Below, in pieces: positions 1 through 64,000 of a DNA stretch of 64,000 nucleotides (its first letter is position 1; the number at the start of each line of letters is the position of its first letter). This stretch comes from Malacoraja senta (taxonomy: Eukaryota), in contig JAXLNO010001607.1 in NCBI GenBank assembly GCA_038087875.1, positions 310,001 to 374,000 of the forward strand. Direction: 5' to 3'. The position numbers and the translations under genes were made by a program. Below the pieces are notes generated by a model that was given only the letters and a program-made list of their open reading frames with translations, ran no database searches and had not been told where the DNA came from.

Positions 1-265
1 AAACTGATCGAAATCAGATTGGACATAATGTTATTGAATGATGCAGTCTTTTCAAGGGGGCTTACAGCTGATTACTAATCTTATTTTATATAAAACATAA
101 AAATGTTCATCTCAGGAAGAGGTCCTTTGGCCCACAATGACTGTGGTGAACATGATGAGATGCTAAACTGATCCCATCCAACTGCAACATGATCCATATC
201 CCTCTATTTCCTGCAGATCAGATTGTCAATCTAACTCTCAAACATCATATACTTATCTTGCCAGA

Positions 266-445
266 GATAGACACAAAAAGCTGGAGAAACTCACCGGATC
301 AGACAGCATCTCTGGATACAAGACATAGGTGACATTTCGGGATGAGACCCTTGTTCAGACTCCAGAAATGCTGTTTGACCCACTGAGTTACTCCAGCTTT
401 TTGAGCCTATCTTCGGTTTAAACCTGCATCTGCAGTTTCTTCCTA
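266..445. repeat. Penelope-derived palindromic element with degenerate hammerhead-like motif
   Basis: gacacaaaaagctggagaaactc...cagcatctct...ggtgacatttcggg..gagaccctt..ttcag, followed by the reverse-complement arm. About 20 similar copies occur in the window. Confidence 0.7.
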
Positions 446-639
446 GTTATTTTGCCACTTCTCTTTGTCACATACTGTAACCTGCATTCCGTGTTCACAT
501 ACCTGATGGTGTAGTGGAGAAGTAATTGCCTTTGCATTTAATGCTTCACTCAGTGCTTCAAGTATTTGATGGGCCAGTCAACAAGGATCTTTGTTTTCAA
601 TACGAACCATGCTCTACACCACAGCTTACATAATATTGC

Positions 640-925
640 TTAGTTTAGTTGAGTTATAGAGCATGGATGCAGAGCCTTCAGCTCATCGAGTTGATACCAT
701 CCATCTTGCACACCAGTTCTATGTTATCCCTCTTTCACATCCTCTTTCGATACACTAGGGCAATTTTACAAAGGCCAACTCGGCTACAAACCTGCACATC
801 ATTGAGATGTGCGAGGAAACCGAAGCACCGGGAGAAATCCCACGTGCTCACAGGGAGAACATGCAAACTCCACATAGACAACATCCCAGTACCATGTCCT
901 GTGAATATTTATGGAACACGGTAAC
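640..925 (-). mobile_element. tRNA-derived HE1-like SINE (degenerate)
   Basis: (tttag)n tail and gaggaaaccgaagcaccgg core shared with better-preserved copies. Confidence 0.7.
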
Positions 926-1179
926 GTATGGGGGCTGTGTTTTCTTAACCCTACAGAGCACTGGGAACAATACTCATTATCAAAGCTGTGGTGTAATAGC
1001 TGTGGAAGTGTTTTATGTGCAACAGACCGAGAATGTCATTGTATATCCACCAGTGTCATTTCTGAATTATGAGCATTTAATAAAATAATTTTGAATGAGT
1101 TTTACCAAGACGTTAGCATGCTATATACTTGTTTTGTCATTGTTAATACTACAGACAGCTATTTACTCAATCATAAGTT

Positions 1180-1532
1180 CATAAGATTATAAGTGATAGG
1201 AACAGAATTAGGCCATTCGTCCCATCTATCATGGCTGATCTATCCTATCCTCCAAACCCCATTTTCTTGCCTTCTCCCCATAACCCCTGACACCCGTACT
1301 ATTGAAGAATCTATCTTTCTCTGCCTTAAAAAAATATCCATTGACAGCCTCCACAGCCTTCAGTGGCAGAATTCCACAGATTCACCACCCTCTGAATAAA
1401 GAAATTCCTCCTCATCTCCTTTCTAAAGGAGTGTACTTTAATTGTGAGGCTTTGCCCTCTGCTGAGATGCTCCCACTAGTGGAAACATCCTCTCAACATC
1501 CACTCTATCCAGCCCTTTCACTATTTGGTAAC
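1180..1532 (-). mobile_element. CR1/HER1-type LINE 3' fragment (continues at 5336-5410 after the Gypsy insertion)
   Basis: Same 3' region as other CR1 copies (ccattcg..ccatc..atcatggctgatct...ccacagccttc...ccactctatcc); resumes gtaagtttcaatgag...ctaaactccagc. Confidence 0.8.
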
Positions 1533-1747
1533 TGTAGATGGTTTATGCATGCAACCAATAATATAGCTACCTCAGTACTACTAACCACGCCTTAGTTATC
1601 AAGTATAAGAACTCTCTGTCCCTCTTGCTCCTCCCTGGTTCAAGCATGATGACAGACTGGGTGCAGTCAGTGCTGGAAAGTGTTTAACCTGTGTTATCAT
1701 TAAACGTTAAGTAAAGCTACAAGTGAGTCAGACTTAACATCTTTACA
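1533..1747 (+). repeat. 5' LTR of Gypsy element
   Basis: tgtagatgg...ctttaca; direct repeat of 5121-5335; followed by the PBS. Confidence 0.95.
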
Positions 1748-1838
1748 TGGTGTCAGCAAGTTAAAACGCGCGCCTCCTGTTTATCGTTTTTTTATTTCTT
1801 TGAAAGTGTTGCTTTATCGGAGTTTTGTACCTTTTGCC

Positions 1839-2518
1839 ATGGCATCCTCGTGCCGCAAACCCTTGCCCCTAGTCTTTGATGCTGACATAGCTGAACGCTG
1901 GGCGACTTTTGAAATGGACTTCACACATTACATTAATATCGTTCATCGCAACGATCCTGACATTGTTAAAGCTTCTCTCCTACTGAACCTTGCTAGTCCC
2001 GATGCCATGAGGAGAGCACGAGCCTTCGCCTATGATCCCGCGGTCCGTAATGAAAACGATCGGGTTCAAGTACCTGTGGAGTCTGCCAACGATCCGGTAT
2101 GTCTATTGCGAAAGTTTGCAGAAATTTGCGACTTGCCCTCTAATCGCATTTTAGAGCGAGCCAAGTTTTTTACGAGAAAGCAACAGCCTGATGAACCTGT
2201 TGAATGCATTATTGCGGATCTGCGCTATCTCGCCCAGAGGTGTCGATTTGAAAACATGACTGACCAGCTTACCAGGGACATTCTAGTGACAGGTATGCTG
2301 GATCAGAAATTGCGATCGGAGCTATTGAGAAGGCCGGATCTTACTCTGACCGACGCAATGCATGCATGCAGGTTGGCTGAAGTCGTTGACCCGTTGTTCG
2401 GACAAAGGGACGCTGTTGGTCGATCGGTCAACTTAACTGGTCTCAACAGACCGCGTCCTAAAATAGACAACTCTAGACCCGCGCTGCGGGCAGGCTACGT
2501 CCCCGGAGGACGGGTTGC
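1839..2518 (+). CDS. gag: Gypsy Gag (capsid-like), C-terminally truncated at the deletion junction
   Basis: ERWATFEMDF...KASLLLNL...LERAKFFTRKQQPDE...DLRYLAQRCRF...RDILVTGM, a pattern typical of Gypsy Gag; no zinc knuckle before the junction. Confidence 0.8.
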
Positions 2519-2560
2519 CGTCTGTCGGGCCACCCATGCTTGATGATGGCTGCCAGCTGC

Positions 2561-5070
2561 AGTGCCTGGTCGAGCACACCGCCGCTGACCCTGCTTTGCA
2601 GCAGCTGGCAGCCATCATCAAGCGTGGGTGGCCCGACAGACGCACCAATTTGCCATCGGGTGCCCAACCGTTCTTCCTTGTCCGCGATGAGCTGGTGATC
2701 CAGGATGGGGTTATCGTCAAAGGCCACAAGGTCGTGGTCCCAGCCTCTCTGTACGATCTATACTACAACGCAGCCCACAACGGTCATCCTGGGGTCGAGG
2801 CCACTGTTTCTCATGCCCAGGGACAATTCTACTGGCCTAGCATTAGCAATGTTACAAAATTTTGAGATTTAAAAAATAAAGTCTGCAATTTATCCCATCA
2901 GATAAAGCATAAAAAGAAGTTTAATTTGACACTTAATTCACTTTCATATCTTCAGTATTAAAAAAGTTATGGCCATTATCATACTCAGAAATTAGCATCT
3001 AGTTCCCTATTGCTTTTCCATTGACTTAACACAAAAGCTGTGATCGAGGACAGTTAAAAGCCCATAACTTTCTTAAAAATTATGGTAACTGAAAGAAATT
3101 TTCAGGTATTATAGATTGAAGCATTCTGAAACAAATATGAAACAATCTTACTTCGAAGACATGAAAGTAAAGCATATAATTAGTTAGTTACCTAATTGTA
3201 GCTAATTACAAAATTCAATTACTAGATCTAAACATCTATCAATTTCTTAAGAATAGATTAACATTTTTAAATAGCCTAAGTGTCCAAATAACATTCACAC
3301 AATAATTCACAAAATAATATAATTTTTAAATCTAATTTTCATGAATTTACAGGCCAAATGGAAGGAATTGAATGTTTAATACCTGTAAATTAATGGGGAA
3401 TTAATTCATCTTGCGAGTGAGGATGACTGGAACGCGATCTTTTGGAACGTTCATTTGCGGTGAATTTAACCCCGTATTGGCATGAAAAATACTGCCGTTA
3501 ATTCGGGGAATAAAATCACCGTGTCGCATGAAAAATTGTGAATTAAAGGCTTCTTAAGAAGCACTTTTATACATTTAAAGAAAGCACTTTCGTTTACCTG
3601 TCCATTGTGTGAAATCCGTCCCCGTTATCGGCGTTGACGCTTCAGGAGCTGCTTTTAAAATGACTGTAGCGCTGACATTGACGATTTAGTAAAAATAAAA
3701 AATTCACAAATCGCCACTAGGAACGATTTTGTCAGCCAACGCTTGTACTCCAACAAAATATTCCCAGGACAAGGTAGGAGAAACCGCGTTTTAACCCCGC
3801 CCCCCCTTAAAGGCGCCAAAATCGCGCACACGGCCAGTGGCAGAATTACAGCGCGACTGAAGGTACGTTTTGTAACATACCTACTAGCATGGCCAAATAC
3901 ATCAGGAACCGTGTGTCCTCTTGTGCCTCCTGCAACAACCTTACCCCACACCAGCAGCAGCAGCCCCTTTTGCAGCAGCCGGCGCCGGCCATGCCCTGGA
4001 CATCGCTGGCTGCCGATATATTCGAATGGCGGGGGAAGCAGTTTCTCATCCTGGTGGACTCATACTCCAACTGGTTCGAGGTGGACCTCCTTCCGTCCGT
4101 CACCTCCGGGATGGTCATCGCCAAAATGCAGGAGCATTTCGCCGCCCACGGTGTCCCTGTCCGTTTGCAGACCGACAATGGACAGCAATTCACAAGTGCC
4201 GAATTCAAAGCTTTCGCTGCGAGGTGGAACTTCCATCACTACACCAGCAGCCCTGAGTACCCTCAGAGTAACGGCCTGGCCGAACGGGCCGTGCGGAGTG
4301 CTAAGGGCCTGATGGAGCAGTCCCGCCTGTCTAACTGCGATTTCTACCTGGGCTTACTAAACCTACGTAACGTCTCACGGGACCCGGCTATGGGTTCCCC
4401 TGCCCAGCGTCTGATGTCAAGGGTTACAAGACCACCTATGCCAATCGTCCAGCAGTCCCTGCTACCGAAAGTGCTCAATCCTGCCACTGTCCAACAACGG
4501 ATCGATCAGAAACATGAAGTTCAACGACGGTCCCACGACAGGTCCTGCCGCCCTCTACTGCCTCTACTACCCTGGCAGGTCGTTCGGATGCGGACCACCA
4601 CCGGCTATTCCCGCCTCGCGACTGTGATTGGTGTGGACGACTCTCCAAGATCCTACCTGGTGGATTACGAGGGGACTACCTATCGACGGAGCCGTCAACA
4701 CCTGTTGGCTGTGAACGAGCCGAAGCTTCTTCCTGTGGCTCCTTATGCTCCTCCGTTGCGGTTCCTACCTGCTGCTGCTGATCGCCCTGCTGCTCCATGC
4801 ATGCCCCAGTCCCCTCGCTTATTGCGGTCTCCTTCTCCGTTGCCTCCTGGTTTTGGCCGGGCAGTTTCACCTCCTGCACGTCCTCCCCCTCCTGTCTCTC
4901 CCGCTCCGACTGCATCTCCCCCTCCCTTAACATTCTTGCTTGCCTCCGCTACGCCTTCTCTTCTTTCCGATGGGGGGGGGGGGGAGGTGCTGTACGTACG
5001 CGTTTGGGTCGCATTGTTAAGCCGCCTGTCCGCTACGGCGACTTTGTCTAAACTCGCATGTTTATTGTAA
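2561..5070 (+). pseudogene. Gypsy integrase region, split by a DNA-transposon insertion (2844-3883)
   Basis: GWP...RDEL...G..V motif, HHCC (HNGH...CASC) and rve core AADIF...TDNG...SNGLAER. Removing the insertion plus one TSD copy restores YWPSMAKYIRNRVSSCASC in frame. Confidence 0.92.
2844..3883. mobile_element. 1,040-bp non-autonomous TIR DNA transposon with 7-bp TSD
   Basis: Left end TAGCAATGTTACAAAAT, right end (rc) TAGGTATGTTACAAAAC (14/17). TSD CTAGCAT at 2837-2843 and 3884-3890. AT-rich interior with no transposase ORF. Confidence 0.9.
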
Positions 5071-5120
5071 TGACACTGTCCCAATTGCCTCCATGTGTAT
5101 TTGATTTCTAAGGGGAAGGA

Positions 5121-5335
5121 TGTAGATGGTTTATGCATGCAACCAATAATATAGCTACCTCAGTACTACTAACCACGCCTTAGTTATCAAGTATAAGAAC
5201 TCTCTCTCCCTCTTGCTCCTCCCTGGTTCCATCATGATGACAGACTGGGTGCAGTATGTGCTGGAAAGTGTTTAACCTGTGTTATCATTAAACGTTAAGT
5301 AAAGCTACAAGTGAGTCAGACTTAACATCTTTACA
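5121..5335 (+). repeat. 3' LTR of Gypsy element
   Basis: Preceded by the PPT; 210/215 identical to the 5' LTR. Confidence 0.95.
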
Positions 5336-6557
5336 GTAAGTTTCAATGAGATCTCCCTCATCCTTCTAAACTCCAGCGAGTAGAGGCCTAGTGCCGTCAA
5401 ACGCTCATCAGAACGGAATAACAACAACTTTACTCTTCATATAACCAATTGTGAAAATTCACACCTCCACATTCAGGGGCAGTCTCTTCCCAATTGTTAT
5501 CAGGCAACTGAAACCATCCTACCAACAACCAGGGTGCAGTCTTGAACTACTGTCTCCTGCATTGGAGATCATCGGACAATCTTTGATCGGACTTTACTGC
5601 CTTTATCTTGCACTAAACGTTATTCACGTTATTCCCTTTATCATATATCTGTACACTATGGATGGCTCGATTGTAATCATGTATTGTCTTTCCACTGACT
5701 GGTTAGCACATTTAGTTTATTTAGTTTAGAGATACAGGGCGGAAACAGGGTCCGCACCAATTCCCGCACACTAACACTATCCTACACACACTTGGAACAG
5801 GTTTACATTTATACCAACCCAATTAACCTGCATACCCATAGTCAAGATCAAACCCGGCTGTGTGGCACTTAAGGCAGCAACTCCAGTGCTGCATCACCAT
5901 GCTGTCCTTATTGTTGTAGGATGTGCAGGGAATGGAGGTATATTATGTGCCGGCAGATAGGAGTTGGTCTTGGCATCATGTTCAACACAGACATTGTGGG
6001 CCAAAGGGCCTGTTCCTGTGCTATACTGATCTATTGTGGTGATTGTGAAAACACATAATAATTACTTGTTTGCTGATATCTTAAGTGTATTTACTAGGTA
6101 CATTAAATATTCAGACAAAACTAAATTCCATTCCCGAGTCATTTAATTCCCACACCCCATTCAGCGTGAAGCATCAACTTTCTTGAGGTAATGATATATT
6201 TATTTGCTGTTAATATTTAACTGTGAGTTTAATGTTACACCAAATGGCAATTGGCTTGTTTCCATCAGTGTTTGCAATCTGGGTGACCCTGAATTTATTG
6301 CTTAGGTGTGAGATTCCTCGCAAGGACTGAGATGAGGCAGAAACTTGACTGTTACAGACTTTTTGGAGGGGTTTGCAAGATTTTGACCCAACACCTCCGA
6401 AGGCAAGACAATATATTTACATGCAGCATCAAACACACCTCAGACAGTGTCATCAAGGCATTCATCACTGTCTGTGAAAAAACATGCCCTGCACATTTCC
6501 TTTAAACTCTCATCTTAAAGCTATGCCCTCTTGTATTCAATGTTTTCATCCATGTTA

Positions 6558-6875
6558 AGTTTAGTTTATTTTAGTTTAGAGATACAGCGCGGAAACAGGC
6601 CCTTCGTCCCACCGAGTCCGCACCGACTAGTGATCCCTGGGAATTAGCACTACCCTACACACACTAGGGATGATTTACACATACACCAAGCCAATTAATC
6701 TACATACCTGTACATCTTTGGAGTGTGGGAGGAAACCGAAGATCTTGGAGAAAACCCATGCTGTCACGGAGAGAACGTACAAACTCCTTACAGACAGCAC
6801 CCGTGGTCGGGATGGAACCTGGGTCTCCCACGCTGCAAGCGCTGTAAAGCAGCAACTCTACCGCTGCGCCACAGT
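6558..6875 (-). mobile_element. tRNA-derived HE1-like SINE
   Basis: Reverse complement has A box tggcgcagcgg, B-box-like ggttccatcc, central core and (taaac)n tail. The 3' end gggcctgtttccgcgctgt is shared with the CR1 3' tail. A shorter copy lies at 5710-5905. Confidence 0.85.
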
Positions 6876-7493
6876 GACTGCCCCTGTTCTGACTATCTAT
6901 CCTATCTATACTTCTCATAGTTTTATGTACTTCTATCAGGTGTCCCATCAAACTCCGGCATTCTAGCGGAAGCAATCCATGTCTGTCCATATGTTTCATG
7001 TAGCCAACACACCCTAGTCAAGGCATCATTCTTGTAAACCTCTGCACCCTTTCCAATGCCTCTACATCCTTTATGTAATGGGTCAACAAAAACTGCACAT
7101 AATACTCCAAATGTGGACTACCCAAAGCCCTATAAAACTGTATTATGACTTCCTGTCTCTAGAAACCCAAGATTCAACCCCAAGATCTCTCTGTAGATTA
7201 ATGCTGTTAAGGGTCTTGACAATAACTGTATACTTTTCCTTTACATTCGACCACTCAAAGTGTAACATACTTGCTCAAAATGAACTCCATTTGCAATTTT
7301 TCTGCCCATTTCTGTATCTGATGTATTTCCCATTGTACACTACAGCCTTCTTCACTGTTCGCAACTCCATCAATGTTGGTGGCGCCTGCAAACTAACTAA
7401 CCAACCCAACCACTGGGTGGCGCCAGCAATGGCTGCCTCGCCAACAGTCTGTCTTTCCCTTCCTTCTTTGTGTTTTAACAGTTTGTGTTAAAC

Positions 7494-7600
7494 CAGGGGT
7501 TGGCAACCTACGGCCCACGGGCCGGATCCGGGCTGTAAGCCGAAATCATCCGACCCGCAGGCGTAACACAAAACACACACAACACTTATCCGAGAGTAGT
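7494..7600 (+). mobile_element. hAT (Charlie-type) MITE left end
   Basis: CAGGGGTTGGCAACCTACGGCCC..GGGCCGGATCC terminus; the right end was not found. Confidence 0.55.
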
Positions 7601-7654
7601 TCTCACACACACACACACACAGCCAATTCCATATCACAACACCTGTCGACTCAA

Positions 7655-7968
7655 GGGCCTGTCCCACTGTACGAGCTAATTCAAGAGTTCTCCTGAGTTT
7701 CCCCTGATTCGAACTCAGAGAATAACGGTAATAGCCGCTCGTAGGTACTCGGGGCTCTCGTGGACATTTTTCAACATGTTTAAAAACCTTCATGAGTCTT
7801 CACGAGCTTACCGCGTTTCCCGAGTACCTGCCGTTAGCGTTACGAGCCGCTAAGAGACGTCCCGAGATCCGACGTACCCGCTATGTACATTCTACGTACT
7901 TACCACGAGTTTGATTTTATTTAAACTCGGGAGAGCTCTTGAATTACCTCGTACAGTGGGACAGGCCC
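7655..7968. mobile_element. About 315-bp MITE (GGGCCTGTCCCACT TIRs; Kolobok- or Harbinger-type)
   Basis: TIR gggcctgtcccactgtacgag / ctcgtacagtgggacaggccc; flanks TCAA and TTAA; a second copy in inverted orientation lies at 21291-21597. Confidence 0.85.
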
Positions 7969-7974
7969 TTAAAT

Positions 7975-8180
7975 CTCTCTCTCCGTCCCTACCCTCCCAC
8001 CCCCTCTTCCATCCTTCCAACCACCCGGAGTGAAAGCGCCCCCCACCTCGGTGCTGCGGCTTGTGTGAAACTGCAGCGGGATGAGAGCGGCTTCGACAAG
8101 GCGGTGCTGGAGCGGTTTCTTCGGGAGCCCAGCGGTGGACGGGCTGGAGGAAAACAAAGCATCAGCGGGGTCAGTGAGTA
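7975..8180 (+). promoter_or_regulatory. GC/CpG-rich unique segment ending in a consensus splice donor; possible 5' non-coding first exon or promoter
   Basis: CpG-dense, not recognisably repeat-derived; GTGAGT donor at 8174; GTGAAA(G/C) IRF-like half-sites. Confidence 0.3.
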
Positions 8181-8349
8181 ATTCCGCTCCGGCCACAGTG
8201 TTGCACTTTAGTCGTATTTGTCGCAGGGGTAATTGTCTTTTTGTTACAATTTTATAAAACTATAATGAATTAATTATTAACTATGGTGACAGATGTGGCC
8301 CGCCATCCACTCACAGACATGGGTCCTGCCTCATTTGCAGAACAAGGAT

Positions 8350-8900
8350 GCTGACCCATGTGTTAAATGTATGTTTTCAGTGTTCTTTAGCTTGTTTTAC
8401 GTGGGGTGGGGTCGGGTGGGGGGGTTGGGGGAAACCTTTTCTAATATCTAACCTCGATGGAGATGCGATTTTTTTCTGTATTGTATCTCGGTCCGCACTG
8501 CGGCCTAATATCCAGGAGTTGGCATCCTTTGGTGGAGACTCCATCGCGGGAGCCTGCGGAGTTACCATCACGGAGCTCATGATCCCTTTGCCAGGGATCG
8601 ACCTCGGAACTCCAACCGTGGGTACTTGCGAACTTAACATCACGGAGCTCACGGTCTCTGGTCAGAGACCGGCCGCAGGTGCTTTGACCACCCCAACACA
8701 GGAGCTTCAATCGCCCTGACACAGGTGCTTCAACCGCCCGCTGCAGGAGCTTCGATCACCCCGACGATGGTTCTACTGCCCCGACCGCGGGAGAATAAAA
8801 AGAAAGAAGATTGGACTTTGTTGCCTTCCATCACAGTGAGGAATGTGGGAATCTGCCGTGGTGGATGTTTATGTTAACTTTTATGTCATTGTGTCTTGTT
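8350..8900 (+). mobile_element. Unclassified retroposon 3' region (same family inverted at about 39000-39720 and 36330-36650)
   Basis: gggaaac.ttt.ctaat...ctcga...ttttctgtat..tatctc.gtcc.ca.tgcggcctaa and gccttc.atcacagtgaggaa are shared with the reverse complement of 39150-39560. Confidence 0.65.
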
Positions 8901-10749
8901 GCTTGTCTTGGGCCAGGGGTGGGATCCAGTACAGGCAAGGCCAACAACTTTAATTACACATGGATACAAAATCAAAATAAGAATGCAAGGAAACAACAAG
9001 AGTCCAATCAGAACATAGAAACAAAATGCTGGAGTAACTCGTCGGGACAGGCAGCATCTCTGAAGAGAAGGAATGGGTGACATTTTGGGTCGAAACCCTT
9101 CTTCAGGCTGATGTCGGGAATGGGAGGTCGATAGATAAGGAAGTGTATAGATAAGGATGTGTAAGATGTGAAAACAGGACAAAGGGAATGGAGATCAAGG
9201 AAAATGTAGCAGCAAAGGAAAGAGAGATAAAGAAGGGAAACTCTCAGAAAAGATTGACAAGGGGGGGATCTGCTACATAGTGAGAAGCTGGGGTAAATAT
9301 AACACCTTTATTGAACAGCAAGCAGCTTCGATAAACAAATAGGTAACAAGCCAACAGATGGTTACACTGATAAAGTTATACCAACAAGGGTGTTTGCAGG
9401 TTAAAGTGCAACATAAACTCTTGCCTTGAAGTATGATACTGTTTGGTTGGTTTCAGTGTGCGTACACAATGAGATTCTTTACAATGTAAATCAGAATATG
9501 AAAAACTGAGAAAAAAGTAAAATATATAGATTCATTCTTGTAAAACCTTTCACAACATTTCAAAAACATTTAGAACCACTGAGTATTTCTTGAAATGTAA
9601 ACACTATTGAATGAATAAACAAAGAACATTGAGCAGGATGACACAGGGATAAGCCCTAGCATCACAACGTCTGTGCTGGCTATGTTGCCATTACAAACTA
9701 ATCCCATCTTCCTGCACATGGTCTATCCGGACTGAAGAAGGGTCTCGACCCAAAACATCACCAGTCCTCCTCTCCTGAGATGCTGCCTTTCCCACTGAGT
9801 TACTCAAGATTTTTGTGTCTACCTTTGGTTTAAACCAGCATCTGCTGTTCCTTTCCACACACCCCTTCATTTCCTCTCTGTTCACATGTCACGACCCAAG
9901 AGAGACAAGAGAGTTAAGCTTCTTTAATGAAATGTCTAATTAAATGTTCCAACAACAGAACAATTACATTATTACATGCAGCAGCCTAACAGGCCCATAA
10001 ACAGAGTATAAATTGATAAAAAAATATATTAATATTTAAAAAAATAAAACTGTGTGGCGCGACAGTCAAAATCAATTTATTAGTTAACATAAAACATAGA
10101 GCAGTACCACATACATGCCTGTTTAAATGCCTTTAAACATTGCTATCATATCTGTTTCCACTACTTCCTCTGACAGCACGCTCCAAGCACCCACCACTCT
10201 CTGTGTAAAACATCCTTTAAGATTTACTCCTCTCTACTCTGTGTCTCTCATAATTATATATACTTCCATCAGGTGTCCCCAACCCCCCTCATATTCCAAC
10301 TCCACAAGAGCAAATGATCTAAGTTTGTCCAACCTGTCCTCACAGCTGACACTCTCAAACACTGCTTTCAATTTTCATTCAAAGGGAAATGTGATGAGCG
10401 ACAGATGATCTGTGTTCTTCGGTGGTATCAACTGCAAGATAAATATCAATGAGGATTCTGGGATTAACCTGTATTCCTTAAATAACGTTTTGGGATTATT
10501 TTTTAGAGGGCTGAAATATATATCAGGCCATTCAGCCCACCGAATCCACACCAGTCATTGACCATCCGTTCACACCAGTTCAGTGTTATCACATTTATGC
10601 ATCACATTTTGACTTCACGGAGGCCGATTAAGCAACAAGCCAGCATGTGGTGTACGAGGAAGCTGGAGCACCTGGAGGTAGCCAGCGCAGTCACAGGGGG
10701 AAGGTGCAAACTCCACACGGACAGTACTTGAGGGCAGGAACAAGGCCAG

Positions 10750-11297
10750 GTCATAAGGAATGGGTGTAGAATTAGGCCATTCGGCCCATCTAGTCCACTC
10801 CACCATTCAATCATTACTGATCTATCTCTCCCTCCTCACCCCAATTCTCCTGCCTTCTCCCCATAACCTCGGACACTTGTACCAATCAAGAATCTATCTA
10901 TCTCTGACTTTAAAATATCCACTGACGGCCTCCACAGCCTTCTGTGGCAACACATTCCATGGATTTGTCACCCTCTGCCTTAAGAAATTTCTCCTCATCT
11001 TCCTAAAAAAATGTCCTTCAATTCTGAGGCTATGACCTCTAGTCCTAGACTCTCTCACTAGTGGATACATCCTCTCCACATCCACTCTATCCAAACCATT
11101 CACTATTCTGTAGGTTTTAATGAGGTCTCCCCTCATTCTTCTAAACTCCAAAGAGTACAGGCCCAGTGCTAACAAATGTTCATGATAGGTTAACCTACTC
11201 ATTTCTGGGATCAATTTTGTAAACCTCCTCTGGACCCTCTCCAGAGCCAGCACATCCTTTCTCAGATATAGTGCCCAAAATTGCTCACAATATTCTC
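10750..11297 (-). mobile_element. CR1 LINE 3' fragment
   Basis: ORF 10894-11385(-) has [29 protein letters not shown]...LRIEG, the CR1 ORF2 C-terminus. Confidence 0.88.
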
Positions 11298-13439
11298 TAG
11301 CACTGAGGGAGCAGCTCTGCCAGTTGTGCCATTGTGCTGGCCTGGTAGTATTTTGGTTTAACATGTGGTTGTAAAATTGCATCACAAACTCTGCAGAACG
11401 CCCTGTATAGCACTAGATTCCACTGATGTTTCTTTGGTGGGATATTGACCCGTGGCTCTCTGATTGAGAATGGAGATATGCTGTGGCTGACACCGCATGA
11501 AAAAAATGTTTTGCACACAACTCACAGTTACTTCTTGCCTGGGTGGATGGAGCCCGCAGCGGGGGCTTGGGTCAGTGCCACAAAGGTGTCCGGAGATCAC
11601 CCGGCAGCGTTAGTGAAGAGGCCGGTGTGGCGGTCGATGATGGCGCCTACCGATGGACGAGGATGGAGACGTGGAATTGAGGTCACCGCTGCCGAGGGAA
11701 GGAACAAAGGAGGACCTGGCGTGGGGGGACGGAGATTTGTAACTTTGTATGCGCCCTTTATGGGCAACTATTTCCATGCCTTGTGAGTGCAAGCAAAGAA
11801 TGTCACTGAGACTTGTCACATGTGACAATAAAGTATTCAATTCAATTCAATCAACAGCCACCTCTCATAATCTATTGATAACAGGCCTTTTGTTACAAGA
11901 TGGCATTCTCTGGAAAGGCGTAGGTTATTTAAAAATGTTTTAATCAATTTCTCTGATACAAGTGCACTGACCTCTTGTTCTGCTTTAGCTGTAAGTAGAC
12001 ACACTCTCTACAATACCTTTCTCACACGACCGAACTTTGAGGATCAGTTTGCACATGGTATGTTTGAGAGCTATTTCCAATTACTGGGAGACATCACAGC
12101 CTAGCCTGAACTAGACTGCATGCTACTCTTTAGTTAATGGTGAGATCAAGGCTTTTTGTCTGTCAGTCTGATATTGATTACAGTTGAATTCAGGAAACCC
12201 AATACCAAGCACAGCCTTTCACAAGGAAAAGCAAACAAATTGTGGCATTTACTTCAAGAAATACTCACACTCCCTATTGGACAATGTTAATGAATTCTGC
12301 TTTCAAACAATGAGTTCAAACCATGCTAAACAAGTCCAAGGAATTCTTAATGTAAACAAAGGAACTGCAGATGTTGGTTTCAGCCGAAGATAGACACAAA
12401 ATGTCGTAGTAACTCAGAGGCACAGGCAGCAGCTCTGGATGGAAGGAATGGGTGATGTTTTGGGTTGAGATCCTTTGGGGGAAAAAATCATCATGGCCTA
12501 TGTGTAAATCGCATGTCAATGAGAATGGAGATGTTGATTGAAATGTGAGTCAGTGGGATTTGGATGGAAACGTGAATGCACAGAATTTAAAAGAAGTCTA
12601 TTGGATCTGAACACATCTTGGTCTGAAGTATGATCTCGACCCACAATTTCACCCATTCCTTCTCTACAGAGATGCTGCCTGTGAGTTACCCCAGCATTTT
12701 GTGTCTGTCTCCCGTGTAAACTGGCATCTGCAGTTCCTTCCTACACATTTGGTATGTGAATCAGTATTGTGTGAATGGATAATTTTTTGAATGGGTATAT
12801 GCTTCAGAATGGTGTTGGTGGGTGCATTTTTGAATGGGGTAAGTGATTCAAAATGGTGTGAATGGAGGAATTTTTGAACGGGACATGTGATTCAAAATGG
12901 TGTGATCAAGTTTATCAATGACAGATACATTTATGCAATTAATCTATATTTATCATATTTAATTTTATAACATAAATATGAACTTCAAATTGAATTAATT
13001 ATGTTCCACCCTGTTACTTGATCTTTTAGATAGTTGAGAAGGTATTGAAAGAGTGCCTTGTTCACTCAAGACCCCAGGCAATAGTGGACAGTTTATCAGC
13101 AAACACTTGGCCCAGTGCCTGAGGTACTCCAGTCACTAAGTGATGGAAATGCATTTGTCATTCCACAAGTCTCACATTGTGTAAGAGGTTGGGGCTGGAG
13201 TTTCAGCCCAACAGATCAGACAGAAGAGGTACAGGAACAGAGGCAGGGTGAATGTGTGCTTTGTAGACTATCAGATACAGAATATTACAGGTCAGGAACT
13301 CACCGTTTTGGCCCACAATGTATATGCCGAATGTAATGATAAACTGACCTAGTCGAATGCAAACAGAAATTTTACATTCGATGAACACTTTCACATCATA
13401 CAACCCATCTCCAATGAAAATTATCTCCTTCCTTCCATG

Positions 13440-14600
13440 ACTTTTAGTTATGGAGTCATAGAGTGATACAGTTTGGGAACAGGCCCTTCGGCCCAACTAA
13501 TCCACACCGGCCAACATGTCCCAGCTACACTAGTCCCACCTGCCTGCCTTTGGTCCATATCCCTCCAAACCTGTCATATCCATGTACATGTCTAACTGTT
13601 TCTTAAACGAGGGGATAGTCCCAGCCTCAATTACCTCCTCTGGGAGCTTGTTCCATACACCCACCACACTTTGTGTGAAAACGTTACCCTTCGGATTCCT
13701 ATTAAATCTTATCCCATTGACCTTGAAACTATGTCATCTGGTCCTCGATTCGCCTACTCTGGGCAAAAGACTGTGCATCTACCCGAACTATTCCTCTCCT
13801 GGTTTTGTACACCTCTTACAAGATCACCCCTCATCCTCCTGCGCTCCAAGGAATAGACCCAGCCTACTCAAACTCTCCCTATAACTCACACCCTCTAGTC
13901 CTGGCAACATCCTTGTAAATATTTTCTGACCAGTTTCAAGCTTGACAATATATTTACAACTGCAACATGACGTCCCAACTTCTGTACTCATTATTCTGAC
14001 TGATGAAGGCCAACGTGCCAAAAGCCTTTTTGACCACCTTATCTACCTATGACTCGACCTTTAAGGAACCTTGCACTTGTACTCCTAGATCCCTTTCCTC
14101 TCAACACTCCCCAGAGACCGACCATTTACTGTGTTAGACGTCCCAAAAAGCAACACATCACACTTCTCTGTATTAAATTCCATCAACCATTCCTCGGCCC
14201 ACTGGCCAATCGATCCAGATCCTGCTGCAATCGTTCACAACCATTGTCTACCTGCAATCGTTCACAACCATCTTCACTATCTGCAAAACCACTCCCTTTT
14301 GTATCATCAGCAATCTTGCTAATCTTGCCCCACATTATATCATCCAAATCAATTATGTAGACGACAAACAGTAACGGGCCCAGCACCAAACCATGAGTCA
14401 CACCACTAGTCACACGCCTCCAATCAGTGAAGCAACCTTCCACCATCATCCTCTGCTTCCTTCCATGGGGCCATTTGATATCCATTCAGCTATCTCTCCT
14501 TGGATCTTATGTGATCAAATCTTCCAGAGCAGCCTACCATGCGGAGCCTTTTCGAATACCTTTCTGAAATCCATGCACACAACATCTACAGCTCTGTAGA
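13440..14600 (-). mobile_element. CR1 LINE fragment (RT to 3' end), decayed
   Basis: [24 protein letters not shown]...KIADDTK and FTRMLPGLEG.SYRE.L.RLGL motifs; tail ends ctctatgactc. Confidence 0.85.
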
Positions 14601-15673
14601 GCTTCCACAGCTTGAGTTGTGCAAAGTCATGGAGAACACATCTCCGGTCAGTCAGCTAATTTCCATTGTGTTCAGTGTGTTGGACTGAGGGAAAAAAATG
14701 GGATTAAAGGATGAGATTCTTTCTCCAGTTGCTGTGATACATTGTAAATGGATCGATTGTAATGTGTACGAAGGAACTGCAGATACTGGTTTAAACTGAA
14801 GGTAGACATAAAAAAGCTAGAATAACTCAGCGGGGCAGGCAGCATCTCTGGAGAGAAGAATTGAAGAAGGGTCTCAACCTGAAACGTCACCTATTCCTTC
14901 TCTCCAGAGATGCTGCCTGTCCTGCTGAGTTACTCCAGCTTTTTGTGTCTATCTTCAGATCGATTACAATCATGTATTGACTTTCTGCTGACTGGTTAGC
15001 ACACAACAAAAGCTTTTCACTGTAAACAGCTTTCACTGTTTCACAATAAACTAAACTGAACTGAGACTATTAATACTTCATACCTGTGCATAAACCTGGG
15101 AAAATGAATTTTAAAATAATTCTTGACTATAACCTGCTTATGTATTCAAGTGACAGTGGGTGCATTGATTCAATGGTTCAATGGTACTTTATTGTCACAT
15201 ATACCTGGGTTCAGTGAAATTCCTTTTTGCATACAGTTCTGTCAAACATTTACAATACACAATCATACTTTAGTACAAGACTACAGGAGATATAGATTAC
15301 ATTGAGACAATACACAATTTGTATTGATTTCCACTAACATTTTGCATAAATCAAAACTCCAAAGTTATAAACAATGTAGAGATTTAACTTGACCTTATAA
15401 CCTATTGCTTTGGTGGCAGCACTGGTTTGGAGCTGCAGGGTTTAGCCCACAATGTTTGGTATTAGTGTAAAGTTCATAATATCAGGATTATTCTTGCATG
15501 GAACAGGCACTGGTCCACGGTCCCAACTTGAATCTGATTTCATGAATTAATTGGCCATTGTACACTTGGCCAGACATTCCTTATAAAGATTACCATAAGG
15601 GACAATCTGCCCAGCCAATGTTGCCTCAAAGTGACTATGAATGTGGTGAACATGGATTGAACAAGTTAGGTCT

Positions 15674-16163
15674 AGGTTGAACAAGTTAGGTCTTTATTCT
15701 TTGGAGCGCAGAAGGTTAAGAGGGGACTTGATAGAGGTCTTTAAAATTATGAGCGGGTTAGACAGAGTGGACGTGGATAAGCTTTTCCCATTGAGAGTAG
15801 GGAAGATTCAAACAAGGGGACATGGCTTGAGAATTAAGGGACAGAAGTTTAGGGGGAACATTAGGGGGAACTTCTTTACTCAGAGAGTGGTAGCTGTGTG
15901 GAATGAGCTTCCAGTGGAAGTGGTGGAGGCAGGTTCGATGTTATCCTTTAAAAATAGATTGGATGGGTATATGGACGGGAAAGGAATGGAGGGTTATGGT
16001 CTGAGTGCAGGTAGATGGGACTAGGGGGAAGCATTTTATTTTTAATTAAAAAAATACAAAAAAATTAAAAAAAAAAAAAAAAAATTAAATGTTCGGCACG
16101 GACTTGAAGGGCCAAGATGGCCTGTTTCCGTGCTGTTATGGTTATATGGTTATATGGTTATAT
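15674..16163 (+). mobile_element. Young CR1 LINE 3' end with (gttatatg)n tail
   Basis: [23 protein letters not shown]...GRWD; nearly identical to the 3' end of the minus-strand copy at 42132-42610. Confidence 0.92.
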
Positions 16164-16169
16164 GACTTG

Positions 16170-16520
16170 GAAAGTTTCCTGAAAGATCAGCACACATTGA
16201 AATGATAACGCAATCAACTGTTATTCGATGCACAGAGACTTTGCCCAGAGTAGGGGAATCGAGGACCAGAGGACATAGGTTCAAGGTGAAGGGGAAAAGA
16301 TTTAATGGGAATCCGAGGGATAACATTTTCACACAAAGGGTGGTGGATTTATGGAACAAGCTGCCAGAGGAGGTAGTTGAGGCTGGGACTATTCTATCCT
16401 TTAAGAAACAGTTAGACAATCGCAGGCAAGTGGGACCAGTGTAGCTGGGACATTGGTGGCCGGTGTGGGCGAGTTGGGCCGAAGGAGCTGTTTCCAAACT
16501 GTATCACTCTATGACTCTAT
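16170..16520 (+). mobile_element. CR1 LINE 3' fragment (different subfamily)
   Basis: PRVGESRTRGHRFKVKG...FTQRVVDLWNKLPEEVVEAG; ctatgact tail. Confidence 0.8.
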
Positions 16521-16959
16521 GATATTATTAATAAAATTAATTAACGACAATCAAGTAGATTGTTTGAAGCTGTTCCCATTCCTTATGCAGATCCAAGTAA
16601 CCCGATCAAGGTAAATCAATGTAAGGTGACTGGAAGATGTGGAGTACTCAATAATCAAGATCTGGGACTTTAGTGACCTTCCTTCCTTCCTTCCATTATA
16701 AAGTCAAAAGTGAGAGTCTGTTGTTGATTGCACAATGCTCAATTTCATTTCCTCATTTATTCACTGCACCACAAGCTTTAACCAGCGACAAAACACACTG
16801 CAGATACGTGTCGTCTAGCCCATCAGAACATTCCAAACTCAACATCTCAAGCACAAGAACAACAAGGTCAGCAGATGTGTGGGAACCTGACCTGGGATCC
16901 ATCCTGACTTAGAAATGAATCACCATTTGTTCATAATTGAGTTTGGTTTAGAGATATGT

Positions 16960-17490
16960 CATGCCAACAGTTCGAAATAAACAGGTCGGCAGAGGGTAGA
17001 AGGCTGGCACAGGGGGTCAAAGAGGATGGGGTTTGTAGGATAAGGAGGACTGTGTTTTCACCGGGAGGTGAGGACTCCTTCCCGTAGAAAAAGGCTTGGA
17101 GGCGGAGGCAACTGAAGAAGATCTCTACATCATGGTGAGCCCTGAATTTGTTGAGGTGGGGGCGTAGGGATACAAAGAGAAGGCCTCAGTTGAAGACTGA
17201 CTGTTCTGTATCAGAAGGAAGTCAGGGGGGAAGGACCCAGGAGAGCTTTACTGTATATTTTCGGGGCCAGCAGCGTAGAGGCCCAAGGCCGGAAAAGGGG
17301 CTTGCAAACCATGTGTTGATGTCTTTGGCCGACTGGTGGCCGGTGAAGAGGCGAGGATCGGCGGAGTCAATGGGCCCACGAGCGGCTAGAGTACAGGTAA
17401 AGGTTGGCGGCAAACATGGCCTGGAAGCTTTGTGGGCCGATGGTGGCATGATCAACAGTATCAGTAGGTCAGGCCTGGAAGCTCCATTAA
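16960..17490 (-). mobile_element. Penelope-like element, N-terminal ORF remnant
   Basis: The minus strand reads ...FASPFSGLG...FQLRPSLCIP..., resembling the pre-RT region of vertebrate Penelope ORFs; frameshifted. Confidence 0.5.
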
Positions 17491-17499
17491 CCATTCTTC

Positions 17500-18430
17500 A
17501 GCCCACCTGTCTCACTGGTCACGATCCAGCTGTAATTTTTGATAACCATGTTCACTGTTTATGATACCAACTAGGTCAATGTCATCTGCAAAGCTTCTAA
17601 TCATGCCGCACATTTTCATCTAAGTTGCTCATATAAACCACAATCAGCAATGGGCCCAGCACTGAACCCTGAGGGACACCTCTATTCACAGGCCTCCAGT
17701 GTGAAAAGCAAACTTCCACTATCACCCTATGCTTCCATGAACGTAATTCTTTGTTTAGGCAGCTAGTTCTCCCTGAATTCCATGAGCTCTAATCATCCAG
17801 CGCAGCCTACCATGCAGAAACTTATCAAAGGCCTTGCTAAAGACCATATGTACAATGTCTATGACCTTATCATCATCAACCTTCTTGGTTACTTTTTCCA
17901 AAAACTATCAGATTGGCGATGCATGATCTCCCACGTACAAAACCATGCAAATGCATATTTACCCTATCTCTCAGAATCCTGTCCAGTAACTTACCTACCG
18001 CAGATTCTAGGCTCACTGATTTATAGTTTCTAGGTTTTGCCCTGTAGTCCTTCTTAAATGGATGCACCACATTTGCCACCCTCCAGTTATCCGGCACCTC
18101 ACCCATGTCTAACAATGATTCATATCTCTCAGTCAGGGCGCTTGCAATTTTTTCTCTAGCTCCCCACAGTGTCCTCTGATATATGTGATCAGGTCTGGGT
18201 GAATTATCTACTTTCATATGTCTTAGGATGTCCAGCACATCATCGGCCATAACACGGACTGTCCTCCAGACATCTCCATTTCCTGTTGCAAGCTCCCTCA
18301 TCTTCAAATCTTTCTCCAAACAGGGGAGAAATACTCATTGAAGATCTTGCTCATCTCATGCTGCTCCTCACAGAGATGACAGCTTTTATTTTCTGAGTGG
18401 ATTTATTCTTTATCAAGTTACCCTCATTCA
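17500..18430 (-). mobile_element. CR1 LINE RT-region fragment, decayed
   Basis: MKVDNSPRPD...WRVANVVHPFKK...NYKSVSL..AVGKLL...HGFVRGRSC..NL. Confidence 0.85.
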
Positions 18431-18459
18431 TTTAATATAGGAGCGAAGAAGACTGTAAA

Positions 18460-19525
18460 AACTTGTGAACATGCCCAGTCCATCACGGGTTCTGACCTCC
18501 CCACCATCGAAGGAAGCTCAAAAAGGCAGCAAGGATCATCAGAGACCCACACCACCCTGGCCACACACTTATTTCACCCCTGCCATAGGGTAGAAGGTAC
18601 AGGAGCCTGAAAATTGTAACGTCAGGTTCAGCAATAACTTCTACCCTACAGCCTTTATGCTATTAAACACTACAGCCTTAAACAAGCTCTTAACTACATA
18701 GACTATTATTGTTATTGTTGCACCATTATTGTTTGTTTTTGTGTGTACATATGAGTGTGTGTTTGTGTATATATATATATTTATATATATATATATGAAT
18801 ATGATCTGTATATATGTGTATTTGTGAGTATGTGTATATATATACACCCAGATATTTTTATTTCTTGTTTCTTATATTGTTTACAGTGTACTATGTTTAC
18901 ATATTCTGTTGTGCTGCTGCAAGTAAGAATGTCATTGTTCTATCTAGGACATCTCTATATAACTAAAAGTCTTTGGCTTGTTTGTGCCCACGATGTGTCT
19001 CTGTGTGTGTCAATCTGGTTAATTCCTATCTTCTTCCTAATGCTAGGCCACAGCTTTCTCATTTTCACACGTCGAACTCACATTTTTCCCATGGTGGCGA
19101 TAAACATCTTCCCGTCACATTTCCACCTATATTTCCGAAGTTATTAATCGTTAAATTTAAAAAACAGTCTGATTTCTTCAAACTCTTCCATTTTGGAAAC
19201 AAAATCCGAGTGACTTCACAATGCACTCGCAAGGCAGGACAGGGCCACTCCAGGAGGGACGGACACTCCAGTGCTCCAACCCTCCTTCCCCCCTCCCCAC
19301 CACCCTCCAGTGCACCAATCACAATGGGCTATCAAGCTGCCGAGTGCCACACCCCCTGCCCCCTCCCCCCTCCCCCCCACCGGGTTATTCATGATTAAAG
19401 GTTTTTTTAAAGCCAAACGGTTTGCATTGGGGGAACGGGTGAGTGCTGGAATATTGCGTTGGGGGAGCAGACCCAACGGGTCTGCACTTGGTCTGGTATG
19501 ACAATAAAACAATATTGATTCTTGA
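18460..19525 (+). mobile_element. Rex1/Babar-like LINE 3' end with (TA/TG)n tract, interrupted by a Helitron
   Basis: KAARIIRDPHHPGH...YRSLK-type coding remnant; the tail ggaca|tatgacaataaa is reconstituted across the Helitron; microsatellite at 18745-18845. Confidence 0.7.
18952..19496 (+). mobile_element. Non-autonomous Helitron (545 bp)
   Basis: 5' TC start (TCTCTATATAACTAAAAG), 3' CTGG (CTRR) end, 8-bp GC hairpin GCAGACCC-AAC-GGGTCTGC at 19467-19485 seven nt before the end, inserted between A and T with no TSD. Confidence 0.85.
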
Positions 19526-19586
19526 ATGTACATAAAGTATCTTTGGATTCTTCTTTGTGTGACACCAAAATTGATAAGTATATTAG
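19526..19586 (+). CDS. Candidate leader (signal peptide) exon of the class I-like gene
   Basis: ATG + MYIKYLWILLCVTPKLISIL + G|GTAATG, a phase-1 donor that joins alpha1 in frame. It has no clear upstream acceptor or promoter and directly follows a repeat tail. Confidence 0.3.
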
Positions 19587-20364
19587 GTAATGAAAATTGT
19601 TGTCTAAGATTACAAAATAATGTTGATCAACCGGAAAGGTATGGAGGTGAGGGGATGGGAGGTGAGGGGAGGAAGGAATGCCAGTTGAAATCTAACTCAA
19701 ACAAGTGTGATTTGATGCATTTTGGGAAGTCAAATCAGGGCTGGCCAAATCTATTGCAGGATTGTAAATGGAGCTGTACCTTGGTGTACAATTACATAGT
19801 TCCCTGAAAATGGCATCATAGTTTGATAGGGTAGTGAAGGGAATATATGTCTGAAGAATCGCCTCGACCCAAAAGGTCACCCATTCCTTCTCTCCAGAAA
19901 TATTGCCGCTGAGTCTCTCTAGCTTTTTGTGTCTATCTTCGGTTTAAATTAGCATCTGCTGTTCATTCCTACACAGAGTATATGTTATGCCTTGTTACCT
20001 CAGCCATGGTACTGAGGACTAGAGTTGGGGTGTCATGTTACAGTTGTACAGAATGTTGAACAGGCAACCATTAATCTGTCCAGGGGCTCAGCTGATTTGT
20101 TGCACAATAGACTATAATCCAAGGTCAGAACTCTGAAAAGAAAATCAAGAAATTCAAGTTGCCACTCATCCAGGGACTGAATAACAAAACACATCTTAGT
20201 TTTGCTTATCTGGCTTGAGAACTCTTAACTTTGATCTATTTTGCGTCATAGTGCAGTCCCTTTATAAAATGGCCATCCCCAGACATCTATCCTGTGTCCA
20301 CACTGTTTCCCAAGGGCACCTCACCTATTTTCAGCTCTGCTCTCAACAAGTATCAATCACATTA

Positions 20365-20495
20365 TCCTCTCTCTATCTATCATCTCTCTCCATCTCACTA
20401 TATCTCTCTCTCTCTATCTCCCTATCTCTCTCCATCTATTTATCTCTCCATCTCTCATCCCCCAGCTCTATCTCTCTTTCCTTCATCTCTTTCAT
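20365..20495. repeat. (TC/TA)-rich simple repeat
   Basis: ctctctatctatcatctctctcc... low-complexity pyrimidine tract. Confidence 0.8.
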
Positions 20496-20734
20496 TTCTG
20501 CAAATTGAAATCATTAATCGGTCTGAGAGCACTGTGTGTGACTGAATGACATCAGAGCATCAGTCCCTGAGGCATTCCACTGGTCACAGGCTTCCTATGT
20601 AAAAAAAACAACCTTCCACTACTATTCTCTGACTCCTACCACCAAGCCAACTTTGTGTCCAATTGACTAGCTCACCCTGGATCCCATGTTTTCCAACCTA
20701 ATGGACCAGCCACCCATGTGGGGCCTTGCTGAAG

Positions 20735-21048
20735 GATGGCATGGTGGCATAGTCGTAAGGCTACTGCTTTACAGTGCCAGAGATCTGGGTTCAATCCTGA
20801 CTACAATTGCTTTTCTATATGGAGTTTGTACGTTCTCCCCGTGACCTGCGTAGGTTTTCTCCAAGATCTTCGGTTTCCTCCCACACTCCAAAGACGTAGA
20901 GGTTTGTACGTTAATTGGCTTGGTATAAAAGGTAAAATTACCCCTAGTGTGTGTAGGGTAGCGTTAAAATGCAGGGATCGCTGGTCGGTGCAGGCCCGGT
21001 GGGCTGTAGGGTCTGTTTCCTCACTGTATCTCTAAACTAAACTAAACA
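20735..21048 (+). mobile_element. HE1-like SINE
   Basis: tggcatagtcg A box, ggttcaatcc B box, ggtttcctcccacactcc core, (taaac)n tail; a degenerate inverted copy follows at 21050-21270. Confidence 0.85.
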
Positions 21049-21290
21049 TAGACAACATCTGTCATCCAATCACACACTGGGCAATTTACAAAATTCAATT
21101 AACCAACCAACTCGCATGTCTTTGAGATATAGGAGGAACGGAGCATTTGGTGGAATTCCACGTGTCATAGGGAGAACAAAAAAATGATACACGTTGTACC
21201 CGAGATCAGGATTGAATCCAAGTTGCTGTAGCAGAGGGGCACCAATTCTGCCAGTTGCCTCAATGTACTGCCTTTTAAAAAGAAAATTCA

Positions 21291-21597
21291 AAGCCTGTCC
21301 CAGTGTACGAGGTAATTCAAGAGCTCTCCCGAGTTAAAAAAAAAATTAAACTCGTGGTAAGCACGTAGAATGTACGTAGCGGGTACGTCGGAACTCGGGA
21401 CGTCTCCTAGCGGCTCGTAATGCTAACGGCAGGTACTCAGGAAACGCGGTAAGCTCGTGAAGACTCGTGAAGATTTTTCAACATGTTGAAAAAAGTCCAC
21501 GAGAGCCCCAAGTACCTACGAGCAGCTATTACCGTAATTCTCCGAGTTCGAATCAGGGGAAACTCGTTGAATTAGCTCGTACAGTGGGACAGGGCCT
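21291..21597. mobile_element. About 310-bp MITE, inverted copy of 7655-7968
   Basis: The interior is the reverse complement of the 7655-7968 copy; TIR ..gcctgtccca.tgtacgag / ctcgtacagtgggacagg. Confidence 0.85.
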
Positions 21598-21642
21598 TTA
21601 AGCTGTGTCTGCGTTGTCCAAGCACACACTCTCAGGGCAGAA

Positions 21643-21950
21643 TTAGTTTAGTTTAGTTTAGAGATACAGCGCGGAAACAGGCCTTTCGGCCTACCAAGTT
21701 TGCGAAGACCAATGATCCCTTTACATTGGCACTATCCTACACACACTAGGTACAAATTACAATTTACAAACCAATTAACCTACAAACCTGTACGTCTTTG
21801 GAGGTTGGGAGGAAACTGGAGCACCCGGAGAAAACCCATGCGTTCACCCAACATGCAAACTCCGTGCAGACCGCACCCATAGTCAGGATCGAACCCTGGT
21901 GTCTGGTGCTATAAGGCAGCAACTCTACCGCTGCGCCACCCTGCCGCCCC
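21643..21950 (-). mobile_element. HE1-like SINE
   Basis: (tttag)n tail, gagatacagcgcggaaacaggcc, ...gcagcaactctaccgctgcgccacc head. Confidence 0.85.
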
Positions 21951-22349
21951 TAAGTATAGATATAGGGAAAGATACAGCAGCCTGAAAACCGTGACAACCA
22001 GATTCAAGAATAGCCTCTTCTCAGCAAACATCAGGCTCTTCAACACCGCACAAAACTAACTTCAGCATCTATGATCATCTATGGACTGTCTTTGAATGTA
22101 ATATGAATTTAGTTTTTTGCACTATTATGATAGTCCAGTATTACAGTTATTAATTTATTGTTTTATTGGTTGTTTTATATTATCTCTGTGTTATTGCAGT
22201 TACATGCAGGTGAAGCTGCAGCAAGTCAGAATTTTGTTGTTCTATTGTTGATACATATGACAATTAAACGACTCTTACCTCGCATTTGATCTTGGGTAAA
22301 GCTCACTCCATATTACCCCCACCATACACTCAGGAAAGGTACAAGGAAC

Positions 22350-23345
22350 AAGTACATGTTTAAGAAAGAACTGCAGATGCTGGAAAAATCCAAGGTAGAC
22401 GAAAATGCTGGAGAAACTCAGCGGTGAGGCAGCATCTATGGAGCAAAGGAATAGGTGACGTTTTGGGTCGAGACCCTTCTTCAGACTGATATGGGGGTGG
22501 GGGGGCGGGAAGAAGAAAGGAAGAGGTGGAGATAGTAGGCTGTGGGAGAGCTTCGAAGGGGAGGGGAAGGAGGGAGAAAGAAAAGACTACCTGAAAATGG
22601 AGGTCAATGTTCATACCGCTGGAGTGTAAACTACCCAAGCGAAAAATGATATGCTGCTCCTCCAATTGCGGAGGGTCTTACTCTGGCGTGGAGGAGACCC
22701 AGGACAGAAAGGTCGGATTCTGAATGGGAGGGGGAGTTGAAGTGCTGAGCCACCGGGAGATCAGGTTGGTTAATGCGGACTGAGCGGAGGTGTTGGGCGA
22801 AGCGATCGCCAAGCCTGCGCTTGGTCTCACCGATGTACAGCAGTTGACACCTAGACCAGCGGATGCAATAGATGAGGTTGGAGGAGGGGCAGGTGGGGGG
22901 AGATAAAGCGACAAGTGTAGCATTTCCTGCGGTTGCAAGGGAAAGTGCCAGGGGAGGGGAAGGTTAGGGAATGGGGCTTCTTCTCTTCGACTATAGATGA
23001 GGCTCTCACCAGGGTCTCTTCTATATCTCGTTGCTCCGCTCTCACTCCCCATCCCCCCACTCGTGACAAGTCCCCCTTGTCCTCACATTACACCCTACCA
23101 GCCGTCACATACAACAGATAATCCTCCAACATATTCGCCACCTCCAACGGGATCCCATCACTGGCCACATCTTCTCATCTTCTCCCCTTTCAGCTTTCTG
23201 CAGAGACTGCTCCCTCTGTAACTCCCTGGTCAATTTGTCCCTTCCCACCCAAACCACCCCCTCCCCTGGTACTTTCCCTTGCAACCGCAGGAAATGCTAC
23301 ACTTGTCGCTTTACCTCCCCCCCTGACTCCATCCAAGGACCTAGG
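22350..23345. mobile_element. Penelope-like element, 5'-truncated with inverted segment
   Basis: 22350-22975(-) encodes the GIY-YIG C-terminus [20 protein letters not shown] plus pLTR. 23060-23345(+) carries the upstream part in the opposite orientation. Confidence 0.8.
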
Positions 23346-24129
23346 CATGCCATGCTATGCAAACAGATTAGATATACCATACACAGATATAATCAATTAA
23401 AAGGGGAATAATATCATGCAGCATAACGATCTCAGCATTGTAGCGCATCAGTTCCAGTGAGAAAGACCAATGATCTCGGTGGATAGAGGTAAATCATACT
23501 TACCATAACCTACAGAAAAACTGTTCAGAAGCCAGATAACAGAGGGGAAGGAGCTGTCGCTGAGGCTGGTGGTACGTGCCTTCAATCTTCTGCACCTTCT
23601 GCCAGACGGGAGCCAAACCTATCCATGCCTTTCATAATTTTACATACTTCTATCAGGGCTCCCCTCAATTAATTGGAGCAGGAAACCAATGTAAGGACTC
23701 AGTTTTGGCAATGATACAAAAATAGATGAAATGGCACGGTTTAATGAGGAAAGTATGATTTTACAACAGGATATAGATAGCTTGAGTGATTAGTCAAAAC
23801 CTGGCTAATGTGTTTAATGTGGGAAACTGTGAGGTCATGCTGAAGATAGACACAAAATGCTGGAGTAACTCAGCAGGACAGGCAGCATCTCTAGATAGAA
23901 GGAATGGGTGACGTTTCAGGTCGAGACCCATTTTCAGACTGCAGAACTCTCGTTGGAGAGAGGAGGAGAACCTCTTCAAAGTAGGCATACCTTGAGGCGA
24001 TTTCTCAGTGGAGAAGCCAAATTGTGTAGGAAGGAACTGCAAATGCTGCCTCACACTGAAGATAGACACAAAATGCTGGAGTAACTTAGCAGGACAAGCA
24101 GCATCTCTAGGTAGAATTGGTGATGTTTC

Positions 24130-24900
24130 GAGTCATGCTCTTTGGCATGAGGAATCGTCAGCTTGCCCCAATCAGTATCAATGGTGCCAAAGTAGAAATG
24201 ATTGAGAGCTTCAAATTCTTTGGTGTAAATATTACCAACGAACCTTGATGGAACAACCACATTGAAGGGACAGCCAAGAAGGCACACCAATGCCTCCATT
24301 TCCTCAGACGACTGAGGAAATTTGGTATGTGTCCAATGACTCTTACCAACTTCCATAGATGCACCATAGAAAGCATACTATCAGATTATATCACAGCTTG
24401 TTTTCAGAATAGCTTTGCCCAAGACCACAAGATATTGCAGAGAGGTGTGGATGTAGCACAGTCCATCACACAGACCAGACTGCCCATCATTGTCTCCATT
24501 TACACTTCCTGCCTCTTCAGGAAGACAGCCAACATAGTCAAAGACCTTTCTCACACTAGTGATTCCTTTTTTCTCCACTTCCATCAGGCAGAAGATGCAG
24601 AGCTTAAAGGTGTAGAGCACCAGACACAGGAACAGCTTCTTCTCCTCTGTTATCAGGCTTTTGAATGTTCCATGTGCTAGGACCCATTCCCAATTCTCCT
24701 TTACCTCAATATGGCCATTGGATTTTGTCTCTGGAACTGTTGTACAATAATGTTGAGAGCTATATTCTTCACTCTGTATCTTATCCTTCAGTCTGCCTAT
24801 TGTACTTGCGTTTGGCTTGATAGTATTTATGTATACAACAGCAAACACAATGCTTTTCACCGTACCTTGGTACACATCACAATACCAAACCTAAAGCTAA
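24130..24900 (+). mobile_element. Rex1/Babar-like LINE 3' fragment
   Basis: AKKAHQCLHFLRRLRKFG..P.TLTNFHRCTIESILS..ITACF motif; tail cacatcacaataccaaacc. Confidence 0.75.
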
Positions 24901-25837
24901 ACCTTAAATGGTGGATTATTGTCTAAATGGAGAGAGACTGTAACTGAGTGAAGTTCAGATGGGATCTTGGTATTCAAGTGCATGCATCAAATTAAGTTAG
25001 TAGCAGGCCCAGTAACCAATGGAAAAAATGCAGTCTTTACTGCAAAGGAGATGGAATTTAAGAACAGGGAAGTTATATTGGAATTATGCAGGATGATAGT
25101 GAGTCAATAACTGGAAAACCGCACACAGTTTAACATTAAAAAGGGTATAGGAGCATTGGATGCAGACCAGGTGAAATTCACCAAACTAAGTCAAGAGATG
25201 AAAAGGTTGTCCCATCAAGAGCGGTAAACACTTGGGACCCTTCTTCAGACTAATCCTGCTTGAGACTGAAGTAGGGTCCTGACACGAAGTGTCATCCAGC
25301 CTTTTTCTCCAGAGATGCTGCCAGTCTCGCTGAGATACTTTAGCACTCTGTGTCTAAGGTTGATAATGAGTTGTTCAATCCTGATTTTTTGTGATGTTAA
25401 TTTCTGCATGTTCACAGGGCAGACTGTGAGAGTAGACAGTTGAAAAACTAGTCTAGCAGGAAATGTGTGGTATTTGAGTAAGTGTGAATGTGGGGCCTCT
25501 CCAGTGAGATGATTGGGGAACTCCCTGACAAAGGGGGATGTGGTGAACAAGTCACCAGGAGGTCATATCAAAGCAGAAGTTAAATGTTACATTGATATTT
25601 TTAGAGTCTGCTCTTGATGTACTGGCATGGTGCAATCCGATTTGGACAACTTACTGTATATTGCAGCTCAAGATGATATAGAGATATAGCATTGGAACAG
25701 TGTTTAAGAAGGAACTGCAGATGCTGGAAAATCGAAGGTACACAAAAATACTGGAGAAACTCAGCGGGTGCAGCAGCATCTATGGAGCGAAGGAAATAGG
25801 CAACGTTTCGGGCCGAAACCCTTCTTGAGACTTCAGT

Positions 25838-26132
25838 CACGGCACGGTGGGGCAGCGATAGAGTTGCTGCCTTAAAGTGTCAGAGCCCCGGGTCCGATCC
25901 TGACTATGGCTGCTGTCTGTACGGAGTTTGTACATTCTCCCCATGACCAGTGGGTTTTCGCCAAGATCTTCGGTTTCCTCCCACACTCCAAAGACGTACA
26001 GGTTTGTACGTTAATAGGCTTGATATAAATGTAAATTGTCCTTCGTGTGTAGGATAGTGTTAATGTGCGGGGATCTGTGCGGACTCGTGCTGAAGGGCCT
26101 GTTTCCAAACTGTATCTCTAAACTAAACTAAA
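25838..26132 (+). mobile_element. HE1-like SINE
   Basis: cacggtggggcagcgatagagttgctgcc head, ggtccgatcc B box, (taaac)n tail. Further degenerate copies lie at about 26820-27010, 27650-27860 and 29490-29740. Confidence 0.85.
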
Positions 26133-26501
26133 ATAATCTAAGTAAGCTTGACATCTAGAATCATGTACAGCATAGAAACAGGCCCTTCAGCCCAGCTTAT
26201 CTATGCCAGCCAAGATGCCCCATCTACCCTTGACCCACCTATCTATATTTTAGCTTAGTTTAATTTATTATTAATGTCACGTGTACTGTTTTGCAGTGAA
26301 AATGTTTCTTGTGTGCTATCCAGTCAGTGAAAAGACTACATTACAATGAAGCCGTTCACAATCTATAGATACAGGGTAAATGATATCATGTTTAGTGCAA
26401 TGTAAATCCAATTGGTGTTTTGCCGATTTCCCTCCAAACCTTTCCTATCCATAGAAATTTCTATTACTTGACAATAATTGTATTATTTTCTTTGTTTCTA
26501 G

Positions 26502-26762
26502 GGCCTCACACACTGATCTATTACTACACCCTGAACCACGGGAGTACTCATCTACCAGAATATAGTGTCGTGGGTGTACTGGACGGTTGTGAGATACAGT
26601 ATTATGACAAAAACATGGTCATTACAGTTCCAAGACAGAAATGGATGGCGGCTGCATTTGACAGGAATTACTGGGTAACAAATACGGTCTCTGAAACTGG
26701 TTTCCATGGAATCATCAAAGGGCAAGTCGATGAATGGATGCGGAGGCAGAACGAAACAGCAA
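26502..26762 (+). CDS. MHC class I alpha1 exon (261 bp)
   Basis: Acceptor tttgtttctag at 26491-26501, donor GTTAGT at 26763. Encodes (G)[86 protein letters not shown], with class I motifs Y7, PE, VG..D, PR..W, YW and NET. Confidence 0.93.
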
Positions 26763-29700
26763 GTTAGTTCATTCATTTCTATACATTTGGAGTGTGATCA
26801 ATGTTCATAAAAAAACACCTCAAAGAAATTTCTCGCTGTGCCAGAGACCCAGGTTTGATCCTGACTACACGTTCTCCCTGTGACCACAGATATTTCCTCC
26901 AGGTGCTCCGGTTTCGTCCCATATCTTGAAAACGTGAGAGTTTGTAGGTTAATTGGGCTCTGTAAATTACTCTTGTGTGCTGAGAATGGGTGAGAAAGTG
27001 GGATTACATACATGTGTAGGAAGGAACTGAAGATGCTGGTTTACAGCAAAGATAGGCACAATGTGCTGGAGTAACTCAGCGGGGCAGGCAGCATCTCTGG
27101 ATCCAAGGAATGGATGACTTTTCAGGTCAAGACCCTTCCTCAGACAGAGTGTTTCCCCTGACTTACTCCAGCATTTTGTGTCCATTTTGGGATAACATAG
27201 AACTAGTGTGAAAGATGATCGATGGTTGGCATGGAATTGGTGGTCAGAATGGCCCATTTCCATGCTGAGTTACTAACCTAAGAACTGCAGATGCTGCAAA
27301 TGTGAAATAAAAACCAAAAATGCCATTGTCTGATGGCTTCATTGTCAGTTTATCACCATGGAAACCTGTCATTACCTTATCAGTGATACCCGCTATGTCC
27401 AACCATGCCTCCCACTCCTGTCTGTAACTTACACATTCTCACAATTCTGAAGCATTAATTTTGTTTCTCTTTCCATAGGTTCTGTTGAACTTGCTGTGCT
27501 TCCAGCATTTTACAAATCATTGAAATGTTGGTGGCTTTTTGAATGGTTAAAATCCCTTGTGTACCTCACCAATTGTTTTTACTTTTATTGACAAATTTTG
27601 AAAGAAAAGTTGTGTGAAATATTTAAAGGATAACCTAAATGTCATTGTGGTTCAGCCGTAGTGATGCTGCCGTAGTGCCAGAGACCCAGGGTTGATCCTG
27701 GCCTCAGGTGCTGTCTGTACAGAGTTTGTACGTACTCCCCGTGACCTGCGTGGGATTTCCCCGGGTGCTCCAGTTTCCTCCCACACTCCAAGCCTGTATG
27801 CCAAAGGGGATCACTGGTCACTGTGGACTCTAAGGGCTGTTTTCGTGCTATATCTCTAAATTATCTTGGGCACCAATTGTAAAGTAAGCTGTCCAAATCC
27901 GTCTGCACCACACTTGTATATCCATATAATTTGCAATTGGACATGTTTTATATTGTAAATCAATAAGTCCTATCACCATTACTGTGTTAATTCAATGACA
28001 TTCGTAGTGTACCATTGAACAAAGCAGGACTAGACGTGGGGGAACCATGGTGAGGTGGGGGACAAAGGAGGACCTGGTGTGGGAGACTTTATAACTTTGT
28101 CGGTGCCTTTTATGTGAAGAATCTTGACATACGTTGGGTTTACAAAACAAAGAATTTTACTGTGACTTGTCACATGTCACTATAAAGTATCATTCATTCA
28201 TGATTAATCATTTCTGAAAACATTGCTTTTTGTTACCTCTTTGGTTACACATTAAACAAATTATATTATTAATCTTTAACTGGACTAAAACAGGGTGAGG
28301 GTACAAACAGGGAACAATACATCAAAATATTATGCACTGGGCATAATTTCTATCAATTTCCACATCTTCCAATATTTATTATTATTTTCAAATTATATGT
28401 GAATACATGTGAATGACGTTTATTAGATTATCATCTGATTCATAGAACCATGTTTATTGAATCAGATTGCCTTCAAAAATAAGTTTTTTAATTTGCATTA
28501 TTTATGGTGCACATATTAACTGCAACATTGTTATGTTTATGAGATTTATGAACATATTGTCGGGGCTCAAGGGTGTGAACAAGAGGGAGAGATTGGGCAA
28601 GCCAGGGCTTTATTCCATGGAGCACAGGAGGCTGAGGGGTGTCATATAGGGGTGCTTAAAATCATGAGGGGAATTGATAGAGTGTATGCCCAGAGCCTTT
28701 TACCCAGAGAAGGGGAATAAAATAACCAGAGGACATGGGTTTAATGTGAGAGGGGGAAGATTTAATTGGAACTTGGGGGCAAACTTTGTGCTCAGAGAGT
28801 GGTCAGCATATGGAATGACCTGCCAGAGAATGGAGTTGCGGCAGGTACAATAACAATATTTAAAAGACACATGGACAGGGACATGCATAGGTAGATAAAA
28901 GTGCTGGAGAAACTCAGCAGGTGAGGCAGCATCTATGGAGCGAAGGAAATGGGCAACGTTTCGGGCCGAAACCCTTCTTCAGACTGATGTGGGGGTGGGG
29001 GTGGGGGGCGCAGGAAGAAGAAAGGAAAAGGTGGAGCCAGTGGGCTGAGGGAGAGCTGAGAAGGGGAGGAGAAAGTAAGGACTACCTGAAATTAGGGAAG
29101 TCAATGTTCATACTGCTGGGGTGTAAACTGCCCAAGCGAAATATGAGGTGCTGCTCCTCCAATTTATGGTGGTCCTCACTCTGGCCATGGAGGAGACCGA
29201 GGGCAGAAAGGTCGGATTTGGAATGGGAGGGGGGAGTTGAAGTGCTGATCCACCGGGAGATCAGGTTGGTTGTTGCGAACCGAGCGGAGGCGTTCGGCGA
29301 AACGATCGCCAAGCCTGCGCTTGGTCTCACCGATGTAGAGCAGCTGACATCTAGAGAGAAACGTTTTGAATGATGTCTACCCATTGCAGGGTAAATGGGA
29401 CTAGCTTAAATGGGGTATCTTGATTAGCATGGACAAGTTGGGCCAAAGGGCTTGTTTCCCTGCTGTGTGACTCTCTATGACTGCTTTATAGCAAAGAGCG
29501 CTGTTGCCTCACAGCTCCAGTGATCCGGGTTCAATCATCTCCAGTGCAGTCTGTGTGGAGTATAAGCATTCTCCCTGTGACAATGTTTGTTCTCCAGTTT
29601 CCTCCCACATACCAAAATGTGCTGAATTAGCAGATTAAGCCACCGCTGCAAATAGGTGGATTTGTGGCATTGATAGAAATGAGAAAGATCCGTTTTGGGG

Positions 29701-32700
29701 AATATTAGTGTTGGAATAATTTTGTTCTCTGGGCTAGAGTGGGCTCAGGAGGCTGAAAGGCCTCTTTCTCTGTCACATGGATTTATGGGCAGTTATTTAT
29801 CCTTGAATTGCCTTCTTTCTCATTTTAGTCAACAGTGTAAAATTGAACTAATTGACTGGATTGAACTATTTAACAATTGTAGATGAAAGGAAGAGCAGAG
29901 GCTGCTTTCCTCCACACACAAAGTGCTAAGGAACTCAACGGGTCAAGCGGCATCTTTGGGGAACATGGGAAGGCAGATATTTCGGGTGAGGATCCTACTT
30001 CAGACTGAAGTTGGGTCACGTTAGAGCATGCTTTGTACTCACACTCGCAGTCCAGTGTTAGTTTTCAAGGATTTTTTGTTATTCACAGCTTGTAGTTGTT
30101 ACATATTCAGCAGAGAGAAGATGAGACAAACTAAAGCACCTGCAAAGCACAACTAAAAGACCACAGAAAGAAGCTTGAAAAGAAGGCTCTTATCTAAACA
30201 ACGTACTTTCAAGAGAGAGTTAGATTTAGCTCTTAAGGCTAAAGGAATCAAGGGATATGGGGGAAAAGATTAGTTAAAGCAAATGTAGGTCCCTTGCCGT
30301 CAGAAACGGGTGAATTGATCATGGGGAACAAGGACATGGCAGACCAATTGAATAACTACTTTGGTTCTGTCTTCACTAAGGAAGACTTAATTAACTGCAG
30401 GAAATAGCAGGGGACTGGGGGTCAAATGAGATGGAGGAACTGAGTGAAATCCAGGTTAGCTGGGAAGTGGTGTTAGGTAAATTGAATGGATTAAAGGCCG
30501 ATAAATCCCCAGGGCCAGATAGACTGCATCCTAGAGTACTTAAGGAAGTAGCCCCAGAAATAGTGGATGCATTAGTGATAATTTTTCAAAACTCTTTAGA
30601 TTCTGGAGTAGTTCCTGAGGATTGGAGGGTAGCAAACGTAACCCCACTTTTCAAAAAGGGAGGGACAGAGAAAACAGGGAATTACAGACCAGTTAGTCTA
30701 ACATCAGTAGTGGGGAAACTGCTAGAGTCAGTTATTAAAGATGGGATAGCAGCACATTTGGAAAATGGTGAAATCATTGGACAAAGTCAGCATGGATTTA
30801 TGAAAGGTAAATCATGTCTGACGAATCTTATAGAATTTTTCGAGGATGTAATTAGTAGAGTGGATAAGGGAGAACCAGTGGATGTGTTATATCTGGACTT
30901 CCAGAAGGCTTTCGACAAGGTCCCACATAAGAGATTAATATACAAACTTAAAGCACATGGTATTGGGGGTTCACTATTGATGTGGATAGAGAACTGGCTG
31001 GCAGACAGGAAGCAAAGAGTAGGAGTAAACGGGTCCTTTTCAGAATGGCAGGCAGTGACTAGTGGGGTACCGCAAGGCTCAGTGCTGGGACCCCAGCTAT
31101 TTACAATATATATTAATGATTTGGACGAGGGAATTGAATGCAACATCTCCAAGTTTGCGGATGACACGAAGCTGGGGGGGCAGTGTTAGCTGTGAGGAGG
31201 GTGCTAGGAGGCTGCAAGGTGACTTGGATAGGCTGGGTGAGTGGGCAAATGCATGGCAGATGCAGTATAATGTGGATCAATGTGTGGTTATCCACTTTGG
31301 TGGCAAAAACAGGAAAGTAGACTATTACCTGAATGGTGGCCGATTAGGAAAAGGGGAGATGCAACGAGACCTGGGTGCCATGGTACACCAGTCATTGAAA
31401 GTAGGCACGCAGGTGCAACAGGCAGTGAAGAAAGTGAATGGTATGTTAGCATTCATAGCAAAAGGATTTGAGTATAGGAGCAGGGAGGTTCTACTGCAGT
31501 TGTACAGGGTCTTGGTGAGACCACACCTGGAGTATTGTGTACAGTTTTGGTCTCCTAATCTGAGGAAGGACATTCTTGCCATAGAGGGAGTACAGAGAAG
31601 GTTCACCAGACTGATTCCTGGGATGTCAGGACTTTCATATGAAGAAAGGCTGGATAGACTCTGCTTGTACTCGCTAGAATTTAGAAGATTGAGGGGGGAT
31701 CTTATAGAAACGTACAAAATTCTTAAGGGGTTGGACAGGCTAGATGCAGAAAGATTGTTCCCAATGTTGGGGAAGTCCAGAACAAGGGGTCACAGTTTAA
31801 GGATAAAGGGGAAATCTTTTAGGACTGAGATGAGAAAAACATTTTTTACACAGAGAGTGGTGAATCTCTGGAATTCTCTGCCACAGAATGTTGTTGAGGC
31901 CCGTTCATTGGCTATATTTAAGAGGGAGTTAGATGTGGCCCTTGTGGCTGAAGGGATCAGGGGGTATGGAGAGAAGGCAGGTACAGGATACTGAGTTGGA
32001 TGATCAGCCATGATCATATTGAATGGCGGTGCAGGCTCGAAGGGCCGAATGGCTTGCTCCTGCACCTATTTTCTGTGTTTCTATGTTTCTAAAAGCAGGA
32101 ATGGGGTACTGATTCTAGATGCCGGCATGATCATATTGAATGGCGGTGCTCGCTCGAATGGCCGAATGGCCTACTCCTGTGCCTATGTTTCTATGTTTCT
32201 ATAATTCAGATTCAGATTCAGATTCAGAAAACTTTATTGTCTGTCGTAACAGAAAATCTTCTTTGGCGTGGCTCAACATGCAAACAGGACAATGTACTGA
32301 TAAGCAGTCATACAACACAGATTTCTGCGAGCACACACCGTGTGTATAGGTCTTAAAAGCAAGTATAAAGATTAAAAACTGTAAAAATAGACAAGATGAA
32401 AGTTGTGGATACGTGTAAATTGACAGTGCGTCAGGGTTAATTTGTCCATTGTTCATTTTTTATTTAAGCTGTTTATGGCAATGGGTATGAATGAGTTTTT
32501 GTGGATGTTTTTCTTAGATAGGGGGACTTTATATCGGCAGCCTGATGGCAGAAGTTGGAAGGACTTGTGCAGGGGGTGGGTGGGATCCTGTGTAATGAGG
32601 TTGGCTTTCCTTTTAACTGCCTGGGTGTGGAGTACTGATAATTGATTTTGAGTTTTGCCAGTTATTTTGCTTGCTTGATTGATGATCCGGGAAAGCTTTG

Positions 32701-35700
32701 ATTTGTCTTTGACAGAGGTGAGGGTGAACCAGGATGTGATGTTAAAGGTGAGTACAGATTCTATAAGTGATTTATAGACAGCTGTTAAAATGTCCTGTCT
32801 GACATCAAAGCTCCTGAGTTTCCTCAGCAGGAACAGGCGTTGCTGTGCCTTCTTGTACACAGAGTCTGTGTGCTGGGAGAAGGACAGGCGGTTAGTATAC
32901 AATTAGTATATAATTAGCTAATTAGTATACAAATTAGCTATTTGTGGTGTTTCTTGAAAACACGAAGACGAGAGAATGTAAAGGATCTGCAGAACAACTA
33001 AAAGACTGCAGATAGCAGCTTGAAAAGAAGGCTCTTCATCTATACAACATAATTATGTTTTATTCAGCTATCATTGTTTGTAGAGTTTCTTATTGGAAAG
33101 AAAACATCATCCAAGTTTTGACCCTTCCTTATTACGCCTGGTCCCAGGGGCATGGTTGGCATTAGCTCATTACCTTCATCGTAATAAAGAGTTGTTGTTC
33201 ACAGTTGTGCCTAGGTTTTTATCAATTATTACCTTGAGTTCACAAACTGTTCTTTGTCTCTGGGCTTAAGTTCACAGACTCTCCTTTTCAAGGAGTGAGC
33301 AGTTTTAAGCAAACTGACTTCAGCAAATCCTTACAAATTCCATCACCCCCCCACTTTGATTCATCAATCAATGCCAGAGGGAATGAATCATCTAAGTAAA
33401 GGGGCCTGTCCCACTTGCGTGTCCTTGGAACGCAAATTACGCGTTGAGCCGCGATGGTCCGGCGAAGGTCGGGCACGATTTCATGCGTACGCACAGCCGT
33501 CTGGAGCGCGTGATGTCATTTGAAGATGGACACAAAGCTGGAGTAACTCAGCGGGATCGGCAGCATCTCTGGAGAGAAGGAATGGATGATGTTTCGTGTC
33601 GAGACTCTTCTTCAGTCTGAAAAGAAGGGTCTTGACCCGAAACATCACCCATTGCTTCTCTCCAGAGATGCTGCCGGTCCCACTGAGTGACTCCAGCATT
33701 TTGTGTCTATCTTCAATTTTCTTGGCCCCGCTCTGGGAGTAGAAGTGGGGGTGGATCCGGACCTCAACGGCCGTGAGCCCCAGGCCGAGTTCGGCGATCG
33801 TCTGCCTGCTTCTGCTGCTGTTCAAAGTGAGACGTTGCGTCTCGCCGGGGTCTTGGGCCTGTCCCACTTTGGCTGTCAGTTCCGCGACAGGCCGTTGGTG
33901 CGCGAAGATTTCGTTCACTACAAAATTATCGGAGCCCCGCGCGATGTCGCGCACAACTACATACCCCTCCGCGCTTCCAAGTGGGACCGGCCCCGCGCGG
34001 CCATACGATGCCCGTGCGCCTCAACGCGACCACGAGGTCGCATAATTTGTGTGCCAAGGACACGTAAGTGGGACAGGCCCTTAAGAATACCAAGGAAGGG
34101 TAGCGCAGCTACACATCACTGGATATCTTTAACCTGTTCAATGCCATCGCCGAGTACACTAGGGGTCATGGCCAATAGTGAAAAATAAACTTGGCAGTGA
34201 ACAGCTTAATGGTCTCCATATTTTAGAGAAAGCCTTCAATGCCCATGATGGGTGAGCCTTATTATATCTATGTTTCTCTAAATATAGGAAGCACTTTTGT
34301 GGTAAAAGATGGGGCAGCTCGGGCCTCGAAAAGATCCAACCTTATGTGCAGCTTTACATTTGTTTATATGCAATAAGCAAAAAGAACACAATAGAAGATA
34401 AAACATGATAATAATTATAAGCAAAGCCAAGAGATCGTGGCCTTACACGAGTTGCTGCCTTGCAGCACCAGAGACCCGGGTTTGAACCCGACTACGAGTG
34501 GTGACTGTACGGAGTTTGCATGTTCTCCCCGTAACCTGCGTGGCTTTTCTCTGAGATGTAGGTAAATTGGCTTGGTGTAAATGTAAATTGTCCCTAGTGT
34601 GGGCTGAAGGGCCTGTTTCAGCACTGTAACTCCAAAGCAGTGGTTCTTAACCTGGGGGTCGTTTGTGGTTTTTCTGGGGGGTCATGAATGGGTTGATAAG
34701 AACATCAATTTGTTGAGCCTATTTTTAGGAACCTAACAAAGGTACAGACCACACACAGTATTTTGTTCACGAATGCGCGTACGTATAAACAGGGCCTATG
34801 AGAGGGGGGTGCAGGGGATACATCGTACCCGGGAGCTGAAGGAGGGGGAACGGGAATTTCCTGAAATCTCAGAAAATGTTTGCAGATATTTTGTGAAGAC
34901 TAGCATTCACATTTTGTGTGAGCCGACATAGTTTTATATATCGTAATTCGTAGAAATTGTGATCCATAATAAAGCTGGGAATTTTAACTGGCGAGTGTGT
35001 GGTCGGGGTAACCTGATTAAAAGAGGGGGAAGGGGAAGATCCATCACGACTGATGGATCTTCCCTGCAGGAGGGGGGGGGGGGGTGCAGCATTAGGACCC
35101 AACAGTCATCACTACTGATGGATCTTCCCTGTAGGAGGAGGGAGAACATGAGGACCCCACAGAGTCATCACTACTGATGGGTCTTCCCTGTAGGAGGAGG
35201 GGGGGTGCAGCATTAGGACCCAACAGAGTCATCACTACTGATGGGTCTTCCCTGTAGGAGGGGGGGAGCACTAGAACCCAGCAGAGTCATCACTACTGAT
35301 GGATCTTCCCTGCAGGAGGGGGGGGGGGGGTTGCAGCACTAGGACCCAACAGAGTCATCACTACTGATGGGTCTTCCCTGCAGGAGAAGGAGGGGGAGAG
35401 CATGAGGACCCAACAGAGTCATCACTACTGATGGGTCTTCCCTGTAGGAGAAGGAGGGGGAGAGCATGAGGACCCCACAGAGTCATCACTACTGATGGAT
35501 CTTCCCTGTTGGAGGAGGGGGAGAGCACTAGAACCCAGCAGAGTCATCACTACTGATGGGTCTTCCATGTAGGAGGGGGGGAGCACTAGGAGCCAGCAAT
35601 CAGACCATGTGCTGTCTGCATGGTTTAGGTTGTGGGCCTGGTGCTATGCCGGGAACTCTAGTGAGATGACGGCTCTGGCCCGCTGGTGGCCGGTGGAGAG

Positions 35701-38700
35701 GCGAGGGTCGGCAGAGTCGCTGGTGGGGAGCTGGAGTGGAGATATGGGCAGCAGCATCGGTGGCTTTCTGAAGACAGTGAAGGTCGGCGACAGTGGTTGC
35801 GGTGGCCCTGACCGGGGAGGTGGTGAGAGTCGACAGCTGCGGCTGTTTCAGTGGTCCGGACCTGGGTTTGGATCAGTATGTGGATGGGTGGGTGTGAGTG
35901 AGGGTGTGTGTGTGTGTGTGGATGTGTGTGGGTGTATGTGAGTAGGTGAGTGTGTGTCTGAGTGTATGTGTGTGTTCGTGGGAGGGTGAATTTTATAAAT
36001 GAAGTTAAAACCATTAGATCTGTTGAACTTGTTAACAGACTATTGACTTGGTAACCTGTTTCCAAATGTTTGTGTTGGCTTCAGAATACCATTAACAATT
36101 CCAGCAACAGTAGCTTCTGCAGAGGTCATTTAGCAAACTCAAGCTGATTAAGAATTACTTAAGGTCGACAATGTCTCATGAACGTCTTGTGGATTTGGCC
36201 AGGCTAAGTATTCAAAGTCAGTTTTATTCATCACATACACCCGAAGGTGCAGTGCAGTGAATTTGCCAGCAGTGATACACGTAAAAAGAACACACAATAC
36301 ACAATAAAATTGAACACAAACATCCACTACAGCATTTTTCACTGTGGTGGAAGGCAACAAGTTTCAGCAAGTCTTCCTCCTTTGTTCACCCGTGTTCGGG
36401 GCCATAACCCCTCCGTAGTCGCAACTAGGGACGGCCCGATGTACAAGGCCCTCTCGTTGGGATGATCCAAACTCCGATGTTGGGACGGACAAACGCACTC
36501 TGTGCGGCTTGGAGGTTCCGACTCGGCACTTTCCTACTGGAGACCGCAGCTGCAGGATGTTATAGGCCGCAGGCCAGCAGTTCTGCGGTTAAATATAAAA
36601 GGATGTTTCAATGTGTATTCTTTCTCCTTATCTGTATTGTAGCATAAACAAAGATGTTCAAAACAAAGCTAGATAAAATGCTGGAGAAACTCAACGGGTG
36701 AGGCAGCATCTATAGAGTGAAGGAAAACAAATGTGCTTTCTGATCCTTTTATTTTATTTATACTTATTTATATTTATCATGGCGGGAGTATAGGGGCATA
36801 AGGCCTCAAATGCAGAAAATGAACAGAGCGCCCCATTCCACCCCTCTCTCAACTTCCATACCCCTTTTTGCCGTGCAGGCTACAGCTCATGGCATAAAAC
36901 TGTAGCATAGTGGATAAAAACAGGATGACTATTGGAGAAGGGAAGGGGGCCCAATAGATACTTTGTACCCACTGATAAAATTCCTCTGAGGCCCTGCGTA
37001 TACACGCACAAACAGTGTGTGTTGTGAACCATGTCTTCCAAGATGCGCATGTATCGTGAGGCATTTCCCAAGTTGGGCTTCACAAGCATTGTTCAAAATC
37101 CGTGGTCAAGCTGCAATGTGTTCTCTGTGCCGAGGTGTTGAGTCACGAGAGCATGAAGCCCAGCAAATTGAAGATCCATTTGGAGTCTTGTCACAGCAAC
37201 CTGGCGGGGAAGAGCGTGGACTGTTCAAACGAAAAGAAGCCGTACTCAAGGGTTCTCGCATCTATTCAACGGGTCACTGCGCTCATCAAAATGAAGCAGC
37301 GTTGGAGGCTTCATACCGGATTGCTTATCGAATCACACAGACTAAGAAACCTCACAGCATCGGTGAAGAGCTTATCAAGCCATGCCTTCTCGAAGCAGCA
37401 AAGTTGGTGCTGGGGGAAGAGCAGTCAAACAAGTTCAGGCAGATTTCCCTTTTGAATGACACAGTCAAAAGTTGAATCTCGGAAATGAGTAATGATATTC
37501 TGCTGCAAGTAGTGAGGGCTGTGACGAGCAGTCCAGTGTATTCACTGCAACTGGGCGAGTCAACAGATGTTGCCTCATGTTCCCAACTGCTAGTCTACGT
37601 TTGTTACCTCAATGGAGTAGCCATGACGGAGGAGTACCTGTTCTCGGAGCCATTGGCTACTACCACTCGGGGAGAAGATGTGTTCAGAATGCTGGAAGCC
37701 TTCCTCATCAAACATGAGCTTGGCTGGGAACGCCTTGTCGGGATGTGTACAGTTGGGGCACCTTCCATGGTCGGTTGCAGATCCAGTTTCCAAGCCTTCG
37801 TGAAGGATGTCGCTCCCCATGTCTCCTTCACCCACTGCATGATACATCGCCATGCTTTAGCAATGAAGACTCTCCCTCTTGGTCTTCGAGAAGTGCTTTC
37901 AGATGTGGTGAAGATTGTGAACCACATCCGAGAGAGTGCAACAAACTCAAGAATCTTCAAGCGATGTGTGAAGAAATGGGCACCGATTTCACTATTCTGT
38001 TATTCCACACAGAAGTGCGCTGGCTTTTGCGTGGTAAAGTTCTCAATCATGTGATTCAACGTTGAGAGGAAATAGCGCTGTTCTTGGAGAGAAGGGGTAC
38101 TGAGAAGGAGAATCAGCTTCATGAAAAGATGCAGGTTGAACTGTTCGTGATGAAGGTTGCTTACTTGGCTGACTTCTTCGCCGAGGTGAATTCCTTGAAC
38201 CTGTCACTTCAAGGAAACCTCCCAATGGCAATGTGGCAGCATTCAGGAGGAACCTTTACCAGAGAAGAGTCCAGGACGGTGACTCGACTATCTTCCCTGA
38301 AATGACAACTCTCCTGGATGCTATGCCTGATGCTGAATGCCACTTCCACGAGGAGATCTCAACCCACCTTCTGGCAATTAGTGAAGCCATCGAACGTTAT
38401 TTCCCCAGACTGGACGACTGCTCTCATGATGAGTGGATCATCCGACCCTTTTCCGTTGAAGACGGTGGCATCAGTGATACTGACGTGACTGCGAAGGTTG
38501 AATTTTACCGAATTCGTGGAGATGCGCAACTCAAGAGTGACTTCATGGAACAAGGGCTCGCCACGTTTTGGCTGGAAGTGAAGGACTGTCCTGTTCTTTC
38601 GAAGAGGGCCTTGACCCTATTGGTCCAGTCCCCCTCAACCTCTCACTGTGAGGGTGGATTCTCAACTATGGTAACTCTGAAAACGAAGGTACGCAATAGG

Positions 38701-41700
38701 CTTGTGATCGACACTGACATGAGATGCTGCCTGTCGAGCATTCGTCCATGTTTTGATTGCCTGATGACTGCGAAGCAATTTCAGCCATCCCATTGACTGA
38801 GCATTGGCTGACATGTTTTAATAAATCGGGCTGTTTTTTTTCAAATTTTGTTTCAGAGGTCACGGTACTGATCAAGAATGCCCGATGGGGTCGTGGGGCC
38901 AAAAAGGTTAAGAACCACTGCTCTAAAGCTTAAAACTAAAGGGGCTAATAAAGGCTACAAAGTGGCTTTAGTGAGTCGGATTACAGAAAATCCCACATCT
39001 TTTTCAAGGTTTCATGGTTAGTTTATTGTCACATATACCAATTAAGGTACATTGAAATGCAGACTACCATACACAATACAAAAAAAAAGCAACAAGACAC
39101 ACAATAACGTAAAAGTTAACATAAACATCCACAACAGATGAGCCCGCACGTTCCTCACTGTGATAGAAGGCAATAAAGTCTAATCTCCTTCCTCTTTATC
39201 TCCCACGGTCTGGGCAGTCAAACAATCTGCAGTCGGTGGTCGAAACCTGGAATCGAAACTCCCACATCGGAGCAGTCGAAACTCCTGCGGCTTGGAGGTC
39301 CCGGATGTTGGTCTCGACCGAGGACCGCAGGCTCCGCGATGTTAAAGTCTTGCAGGCTCTCACAGTTGGAGCCCTAAAGTCGATCCCCGACAGGGATTGC
39401 GAGCTCCATGATGGTAAGTACACAGGCTCCTGCGATGGAGCTCCCGGTCGATCTCTAGCAAAGGCCGCCATTCCTCAATGTTAGGCCGCATTGTGGACGG
39501 AGATATGATACAGAAAATATCACATCAACGTCGAGGGTAAGAGATTAGGAAAAGTTTCCCACAACTCCCCCAACCCCCCCCCCCCCCAAAACAAGCTAAA
39601 GAACACTAGAGAATATACATTTAACACGTACAAAACGGACACAAAGAAGGAAGGGACAGACATACTGTTGGCGAGGCAACCATTGCAGCAAAAGGTGGAT
39701 TGCTTAAGGATATAGAAGGAAATATGTGCCTGGAGTTTGTGGATATAGGCGAGGTTTGGTTTCACCAAGGAAGATATGTAGAATAGTAAGGACCATTAAT
39801 AGTAAGTACATCATAAAATCCTCCAACATTTTTGCCACCTCCAACGGGATCCCACTACTGGTCACATCTTCCCATCTCCACCCCTTTCTGCTTTCCGCAG
39901 AGACCGTTCCCTCCGAAACTTCCTGGTCAACTCGTCCCTTCACACCCAAACCACCCGCTCCCCGGATACTTTCCCCTGCAACCGCAGGAGATGCAACACC
40001 TGTCCCTTTACGTCCCCCCTCGACTCCGTCCAAGGACTTAAAGTCTTTCCAGGTGAGGCAGAAGTTCACTTGCACCTCTTCCAACCTCATCTACTGTATC
40101 CGCTGTTTCAGTTGTCAACTTCTGTACATCAGTGAGACCAAGCGCAGGCTCGGCGATCATTTTGCTGAACACTCCCCCTCAGTCCGTCTTACCCTACCCG
40201 ATCTCCCGGTAGCTCAGCACTTCGACTCCCCCTCCCATTCCCAGTCTGACCTTTCTGTCCTGGGCCTCCTCCATTGTCAGAGTGAGGCCCAGCCCAAATT
40301 GGAGGAACAGCACCTCATATTTCGCTTGGGTAGTTCATACTCCAGCGGTATGAACATTGACTTCTATTACTTTCGATAGCCCTTGATTTCTCTCTCCATC
40401 CCCTCCCCCTTCCCAATTCTGCCACCAGTCTTACTGTCTCCGCCGACATTCTATCTTTGTCCCTCCCCTGACATCAGTCTGAAGACGGGTCTCGACCCAA
40501 AACAATGCCCATTCCTTCTCTCCAGGGAAGCTGCCTGACCCGCTGAGTTACGCCAGCATTTTGTGTCTCTCTTCGATTTTAACATCTGCAGCATCTGCAG
40601 TTCTTTCTTACACATGGAGAATCAATGTGGAGAATGCTAACATGCAGGGACACTTTGAAGTTAAGCAAGAAGGAGATGTTGGATCATTTGAAGAGAAATG
40701 TGGATAAATCCCCAGGACAGAGGGGTGTAGTGGATGATAATAATAATCGTTGAAAACATTAATGCCGTGCTGGTTTCCGACGGGCATGGTGACGGACGCA
40801 CCACACATCTCTGTCCTCCATGCAACTGGCAGGCGTGTCTTTTATCTCTACACATGCGTCTTCCATCAACGTCTTCAGCATCATCTTGATTGGCCGTCCT
40901 GGGTCAAGTCTTCCATGGGTGGGTTCCCACAGCACAACCTTGTTTGCTGGCATTTCTGGGTGGCGGAGCCAGTGACCTGCGAGCCTCATCCTTCGCAACG
41001 TGATCTTCTCGGTCAGAGGTGGATTCTCCCCATAGAGCTTGGCGTTGGTGATGTGGTCCCTCCATCTGACATTTTGAACTTTTCCGAGAATTCGGGTGTA
41101 GGTACCATCGAGAGACTAGGACAGTGCTGGAGTGAGAGTCCAGGCATCACACCCGTACAATAATATGGTCTCTACAGTTGTACGGAAGGCCAAATATTCA
41201 GGCTGTAGTTCAGTGACACATAGAGTTCTGCAGGGATCTGTGCTGTGACCCTTGCTACTTGTGACATATATAAATGACTTGGACCCTGGTGTTCAGAAAT
41301 TACCCAGTCATAACAATTAATCAAATAATGATTTTTATTTTTCTTTCAGATTATCACTACGTTCAAGGACAGTTTGGTTGTGAGGTGGGCGATCACAGTC
41401 CCACTGTAGGGATATTGAAGTTGGCCTTTGATGGAAGATATGCATTTAGTTTTGATAAGGACAAACTAAAGTGGACGGTGCATGATCCAATAACTGAGCC
41501 CTTCAAAGAGAAATGGGACAAGAATGAAAAAAATGAACCGTTATTTCAAGAGCTTGTTAGAACATGACTGTGTGGATCTATGGCTTACATACTATGCAAT
41601 TGGAAAGACATACCTGACCAGAAAAGGTGAGTTCAGAACAAAGGATGTTGTTTTGTGATGATAGGCAATGAGTAATATTTCACTCTGAGGCAATGAGTAA

Positions 41701-44700
41701 TATTATCTCTGACCCAATCATGACAGAGGGAAAGGTCATTCGGCCCATTGATTCTATGCTAGTTTTCTATGCAATGTCGACAAACTGTTCCACAGCTCTC
41801 TCTCACAACTTGCACTCAGCTCCCTCGGATTCTCCTTGCATTCAGCTCCACGACGGATAATTTGCAATGTCCAACTAACTCACCGGCACGTCTTTGGTGT
41901 ATGGGACAAAACTGGAGCACATGGAGGAAGCCAACTGAGTCATAAGGTGATAAGTAATGTCTGCAGCATTAGAACATTCGGCCCATCAAGTTGACTTCGC
42001 CCGTCAATCATGGCTGATCTATCTCTCCCTCCTAACCCCATTCTCCTGCCTTCTCCCCATAACCCCTGCCGTGCATACTAATCAAGAATTAAAAATATCC
42101 ATTGACGGACTCCACAGCCTTCTGTGGCAAATATAATAACCATATAATAACCATATAACCATATAACCATAACAGCACGGAAACAGGCCATCTCGGCCCT
42201 TCAAGTCCGTGCCGAACATTTTTTTTTATTTTTTTAATTAAAAATAAATACTTCCCCCTAGTCCCATCTACCTGCACTCAGACCATAACCCTCCATTCCT
42301 TTCCCGTCCATATACCCATCCAATCTATTTTTAAAGGATAACATCGAACCTGCCTCCACCACTTCCACTGGAAGCTCATTCCACACAGCTACCACTCTCT
42401 GAGTAAAGAAGTTCCCCCTAATGTTCCCCCTAAACTTCTGTCCCTTAATTCTCAAGTCATGTCCCCTTGTTTGAATCTTCACTACTCTCAATGGGAAAAG
42501 CTTATCCACGTCCACTCTGTCTAACCCGCTCATAATTTTAAAGACCTCTATCAAGTCCCCTCTTAACCTTCTGCGCTCCAAAGAATAAAGACCTAACTTG
42601 TTCAACCTTTCTCTGTAACTTAGTTGCTGAAACCCAGGCAACATTCTAGTAAATCTCCTCTGTACTCTCTCTATTTTGTTGACATCCTTCCTATAATTAG
42701 GGGACCAAAATTGTACTCGATACTCCAGAATTGGCCTCACCAATGCCTTGTACAATTTTAACATTACATCCCAACTTCTATATTCAATGCTCTGATTTAT
42801 AAAGGCCAGCACACCAAAAGCTTTCTTTACCACCCTATCTACATGAGATTCCACCTTCAGGGAACTATGCACAGTTATTCCTAGATCCCTCTGTTCAACT
42901 GCATTCCTCAATTCGCTACCATTTACCGTGTACATCCTATTTTGATTTTTTCCTGCCGAGATGTAGCACCTCACATTTGTCAGCGTTAAACTCCATCTGC
43001 CATCTTTCAGCCCACTCTTCCAAATGGCCTAAATCTCTCTGTAGACTTTGAAAATCTACTTCATTATCCACAACGCCACCTATCTTAGTATCATCTGCAT
43101 ACTTACTATTCCAATTTTCCACACCATCATCCAGATCATTGATGTACATGACAAACAACAGTGGACCCAACACAGACCCCTGAGGCACCCCACCAGTCAC
43201 CGGCCTCCAACCTGACAAACAGCCATCCACCATTACTCTCTGGCATCTCCCATTCAGCCACTGTTGAATCCATCTTGCTACTCCACCATTAATACCCAAC
43301 AATTGAATCTTCTTAACCAACCTTCAATGAGGAACCTTGTCAAATGCCTTACTGAAGTCCATATAGACAACATCCACTGCTTTACCCTCATCAATTTCCC
43401 TAGTAACCTCTTCAAAAAATTCAAGAAGATTAGTCAAGCATGACCTTCCAGGCACAAATCCATGTTGACTGTTCCTAGTCAGACCCTGCCTATCCAGATG
43501 CTTATATATATTATCTTTAAGTATCCTTTCCATTAATTTGCCCACCACTGACGTCAAACTAACAGGTCTATAATTGCTAGGTTTACTCTTCGAACCCTTT
43601 TTAAACAACGGAACAACATGCGCAGTACGCCAATCCTCCGGCACTATTCCCGTTTCTAATGACATTTGGAATATTTCTGTCATAGCCCCTGCTATTTCTA
43701 CACTAACTTCCCTCAATGTCCTAGGGAATATCCTGTCAGGACCTGGAGACTTATCCGTTTTCAGATTTTTCAAAAGTGTCCGCACCTCCTCTTCTTTGAA
43801 TCTCACAGTTTCCATTGCTACTCTGCTTGTTTCCCTTACCTCACATAATTCCATATCCTTCTCCTTCGTGAATACCGAAGAAAATAAATTGTTCAATATC
43901 TCCCCCATCTCTTTTGGCTCTGCAGATAGCTGTCCACTCTGACTCTCTAATGGACCAATTTTATTCCTTGTTATCCTTTTCCTATTAATATAGCTGTAGA
44001 AACCCTTTGGATTTACTTTCACCTTACTTGCCAAAGCAACCTCATATCTTCTTTTAGCTTTTCTAATTTCTTTCTTAATATTCTTTTTACATTCTTTATA
44101 CTCCTCAAGCACCTCATTTACTCCATGCTGCCTATAATTATTGTAAATCTCTCTCTTTTTCCGAACCAAGTGTCCAACTATCTTGCACACATTTTACAAA
44201 CTCCAAACCATCCAGCCCTTTTACAGAATGTGTTTCCCAGTCTATGTGTGGAAAATTGAAATCTCCCACAATCACTACCTTGTGCTTACTACTAATATCT
44301 GCTATCTCCTTACATATTTGCTCTTCCAATTCTCGCTCCCCATTTGGCGGTCTATAATACACCCCTATAAGTGTTGCTACACCTTTCCCATTTCTCAGTT
44401 CCACCCAAATAGCCTCCCTAGACGAGCCCTCTAATCTATCCTGCCAAAGCACTGCTGTAATATTTTCCTTGACAAGCAATGCAACACCCCCACCTCTTGC
44501 TCCTCCAATTCTATCACCCCTGAAGCAACAAAATCCTGGAATATTTATTTGCCAATCACAGCCCTCCTGCAACCATGTTTCACTGATCGCCACAACATCA
44601 TACTTCCAGGTGTCAATCCAGGCTCTAAGCTCATCCACCTTTCTTACAATGCTCCTAGCATTAAAATATACACATTTAAGAAACCCACCACCACTTATTC

Positions 44701-47700
44701 TCTGTTTATTATCTTTTTCTTCTTTCTCCCCTACATTTTGGGTCCGAGTGCTTCCCTTCTTTGCCTCCTGCCTCCCACATTTTCCACTAGCTTTCTCTAT
44801 TTGAGTCCCTCCCCCCAACCGTTCTAATTTAAAGTCTCCCCAGTAGCCCTTGCAAATCTCCCCGTCAGGATATTGGTCCCCCTCGGGTTCAAGTGCAACT
44901 ATTGAGACTATGACCTCTCGTCGTAGACTCTCCCATTGGAGACATCCTCTCCACATCCACATCTATCCAAGCCTTTCACTATTTGTTTGTTTTAAAAAAT
45001 ATATTTTTATTAGAAGCATGTGCATATCATAATACAAACATTTCTTATATATCAATCCTACGTTGCTAATAGGTGGGAGTCCAGGTATCAAAATAATAGT
45101 GGTCCTCATTTATCAATTGTATATTAAATCTGCTTCTATTTAGTTTTTAGTTTTTTGATAGATAGAAAGTGAGAAATTAAAAAAAAGGCATGATAAAGAA
45201 GAATGGAATAATTTACCAATAATACAACTTTGGAGATAGGTCCGTAAGTTATAAAGCATAACTATTCATCTAATCCTGAGCTTGGATTTCAGTCAGATTC
45301 CCATGCTGAACCAATTTACCCTTTCAAAAAATCAATACATGGAGACCATATTCTATTAAATAATTCATGTTTGTCAATTAAGACAAGTCTAGTTCTTTCC
45401 AAATGTAAGGTCTCTGATATTTCCATAATCCACATTTTAATTGTGGGGTTTATAGGACCTTTCCAAAATGTTAATATTAATTTTTTCCCAATTATTATAC
45501 TATAATCAAGAAAGTTTCTTTGGTTTATTGTAAGTCTTAAGCTTTGTTCTGATATTCCTAATATTATTAGTTTTGAGTCGGGATCCAGAAGGGGAGGGGC
45601 CATCTTGGGGAACGGCTGCTAGGTCAGCAGACGTCCGTTTAATTCACTTTTTTTTGTAGTTCTAGTGAGTCCTGTGTTCTGTTTGTGGGAGAAATAGACT
45701 TTTTAATGTAGGGGGAAGGGGTTAACTATATTTCTAGGTCCCTACCTGGTCGGTGAGGCAGCTTTTTCTCCGGGCTGCCCCGACGACCCGTCCTCGTGGC
45801 CTACCAGCGGGCGTGGAGCGCCTTTTTCCTGGCGGGGACCGCCCAGCACCTCGGCTTCGGTGGCGGTATAGCGCTGGAGCGGGCGATGCCTTGCCTGGGT
45901 CGCCGTGCTGGATCGACGTGCTGGAGCTCCGGTGAGCTGTGATTGCCGAGGTCAACACCTCTGGGCTGCAGGTCTGCGGAGCGGAGCGGGCGGCGCCGAC
46001 TCCAACATCGGGAGTCTGGGAGCTCCAAACCGGCGCGGCCTTGTCGGCTTCGGAGGCCGCGGACTTCGGTAGGGAAGCGGCTGTTCAGGTGGCCCAGCCG
46101 CTGAGAGGACTCTCCCGACGCTGGGGCAACAGCACCCGGCGAGAACGGCCAGGAACATCGGGCCTCCGTAGAGGCAATAGCTGAGGCCTCAATAGGCCTG
46201 ACTTTTGGGAGAACTGGGGTTGGGGACTGGACATTGTGCCTTCCCCCACAGTGGTAACCATCCAGTGGGGGGATGATTTCTGTGTGTTAGTGATTATTTT
46301 AGTGTGTGTCCAAGATGGCTGCTGGAAGGGAGAGTGTACGCTGGCGCGGTTTAGCTGCCGCTGCTCTCTCGTCACATTTGTGTTTCTGATTTTTTTGTTT
46401 TTGGATCGAATTCTGTCTTTAATTTGTCTATTGGTGATGTCTTTACTATTTATTTTACTCCGATTATACGTTTTTTTACTTGTTAAATACTGTAAGGTGT
46501 CCTTGAGACTCTTGAAAGGCGCCCATAAATAAAATTTATTATTGTTATTATTATTATTATTGACTACTTCAGAAATTATTCTGAAAATGGCCTTCCTGAA
46601 ATTTTTGATTTTTATACAATTTACAAAGGTATGAGTTAAGTTAACCTCTAAATGCTGGCATTTATCGCAAATAGGAGAGATATGTGGGAAGATTCTATTT
46701 AATTTTGTTTAATAATAATGTAATTTATGTAATACTTTAAATTGTATTAAGGCATGTCTGGCATTTAACGAGCATTGATGTATATATTGTAGACTTTCGT
46801 CCCAAATATCTTTCGTTATAGGTTGGCCTAATTCATTTTCCCATGTGTGTCTATATAAATCCGTCGGCGGGACCTCACTATCTAAGAGGGTATTATAAAT
46901 ATGAGATATTACTTTTTCTGTATTAGGATGTTTATTCAAACATTCATCAAGGATTTCTGGTTCCCTAGTTCTGTAATCTTGTGTATTTGATTTAATGTAA
47001 TCTCTAAGTTGTAAATATCTGAAAAAGTTATTTGAGTGTAGTCCGTAAATCTGTTGTAACTCCTGAAATGAAAGAAAAGTGGCTTTCCTATAAAGATGTC
47101 CCATCTTTTTAATTCCATAACTTTTCCATTGTGTAAAGCCTTTATCCAACATGGAAGGTTTGAATAAAGGGTTGTTTATAATGGGGAGACAGAGTGATAA
47201 ATTATCCAATTTTAAAGTCTTTTTTAATTTTTCACTATATGTTTTTTAATGCAATTTTGTGTGAGCAAACATAATCGAACCAATATCAAAAGGCAAACAG
47301 TCTTTCACTATTTTGTATGATTCAATGAGGTCCCCCCTTATTCTTCTAAACTCCAGCAAGTACAGGCCCACTGCCATCAAATGGTCATCATATGTTAACC
47401 CATTCGTTTCTGGGATACCTCCTCTGGACCCTCTCCAGAGCCAGCACATCCTTCCTCAGATATGGTGTCCAAAATTGCTCACAATGCTCCAAATGTGGCT
47501 TGATCGGCGCCTTATAGAACCTCAGCATTACATCCCTGTTTGACAGGGAGAAAGTGTAATTGATGTCTTTCATATTAGTTAACCATGGATTTTCTTGACC
47601 ACAGTTGACAGCCCCTAATGGGATTGCATGTCTATCACACATCTCAAAAGAGCACAGCGTTAAGCTTCGAAGGGCAAAATTTACACGAGATGTGCAGGTC

Positions 47701-50700
47701 AAGTGTTTTTCTGCACAGAGAGAGCTTGATACCTAGAATGCGCTACCAGGAGTGGTGGTAGAGGAGGACATGATAATGGTGCTTAAGAAAGTTTTGGACA
47801 GGCTTGTGAATGTGCAGGGAATACAAGGATATGGATCACATGCAGGCAGTGGAAATTAGTTTTGGTTTAGTTTAGAAATAGAGTATGGAAACAACACCTT
47901 TGGGCCACTGAGTCTGCACTGACCAGCAATTGCCCATTCACAATTTCTGTCCTACAAGCTAGGGACAATTTACAGAAGCCAATTAACCTGCATATCTTTT
48001 GTATTTGGGAGGAAACCGGAGCACCCAGAGAAAACCCACAGGGTGACAGAGAGAACGTAGAAACTCCGTCCAGACAGCACTCTAGTCAGGATCGAACCCG
48101 GGTCTCTAATGCTGTAAGACAGCCACTCTATCACTGTGCCTCTGTGTTGCCTTAATTTAACTTGGTATCCTGTTCGACATGGACATTGCAGGCTGAAAGT
48201 CCTGTTCTTGTACTGTTCTATGTTCTATATATTCTCATTGGACAGGGCAGGGATATGTTTTACACTCCTCCAGCCTCCATGTTGAATACTTACTCCCAGT
48301 TTAAATCTGATTCAATTAGTCAATCCATTTCTCCCTCCCCTCCTGCCCTGATCCCCATTCTATATTTTGAAGTAATCATTCCCTTTTTCACTCCCTGGTC
48401 TGTCTACTATGCCCACAACTTTCCTCTACTTTCCAGTCTTGGTGCATGCAACATCTATCCATTTACCACTTTCCATAGACCCAGGCAGTTCTTCAAAGTG
48501 AAACAGCGTGAAACTCTTGGACTTCCAGTCAAATCTACTGCATTTAGTTTTCATGACGTAATCTTCCACATGGCATCAATGAAACAAATTGGGTGGCTGC
48601 TTTCTGGAGAACCTGCATTCAATCCATGGGACTTTCTAAGATTACTAATTCCTGCCACTCTAATTCTCCATTCAACACCCACCATGATCCATCCATCTGT
48701 ACCTCTTACACTAGCATAACAAGGGTGAAAGTAACCTTGAGGACCAACAACTCAGCTTCTGTCTGGACATGTTGCAGCCTTTCAAACTCAATTCCACATT
48801 CAACGAGTTGCATTCCCTGTCGATAAAAGAACTGGTCATTTCAACTGTTAAGTTGAAGACAGAAAGAACAGATGCAAGAAGTATGAAGCAGGATCCCAAG
48901 CTGAAACATTACATAACCATGTCTTCCAGATGCTGCCTGAGCCACTGAGTTACACCTGCACGTTTTTTGTTTTTTTTAAATTACAGTAAAGTTATCCACC
49001 TGCCAAATCAGGACAGCCTGACCTACTTGAGTACTGCAGTATGTCTGCATTTTATATAACTCTGTTTAGTTTCATGCATGCAGAGATGCAGTGAAATGGT
49101 TTGGATGGAACAGCAGATGCTGGACACCCCGTCCCTTCTCTCCAGAGATGCTGCCTGTCCCGCTGAGTTACTCCAGATTTTTGTGTCTATCTGCAGTGAA
49201 ATGGTTGTTCTGCATTCTCCCCAGTCAAGTCATACTGTACATAAGTACAATACGTCCACTTCTGGAACAGCACGCAGAGATCCACCACATTCCAGGACAC
49301 ATTGCAGCTTTCAAGTCTCTGAGAAGTCTGATTTTGCCCTAAGGAAATACCCAATTTCTAATTTTCCCATGTTAAGGCCCAGTGTCATAACAGCACTGGA
49401 TTGATGAAGTTGAGGCGCCTGCCTCAGTTAAAGTTTTTCTGTTTCAAGATTGTGACCAAACCCTCGTCACTGGAACTGTGTCGCAGTGCCACCCATTACT
49501 TATGTCCCAATTATCTTTCAACATGCTGGAATCACTTGTTTTTTATCCTTTTTAGACTTTTTTCATGAATTGTTCAGCATAAACAGTTATGCTACAACAA
49601 AGTTAAGCGCAGCTACCACTTAGTTCCAGAGACGTAACAACACAAGAGATAGTGTTGGAAGAATGATCAAACTCACACATAGTGGTTATTAGTAACTTTG
49701 CAGAGGAAACACAAGGTGCTTTCTTCTCAGCATGCTTACTACCAGTCTACCAGAGAGAGAGATAGAGAGAGAGCTGTCTAATAAGCCTGTGGGCGGAGCC
49801 ACAGTATGAGTGACACTAATCTACAGATAGGCACAGGGATAAGTTTTGGTTTATTATTTTCACGTTTAGTTTCGAGGTACAGCATGGAAATAGGCCTTTT
49901 GGCCCACTGAACCTGTGCTGACTAACGACCACCCAAATATTAGTTCTATCCTACACACTAGGGACAATTTACAGAAGCCAAAAAACTTACAAACCTGCAC
50001 GTCTTTGAATGTGACGGAACTGTAGCACCCGGAGATAACTCACATGGTCACAGAGAGAATATATGAACTCCATATAGACAGCACCCATTGTCAGGATTGA
50101 ACTTTGGTCTGTGGTACTGTAAGGCAGCAACTTTCCAGGTACAGTTGCATGCTATCCAATTGGATGAGATAACGACATACATGATCAAGTCAACTCAAGT
50201 ACTGAAGGTAGAGCAAAGGGGAAGGTACAGAGTGTGGCATATAGTTCTCAGCAATGTAGCACACCAGTTCCATTAGATAAGGGTTTCGACACAAAACGTG
50301 ACACATTCCTTCTCTCCAGAGATGCTGCCTGACCCGTTGAGTTACTCTAGTATTTTGTGTCTATCTGCAGTTTAAACCAGCATCTACATAGTTCTATAAA
50401 TAAAGTCCACTGTCTGTAATGGGGTAGTGGTCAATTGGACAGAACCCTAGCTTATGGAACGATCATTCAGAAGCCTGATTTTCTCCTCGGTTATCAAGTT
50501 TTCAAGTAAGCCATTTGGTCCTCTAACCTGCCCACCATTCAATATGACCATGGCTGACGTTCCTCAGGCATCAACTCCTGTTCGGTGCCAGTTCCTCATT
50601 GCACTCAATTCTCCAATCTTTCAAAAGTTTAACTACCGCCACATTAAATACTTCCAATGAGTTTGTCTTCACAAATCTCCGGGGTCAAGAGCGCCAGAGA

Positions 50701-53700
50701 ATGACCACTCTCTGCAAAAAGAGATTTTGTAAACAAATGACTGATCTCTTTTATCTCTTATTGAAGAGGAGTGAAAATACTGCCAATTTTAAGCTTGTCC
50801 CTCCCCAATTGACCCTCATTTCATAACTTGTCAATTATTTATTATTGTCAATAATGTGCCCTAGTGAAAAGATTTGCCGTTGGTATTAGTTTATTATTGT
50901 CACATGAACTGAGATATAGTCAAAAGTTTGTCTGTGTGTTATCCAATCAGATCATACTACACATGTGCAATCAAGCCATCCACAAGTAGAACAGTGCAAA
51001 GAGAAAACTACTCAGAGTGCAGAATATCGGGTTACAATATCATAGCATTACAGTTACAGAGAAAGTGCAGATCAAAAAGAGTTGCAAGGATCACAATGAG
51101 ATTGGTTGGAAGTTCAGGGCAACATCTTATCTTACATGAGAATCATTCAGTAGTCCAATAACAGCGGGGAAGAAGCTGTTCCTGAATTTAATGGTACGTA
51201 CTTTCAAACTTTCTTGTGTACTGTCTTAACAGGGAGCATACAATCCCTTTTAAACCACATGGTTGGTTGATGGGACGAAAGAGGCAAAATGGGGCAGATG
51301 TGGACAGTAACTTGGTTGTTGTAGTAGACTGAAGAATATTTTGTGGTGGGTGACTGTGCAAGTTTTACTGAAGATGAAAATAACCATCTTACTGTCTTGT
51401 AGTTTCCCCTGAGGTCACTCTCGCTGCCCGCCCTGATGATCATTCAGTCCTGTACTGCACTGTGTTTGGATTTTACCCACCGGCCATCAATGTCAGCTGG
51501 TTGCAGAATGGTCAACATGTCTCTGAGACCAAATCTTCTGGGGTCATACCCAACAACGATGGAACATATCATCTAAGGTCTGTCCTTGAGTATGATCCGT
51601 ATGATGGGAAACAGTATTCCTGTCATGTCGATCACAGCAGCCTGCCCGGTGGGAAGATCATCATCTGGGGTAAGAACGTTAAATATTCTTTCATAGATAA
51701 CCATTATCTTCTGTTGTATCCATTTTAATCATCGGGAATACATCCCATATTCCAAGATGCTTAAACTTTCTTTGTTTAGTGGTGTTGCTCTAAGCAATCA
51801 CATAATCAGCACCCACTCTCCACATGAGCAGAAGACTTTGTCAACAGAACATTGATCAAAAGTAAATAAATAACTAATATACAAGGAAGGAGTATTTGGG
51901 ATTCTCAGTGGTGGAACTGATATCCATGAAAGGTATGTTTAAATAAAAAATGAATCTTGATGTGATTAACAGCAAGGCACTGGGGGAGTACATGCCCCAA
52001 TCCAAATCAATGGTCCGAAGTGGAAATGATTGAGAGCTTCATGTTCCTTGGCATGAATGTATCCAATATTCTGTCATGGACTGGCCACATAGCCAAGGGG
52101 ACACACCAACACCTCTACTTCCTCAGGAGACTGAGAATATTCATCATGTCTCTGGTGACTCCAGCAAACATCTATAGATGCCGCTAGAGAAAGCATGTTG
52201 TTGGGTTGCATCACATCTTGATTTGGGAACTGCACTGCCCAAGACTGCAAGAATATACAAAGAGTTAAAGATCATCACACAGCCCAGACTTCCCACTATT
52301 GGCTCAATCTACACTAGGTTGCCTTGGAAAACGAGACTTATCCCACCCCGGTCATTCCTCCTTCCTGCTCCCATCAGGCAATAGGTACTGAAAGTTGAAA
52401 ATATGCACTGCCAGACTCAGGAACACCCCCTTTCCACCTGTTAACAGGCTTCGGAAGGGTCCTTCCATAATGTAGGTTTAAATCCCGATTCACCTCAACC
52501 TCATTGCACATTGAACATTGTCTATGGAACTGATGTGTTACAATGTTGAGAACTATATTCTGTACTCTGTATCCTCCTCTTTGCTCTATCTATTGTTTTT
52601 GAGTTTGTATTTATGTATAGTATTATAATTTGTTTGGATAGCATACAAAACAAACCTTTGCTCTGTATTTTGAAACATCTGGCATTAATAAAACAAAACC
52701 TAATGAAGTAAGTTCCCTGATGCAAGTTACAGATTCAGCAACAACAAATATAGCTGCCTGACAAACAGCGATCGTACTAGTTTGATTCCAAGTATGCTGC
52801 ACTAACCTACACAAATGTTCACTTTTGAAGATTCCCTCGAACAATGCACAACTAAGGAATCTGATGTTTCACTCTGAAGACTGTTGACATACTCCAGAAC
52901 TTAATTTCCAACCTATCTATGTATCATCAGCAATCTAGGCTACAGCGCCATCAGCCCTTTCTTCTGCTCTTAATACCAACGATAAGTAGTTCACTTTCTT
53001 GCAATGATTCCCAACCTGCAGTTTCAGTTTCCCAACCTGAACACTCCTTTAAGACAACTCTCTGCTTGCTCTAAATTGTTTTTTCCATTCATGCTAATTA
53101 TTACCCCTAATGTCATAAGCCATGTGCCTTTGCATCACTAGATTGATATCTTATGAAAATCCAGATATTGTGGCGACATCTGGTGGTCAGGCCACTTATT
53201 GCTAGAACCCTCGTCAGGGGAGCTGGGACTATCACGTGAGTGACAGGGTTTTGGTGGGAGTTGGTGATGAATCAGTCGCCAGTCAACTGGTGTGCCCGAT
53301 AACAACGGCAGGAACTTTGCTCAAGTCCTTACTAAACGTGAGTGGGCCAAAACTGTATTTCTTTAAAAAAAAACATTGATTTGTTCACGACGCTTGGATC
53401 TCTACAATATATTGTATTTCTTTTGTTTCTCATTTCAATTGTGTTACCTATTCTGCTTTTCCATCATTTTGTTTTTGAATTTTAGGCTTTTCACACCTGC
53501 TGCTCGAATATACATTGTCTACGGGTTCCTGTTGCATTTTCAAAGAATTCTAATCAATTTCTCAAACAAAGTTTGAAGAAGGGTCCCAAAACAAAACGTC
53601 ACCTGTCCATGTGTAAGAAGAAACTGCAAATGCTGGTTTACACCGAAGATGGACACAAATTGCTGGAATAACTCAGCTGGTCAGCCAGCATCTCTGGAGA

Positions 53701-54453
53701 AAAGGAATAGGTGATGAATCCATGTTCGCCAGAGATGCTGCCTGTTCCGCTGAGTTACTCCAGCATTTTGTGTCTATTATGTATATTCTTTTCACTGACT
53801 GGTTAGCATGAAACAAAAGCTTTTCACTGTACCTCAATACATGTGACAATAAACTAATCTAAAGCTTTTGTGTAAATCAGTATCTGCATCTCTTTCTTTC
53901 TACAATTTTCCTGTTAATGCACTTTATTGTTTTGTTATTACTTAAATGTTCTGCCATTACTGAAAGGAATCCAACATTTCCCCCAAAACAGATGTCAGAT
54001 TATATAGGGTTAAAACTTTCTGATTTCAATTCGCCTTCTTTCATGAATTAAGTTGTGGCTGTGATGGTGCCATAGATCATAGAGTTGTACAGAACAGATA
54101 TTGTCCCTTTGCCATGTTGCAGAACTCCGTGATTCAAAACAACATATTTATATATGTTGAAAAGCGCCAAAGATAGACACAAAATGCTGGAGTAACTCAG
54201 CGGTGAGGTAGCATCTCTTGAGAAAAGGAATAGGTTGCATTTCGGGTCGAGACCCTTCTTCACCCTGAAGTCTTCAGACAGTGCCAATCTATTTAGCTGC
54301 ACTGCTTAGCAATTGATTTGTAAAATTATGCATTTTTATTTTTCAGAAGGAAATAGGAAGAAAGACAGGCACATAGGCCTTATTGCCGTGTGTGTGCTGA
54401 TATTGCTGGCTATTGTCTTGGCAGTAATTGTTTGGTGGAGAAAAAGAGGAGAG
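26502..54453 (+). CDS. Multi-exon MHC class I heavy-chain-like gene (non-classical); alpha1, alpha2, alpha3 and TM exons; frameshift in alpha2; leader and cytoplasmic exons unresolved
   Basis: Four exons in the correct order with AG/GT sites and phase-1 junctions between them. Spliced product (A7 read as A6): [10 protein letters not shown]...YW...[18 protein letters not shown]...FDG...KW...LEHDC...RK/VSPEV...YC..FGFYP...W...NDGTY...[10 protein letters not shown]...W/E...TM. C101-C164 and C203-C259 equivalents and the N86 glycan site are conserved. Introns are 14,587, 9,776 and 2,677 bp. Confidence 0.93.
28540..28880 (+). mobile_element. CR1 LINE 3' fragment
   Basis: [18 protein letters not shown]...[10 protein letters not shown] motifs. 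Confidence 0.75.
28885..29355 (-). mobile_element. Penelope-like element 3' end (GIY-YIG C-terminus plus pLTR)
   Basis: [48 protein letters not shown], followed by the pLTR with a hammerhead-like motif. Confidence 0.85.
28951..28987 (-). ncRNA. Minimal hammerhead-ribozyme-like motif in the Penelope pLTR (best-preserved copy)
   Basis: rc = UCAGU CUGAAGA A GGG-UUUCGG-CCC GAAA CGUU GCCC: CUGANGA core, stem II, GAAA and a palindromic stem III leading into a GUH triplet. Confidence 0.65.
30265..32200 (+). mobile_element. CR1 LINE, 5'-truncated, with RT domain and 3' tail
   Basis: KSPGPD...[16 protein letters not shown]...QHGF...[11 protein letters not shown]...[10 protein letters not shown]...FADD. 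A +1 G in a G7 run at 31174-31180 shifts the frame. (atgtttct)n tail, with the 3' end partly duplicated. Confidence 0.95.
32205..32905 (-). mobile_element. Rex1/Babar-like LINE 3' fragment
   Basis: [18 protein letters not shown]...[13 protein letters not shown]...DPTHPLH..FQLLPSG; (tctgaa)n tail. Confidence 0.85.
33401..34080. mobile_element. Composite MITE with GGGCCTGTCCCACTT TIRs, an inner TIR-like pair and a Penelope-derived insert
   Basis: Outer TIRs ggggcctgtcccacttgcgtgtccttgg / ccaaggacacgtaagtgggacaggccc+TTAA; inner pair at 33855-33870 and 33979-33994. Confidence 0.75.
33521..33715. repeat. Palindromic head-to-head pair of Penelope pLTR/hammerhead-like units
   Basis: About 95-bp inverted arms centred on cag-T-ctg at 33616. 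Confidence 0.85.
34432..34637 (+). mobile_element. HE1-like SINE whose tail was the hAT target site (tail resumes at 38921)
   Basis: gagttgctgcc..gcagcaccagagacccgggtttgaaccc head; the tail ctgta.ctc.aaag..taaa is split by the hAT. Confidence 0.75.
35033..35595. repeat. Minisatellite: 9 units of about 58-68 bp with variable G-runs
   Basis: Unit gagtcatcactactgatgg(g/a)tcttccctg(t/c)aggag(G)n..agca..ag.accc..ca; the first unit is a perfect 14-bp hairpin. Confidence 0.92.
36056..36221 (+). pseudogene. Second hAT transposase remnant (Tip100/ZMYM1-type dimerisation domain) nested in the Buster element
   Basis: [53 protein letters not shown] with a 2-bp deletion at about 36124; a CAGGGCC-type hAT end lies at about 34788. 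Confidence 0.8.
37031..38796 (+). pseudogene. Buster-type hAT transposase, multiply frameshifted
   Basis: BED-like [62 protein letters not shown]-terminal CEGGFS...QPSH*; stops and frameshifts throughout. Confidence 0.92.
39790..40610 (+). mobile_element. Penelope-like element 3' part (GIY-YIG endonuclease plus pLTR)
   Basis: [32 protein letters not shown]...VAQHF...[12 protein letters not shown]...GMNIDF; degenerate hammerhead-like motif at about 40474-40505. Confidence 0.9.
40730..41200 (-). mobile_element. RTE-clade LINE 3' fragment
   Basis: [28 protein letters not shown]...GRP...MEDRDVW; (tta)n tail. Confidence 0.8.
41350..41626 (+). CDS. MHC class I alpha2 exon (277 bp, +1 frameshift in A7 run at 41527-41533)
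   Basis: Acceptor ttctttcag at 41341-41349, donor GTGAGT at 41627. The 5' frame reads [12 protein letters not shown]...AFDGR...KW...KEKWDKNEK. The +1 frame continues [31 protein letters not shown]. Length is 276+1. Confidence 0.92.
42132..44900 (-). mobile_element. Young CR1 LINE (endonuclease, RT and 3' end; internal deletion near 44190)
   Basis: EN motifs YFNARS, ISETWL, RGGGVA, YYRPP, VGDFN; RT motifs [32 protein letters not shown]; (ataacc)n tail. Confidence 0.95.
44990..47235 (-). mobile_element. L1-clade LINE 3' fragment, split by an insertion at about 45589-46560
   Basis: [12 protein letters not shown]...[10 protein letters not shown]...WENELG...CSLNARH.LIQFK and [11 protein letters not shown]...W...F...WSP; poly-T at 44990-45010. 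Confidence 0.85.
45589..46560 (+). mobile_element. Unclassified GC-rich non-coding retroposon with an L2-like 3' tail
   Basis: Ends tgtaaggtgtccttgagactcttgaaaggcgcccataaataaaatttat(tat)n; CpG-rich body; no convincing ORF. Confidence 0.6.
47860..48150 (-). mobile_element. HE1-like SINE
   Basis: tttagtttag tail, ggaggaaaccggagcaccc core, ggatcgaacccgggtctct head. A similar copy lies at 49860-50140. Confidence 0.8.
51403..51669 (+). CDS. MHC class I alpha3 (Ig C1-set) exon (267 bp)
   Basis: Acceptor ctgtcttgtag ending 51402, donor GTAAG at 51670. Encodes (V)[88 protein letters not shown], showing C1-set C-FYP-W-N.DGTY-YSC.V.H motifs. Confidence 0.95.
52010..52700 (+). mobile_element. Rex1/Babar-like LINE 3' fragment, decayed
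   Basis: gccaag..gacacaccaacacctctacttcctcaggagactgag pattern shared with 24130-24900. Confidence 0.65.
53165..53345. promoter_or_regulatory. Candidate intronic CTCF site plus E-box
   Basis: 53171-53189 rc = TGACCACCAGATGTCGCCA (CTCF-like); TCACGTGA at 53232-53239; TGAATCA at 53268-53274; non-repeat context. Confidence 0.4.
54347..54453 (+). CDS. Connecting peptide/transmembrane exon of the class I-like gene
   Basis: Acceptor tttttatttttcag ending 54346 (phase 1), donor GTAAGA at 54454. Encodes (E)[35 protein letters not shown]: about 22 hydrophobic residues followed by a basic stop-transfer. Confidence 0.88.
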
Positions 54454-54699
54454 GTAAGATGGAAAAATTGTGATGCACTGTTGCTAGTAAAGGTATTGGG
54501 CTTGAAGAAATTATCGATCTCAAGTAGGATAAGGCAGCAGCTACACCTGAAATGCCTCGACAGTCACCACTGTCAACTAGCCTTTGTGCTGTTGTTAAAT
54601 GTTTCTGATAATCAGATATTTAAAAATTGTGAATTCAGTGTAAAAAAATGTTATACATTATGGATTCACTGCCCCAAATCCTAGAAATATCAATGAGTC

Positions 54700-55385
54700 A
54701 TTAAAAAGTACAGCATGCAAGCAGTCCTTTCGGCCCACCGTGTCCATGCCAACCACCAACCACCTGTTCTCATGAATTCTATCTCATTGCACCTTCTCAT
54801 CCAGTCACCCACCCACTAGGGGCAATTTACAGTGGCCAATTAAACTATAAACTGACACATCTTAGGATGTGTGAGGAAACCGGAGCCCCGGAGGGATCCA
54901 ATGTGGTTACACGGAGAACGTGCAAACTCCACATAGATGGCACTCGAGGTCAAAATTGAACCCGGGTCTGTGTCGCTGTATGGCAGCAGCTCTACGAGTT
55001 GTGACACTGTGCTGCTCTGTTGGGGGCTCGCACTGTTCATGATCCAAGTCAGCAATGAGGCAGATTGGTTGCAGTTTAACGTTTACTAGTTTTGTTTAGT
55101 TTAATTTAGAGATACAGTGACGAAACAGGTCCTTAGGCCCGCCGAGTCTGCGCTGACCAGCGATCCCCGCACATTAACACTATCCTATACACATACACCA
55201 AGCCAATTAACCTACATACCTGTACGTCTTTGGAGTGTGGGAGGAAACCTTAGATCTTGGAGAAAACACACGCGGTCATGGGGAGAACGTACAAACTTTG
55301 TACAGACAGCATCAGTAGTCGGGATCGAACCCGGGTCTCCGGTGCTGCAAGCGCTGTAAGGCAGCAACTCTACCGCTGCACACAG
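54700..55385 (-). mobile_element. Two HE1-like SINEs (about 54700-55015 and 55085-55385)
   Basis: 55085-55385 is near-consensus: gagatacag..aaacaggtcc...ggatcgaacccgggtctcc...gcagcaactctaccgctgc. Confidence 0.85.
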
Positions 55386-55549
55386 TAGCTGCCACCAAGG
55401 CCGCTGTTGCTGGAAAACTCAAAATTAAGTGGGAATGTCAGTAGTGGGAGAAATGGTTCAAGGTGGAAAGCCGAATGAATGAGCAACAACATGACAGGTG
55501 GACTACAATGTGAAACATGGACAGCACAGAGCCAGAGACCTGAATTAAA

Positions 55550-56260
55550 TACCGACATCAGCTGGTGTATCTGTAGAGTTGCATGTTGTTCCTGTGACCA
55601 TGTGGGTTTCCCCAGGTGCTCTGGTTTCCACCCACATCCCCAAAACATTGTTTGGTAGGTTAGTTGTCCCCTAGATTGTGCATGATACAATGCGGGGAGA
55701 GCTGATGAGAATGTGGGACAAATATAGGATTAGTATACATGAATGGTTGGTGCAGGTCAGTGGGACAAAGGCCATGTTTGTATGCTGCATATTTCCATGA
55801 CTCTTTATGATGTAGAAAGATGCTGACTATTTATGATTTATAAGATTGGGAAAGACTGTGAGGGACAGTGCTATAGTAACTCAGCAGGTCAGGCAACATC
55901 CCTGGAGACCATGGATAGGTGACAATCTGGTTCGAGACTCTTCAGGCAAATTACAATGTTTGTACATAATGCAGCATGGTAGTGCAGCTGGTAGAACTGC
56001 TGTCTCACAACGCCAGAGACCCAGGTTCAATCTGGACCTCGGGTATTGTCTACGTGGAGTTTGCACATTCTCTTGTGACTATGTGGGCTTCCTCAGGGAG
56101 CTCCGGTTTCCTCCCATATCCCAAAGATGAGCAGGTGTGCAGGTAATCATCCTCGGTAAGTCACCCTGATAGTGTAGGGGTGGATGGGAAATCTATTATG
56201 AATGGGTGATTGCTGGTTAGTATGGATTTGGTGGCACAAATGGCCTGTTTACACACTATC
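55550..56260 (+). mobile_element. Two degenerate HE1-like SINEs separated by a Penelope-derived fragment
   Basis: Heads ccagagacc.g.g.ttcaa and cores ggtttcc.cccaca at about 55550-55810 and 55965-56260. Confidence 0.65.
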
Positions 56261-56989
56261 ACTGTTTTCAAGAGAGAGTTAGATTTAGCGCTTAGGGCTA
56301 AGGGAGTCGGGGGATATGGGGGAAAAGCCAGATCGGAGTATTAATTATGGATGATCAGCCATGATTGTATTGAATGGCGGTGCTGGCTCAAAGGGCCGAA
56401 TAGCCTATTCCTGCACTTATTTTTTATGTTTCTATCTTTCTATTAAATAAACTAAATTGGAAGACAGAAGGTATTGACTGATGCATCTTCACGCCAGCTG
56501 TAAATGTCATAAACTGTGAGAATTGATTGCAAATGTTATACAATATTATAAACTAAACTGCGTGATCAAAATGACAAGATGGATGAAGAGCAGAGTTTTC
56601 ATTGAAATAACAGAGGTGCAGCTTTCTCGAGCACTTGGCCTTGGTTGTGTAATATTTCCTCTTCAAAATACAATGTTCCCAGGCATTGCTGGTCTGAGAC
56701 ACCATTCAGCAAGTATATTTCCTGAAATTGAGATTCTGCTTTCATGGTATCAAGATGTCTAACAGCTCCAGCACCCAGATCAGAACCTTGCCAAAACTAA
56801 GAATGCAGCAACAATTTAGTCATTGAACATCAACGTCATGCATATTTGAACTGAGGCAATGGTTAGCTTATTATCACTGTAAACCAGTCATGGTCATGGG
56901 TCTGCCATTGTGGTCACTATTAGTGAGGGTGATTAACTATCATTTAGCAGCGAAACGAAAAAGAATTGGCTTTTCAAGCCCACGGAGCC

Positions 56990-57535
56990 ATAGAGTCATA
57001 CGGCATGGAAATGGGCCCTTTGCCTCAACTTGGCCATGCCAACCAAGATGCCATGTTTAAACTACAATTTTCCTGCAATTGACCCATATCTCACTGAACC
57101 TTTCCTATCTACAGTATGTACCTGTCCAAGTGTGTTCTAAATGTTTTTTAATACCTGCCTCAACTCCTTCCCCTGGAATGTTCTTCCATATTTCCACTTC
57201 CTCTGGTTCCGAGTAACTCGTTCCCTTCTCACCTTAAACCTAAGTCCTCTGGTTCTTGATTACATAAGGCTGGTTAAAAGATTCTGTGCATTCAATCTAT
57301 CTATGCTCCTTGATTTTATAAACTTCTATAAGATCACCCCTCAGCCTCTTGCGTGCCAAGGACTAAAGTCCAAGCATTCTCATCCTCTCCCTGAATCACA
57401 GGCCCTGTTAATGACATCCTTCCGATAGTGGAGTGACCAAAACTTAACACAATACTCCAAATGTGGCCTCACCAACATCTTGTACAACTGTAGCAGAACA
57501 TCCCAACTTTTGTATTCAGTACTTTTCTTTTAAAA
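56990..57535 (-). mobile_element. CR1 LINE 3' fragment
   Basis: agagtcatacggcatggaaat tail...ctccaaatgtggcctcaccaacatcttgtacaactg, matching other CR1 copies. Confidence 0.7.
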
Positions 57536-57969
57536 TCTTTTTATTGTTTTTTTTCCAAAAAACAAAAACAAAAATAAAACATAAAAAACAGAGCAAAAAG
57601 ATACAAAGGGATCAGGATTAAACACATTAATAACAGGTATAATCTAATATGAGACCAGTGTCAAAATACACAATGAATATAGACCTCTATGTAAATATAG
57701 TTAAATCTTTAAAAGGAAACATAAATGTAAAAAAAGCAAAGATAAAAAGACAAAAAGAAAAAGAAAAAACAAAACCCCCTAAACTAAAAAAACATTTTTA
57801 AAAATTGATAATAATAAAATAAGAATAAAAATAAAATAAATAAATAAAACAAAACAGAGCAAAACCGAATCTGAACTGAGAAATTCAACAATTTAAGTCT
57901 GTTTGTCGTCAAGTCCATTCCACCCTATGAAGGTAAAATAATTTTTATAAAGGTTAAAGAGGGAACAAT

Positions 57970-60900
57970 TTATGTTGTATGAAAGTGTTCAATAAGTTTT
58001 CCCCAAGTCTTATCAAATTTAACCAAGGGTTCAACAATGTCACTTCTAATTTTTTCTCAATTTAAACATGATATTGTCTCAGAATACCACTGGAGTGTGG
58101 TCGGAGGGTTGGAATCTTTCCATTTAAAGAAAATAAATCTTCTGGCAATTAATGTGGTAAAAGCAATCAACCGATGGGCGGAGTGGGACAAATGAATAGA
58201 ATCTAACATTGGTAACCCAAAAATTGCAGTAATAGGATGAGGTTGTAAATCGATACCTAAGACTACCGAAATAGTATCAAAAATGTCTTTCCAATATTTT
58301 TCCAAAAGAGGGCAGGACCAAAACATATGGGTCAGTGATGCCACTTCAGAGTTACATCTGTCACAGGTAGGATTTATATGACCATAAAAACGAGCTAACT
58401 TATCTTTTGACATATGAGCTCTGTGGACCACCTTGAATTGTATCAAAGCGTGTCTTGCATACATTGAAGAGGTATTAACTAATTGAAGGATCCTCTCCCA
58501 TTTCTCTATAGATAAAGAAATTTGGAGTTCCCTTTCCCAGTCATCCTTAATTTTATCAAATGTATCTATTTGTAATTTTGAAATCAACTCATGAATAGTC
58601 GTTATTAACCCTTTCTGATAAGGGTTCAACTGTAAAAAAAATCCAAAATTTCGGGTTGATGTGGTAGCGGAAAAAGGGGTAGTTCCTTTTGTCTAATTTG
58701 TAAATATCTAAAAAAGTGTGAATTAGGTAAGTTGGAGAGTTGTTCGAAAGACATAAAACAACCCTCCAAAAACAAATCACGAAAAGCTACTAATCCCTTC
58801 CTCTTCCATAACAAAAAAACTTGATCAGTACTAGATGGCTGGAAGAGAAATTTGGATAAAATCAGATAGTCCAAAAAACTTACGAAATTGAAACCGTATT
58901 CGGAACGTATGTCTTATTATTGGGTTCGTCATATATTTATTCAATCTCATAATTGTAAAAGGTAACGAGGTCCCCAGAATAGAAGCCAATTATAGCCCTT
59001 GTAAGGAATCACGTTCTAGGTTTATCCATCCAGGGCATTGGGTATCTTCTAAATCTTTTGTCCAAAATGTTAAATAACGAACATTGACTGCCCAATAGTA
59101 GAGTCTAAGGTTCGGCAATGCCAAACCACCATCTTTTGGGGATTTCTGTAAGTATTTTTTACCTAGTCTGGGATTTTTATTCTGCCACATATATGAAGAA
59201 ATTTTAGAGTCTATAATATCAAAGAAAGATTTGGCAATAAAAATTGGTATCGTCTGAAATAAATGCAGACATTTAGGTAAAATGAACATTTTAATAGCAT
59301 TGATTCGGCCAATTAAGGATAAGGACATTGGTAACCATTTAGTGAACTGATGTTTAATATGGTCAATTAAAGGAATAAAATTAGCTTTAAATAAATCCTT
59401 GTGTTTCTTGGTGATCTTAATACCTAAATAAGTAAAACTTTCAGTAGTCAATCTAAATGGAAACTGTCCATAACTCGAAACAAAATTATTTAATGGGAAA
59501 GCTCACCCTTACTAAGATTTAGTTTATAACCAGAAAAACTACTGAATTGATTAAGTAATGCTACTATTGCCGGAATAGATTTCTCAGGGTTAGAAATAAA
59601 TAATAACAGATCATCTGCATAAAGAGATAGCTTATGTGTCTTAATCCCGCGGACAATACCAAAAATATTAGGGGATTCCCTAATAGCAGTGGCTAAAGTT
59701 TCCAAAGCAATATCAAATAGTAAAGGACTTAAGGGACAGCCCTGTCTAGTACCTTGAAAGAGCCTGAAAAAAAGGGGATCTCTGATTATTAGTAAATACA
59801 GAAGCCTGAGGTATAAGATATAGCAGTTTGATCCAAGAGATAAATTTTGGACCAATCTTAACTTTTTCAAGTATATTGAATAAGTATTCCATTCTACTCT
59901 ATCAATAGCCTTCTCGGCATCAAGTGAGATGACACATTCTGGGGTTTTATTAGACGCTGTATATACAATATTTATTAATCTCCTAACATTAAAGAATGAG
60001 TAACGATTTTTAATAAAACCTGTCTGATCTTCAGAGATAATTTGCGGTAAAATCTTTTCCAATCTCATAGGTAATATTTTTGAAAGAATTTTAAAATCTA
60101 CATTTAACATTGATATAGGTCTATATGATGTCACTTCAGTAGCGTCTATCTTTTTTTTAAATTAAAGAAATAGAAGCTTCATAAAAAGATTGTGGTAATC
60201 TATTCCTTAAAAAGGCTTCTTTAAATACCTTGCATAGCCATGGAGACAATACATTTGAGAAATACTTTTAAAATTCTACTGTAAATCCATCTAAACCGGG
60301 AGCTTTACCAGATTTCATTGAAAAAATTGCTTTCTGTATTTCTTCTTCCGTGATGGGTTCATCTAACAACAGATGGTAAATTGTATGGTAAATTTGGTAA
60401 GTTCAGTTTCTGTAAAAACTCATGCATTATATTGGGATCAGTAGGAAAATCTGATTGGTATAGGGAGGTATAAAATTGCTGAAAGGATTTATTAATTTCG
60501 TGATGGTCTACAGTTACTGTACCATCCCGTTTACTCACTTTAGTAATCTGACGCTTGGCCGACACTGCTTTCAATTGATTAGCAAGTAATTTACCAGATT
60601 TTTCACCATTTATATAAAATTTACTTTTGGTTTTAAGTAACTGGTTCTCAATCGGTGATACTAATAACAAATCATATCTCAATTGAAGTTCAACTCTATT
60701 CTTATAGAGCTCTAAACTAGGAGCTTTTGAATATTTTTTATCAATTTCTTTAATCTCGTCAGCCAATGTGCGTATTTCTTTTTGTGTTTGTTTTTTTAAT
60801 CCCGCGGAGTATGAAATAATTTGTCCACGAATATATGCCTTAAATGCATCCCAAACAATATCATTGGATATCTCTTCATTAGAGTTTGTCAAGAAGTAAA

Positions 60901-61712
60901 AAGCAATCTGATCTTTCATAAACTTAATAAAGTTTAAGTCTTGAAGCAAAGTAGCATTAAATCGCCATTGTTTAGCACTAAACTTGGAATCAGGTAGTTT
61001 GATCAATAGTTTCACTGGTGCATGATCAGAAATAGCAATTGTATCATACTCGCATGCAATGACCGATGGAACTAGCCGAGAATCTAGTATAAAATAGTCG
61101 ATCCTAGAATAACTATGATATACATGAGAGAAAAATGAAAATTCTTTGTCATTTGCGTGTAAGAATCTCCAAATTTCTAACATTCCCGAGTCAAGTAAAA
61201 AAGAATGAATAAAATTAGCTGATTTATTTGGAAGCGCATGATCAGATGTAGACCTATCAATCGAGGGATTCAAACAGCAATTGAAGTCTCCATCCATTAT
61301 TAAAAAGTGTTCATTTAAATTAGGAAAGGATGCAATTAACTGTTTAAAAAACTCAGGGTGATCAATATTTGGTGCATAGACATTCACCAAAGCCACTTTT
61401 TGCCTAAAAAGGACAGCGGTAATCACCAAGAATCTGCCATATGGATCAGAAATTGTTTCATGGTGAACAAACGGAATTGAGGAGTCAATAAAAATAGAGA
61501 CTACCTTTCACCTTAGCCTGTGAATTTGAATGAAACTGCTGTCCTCTCCAAAACTTGAAAAATCGTGACTTGTCATCTTGCCTTACATGAGTTTCCTGAA
61601 CAAAGATAATCTGAGCATTTAGTCTGTGAAGAACTTTAAAAAAAAAAGTCCTCTTAATGGGATGGTTCAAGCCATTCACATTCCATGAAAGGAAATGAGT
61701 AACTTTATCCAT
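57970..61712 (-). pseudogene. L1 ORF2 (EN-RT-zinc knuckle), frameshifted
   Basis: SWNVNGL, VQETH, GDFN, SRIDY, SDHAP; SYRPIS.LNVDFKILSK, QTGFIKNR, GTRQGCPLSPLLF, LYADD; CDRC...HMFWSCP. Confidence 0.93.
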
Positions 61713-62307
61713 ATTGCTTGTAAAAATCATGTGGGATGTAATGGGTTAATTTCTTGAAGCCTAAAAGTTCATAATACTGGAAGAAGAAAAATCTAGGGCG
61801 GAGTCAGAAGTGACGACATTTCAGCCAATTTTGTAGTTCAGAATTTGCACAAATGGAGATCACTAAATAGGGAACAAAAGACCCCTCCCCCTCCCCCTTC
61901 CCCCCTCCCACCCCTGTAGAACCCCAAACTGACCAAAAGAGTCAGCAAACTACCTAATCCCCTCCCCAATCCCATCTCTCCCAGTAACAGCGCTCAGCAT
62001 AAAAAGAATAATATTTAACCACTACTTCATAACACATTCGTTATTATCTCTTTGAGAGAGAAGAAGAAAAAAATACAGACTGGCATGGAATGCTGCTTAT
62101 TATTATTCAAGGTCAAGATATGAAAAACAAGAACTGCGTTCTCTTAGTTTGTCTAACGACAGGGGAACACGAATTAACAAAGAAATTCTTAAAAGAATAT
62201 ATATAAAAGAAAAACAACTCGTCCAGTTAAATTCTTAATCATTACTAAACAAAATGTTGTCAAAATAGGAACAGTAAATCTCCAATTATAACTTAATCAG
62301 CTATCAA

Positions 62308-63159
62308 TTACTCCCCTTCCTCGTCGTAGCTCTTCAGAAAGCTGGAGGCGTCTTGAGGACTGTTAAAAAATCGAAAGTTACCATTGAAAAGCCGAATACA
62401 CAATCTAGCTGGAAATAATAGAGCTGGGCGCAGTTTTTCTTATACAAATCAGACATTACATTATAAAAAGTCTTTCTTATTTCCAAAAGCTCATAACTAT
62501 AATCAGGGACAAACCGAAACTCTCATCCTTCATATTAAACCACACCAAACATTTTTGCTGCCTGGAGAATATTCTCCTTCATTTGAAAAAAATGAAACCG
62601 AATGCTCAAGTGTCTCGGTTTATTACCGGATCTCTTCCCAATCCTGTGTGCCTTATCCAGGAACGGAAGGTTTTCATTGTGCTCAATGTTGAATGTTTCC
62701 TTTATCATTTTAGAAGCATATTTTATAACGTTATCTCCTTCTTGGGCTTCCGGCAAACCAACAATTCGTCAATTCAAACCACGGCTTCTGTTTTCTAAGT
62801 CCATATTTTTAGACTTGTATTGCTGAAGTGTTTTCATTCATTCTCCGTTCCAATTTTTCAATCTTCAAATCTCTCTCCTGTCCCAGGGTGCGCAAGATAT
62901 CAATTTGATCTGTTTGTTCACGAAGTTCATCTTGTAACAAAGACAGTTTTCCTTGGACTTCCTTCAATTTGGTCGAAACTCCTTTCACCATTTCTTCCAA
63001 ACTGCCAAATCTTGTTTTCATTTCATTTTTCAGCTCATTGTTCAATTCATCGTTCATTTTCGATATTGCTTCTATGATGCTGGAATCAGAAGCTGCAGCT
63101 GTGGTTGTGGCTTTCCCCAGTTCCTTCTTTGGGGATCCTCCTTTCCTTCTTGTCTCCAT
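62308..63159 (-). pseudogene. L1 ORF1 (Transposase_22-like), frameshifted
   Basis: METRRKGG...heptad-rich coiled coil...MPEAQEG...LDKAHRIG...PR.LSIRFH.FQMKE.ILQAAK. Confidence 0.8.
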
Positions 63160-63244
63160 CCTTTTCACGATTAAGGCGTGTAAAAGTGTTATCAACACTT
63201 TATGAACAGTTAGACGGTGTCTTGAAGTCAAATAGTCACCAGTA

Positions 63245-63830
63245 ACATTGAAAGGGTAGTGAGGGGAGCAGAGAGGATCATTGGCGTCTCCCTACCCTCG
63301 GTACAAGAACTGTTCCAGAGCCGCTGTCTGAAAAAAGCTCAGAGAATTGCTAAGGACAAACTGCACCCCCTCCACATACACCTGGATCTCCTGCCATCAG
63401 GCAAGAGATATCGCAGCATCAAAGCCCGGACCACAAGACTGCTAAACAGCTTCCTGCCATATGCTGTGAGGCTGCTAAACAGCCACTCTGTACTCACAGT
63501 CACCTGATTCTGCGGCTTGGCACGGACACTATAATAACTGGCACTGGCCACTTCAATAACTGGCACTGGCCACTCAAATCAGCCACCCCGGACATGTTTA
63601 TGATTGGTTTTACTGTATTTTAACGTTGATGTTTTACCTACTTTTTAACTGTTTATACTGTTCCATCAGGGACTGGATTGTTTTTAGTGTTATTACGTGT
63701 GAAATGTTTTAAATTTCATGTGCGATGCTCCGGTATTCCCTGGGAAACGTCTTTTCATTTTGCACTGTACAACTGTTGCTTCCAAGATGACAATAAAGGT
63801 TGATTGAATGATTGATTGAATGAAAGAGTG
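63245..63830 (+). mobile_element. Rex1/Babar-like LINE 3' fragment
   Basis: KAQRIAKDKLHPLH..LDLLPSGKRYRSIKARTTRLLNSFLPYAVRLLN; tgacaataaagg(ttga)n tail. Confidence 0.85.
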
Positions 63831-64000
63831 GTCAGTGGAAGTTAAAAGTTAAGGGAGCAAACGAGTTTGCAACCTTACAGCATGCTGCCTTACACAAGGA
63901 GAGTCTAGTTATTGACATGTTATTGATGTTCATGATTATTCTGTTCTTTGTGCCTGGCCATTTTGACTTTGTCACATGTTACTTGGTTTATGATATTGTA

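Follow-up and report, generated by a model that had tools for sequence, protein, structure and literature searches.

A probably recently disabled copy of the non-classical MHC class I gene UGA in the skate Malacoraja senta

The MHC class I gene on contig JAXLNO010001607.1 of Malacoraja senta (assembly GCA_038087875.1) raises two questions, namely to which lineage it belongs and whether this copy is intact. We analysed a stretch of 64,000 nucleotides (positions 310,001 to 374,000, forward strand), hereafter the window. The four class I exons of the original prediction were recovered on the plus strand at the predicted positions by direct reading of the DNA (Table 1). They follow the domain order of MHC class I with one exon per domain, i.e., an MHC_I platform (Pfam MHC_I matches the N-terminal part of alpha2, E=2.5e-7), an Ig C1-set alpha3 (Pfam C1-set, E=3.4e-20) and a transmembrane (TM) segment. 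A tblastn search with 260 class I proteins recovered no further class I exons in the window. Clean splicing with phase-1 junctions had also been predicted; the splice sites, read from the DNA, are indeed intact in all four exons, but alpha2 is frameshifted and phase 0, not phase 1, is reached at the end of the TM exon. The introns do contain transposons, as had been described: Pfam recognized LINE sequence in the alpha1-alpha2 and alpha2-alpha3 introns.

Table 1. Features of the UGA locus in the window (upper case, exon; lower case, intron; slash, splice junction).
Feature	Position	Strand	Details
Junction of two unique blocks	25232..25233	+	blastn and junction alignment; blocks abut with 2-base overlap
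Alpha1 exon	26502-26762	+	261 nt, phase 1 to phase 1; ..ctag/GG..CAA/gttagt
LINE-type reverse transcriptase remnant, alpha1-alpha2 intron	30431..31994	+	RVT_1 E=1.7e-29; reverse transcriptase 30431-31189
Alpha2 exon	41350-41626	+	277 nt (276+1); ..ttcag/AT..AAAAG/gtgagt
A7 homopolymer, +1 frameshift	41527-41533	+	read from DNA; TGA in upstream frame at 41566-41568
LINE element, alpha2-alpha3 intron	42258..44962	-	Exo_endo_phos E=1.8e-14, RVT_1 E=5.7e-12; both domains 43324-44962
Alpha3 (Ig C1-set) exon	51403-51669	+	267 nt, intact; ..tgtag/TT..TGGG/gtaaga
Connecting-peptide and TM exon	54347-54453	+	107 nt; ..ttcag/AA..GAG/gtaaga
A5 run in TM exon	54441-54445	+	A6 in Rhinoraja
Last 86 bases of the window	63915..64000	+	match Rhinoraja locus 39842-39927, 94%

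Peptide-anchor positions are given in HLA-A2 numbering, and alpha2 was read with one A of the A7 run ignored. The predicted residues were all found in the translation: Y7, Y59, R84, K146, W147 and Y171 are kept, whereas F stands at position 143 and L at position 159, so that the set of six of eight anchors departs from that of classical (UAA-type) genes at T143 and Y159. Both cysteine pairs and the NET N-glycosylation sequon are likewise present. The alpha1 exon carries Y7, Y59, R84, the sequon and the lineage motif GFHGIIKGQ, while the second alpha2 cysteine, L159 and Y171 are in frame only if one A is ignored. With two of eight anchors replaced and skate, ray and shark proteins as nearest relatives, the gene is a non-classical class I gene of cartilaginous fish, as had been proposed. 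The CD1-type model Pfam MHC_I_3 reached E=0.052 and 13.6 bits on alpha2, below its cutoff of 35 bits, and membership in that family is thus not indicated.

The best PDB match of every exon is chain 9ch4_A, which in alpha1 and alpha3 leads by 15-28 orders of magnitude; the entry, released on 2026-03-18, bears the title "shark nonclassical MHC class I, UGA". Alpha1 matched this chain with 131.8 bits (E=7.4e-38) and all other chains with at most 41 bits, the nurse shark classical structure 6lup at E=2.1e-9. Alpha3 matched it with 119.6 bits (E=5.7e-34) compared to about 68 bits for the highest-scoring chains that are not fusions; chains fused to beta2m (e.g., 4iiq_C) reach 108.4 bits on alpha3, a score summed over two Ig domains. 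The two halves of alpha2 matched residues 90-143 (63.8 bits, E=7.8e-17) and 147-179 (38.8 bits, E=2.9e-9). The zebra shark (Stegostoma) protein P0155 aligns to 9ch4 over all 268 residues with about 88% identity (E=6.7e-170; identity read from the alignment as printed). For the window protein, identity is 92% to Rhinoraja longicauda P0159, 90% to Leucoraja erinacea P0001 (87% for the alpha1 exon alone), 60% to P0155 and 35-39% to other sampled shark class I proteins. A careful maximum-likelihood (ML) tree, computed without the 9CH4 sequence itself and without named UFA, UDA, UEA and UBA references, recovered a skate trio, a batoid clade of 8 and a monophyletic UGA clade of 19 sequences from sharks and rays that includes P0155, each with 100/100 support, and placed the window gene outside the large clade of shark class I sequences. 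At least 16 species of sharks, rays and skates have annotated orthologs, which bear generic names (e.g., "F10 alpha chain-like"). For P0159, the AlphaFold model is of middling confidence (pLDDT 76) and can be superposed on structures of class I and MR1 with Z scores of 21-24; its full-length rmsd of 6-7 Å stems from the alpha3 hinge, and the model was used only for the PDB title. A literature search for papers on 9CH4 returned unrelated matches only. As judged by sequence, the window gene is a skate member of UGA, a non-classical class I lineage that already has a name and is not new. Strongly supported clustering within a described lineage was what the original prediction itself had named as removing novelty, and its suggestion of a possible new lineage falls with the 100/100 placement of the gene in the clade of a near-identical relative of 9CH4.

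The copy in the window has two errors of frame. An additional A in the A7 run shifts the alpha2 frame into a TGA, and the upstream and downstream halves of this exon consequently lie in different frames. Rhinoraja reads GAAAAGATG at this site and relatives have either A6 (contigs of three runs, one A fewer) or AAAAG; with one A ignored, alpha2 is exactly colinear with 9CH4 from W143 to M149. Short-read contigs of a close relative (organism A), which is about 98% alike, show a different defect in this exon, a deletion of 2 nt. The TM exon has 107 nt compared to 108 nt in the Rhinoraja ortholog, which ends in phase 1, and ends in phase 0 because of an A5 run where Rhinoraja has A6. Removal of one A and addition of the other restore colinearity with 9CH4 and the orthologs. 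The original prediction was silent in its main text on the gene not being intact and mentioned the A7 problem only as "A7 to A6" in its proposed check.

The third defect concerns the leader. Comparison with the ortholog locus of R. longicauda by blastn showed colinear unique blocks of 84-90% identity, two of which abut in the window and are 16.9 kb apart in Rhinoraja (positions 4988 and 21854 of that locus). The Rhinoraja leader exon (10001-10053) lies inside this 16.9-kb stretch, and no part of the window matches the leader region, an absence judged against the locus of this one other species. A fuzzy protein search likewise found no leader exon in positions 1-26502 of the window and no tail exon in 54454-64000. 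The end of the window falls in the intron before the tail exon (41022-41063 of the Rhinoraja locus), and the last coding exon is thus expected beyond the window. In sum, the frameshift with TGA in alpha2, the TM exon one base short and the missing leader exon leave no uninterrupted frame from leader to stop.

The most likely state of this locus, in our view, is that of a skate UGA copy disabled very recently, or of a null haplotype. As assembled, with one A gained, one A lost and the leader together with about 17 kb missing, it cannot make UGA protein, and expression as protein is improbable given the two frame errors and the lack of a leader exon. The loss would be recent because the exons are 94.7% identical to Rhinoraja compared to about 85% for introns, dN/dS is 0.37, and in the ML tree the gene has a short terminal branch (0.025, the shortest of the three skates). 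Some observations run against a disabled copy: the coding sequence is otherwise without decay, both small indels lie in A homopolymers, the commonest type of long-read assembly error, and the missing leader could be due to rearrangement, to collapse of the assembly or to a position more than 26.5 kb further upstream. The rival account is that of a working skate UGA gene in which the A7 and A5 runs are assembly errors and the leader either precedes the window or dropped out through a local assembly collapse. Such a gene would fit the single-base nature of both length changes, the exact colinearity regained by correcting them, the intact splice sites, and the low dN/dS and short branch. It seems rather unlikely to us, however, since it requires each of three independent defects to be an artefact, a 16.9-kb stretch gone from between colinear unique blocks is unlike a homopolymer error, and the real 2-nt deletion of a very close relative, noted above, indicates that null forms of UGA exist in this group.

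The identity of the gene leaves less room for alternatives. A classical-type, peptide-presenting gene would be in line with the six anchors kept, but is very improbable in view of F at 143 and L at 159, the position outside the large shark class I clade, the lipid binding reported for the lineage (PMC12562908), and a single or low copy number with 60% conservation from skate to zebra shark, unlike fast-evolving classical genes. We give next to no credence to a new, undescribed lineage of cartilaginous-fish class I; the low identity to other sampled shark class I proteins and the purely generic names of the publicly annotated orthologs would suit it, but UGA is named in PMC12562908, its orthologs occur in the species counted above, and the fully supported nesting with P0155 already refutes such a lineage unless the title of 9CH4 is wrong.

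For the disabled skate UGA copy, the significance lies mainly in annotation, as the lineage is named, its crystal structure is solved and orthologs are annotated in many elasmobranch genomes. The fitting label is UGA, not "F10 alpha chain-like", and the window copy should be flagged as disrupted. For work on CD1-like presentation in skates, it matters whether Malacoraja senta has any intact UGA copy. It is conceivable, though doubtful, that in this group of skates several null haplotypes of UGA, independent of each other, are segregating. The proposed null forms are the leaderless form with the additional A described here and the form with the 2-nt deletion in close relatives. If true, a CD1-like presenting gene about 400 million years old would be in the process of being lost, or be polymorphic for presence and absence, within a single skate lineage whose sister genera retain it intact.

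Among known systems, the closest is shark UGA (9CH4), which belongs to the same lineage and has the motif MNRYFKxLLExDC and a 15-residue motif in common with the window gene, a skate ortholog about 60% identical to orectolobiform shark proteins. The window copy differs from shark UGA by its two frame errors and the lack of a leader exon. The ortholog of R. longicauda has the same exon layout, introns about 85% alike and a DYQTI tail. Both this protein and Leucoraja P0001 (isoform X5 of the "class I histocompatibility antigen, F10 alpha chain-like" gene) are intact and begin with the leader MxLFxLLSFF(R/H)VQxALAG, whereas the window copy is broken; the Leucoraja ortholog appears spliced from alpha2 to alpha3 in one probable RNA contig. 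A sister lineage (Leucoraja P0006, P0181-P0191) from the same sharks and rays has GFHGI(I/V)KG and MN(K/R)YFKxLLEKDC in common with UGA, but is only 39% identical, forms a separate clade of 12 sequences (100/100) and carries Pfam MHC_I_3 in precomputed annotation. A 2025 review (PMC12562908) names UGA and describes it as CD1-like and lipid-binding, the lipid ligand being a personal communication therein that refers to CD1d-type lipids. By sequence the window gene is not a member of CD1 and keeps six of the eight peptide anchors, and apart from UGA the P0159 model finds its best fold matches in MR1 and classical class I rather than in CD1. Intact UGA orthologs encode leader, alpha1, alpha2, alpha3, TM and a very short tail bearing a Tyr-x-x-Ile/Val sorting motif; this YxxI/V motif is present in 13 of 15 aligned UGA-clade proteins, and the tail resembles the very short YxxI/V tails of CD1b, c and d. 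By analogy with CD1 and from the literature, UGA would associate with beta2-microglobulin, traffic through endosomes and display a non-peptide (lipid) ligand.

Direct reading of the DNA confirmed the four exons of the original prediction at their proposed places, and the non-classical MHC class I gene that it had recognised is real. Pfam placed MHC_I in the first part of the alpha2 exon (E=2.5e-7) and C1-set in alpha3 (E=3.4e-20), and tblastn with ~260 class I proteins found no class I exons in the 64 kb beyond these four. TE-filled introns, also proposed, are a fair description, as remnants of LINE reverse transcriptase and endonuclease are present in them. An LTR-retrotransposon-like ORF pair lies upstream of the gene at 1800–5070, one ORF having an integrase core domain (rve, E=2.6e-10). 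A plus-strand ORF run at 37017–38796 resembles a DNA-transposase remnant with a zinc-finger-like N-terminus; two ORFs from this run had no Pfam match at E<=0.001. A stretch of ~6.4 kb (57523–63914) with a very AT-rich part (GC 0.34 at 58–62 kb) has no counterpart in the intron of Rhinoraja longicauda and is probably a lineage-specific insertion.

Exons of the class I gene in the window and tail exon of its ortholog in Rhinoraja longicauda (locus L001)
Feature	Position	Length	Strand	Basis
alpha1 exon	26502–26762	261 nt	+	DNA read; canonical AG/GT borders
alpha2 exon	41350–41626	277 nt	+	DNA read; canonical AG/GT borders
alpha3 exon	51403–51669	267 nt	+	DNA read; canonical AG/GT borders
Connecting peptide and TM exon	54347–54453	107 nt	+	DNA read; canonical AG/GT borders
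Rhinoraja tail exon	L001 41022–41063			

The best solved relative of every exon, by a wide margin, was chain A of PDB 9CH4 (9ch4_A), with E=7.4e-38 for alpha1 versus 2e-9 for 6lup, a classical nurse shark structure, and E=5.7e-34 for alpha3. The 9CH4 entry, released 2026-03-18, is titled "Crystal structure of shark nonclassical MHC CLASS I, UGA". When the Rhinoraja ortholog was folded from a 16-sequence family alignment and the model searched against the PDB, 9ch4 was the top match (Z 24.3, 58% identity), and the match of a Stegostoma (zebra shark) protein to 9ch4 took in all 268 residues (E=6.7e-170; ~88% identity as read off the printed alignment). The window protein, with an X at the alpha2 frame break, has 92% identity to the Rhinoraja protein, 90% to that of Leucoraja, 73% to Pristis, and 60% to Stegostoma; identity is 39% for a sister lineage and 32–36% for other chondrichthyan class I proteins. 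A careful maximum-likelihood tree (56 rows, LG+C20+F+G4) contained three nested groups, the skate trio within a batoid clade of 8 and this within the UGA clade of 19, each at 100/100. The sister lineage formed a separate clade of 12 rows including P0006, also at 100/100. The long rows P0264, P0045, and P0053 were excluded from this tree; placement was unchanged in a quick tree that included them. Taken by itself, membership of the window gene in UGA is almost certain. As UGA has already been described, the lineage is not new, an option that the original prediction had left open.

UGA orthologs are found across sharks and rays. In an exhaustive HMMER search with alpha1, no more than three cluster representatives scored E<1e-30, from Leucoraja erinacea (87% identity) and Pristiophorus (two proteins, 63–64%). 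A word-based search with one representative as query found orthologs in Heterodontus, Heptranchias, Chiloscyllium, Stegostoma, Cetorhinus, Scyliorhinus, Mustelus, Rhinoraja, Pristis (three copies), Hemitrygon, and Mobula; Rhincodon and Hemiscyllium are members of the same 90% clusters.

The original prediction described exons that splice cleanly, and noted "A7 to A6" only for the checking of its model; the clean splicing does not hold, since alpha2 is out of frame and the TM exon one base short. The alpha2 exon is one base longer than a multiple of three, its frame runs from the acceptor into a TGA stop at 41566–41568, and the conserved end of the domain and the phase-1 donor sit in another frame than the upstream part. 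This frameshift is located in the A7 run at 41527–41533: the two halves match 9ch4_A residues 90–143 and 147–179, so that dropping one A gives back exact colinearity. The TM exon ends ..AGA AAA AGA GGA GAG/gt in phase 0, whereas that of Rhinoraja has 108 nt and a phase-1 end (AGAAAAAAGAGGAAAG/gt) and joins a tail exon starting AT TAT CAA.. (DYQTIQPNQNMRC, then a stop). The window thus has A5 (54441–54445) where the ortholog has A6; with one A added, the window exon would encode WWRKKRR, followed by a phase-1 G. Protein and DNA searches of the window with the Rhinoraja and Leucoraja leaders found no leader exon. Unique colinear blocks pair L001 3092–4988 with window 20193–25233 and L001 21854–22311 with window 25232–25686, and the 16.9 kb between both blocks in Rhinoraja, inside which its leader exon lies (L001 10001–10053), are without counterpart in the window. 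The last 86 bases of the window match L001 39842–39927, ~1.1 kb ahead of the Rhinoraja tail exon, and by this match the tail exon of the window copy is simply beyond the window end.

Logan contigs of four public runs were aligned over the alpha2 region. In organism D (~95% alike), a single contig crosses the whole stretch; it has A6, and its 276-nt exon is intact. Organism A (runs X1 and X2, ~98% alike) also has A6, i.e. one A fewer at 41527, and carries a 2-nt deletion at 41499 (window CCC 41499–41501), so that its alpha2 exon has 274 nt and is out of frame, with a TGA soon after the deletion in our own translation. These contigs are DNA, because they run evenly through exon and intron. In X1, the deletion accounts for 1321/4822 of depth; it may be heterozygous. 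A 167-nt contig of run X24 (organism I, guessed to be RNA) covers 41528–41626 and runs on from there into TTTCACCTGAGGTCACACTCGCTGCCCGCA, with which the alpha3 exon begins (51403), and the alpha2/alpha3 junction is thus spliced as predicted. Its four alpha2 differences give D-Y-W-R, as in the Leucoraja protein P0001, and its alpha3 start reads ..CGCA, as required for the ART of P0001; from sequence, we infer the little skate or a near relative as its source. This probable RNA contig shows a UGA ortholog transcribed and spliced in a relative, not in Malacoraja senta.

Identity to Rhinoraja is 94.7% in exons and ~85% in introns, dN/dS is 0.37 (dS 0.11, dN 0.04, 290 codons), and the terminal branch of the window copy is the shortest among the three skates in the careful tree, all of which count against an old pseudogene. 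The three lesions, i.e. the additional A in alpha2, the short TM exon, and the absent leader, count for a broken copy. Both small indels lie in homopolymers, and assembly errors could therefore account for these two; the absent leader is evidence of a different kind. That the window holds a working gene disrupted only by faults of the assembly we regard as unlikely. A disabled copy or null haplotype of skate UGA is the reading we favour with reasonable confidence, and the gene is probably a UGA copy that died recently.

In intact orthologs the domains follow the class I order, and both disulfides, the N-glycan site, and six of the eight peptide-terminus anchors are present, F143 and L159 being the replaced ones. 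Of the 15 UGA-clade proteins aligned, 13 keep an extra Cys in an alpha1 strand (LDGCEI; window 26588–26590), for which the sequence offers no obvious partner. The tail is very short, with YxxI/V in 13/15 of these proteins (alignment columns ~380–415), as DYQTI, AYENI, DYESI, or DYENI in rays and AYNAV, GYNVI, DYNVV, DYNTV, or EYNAV in sharks.

A 2023 MBE paper lists UBA, UDA, UEA, and unpublished UFA (PMC10751288), and according to a 2025 review, UFA and UGA of sharks and rays are CD1-like class Ib genes, MHC-linked and single- or low-copy, for which lipid ligands of the CD1d type are suggested by a crystal structure and by mass spectrometry (personal communication in PMC12562908). Membership of UGA in the CD1 family by sequence was rejected, with Pfam MHC_I_3 under threshold. 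The sister class Ib lineage (P0006, P0181–P0191; none in the window), which occurs in the same sharks and rays, carries this CD1-type domain in precomputed annotation and has GFHGI(I/V)KG and MNxYFKxLLEKDC in common with the window protein. Outside UGA, the best structural matches of the predicted Rhinoraja model were MR1 and classical class I. The Tyr-x-x-Ile/Val of the UGA tail resembles the motif by which CD1b, c, and d are sorted to endosomes; going by the literature and the analogy to CD1, intact UGA would pair with beta2m, could traffic through endosomes via this tyrosine motif, and may present lipid rather than peptide.
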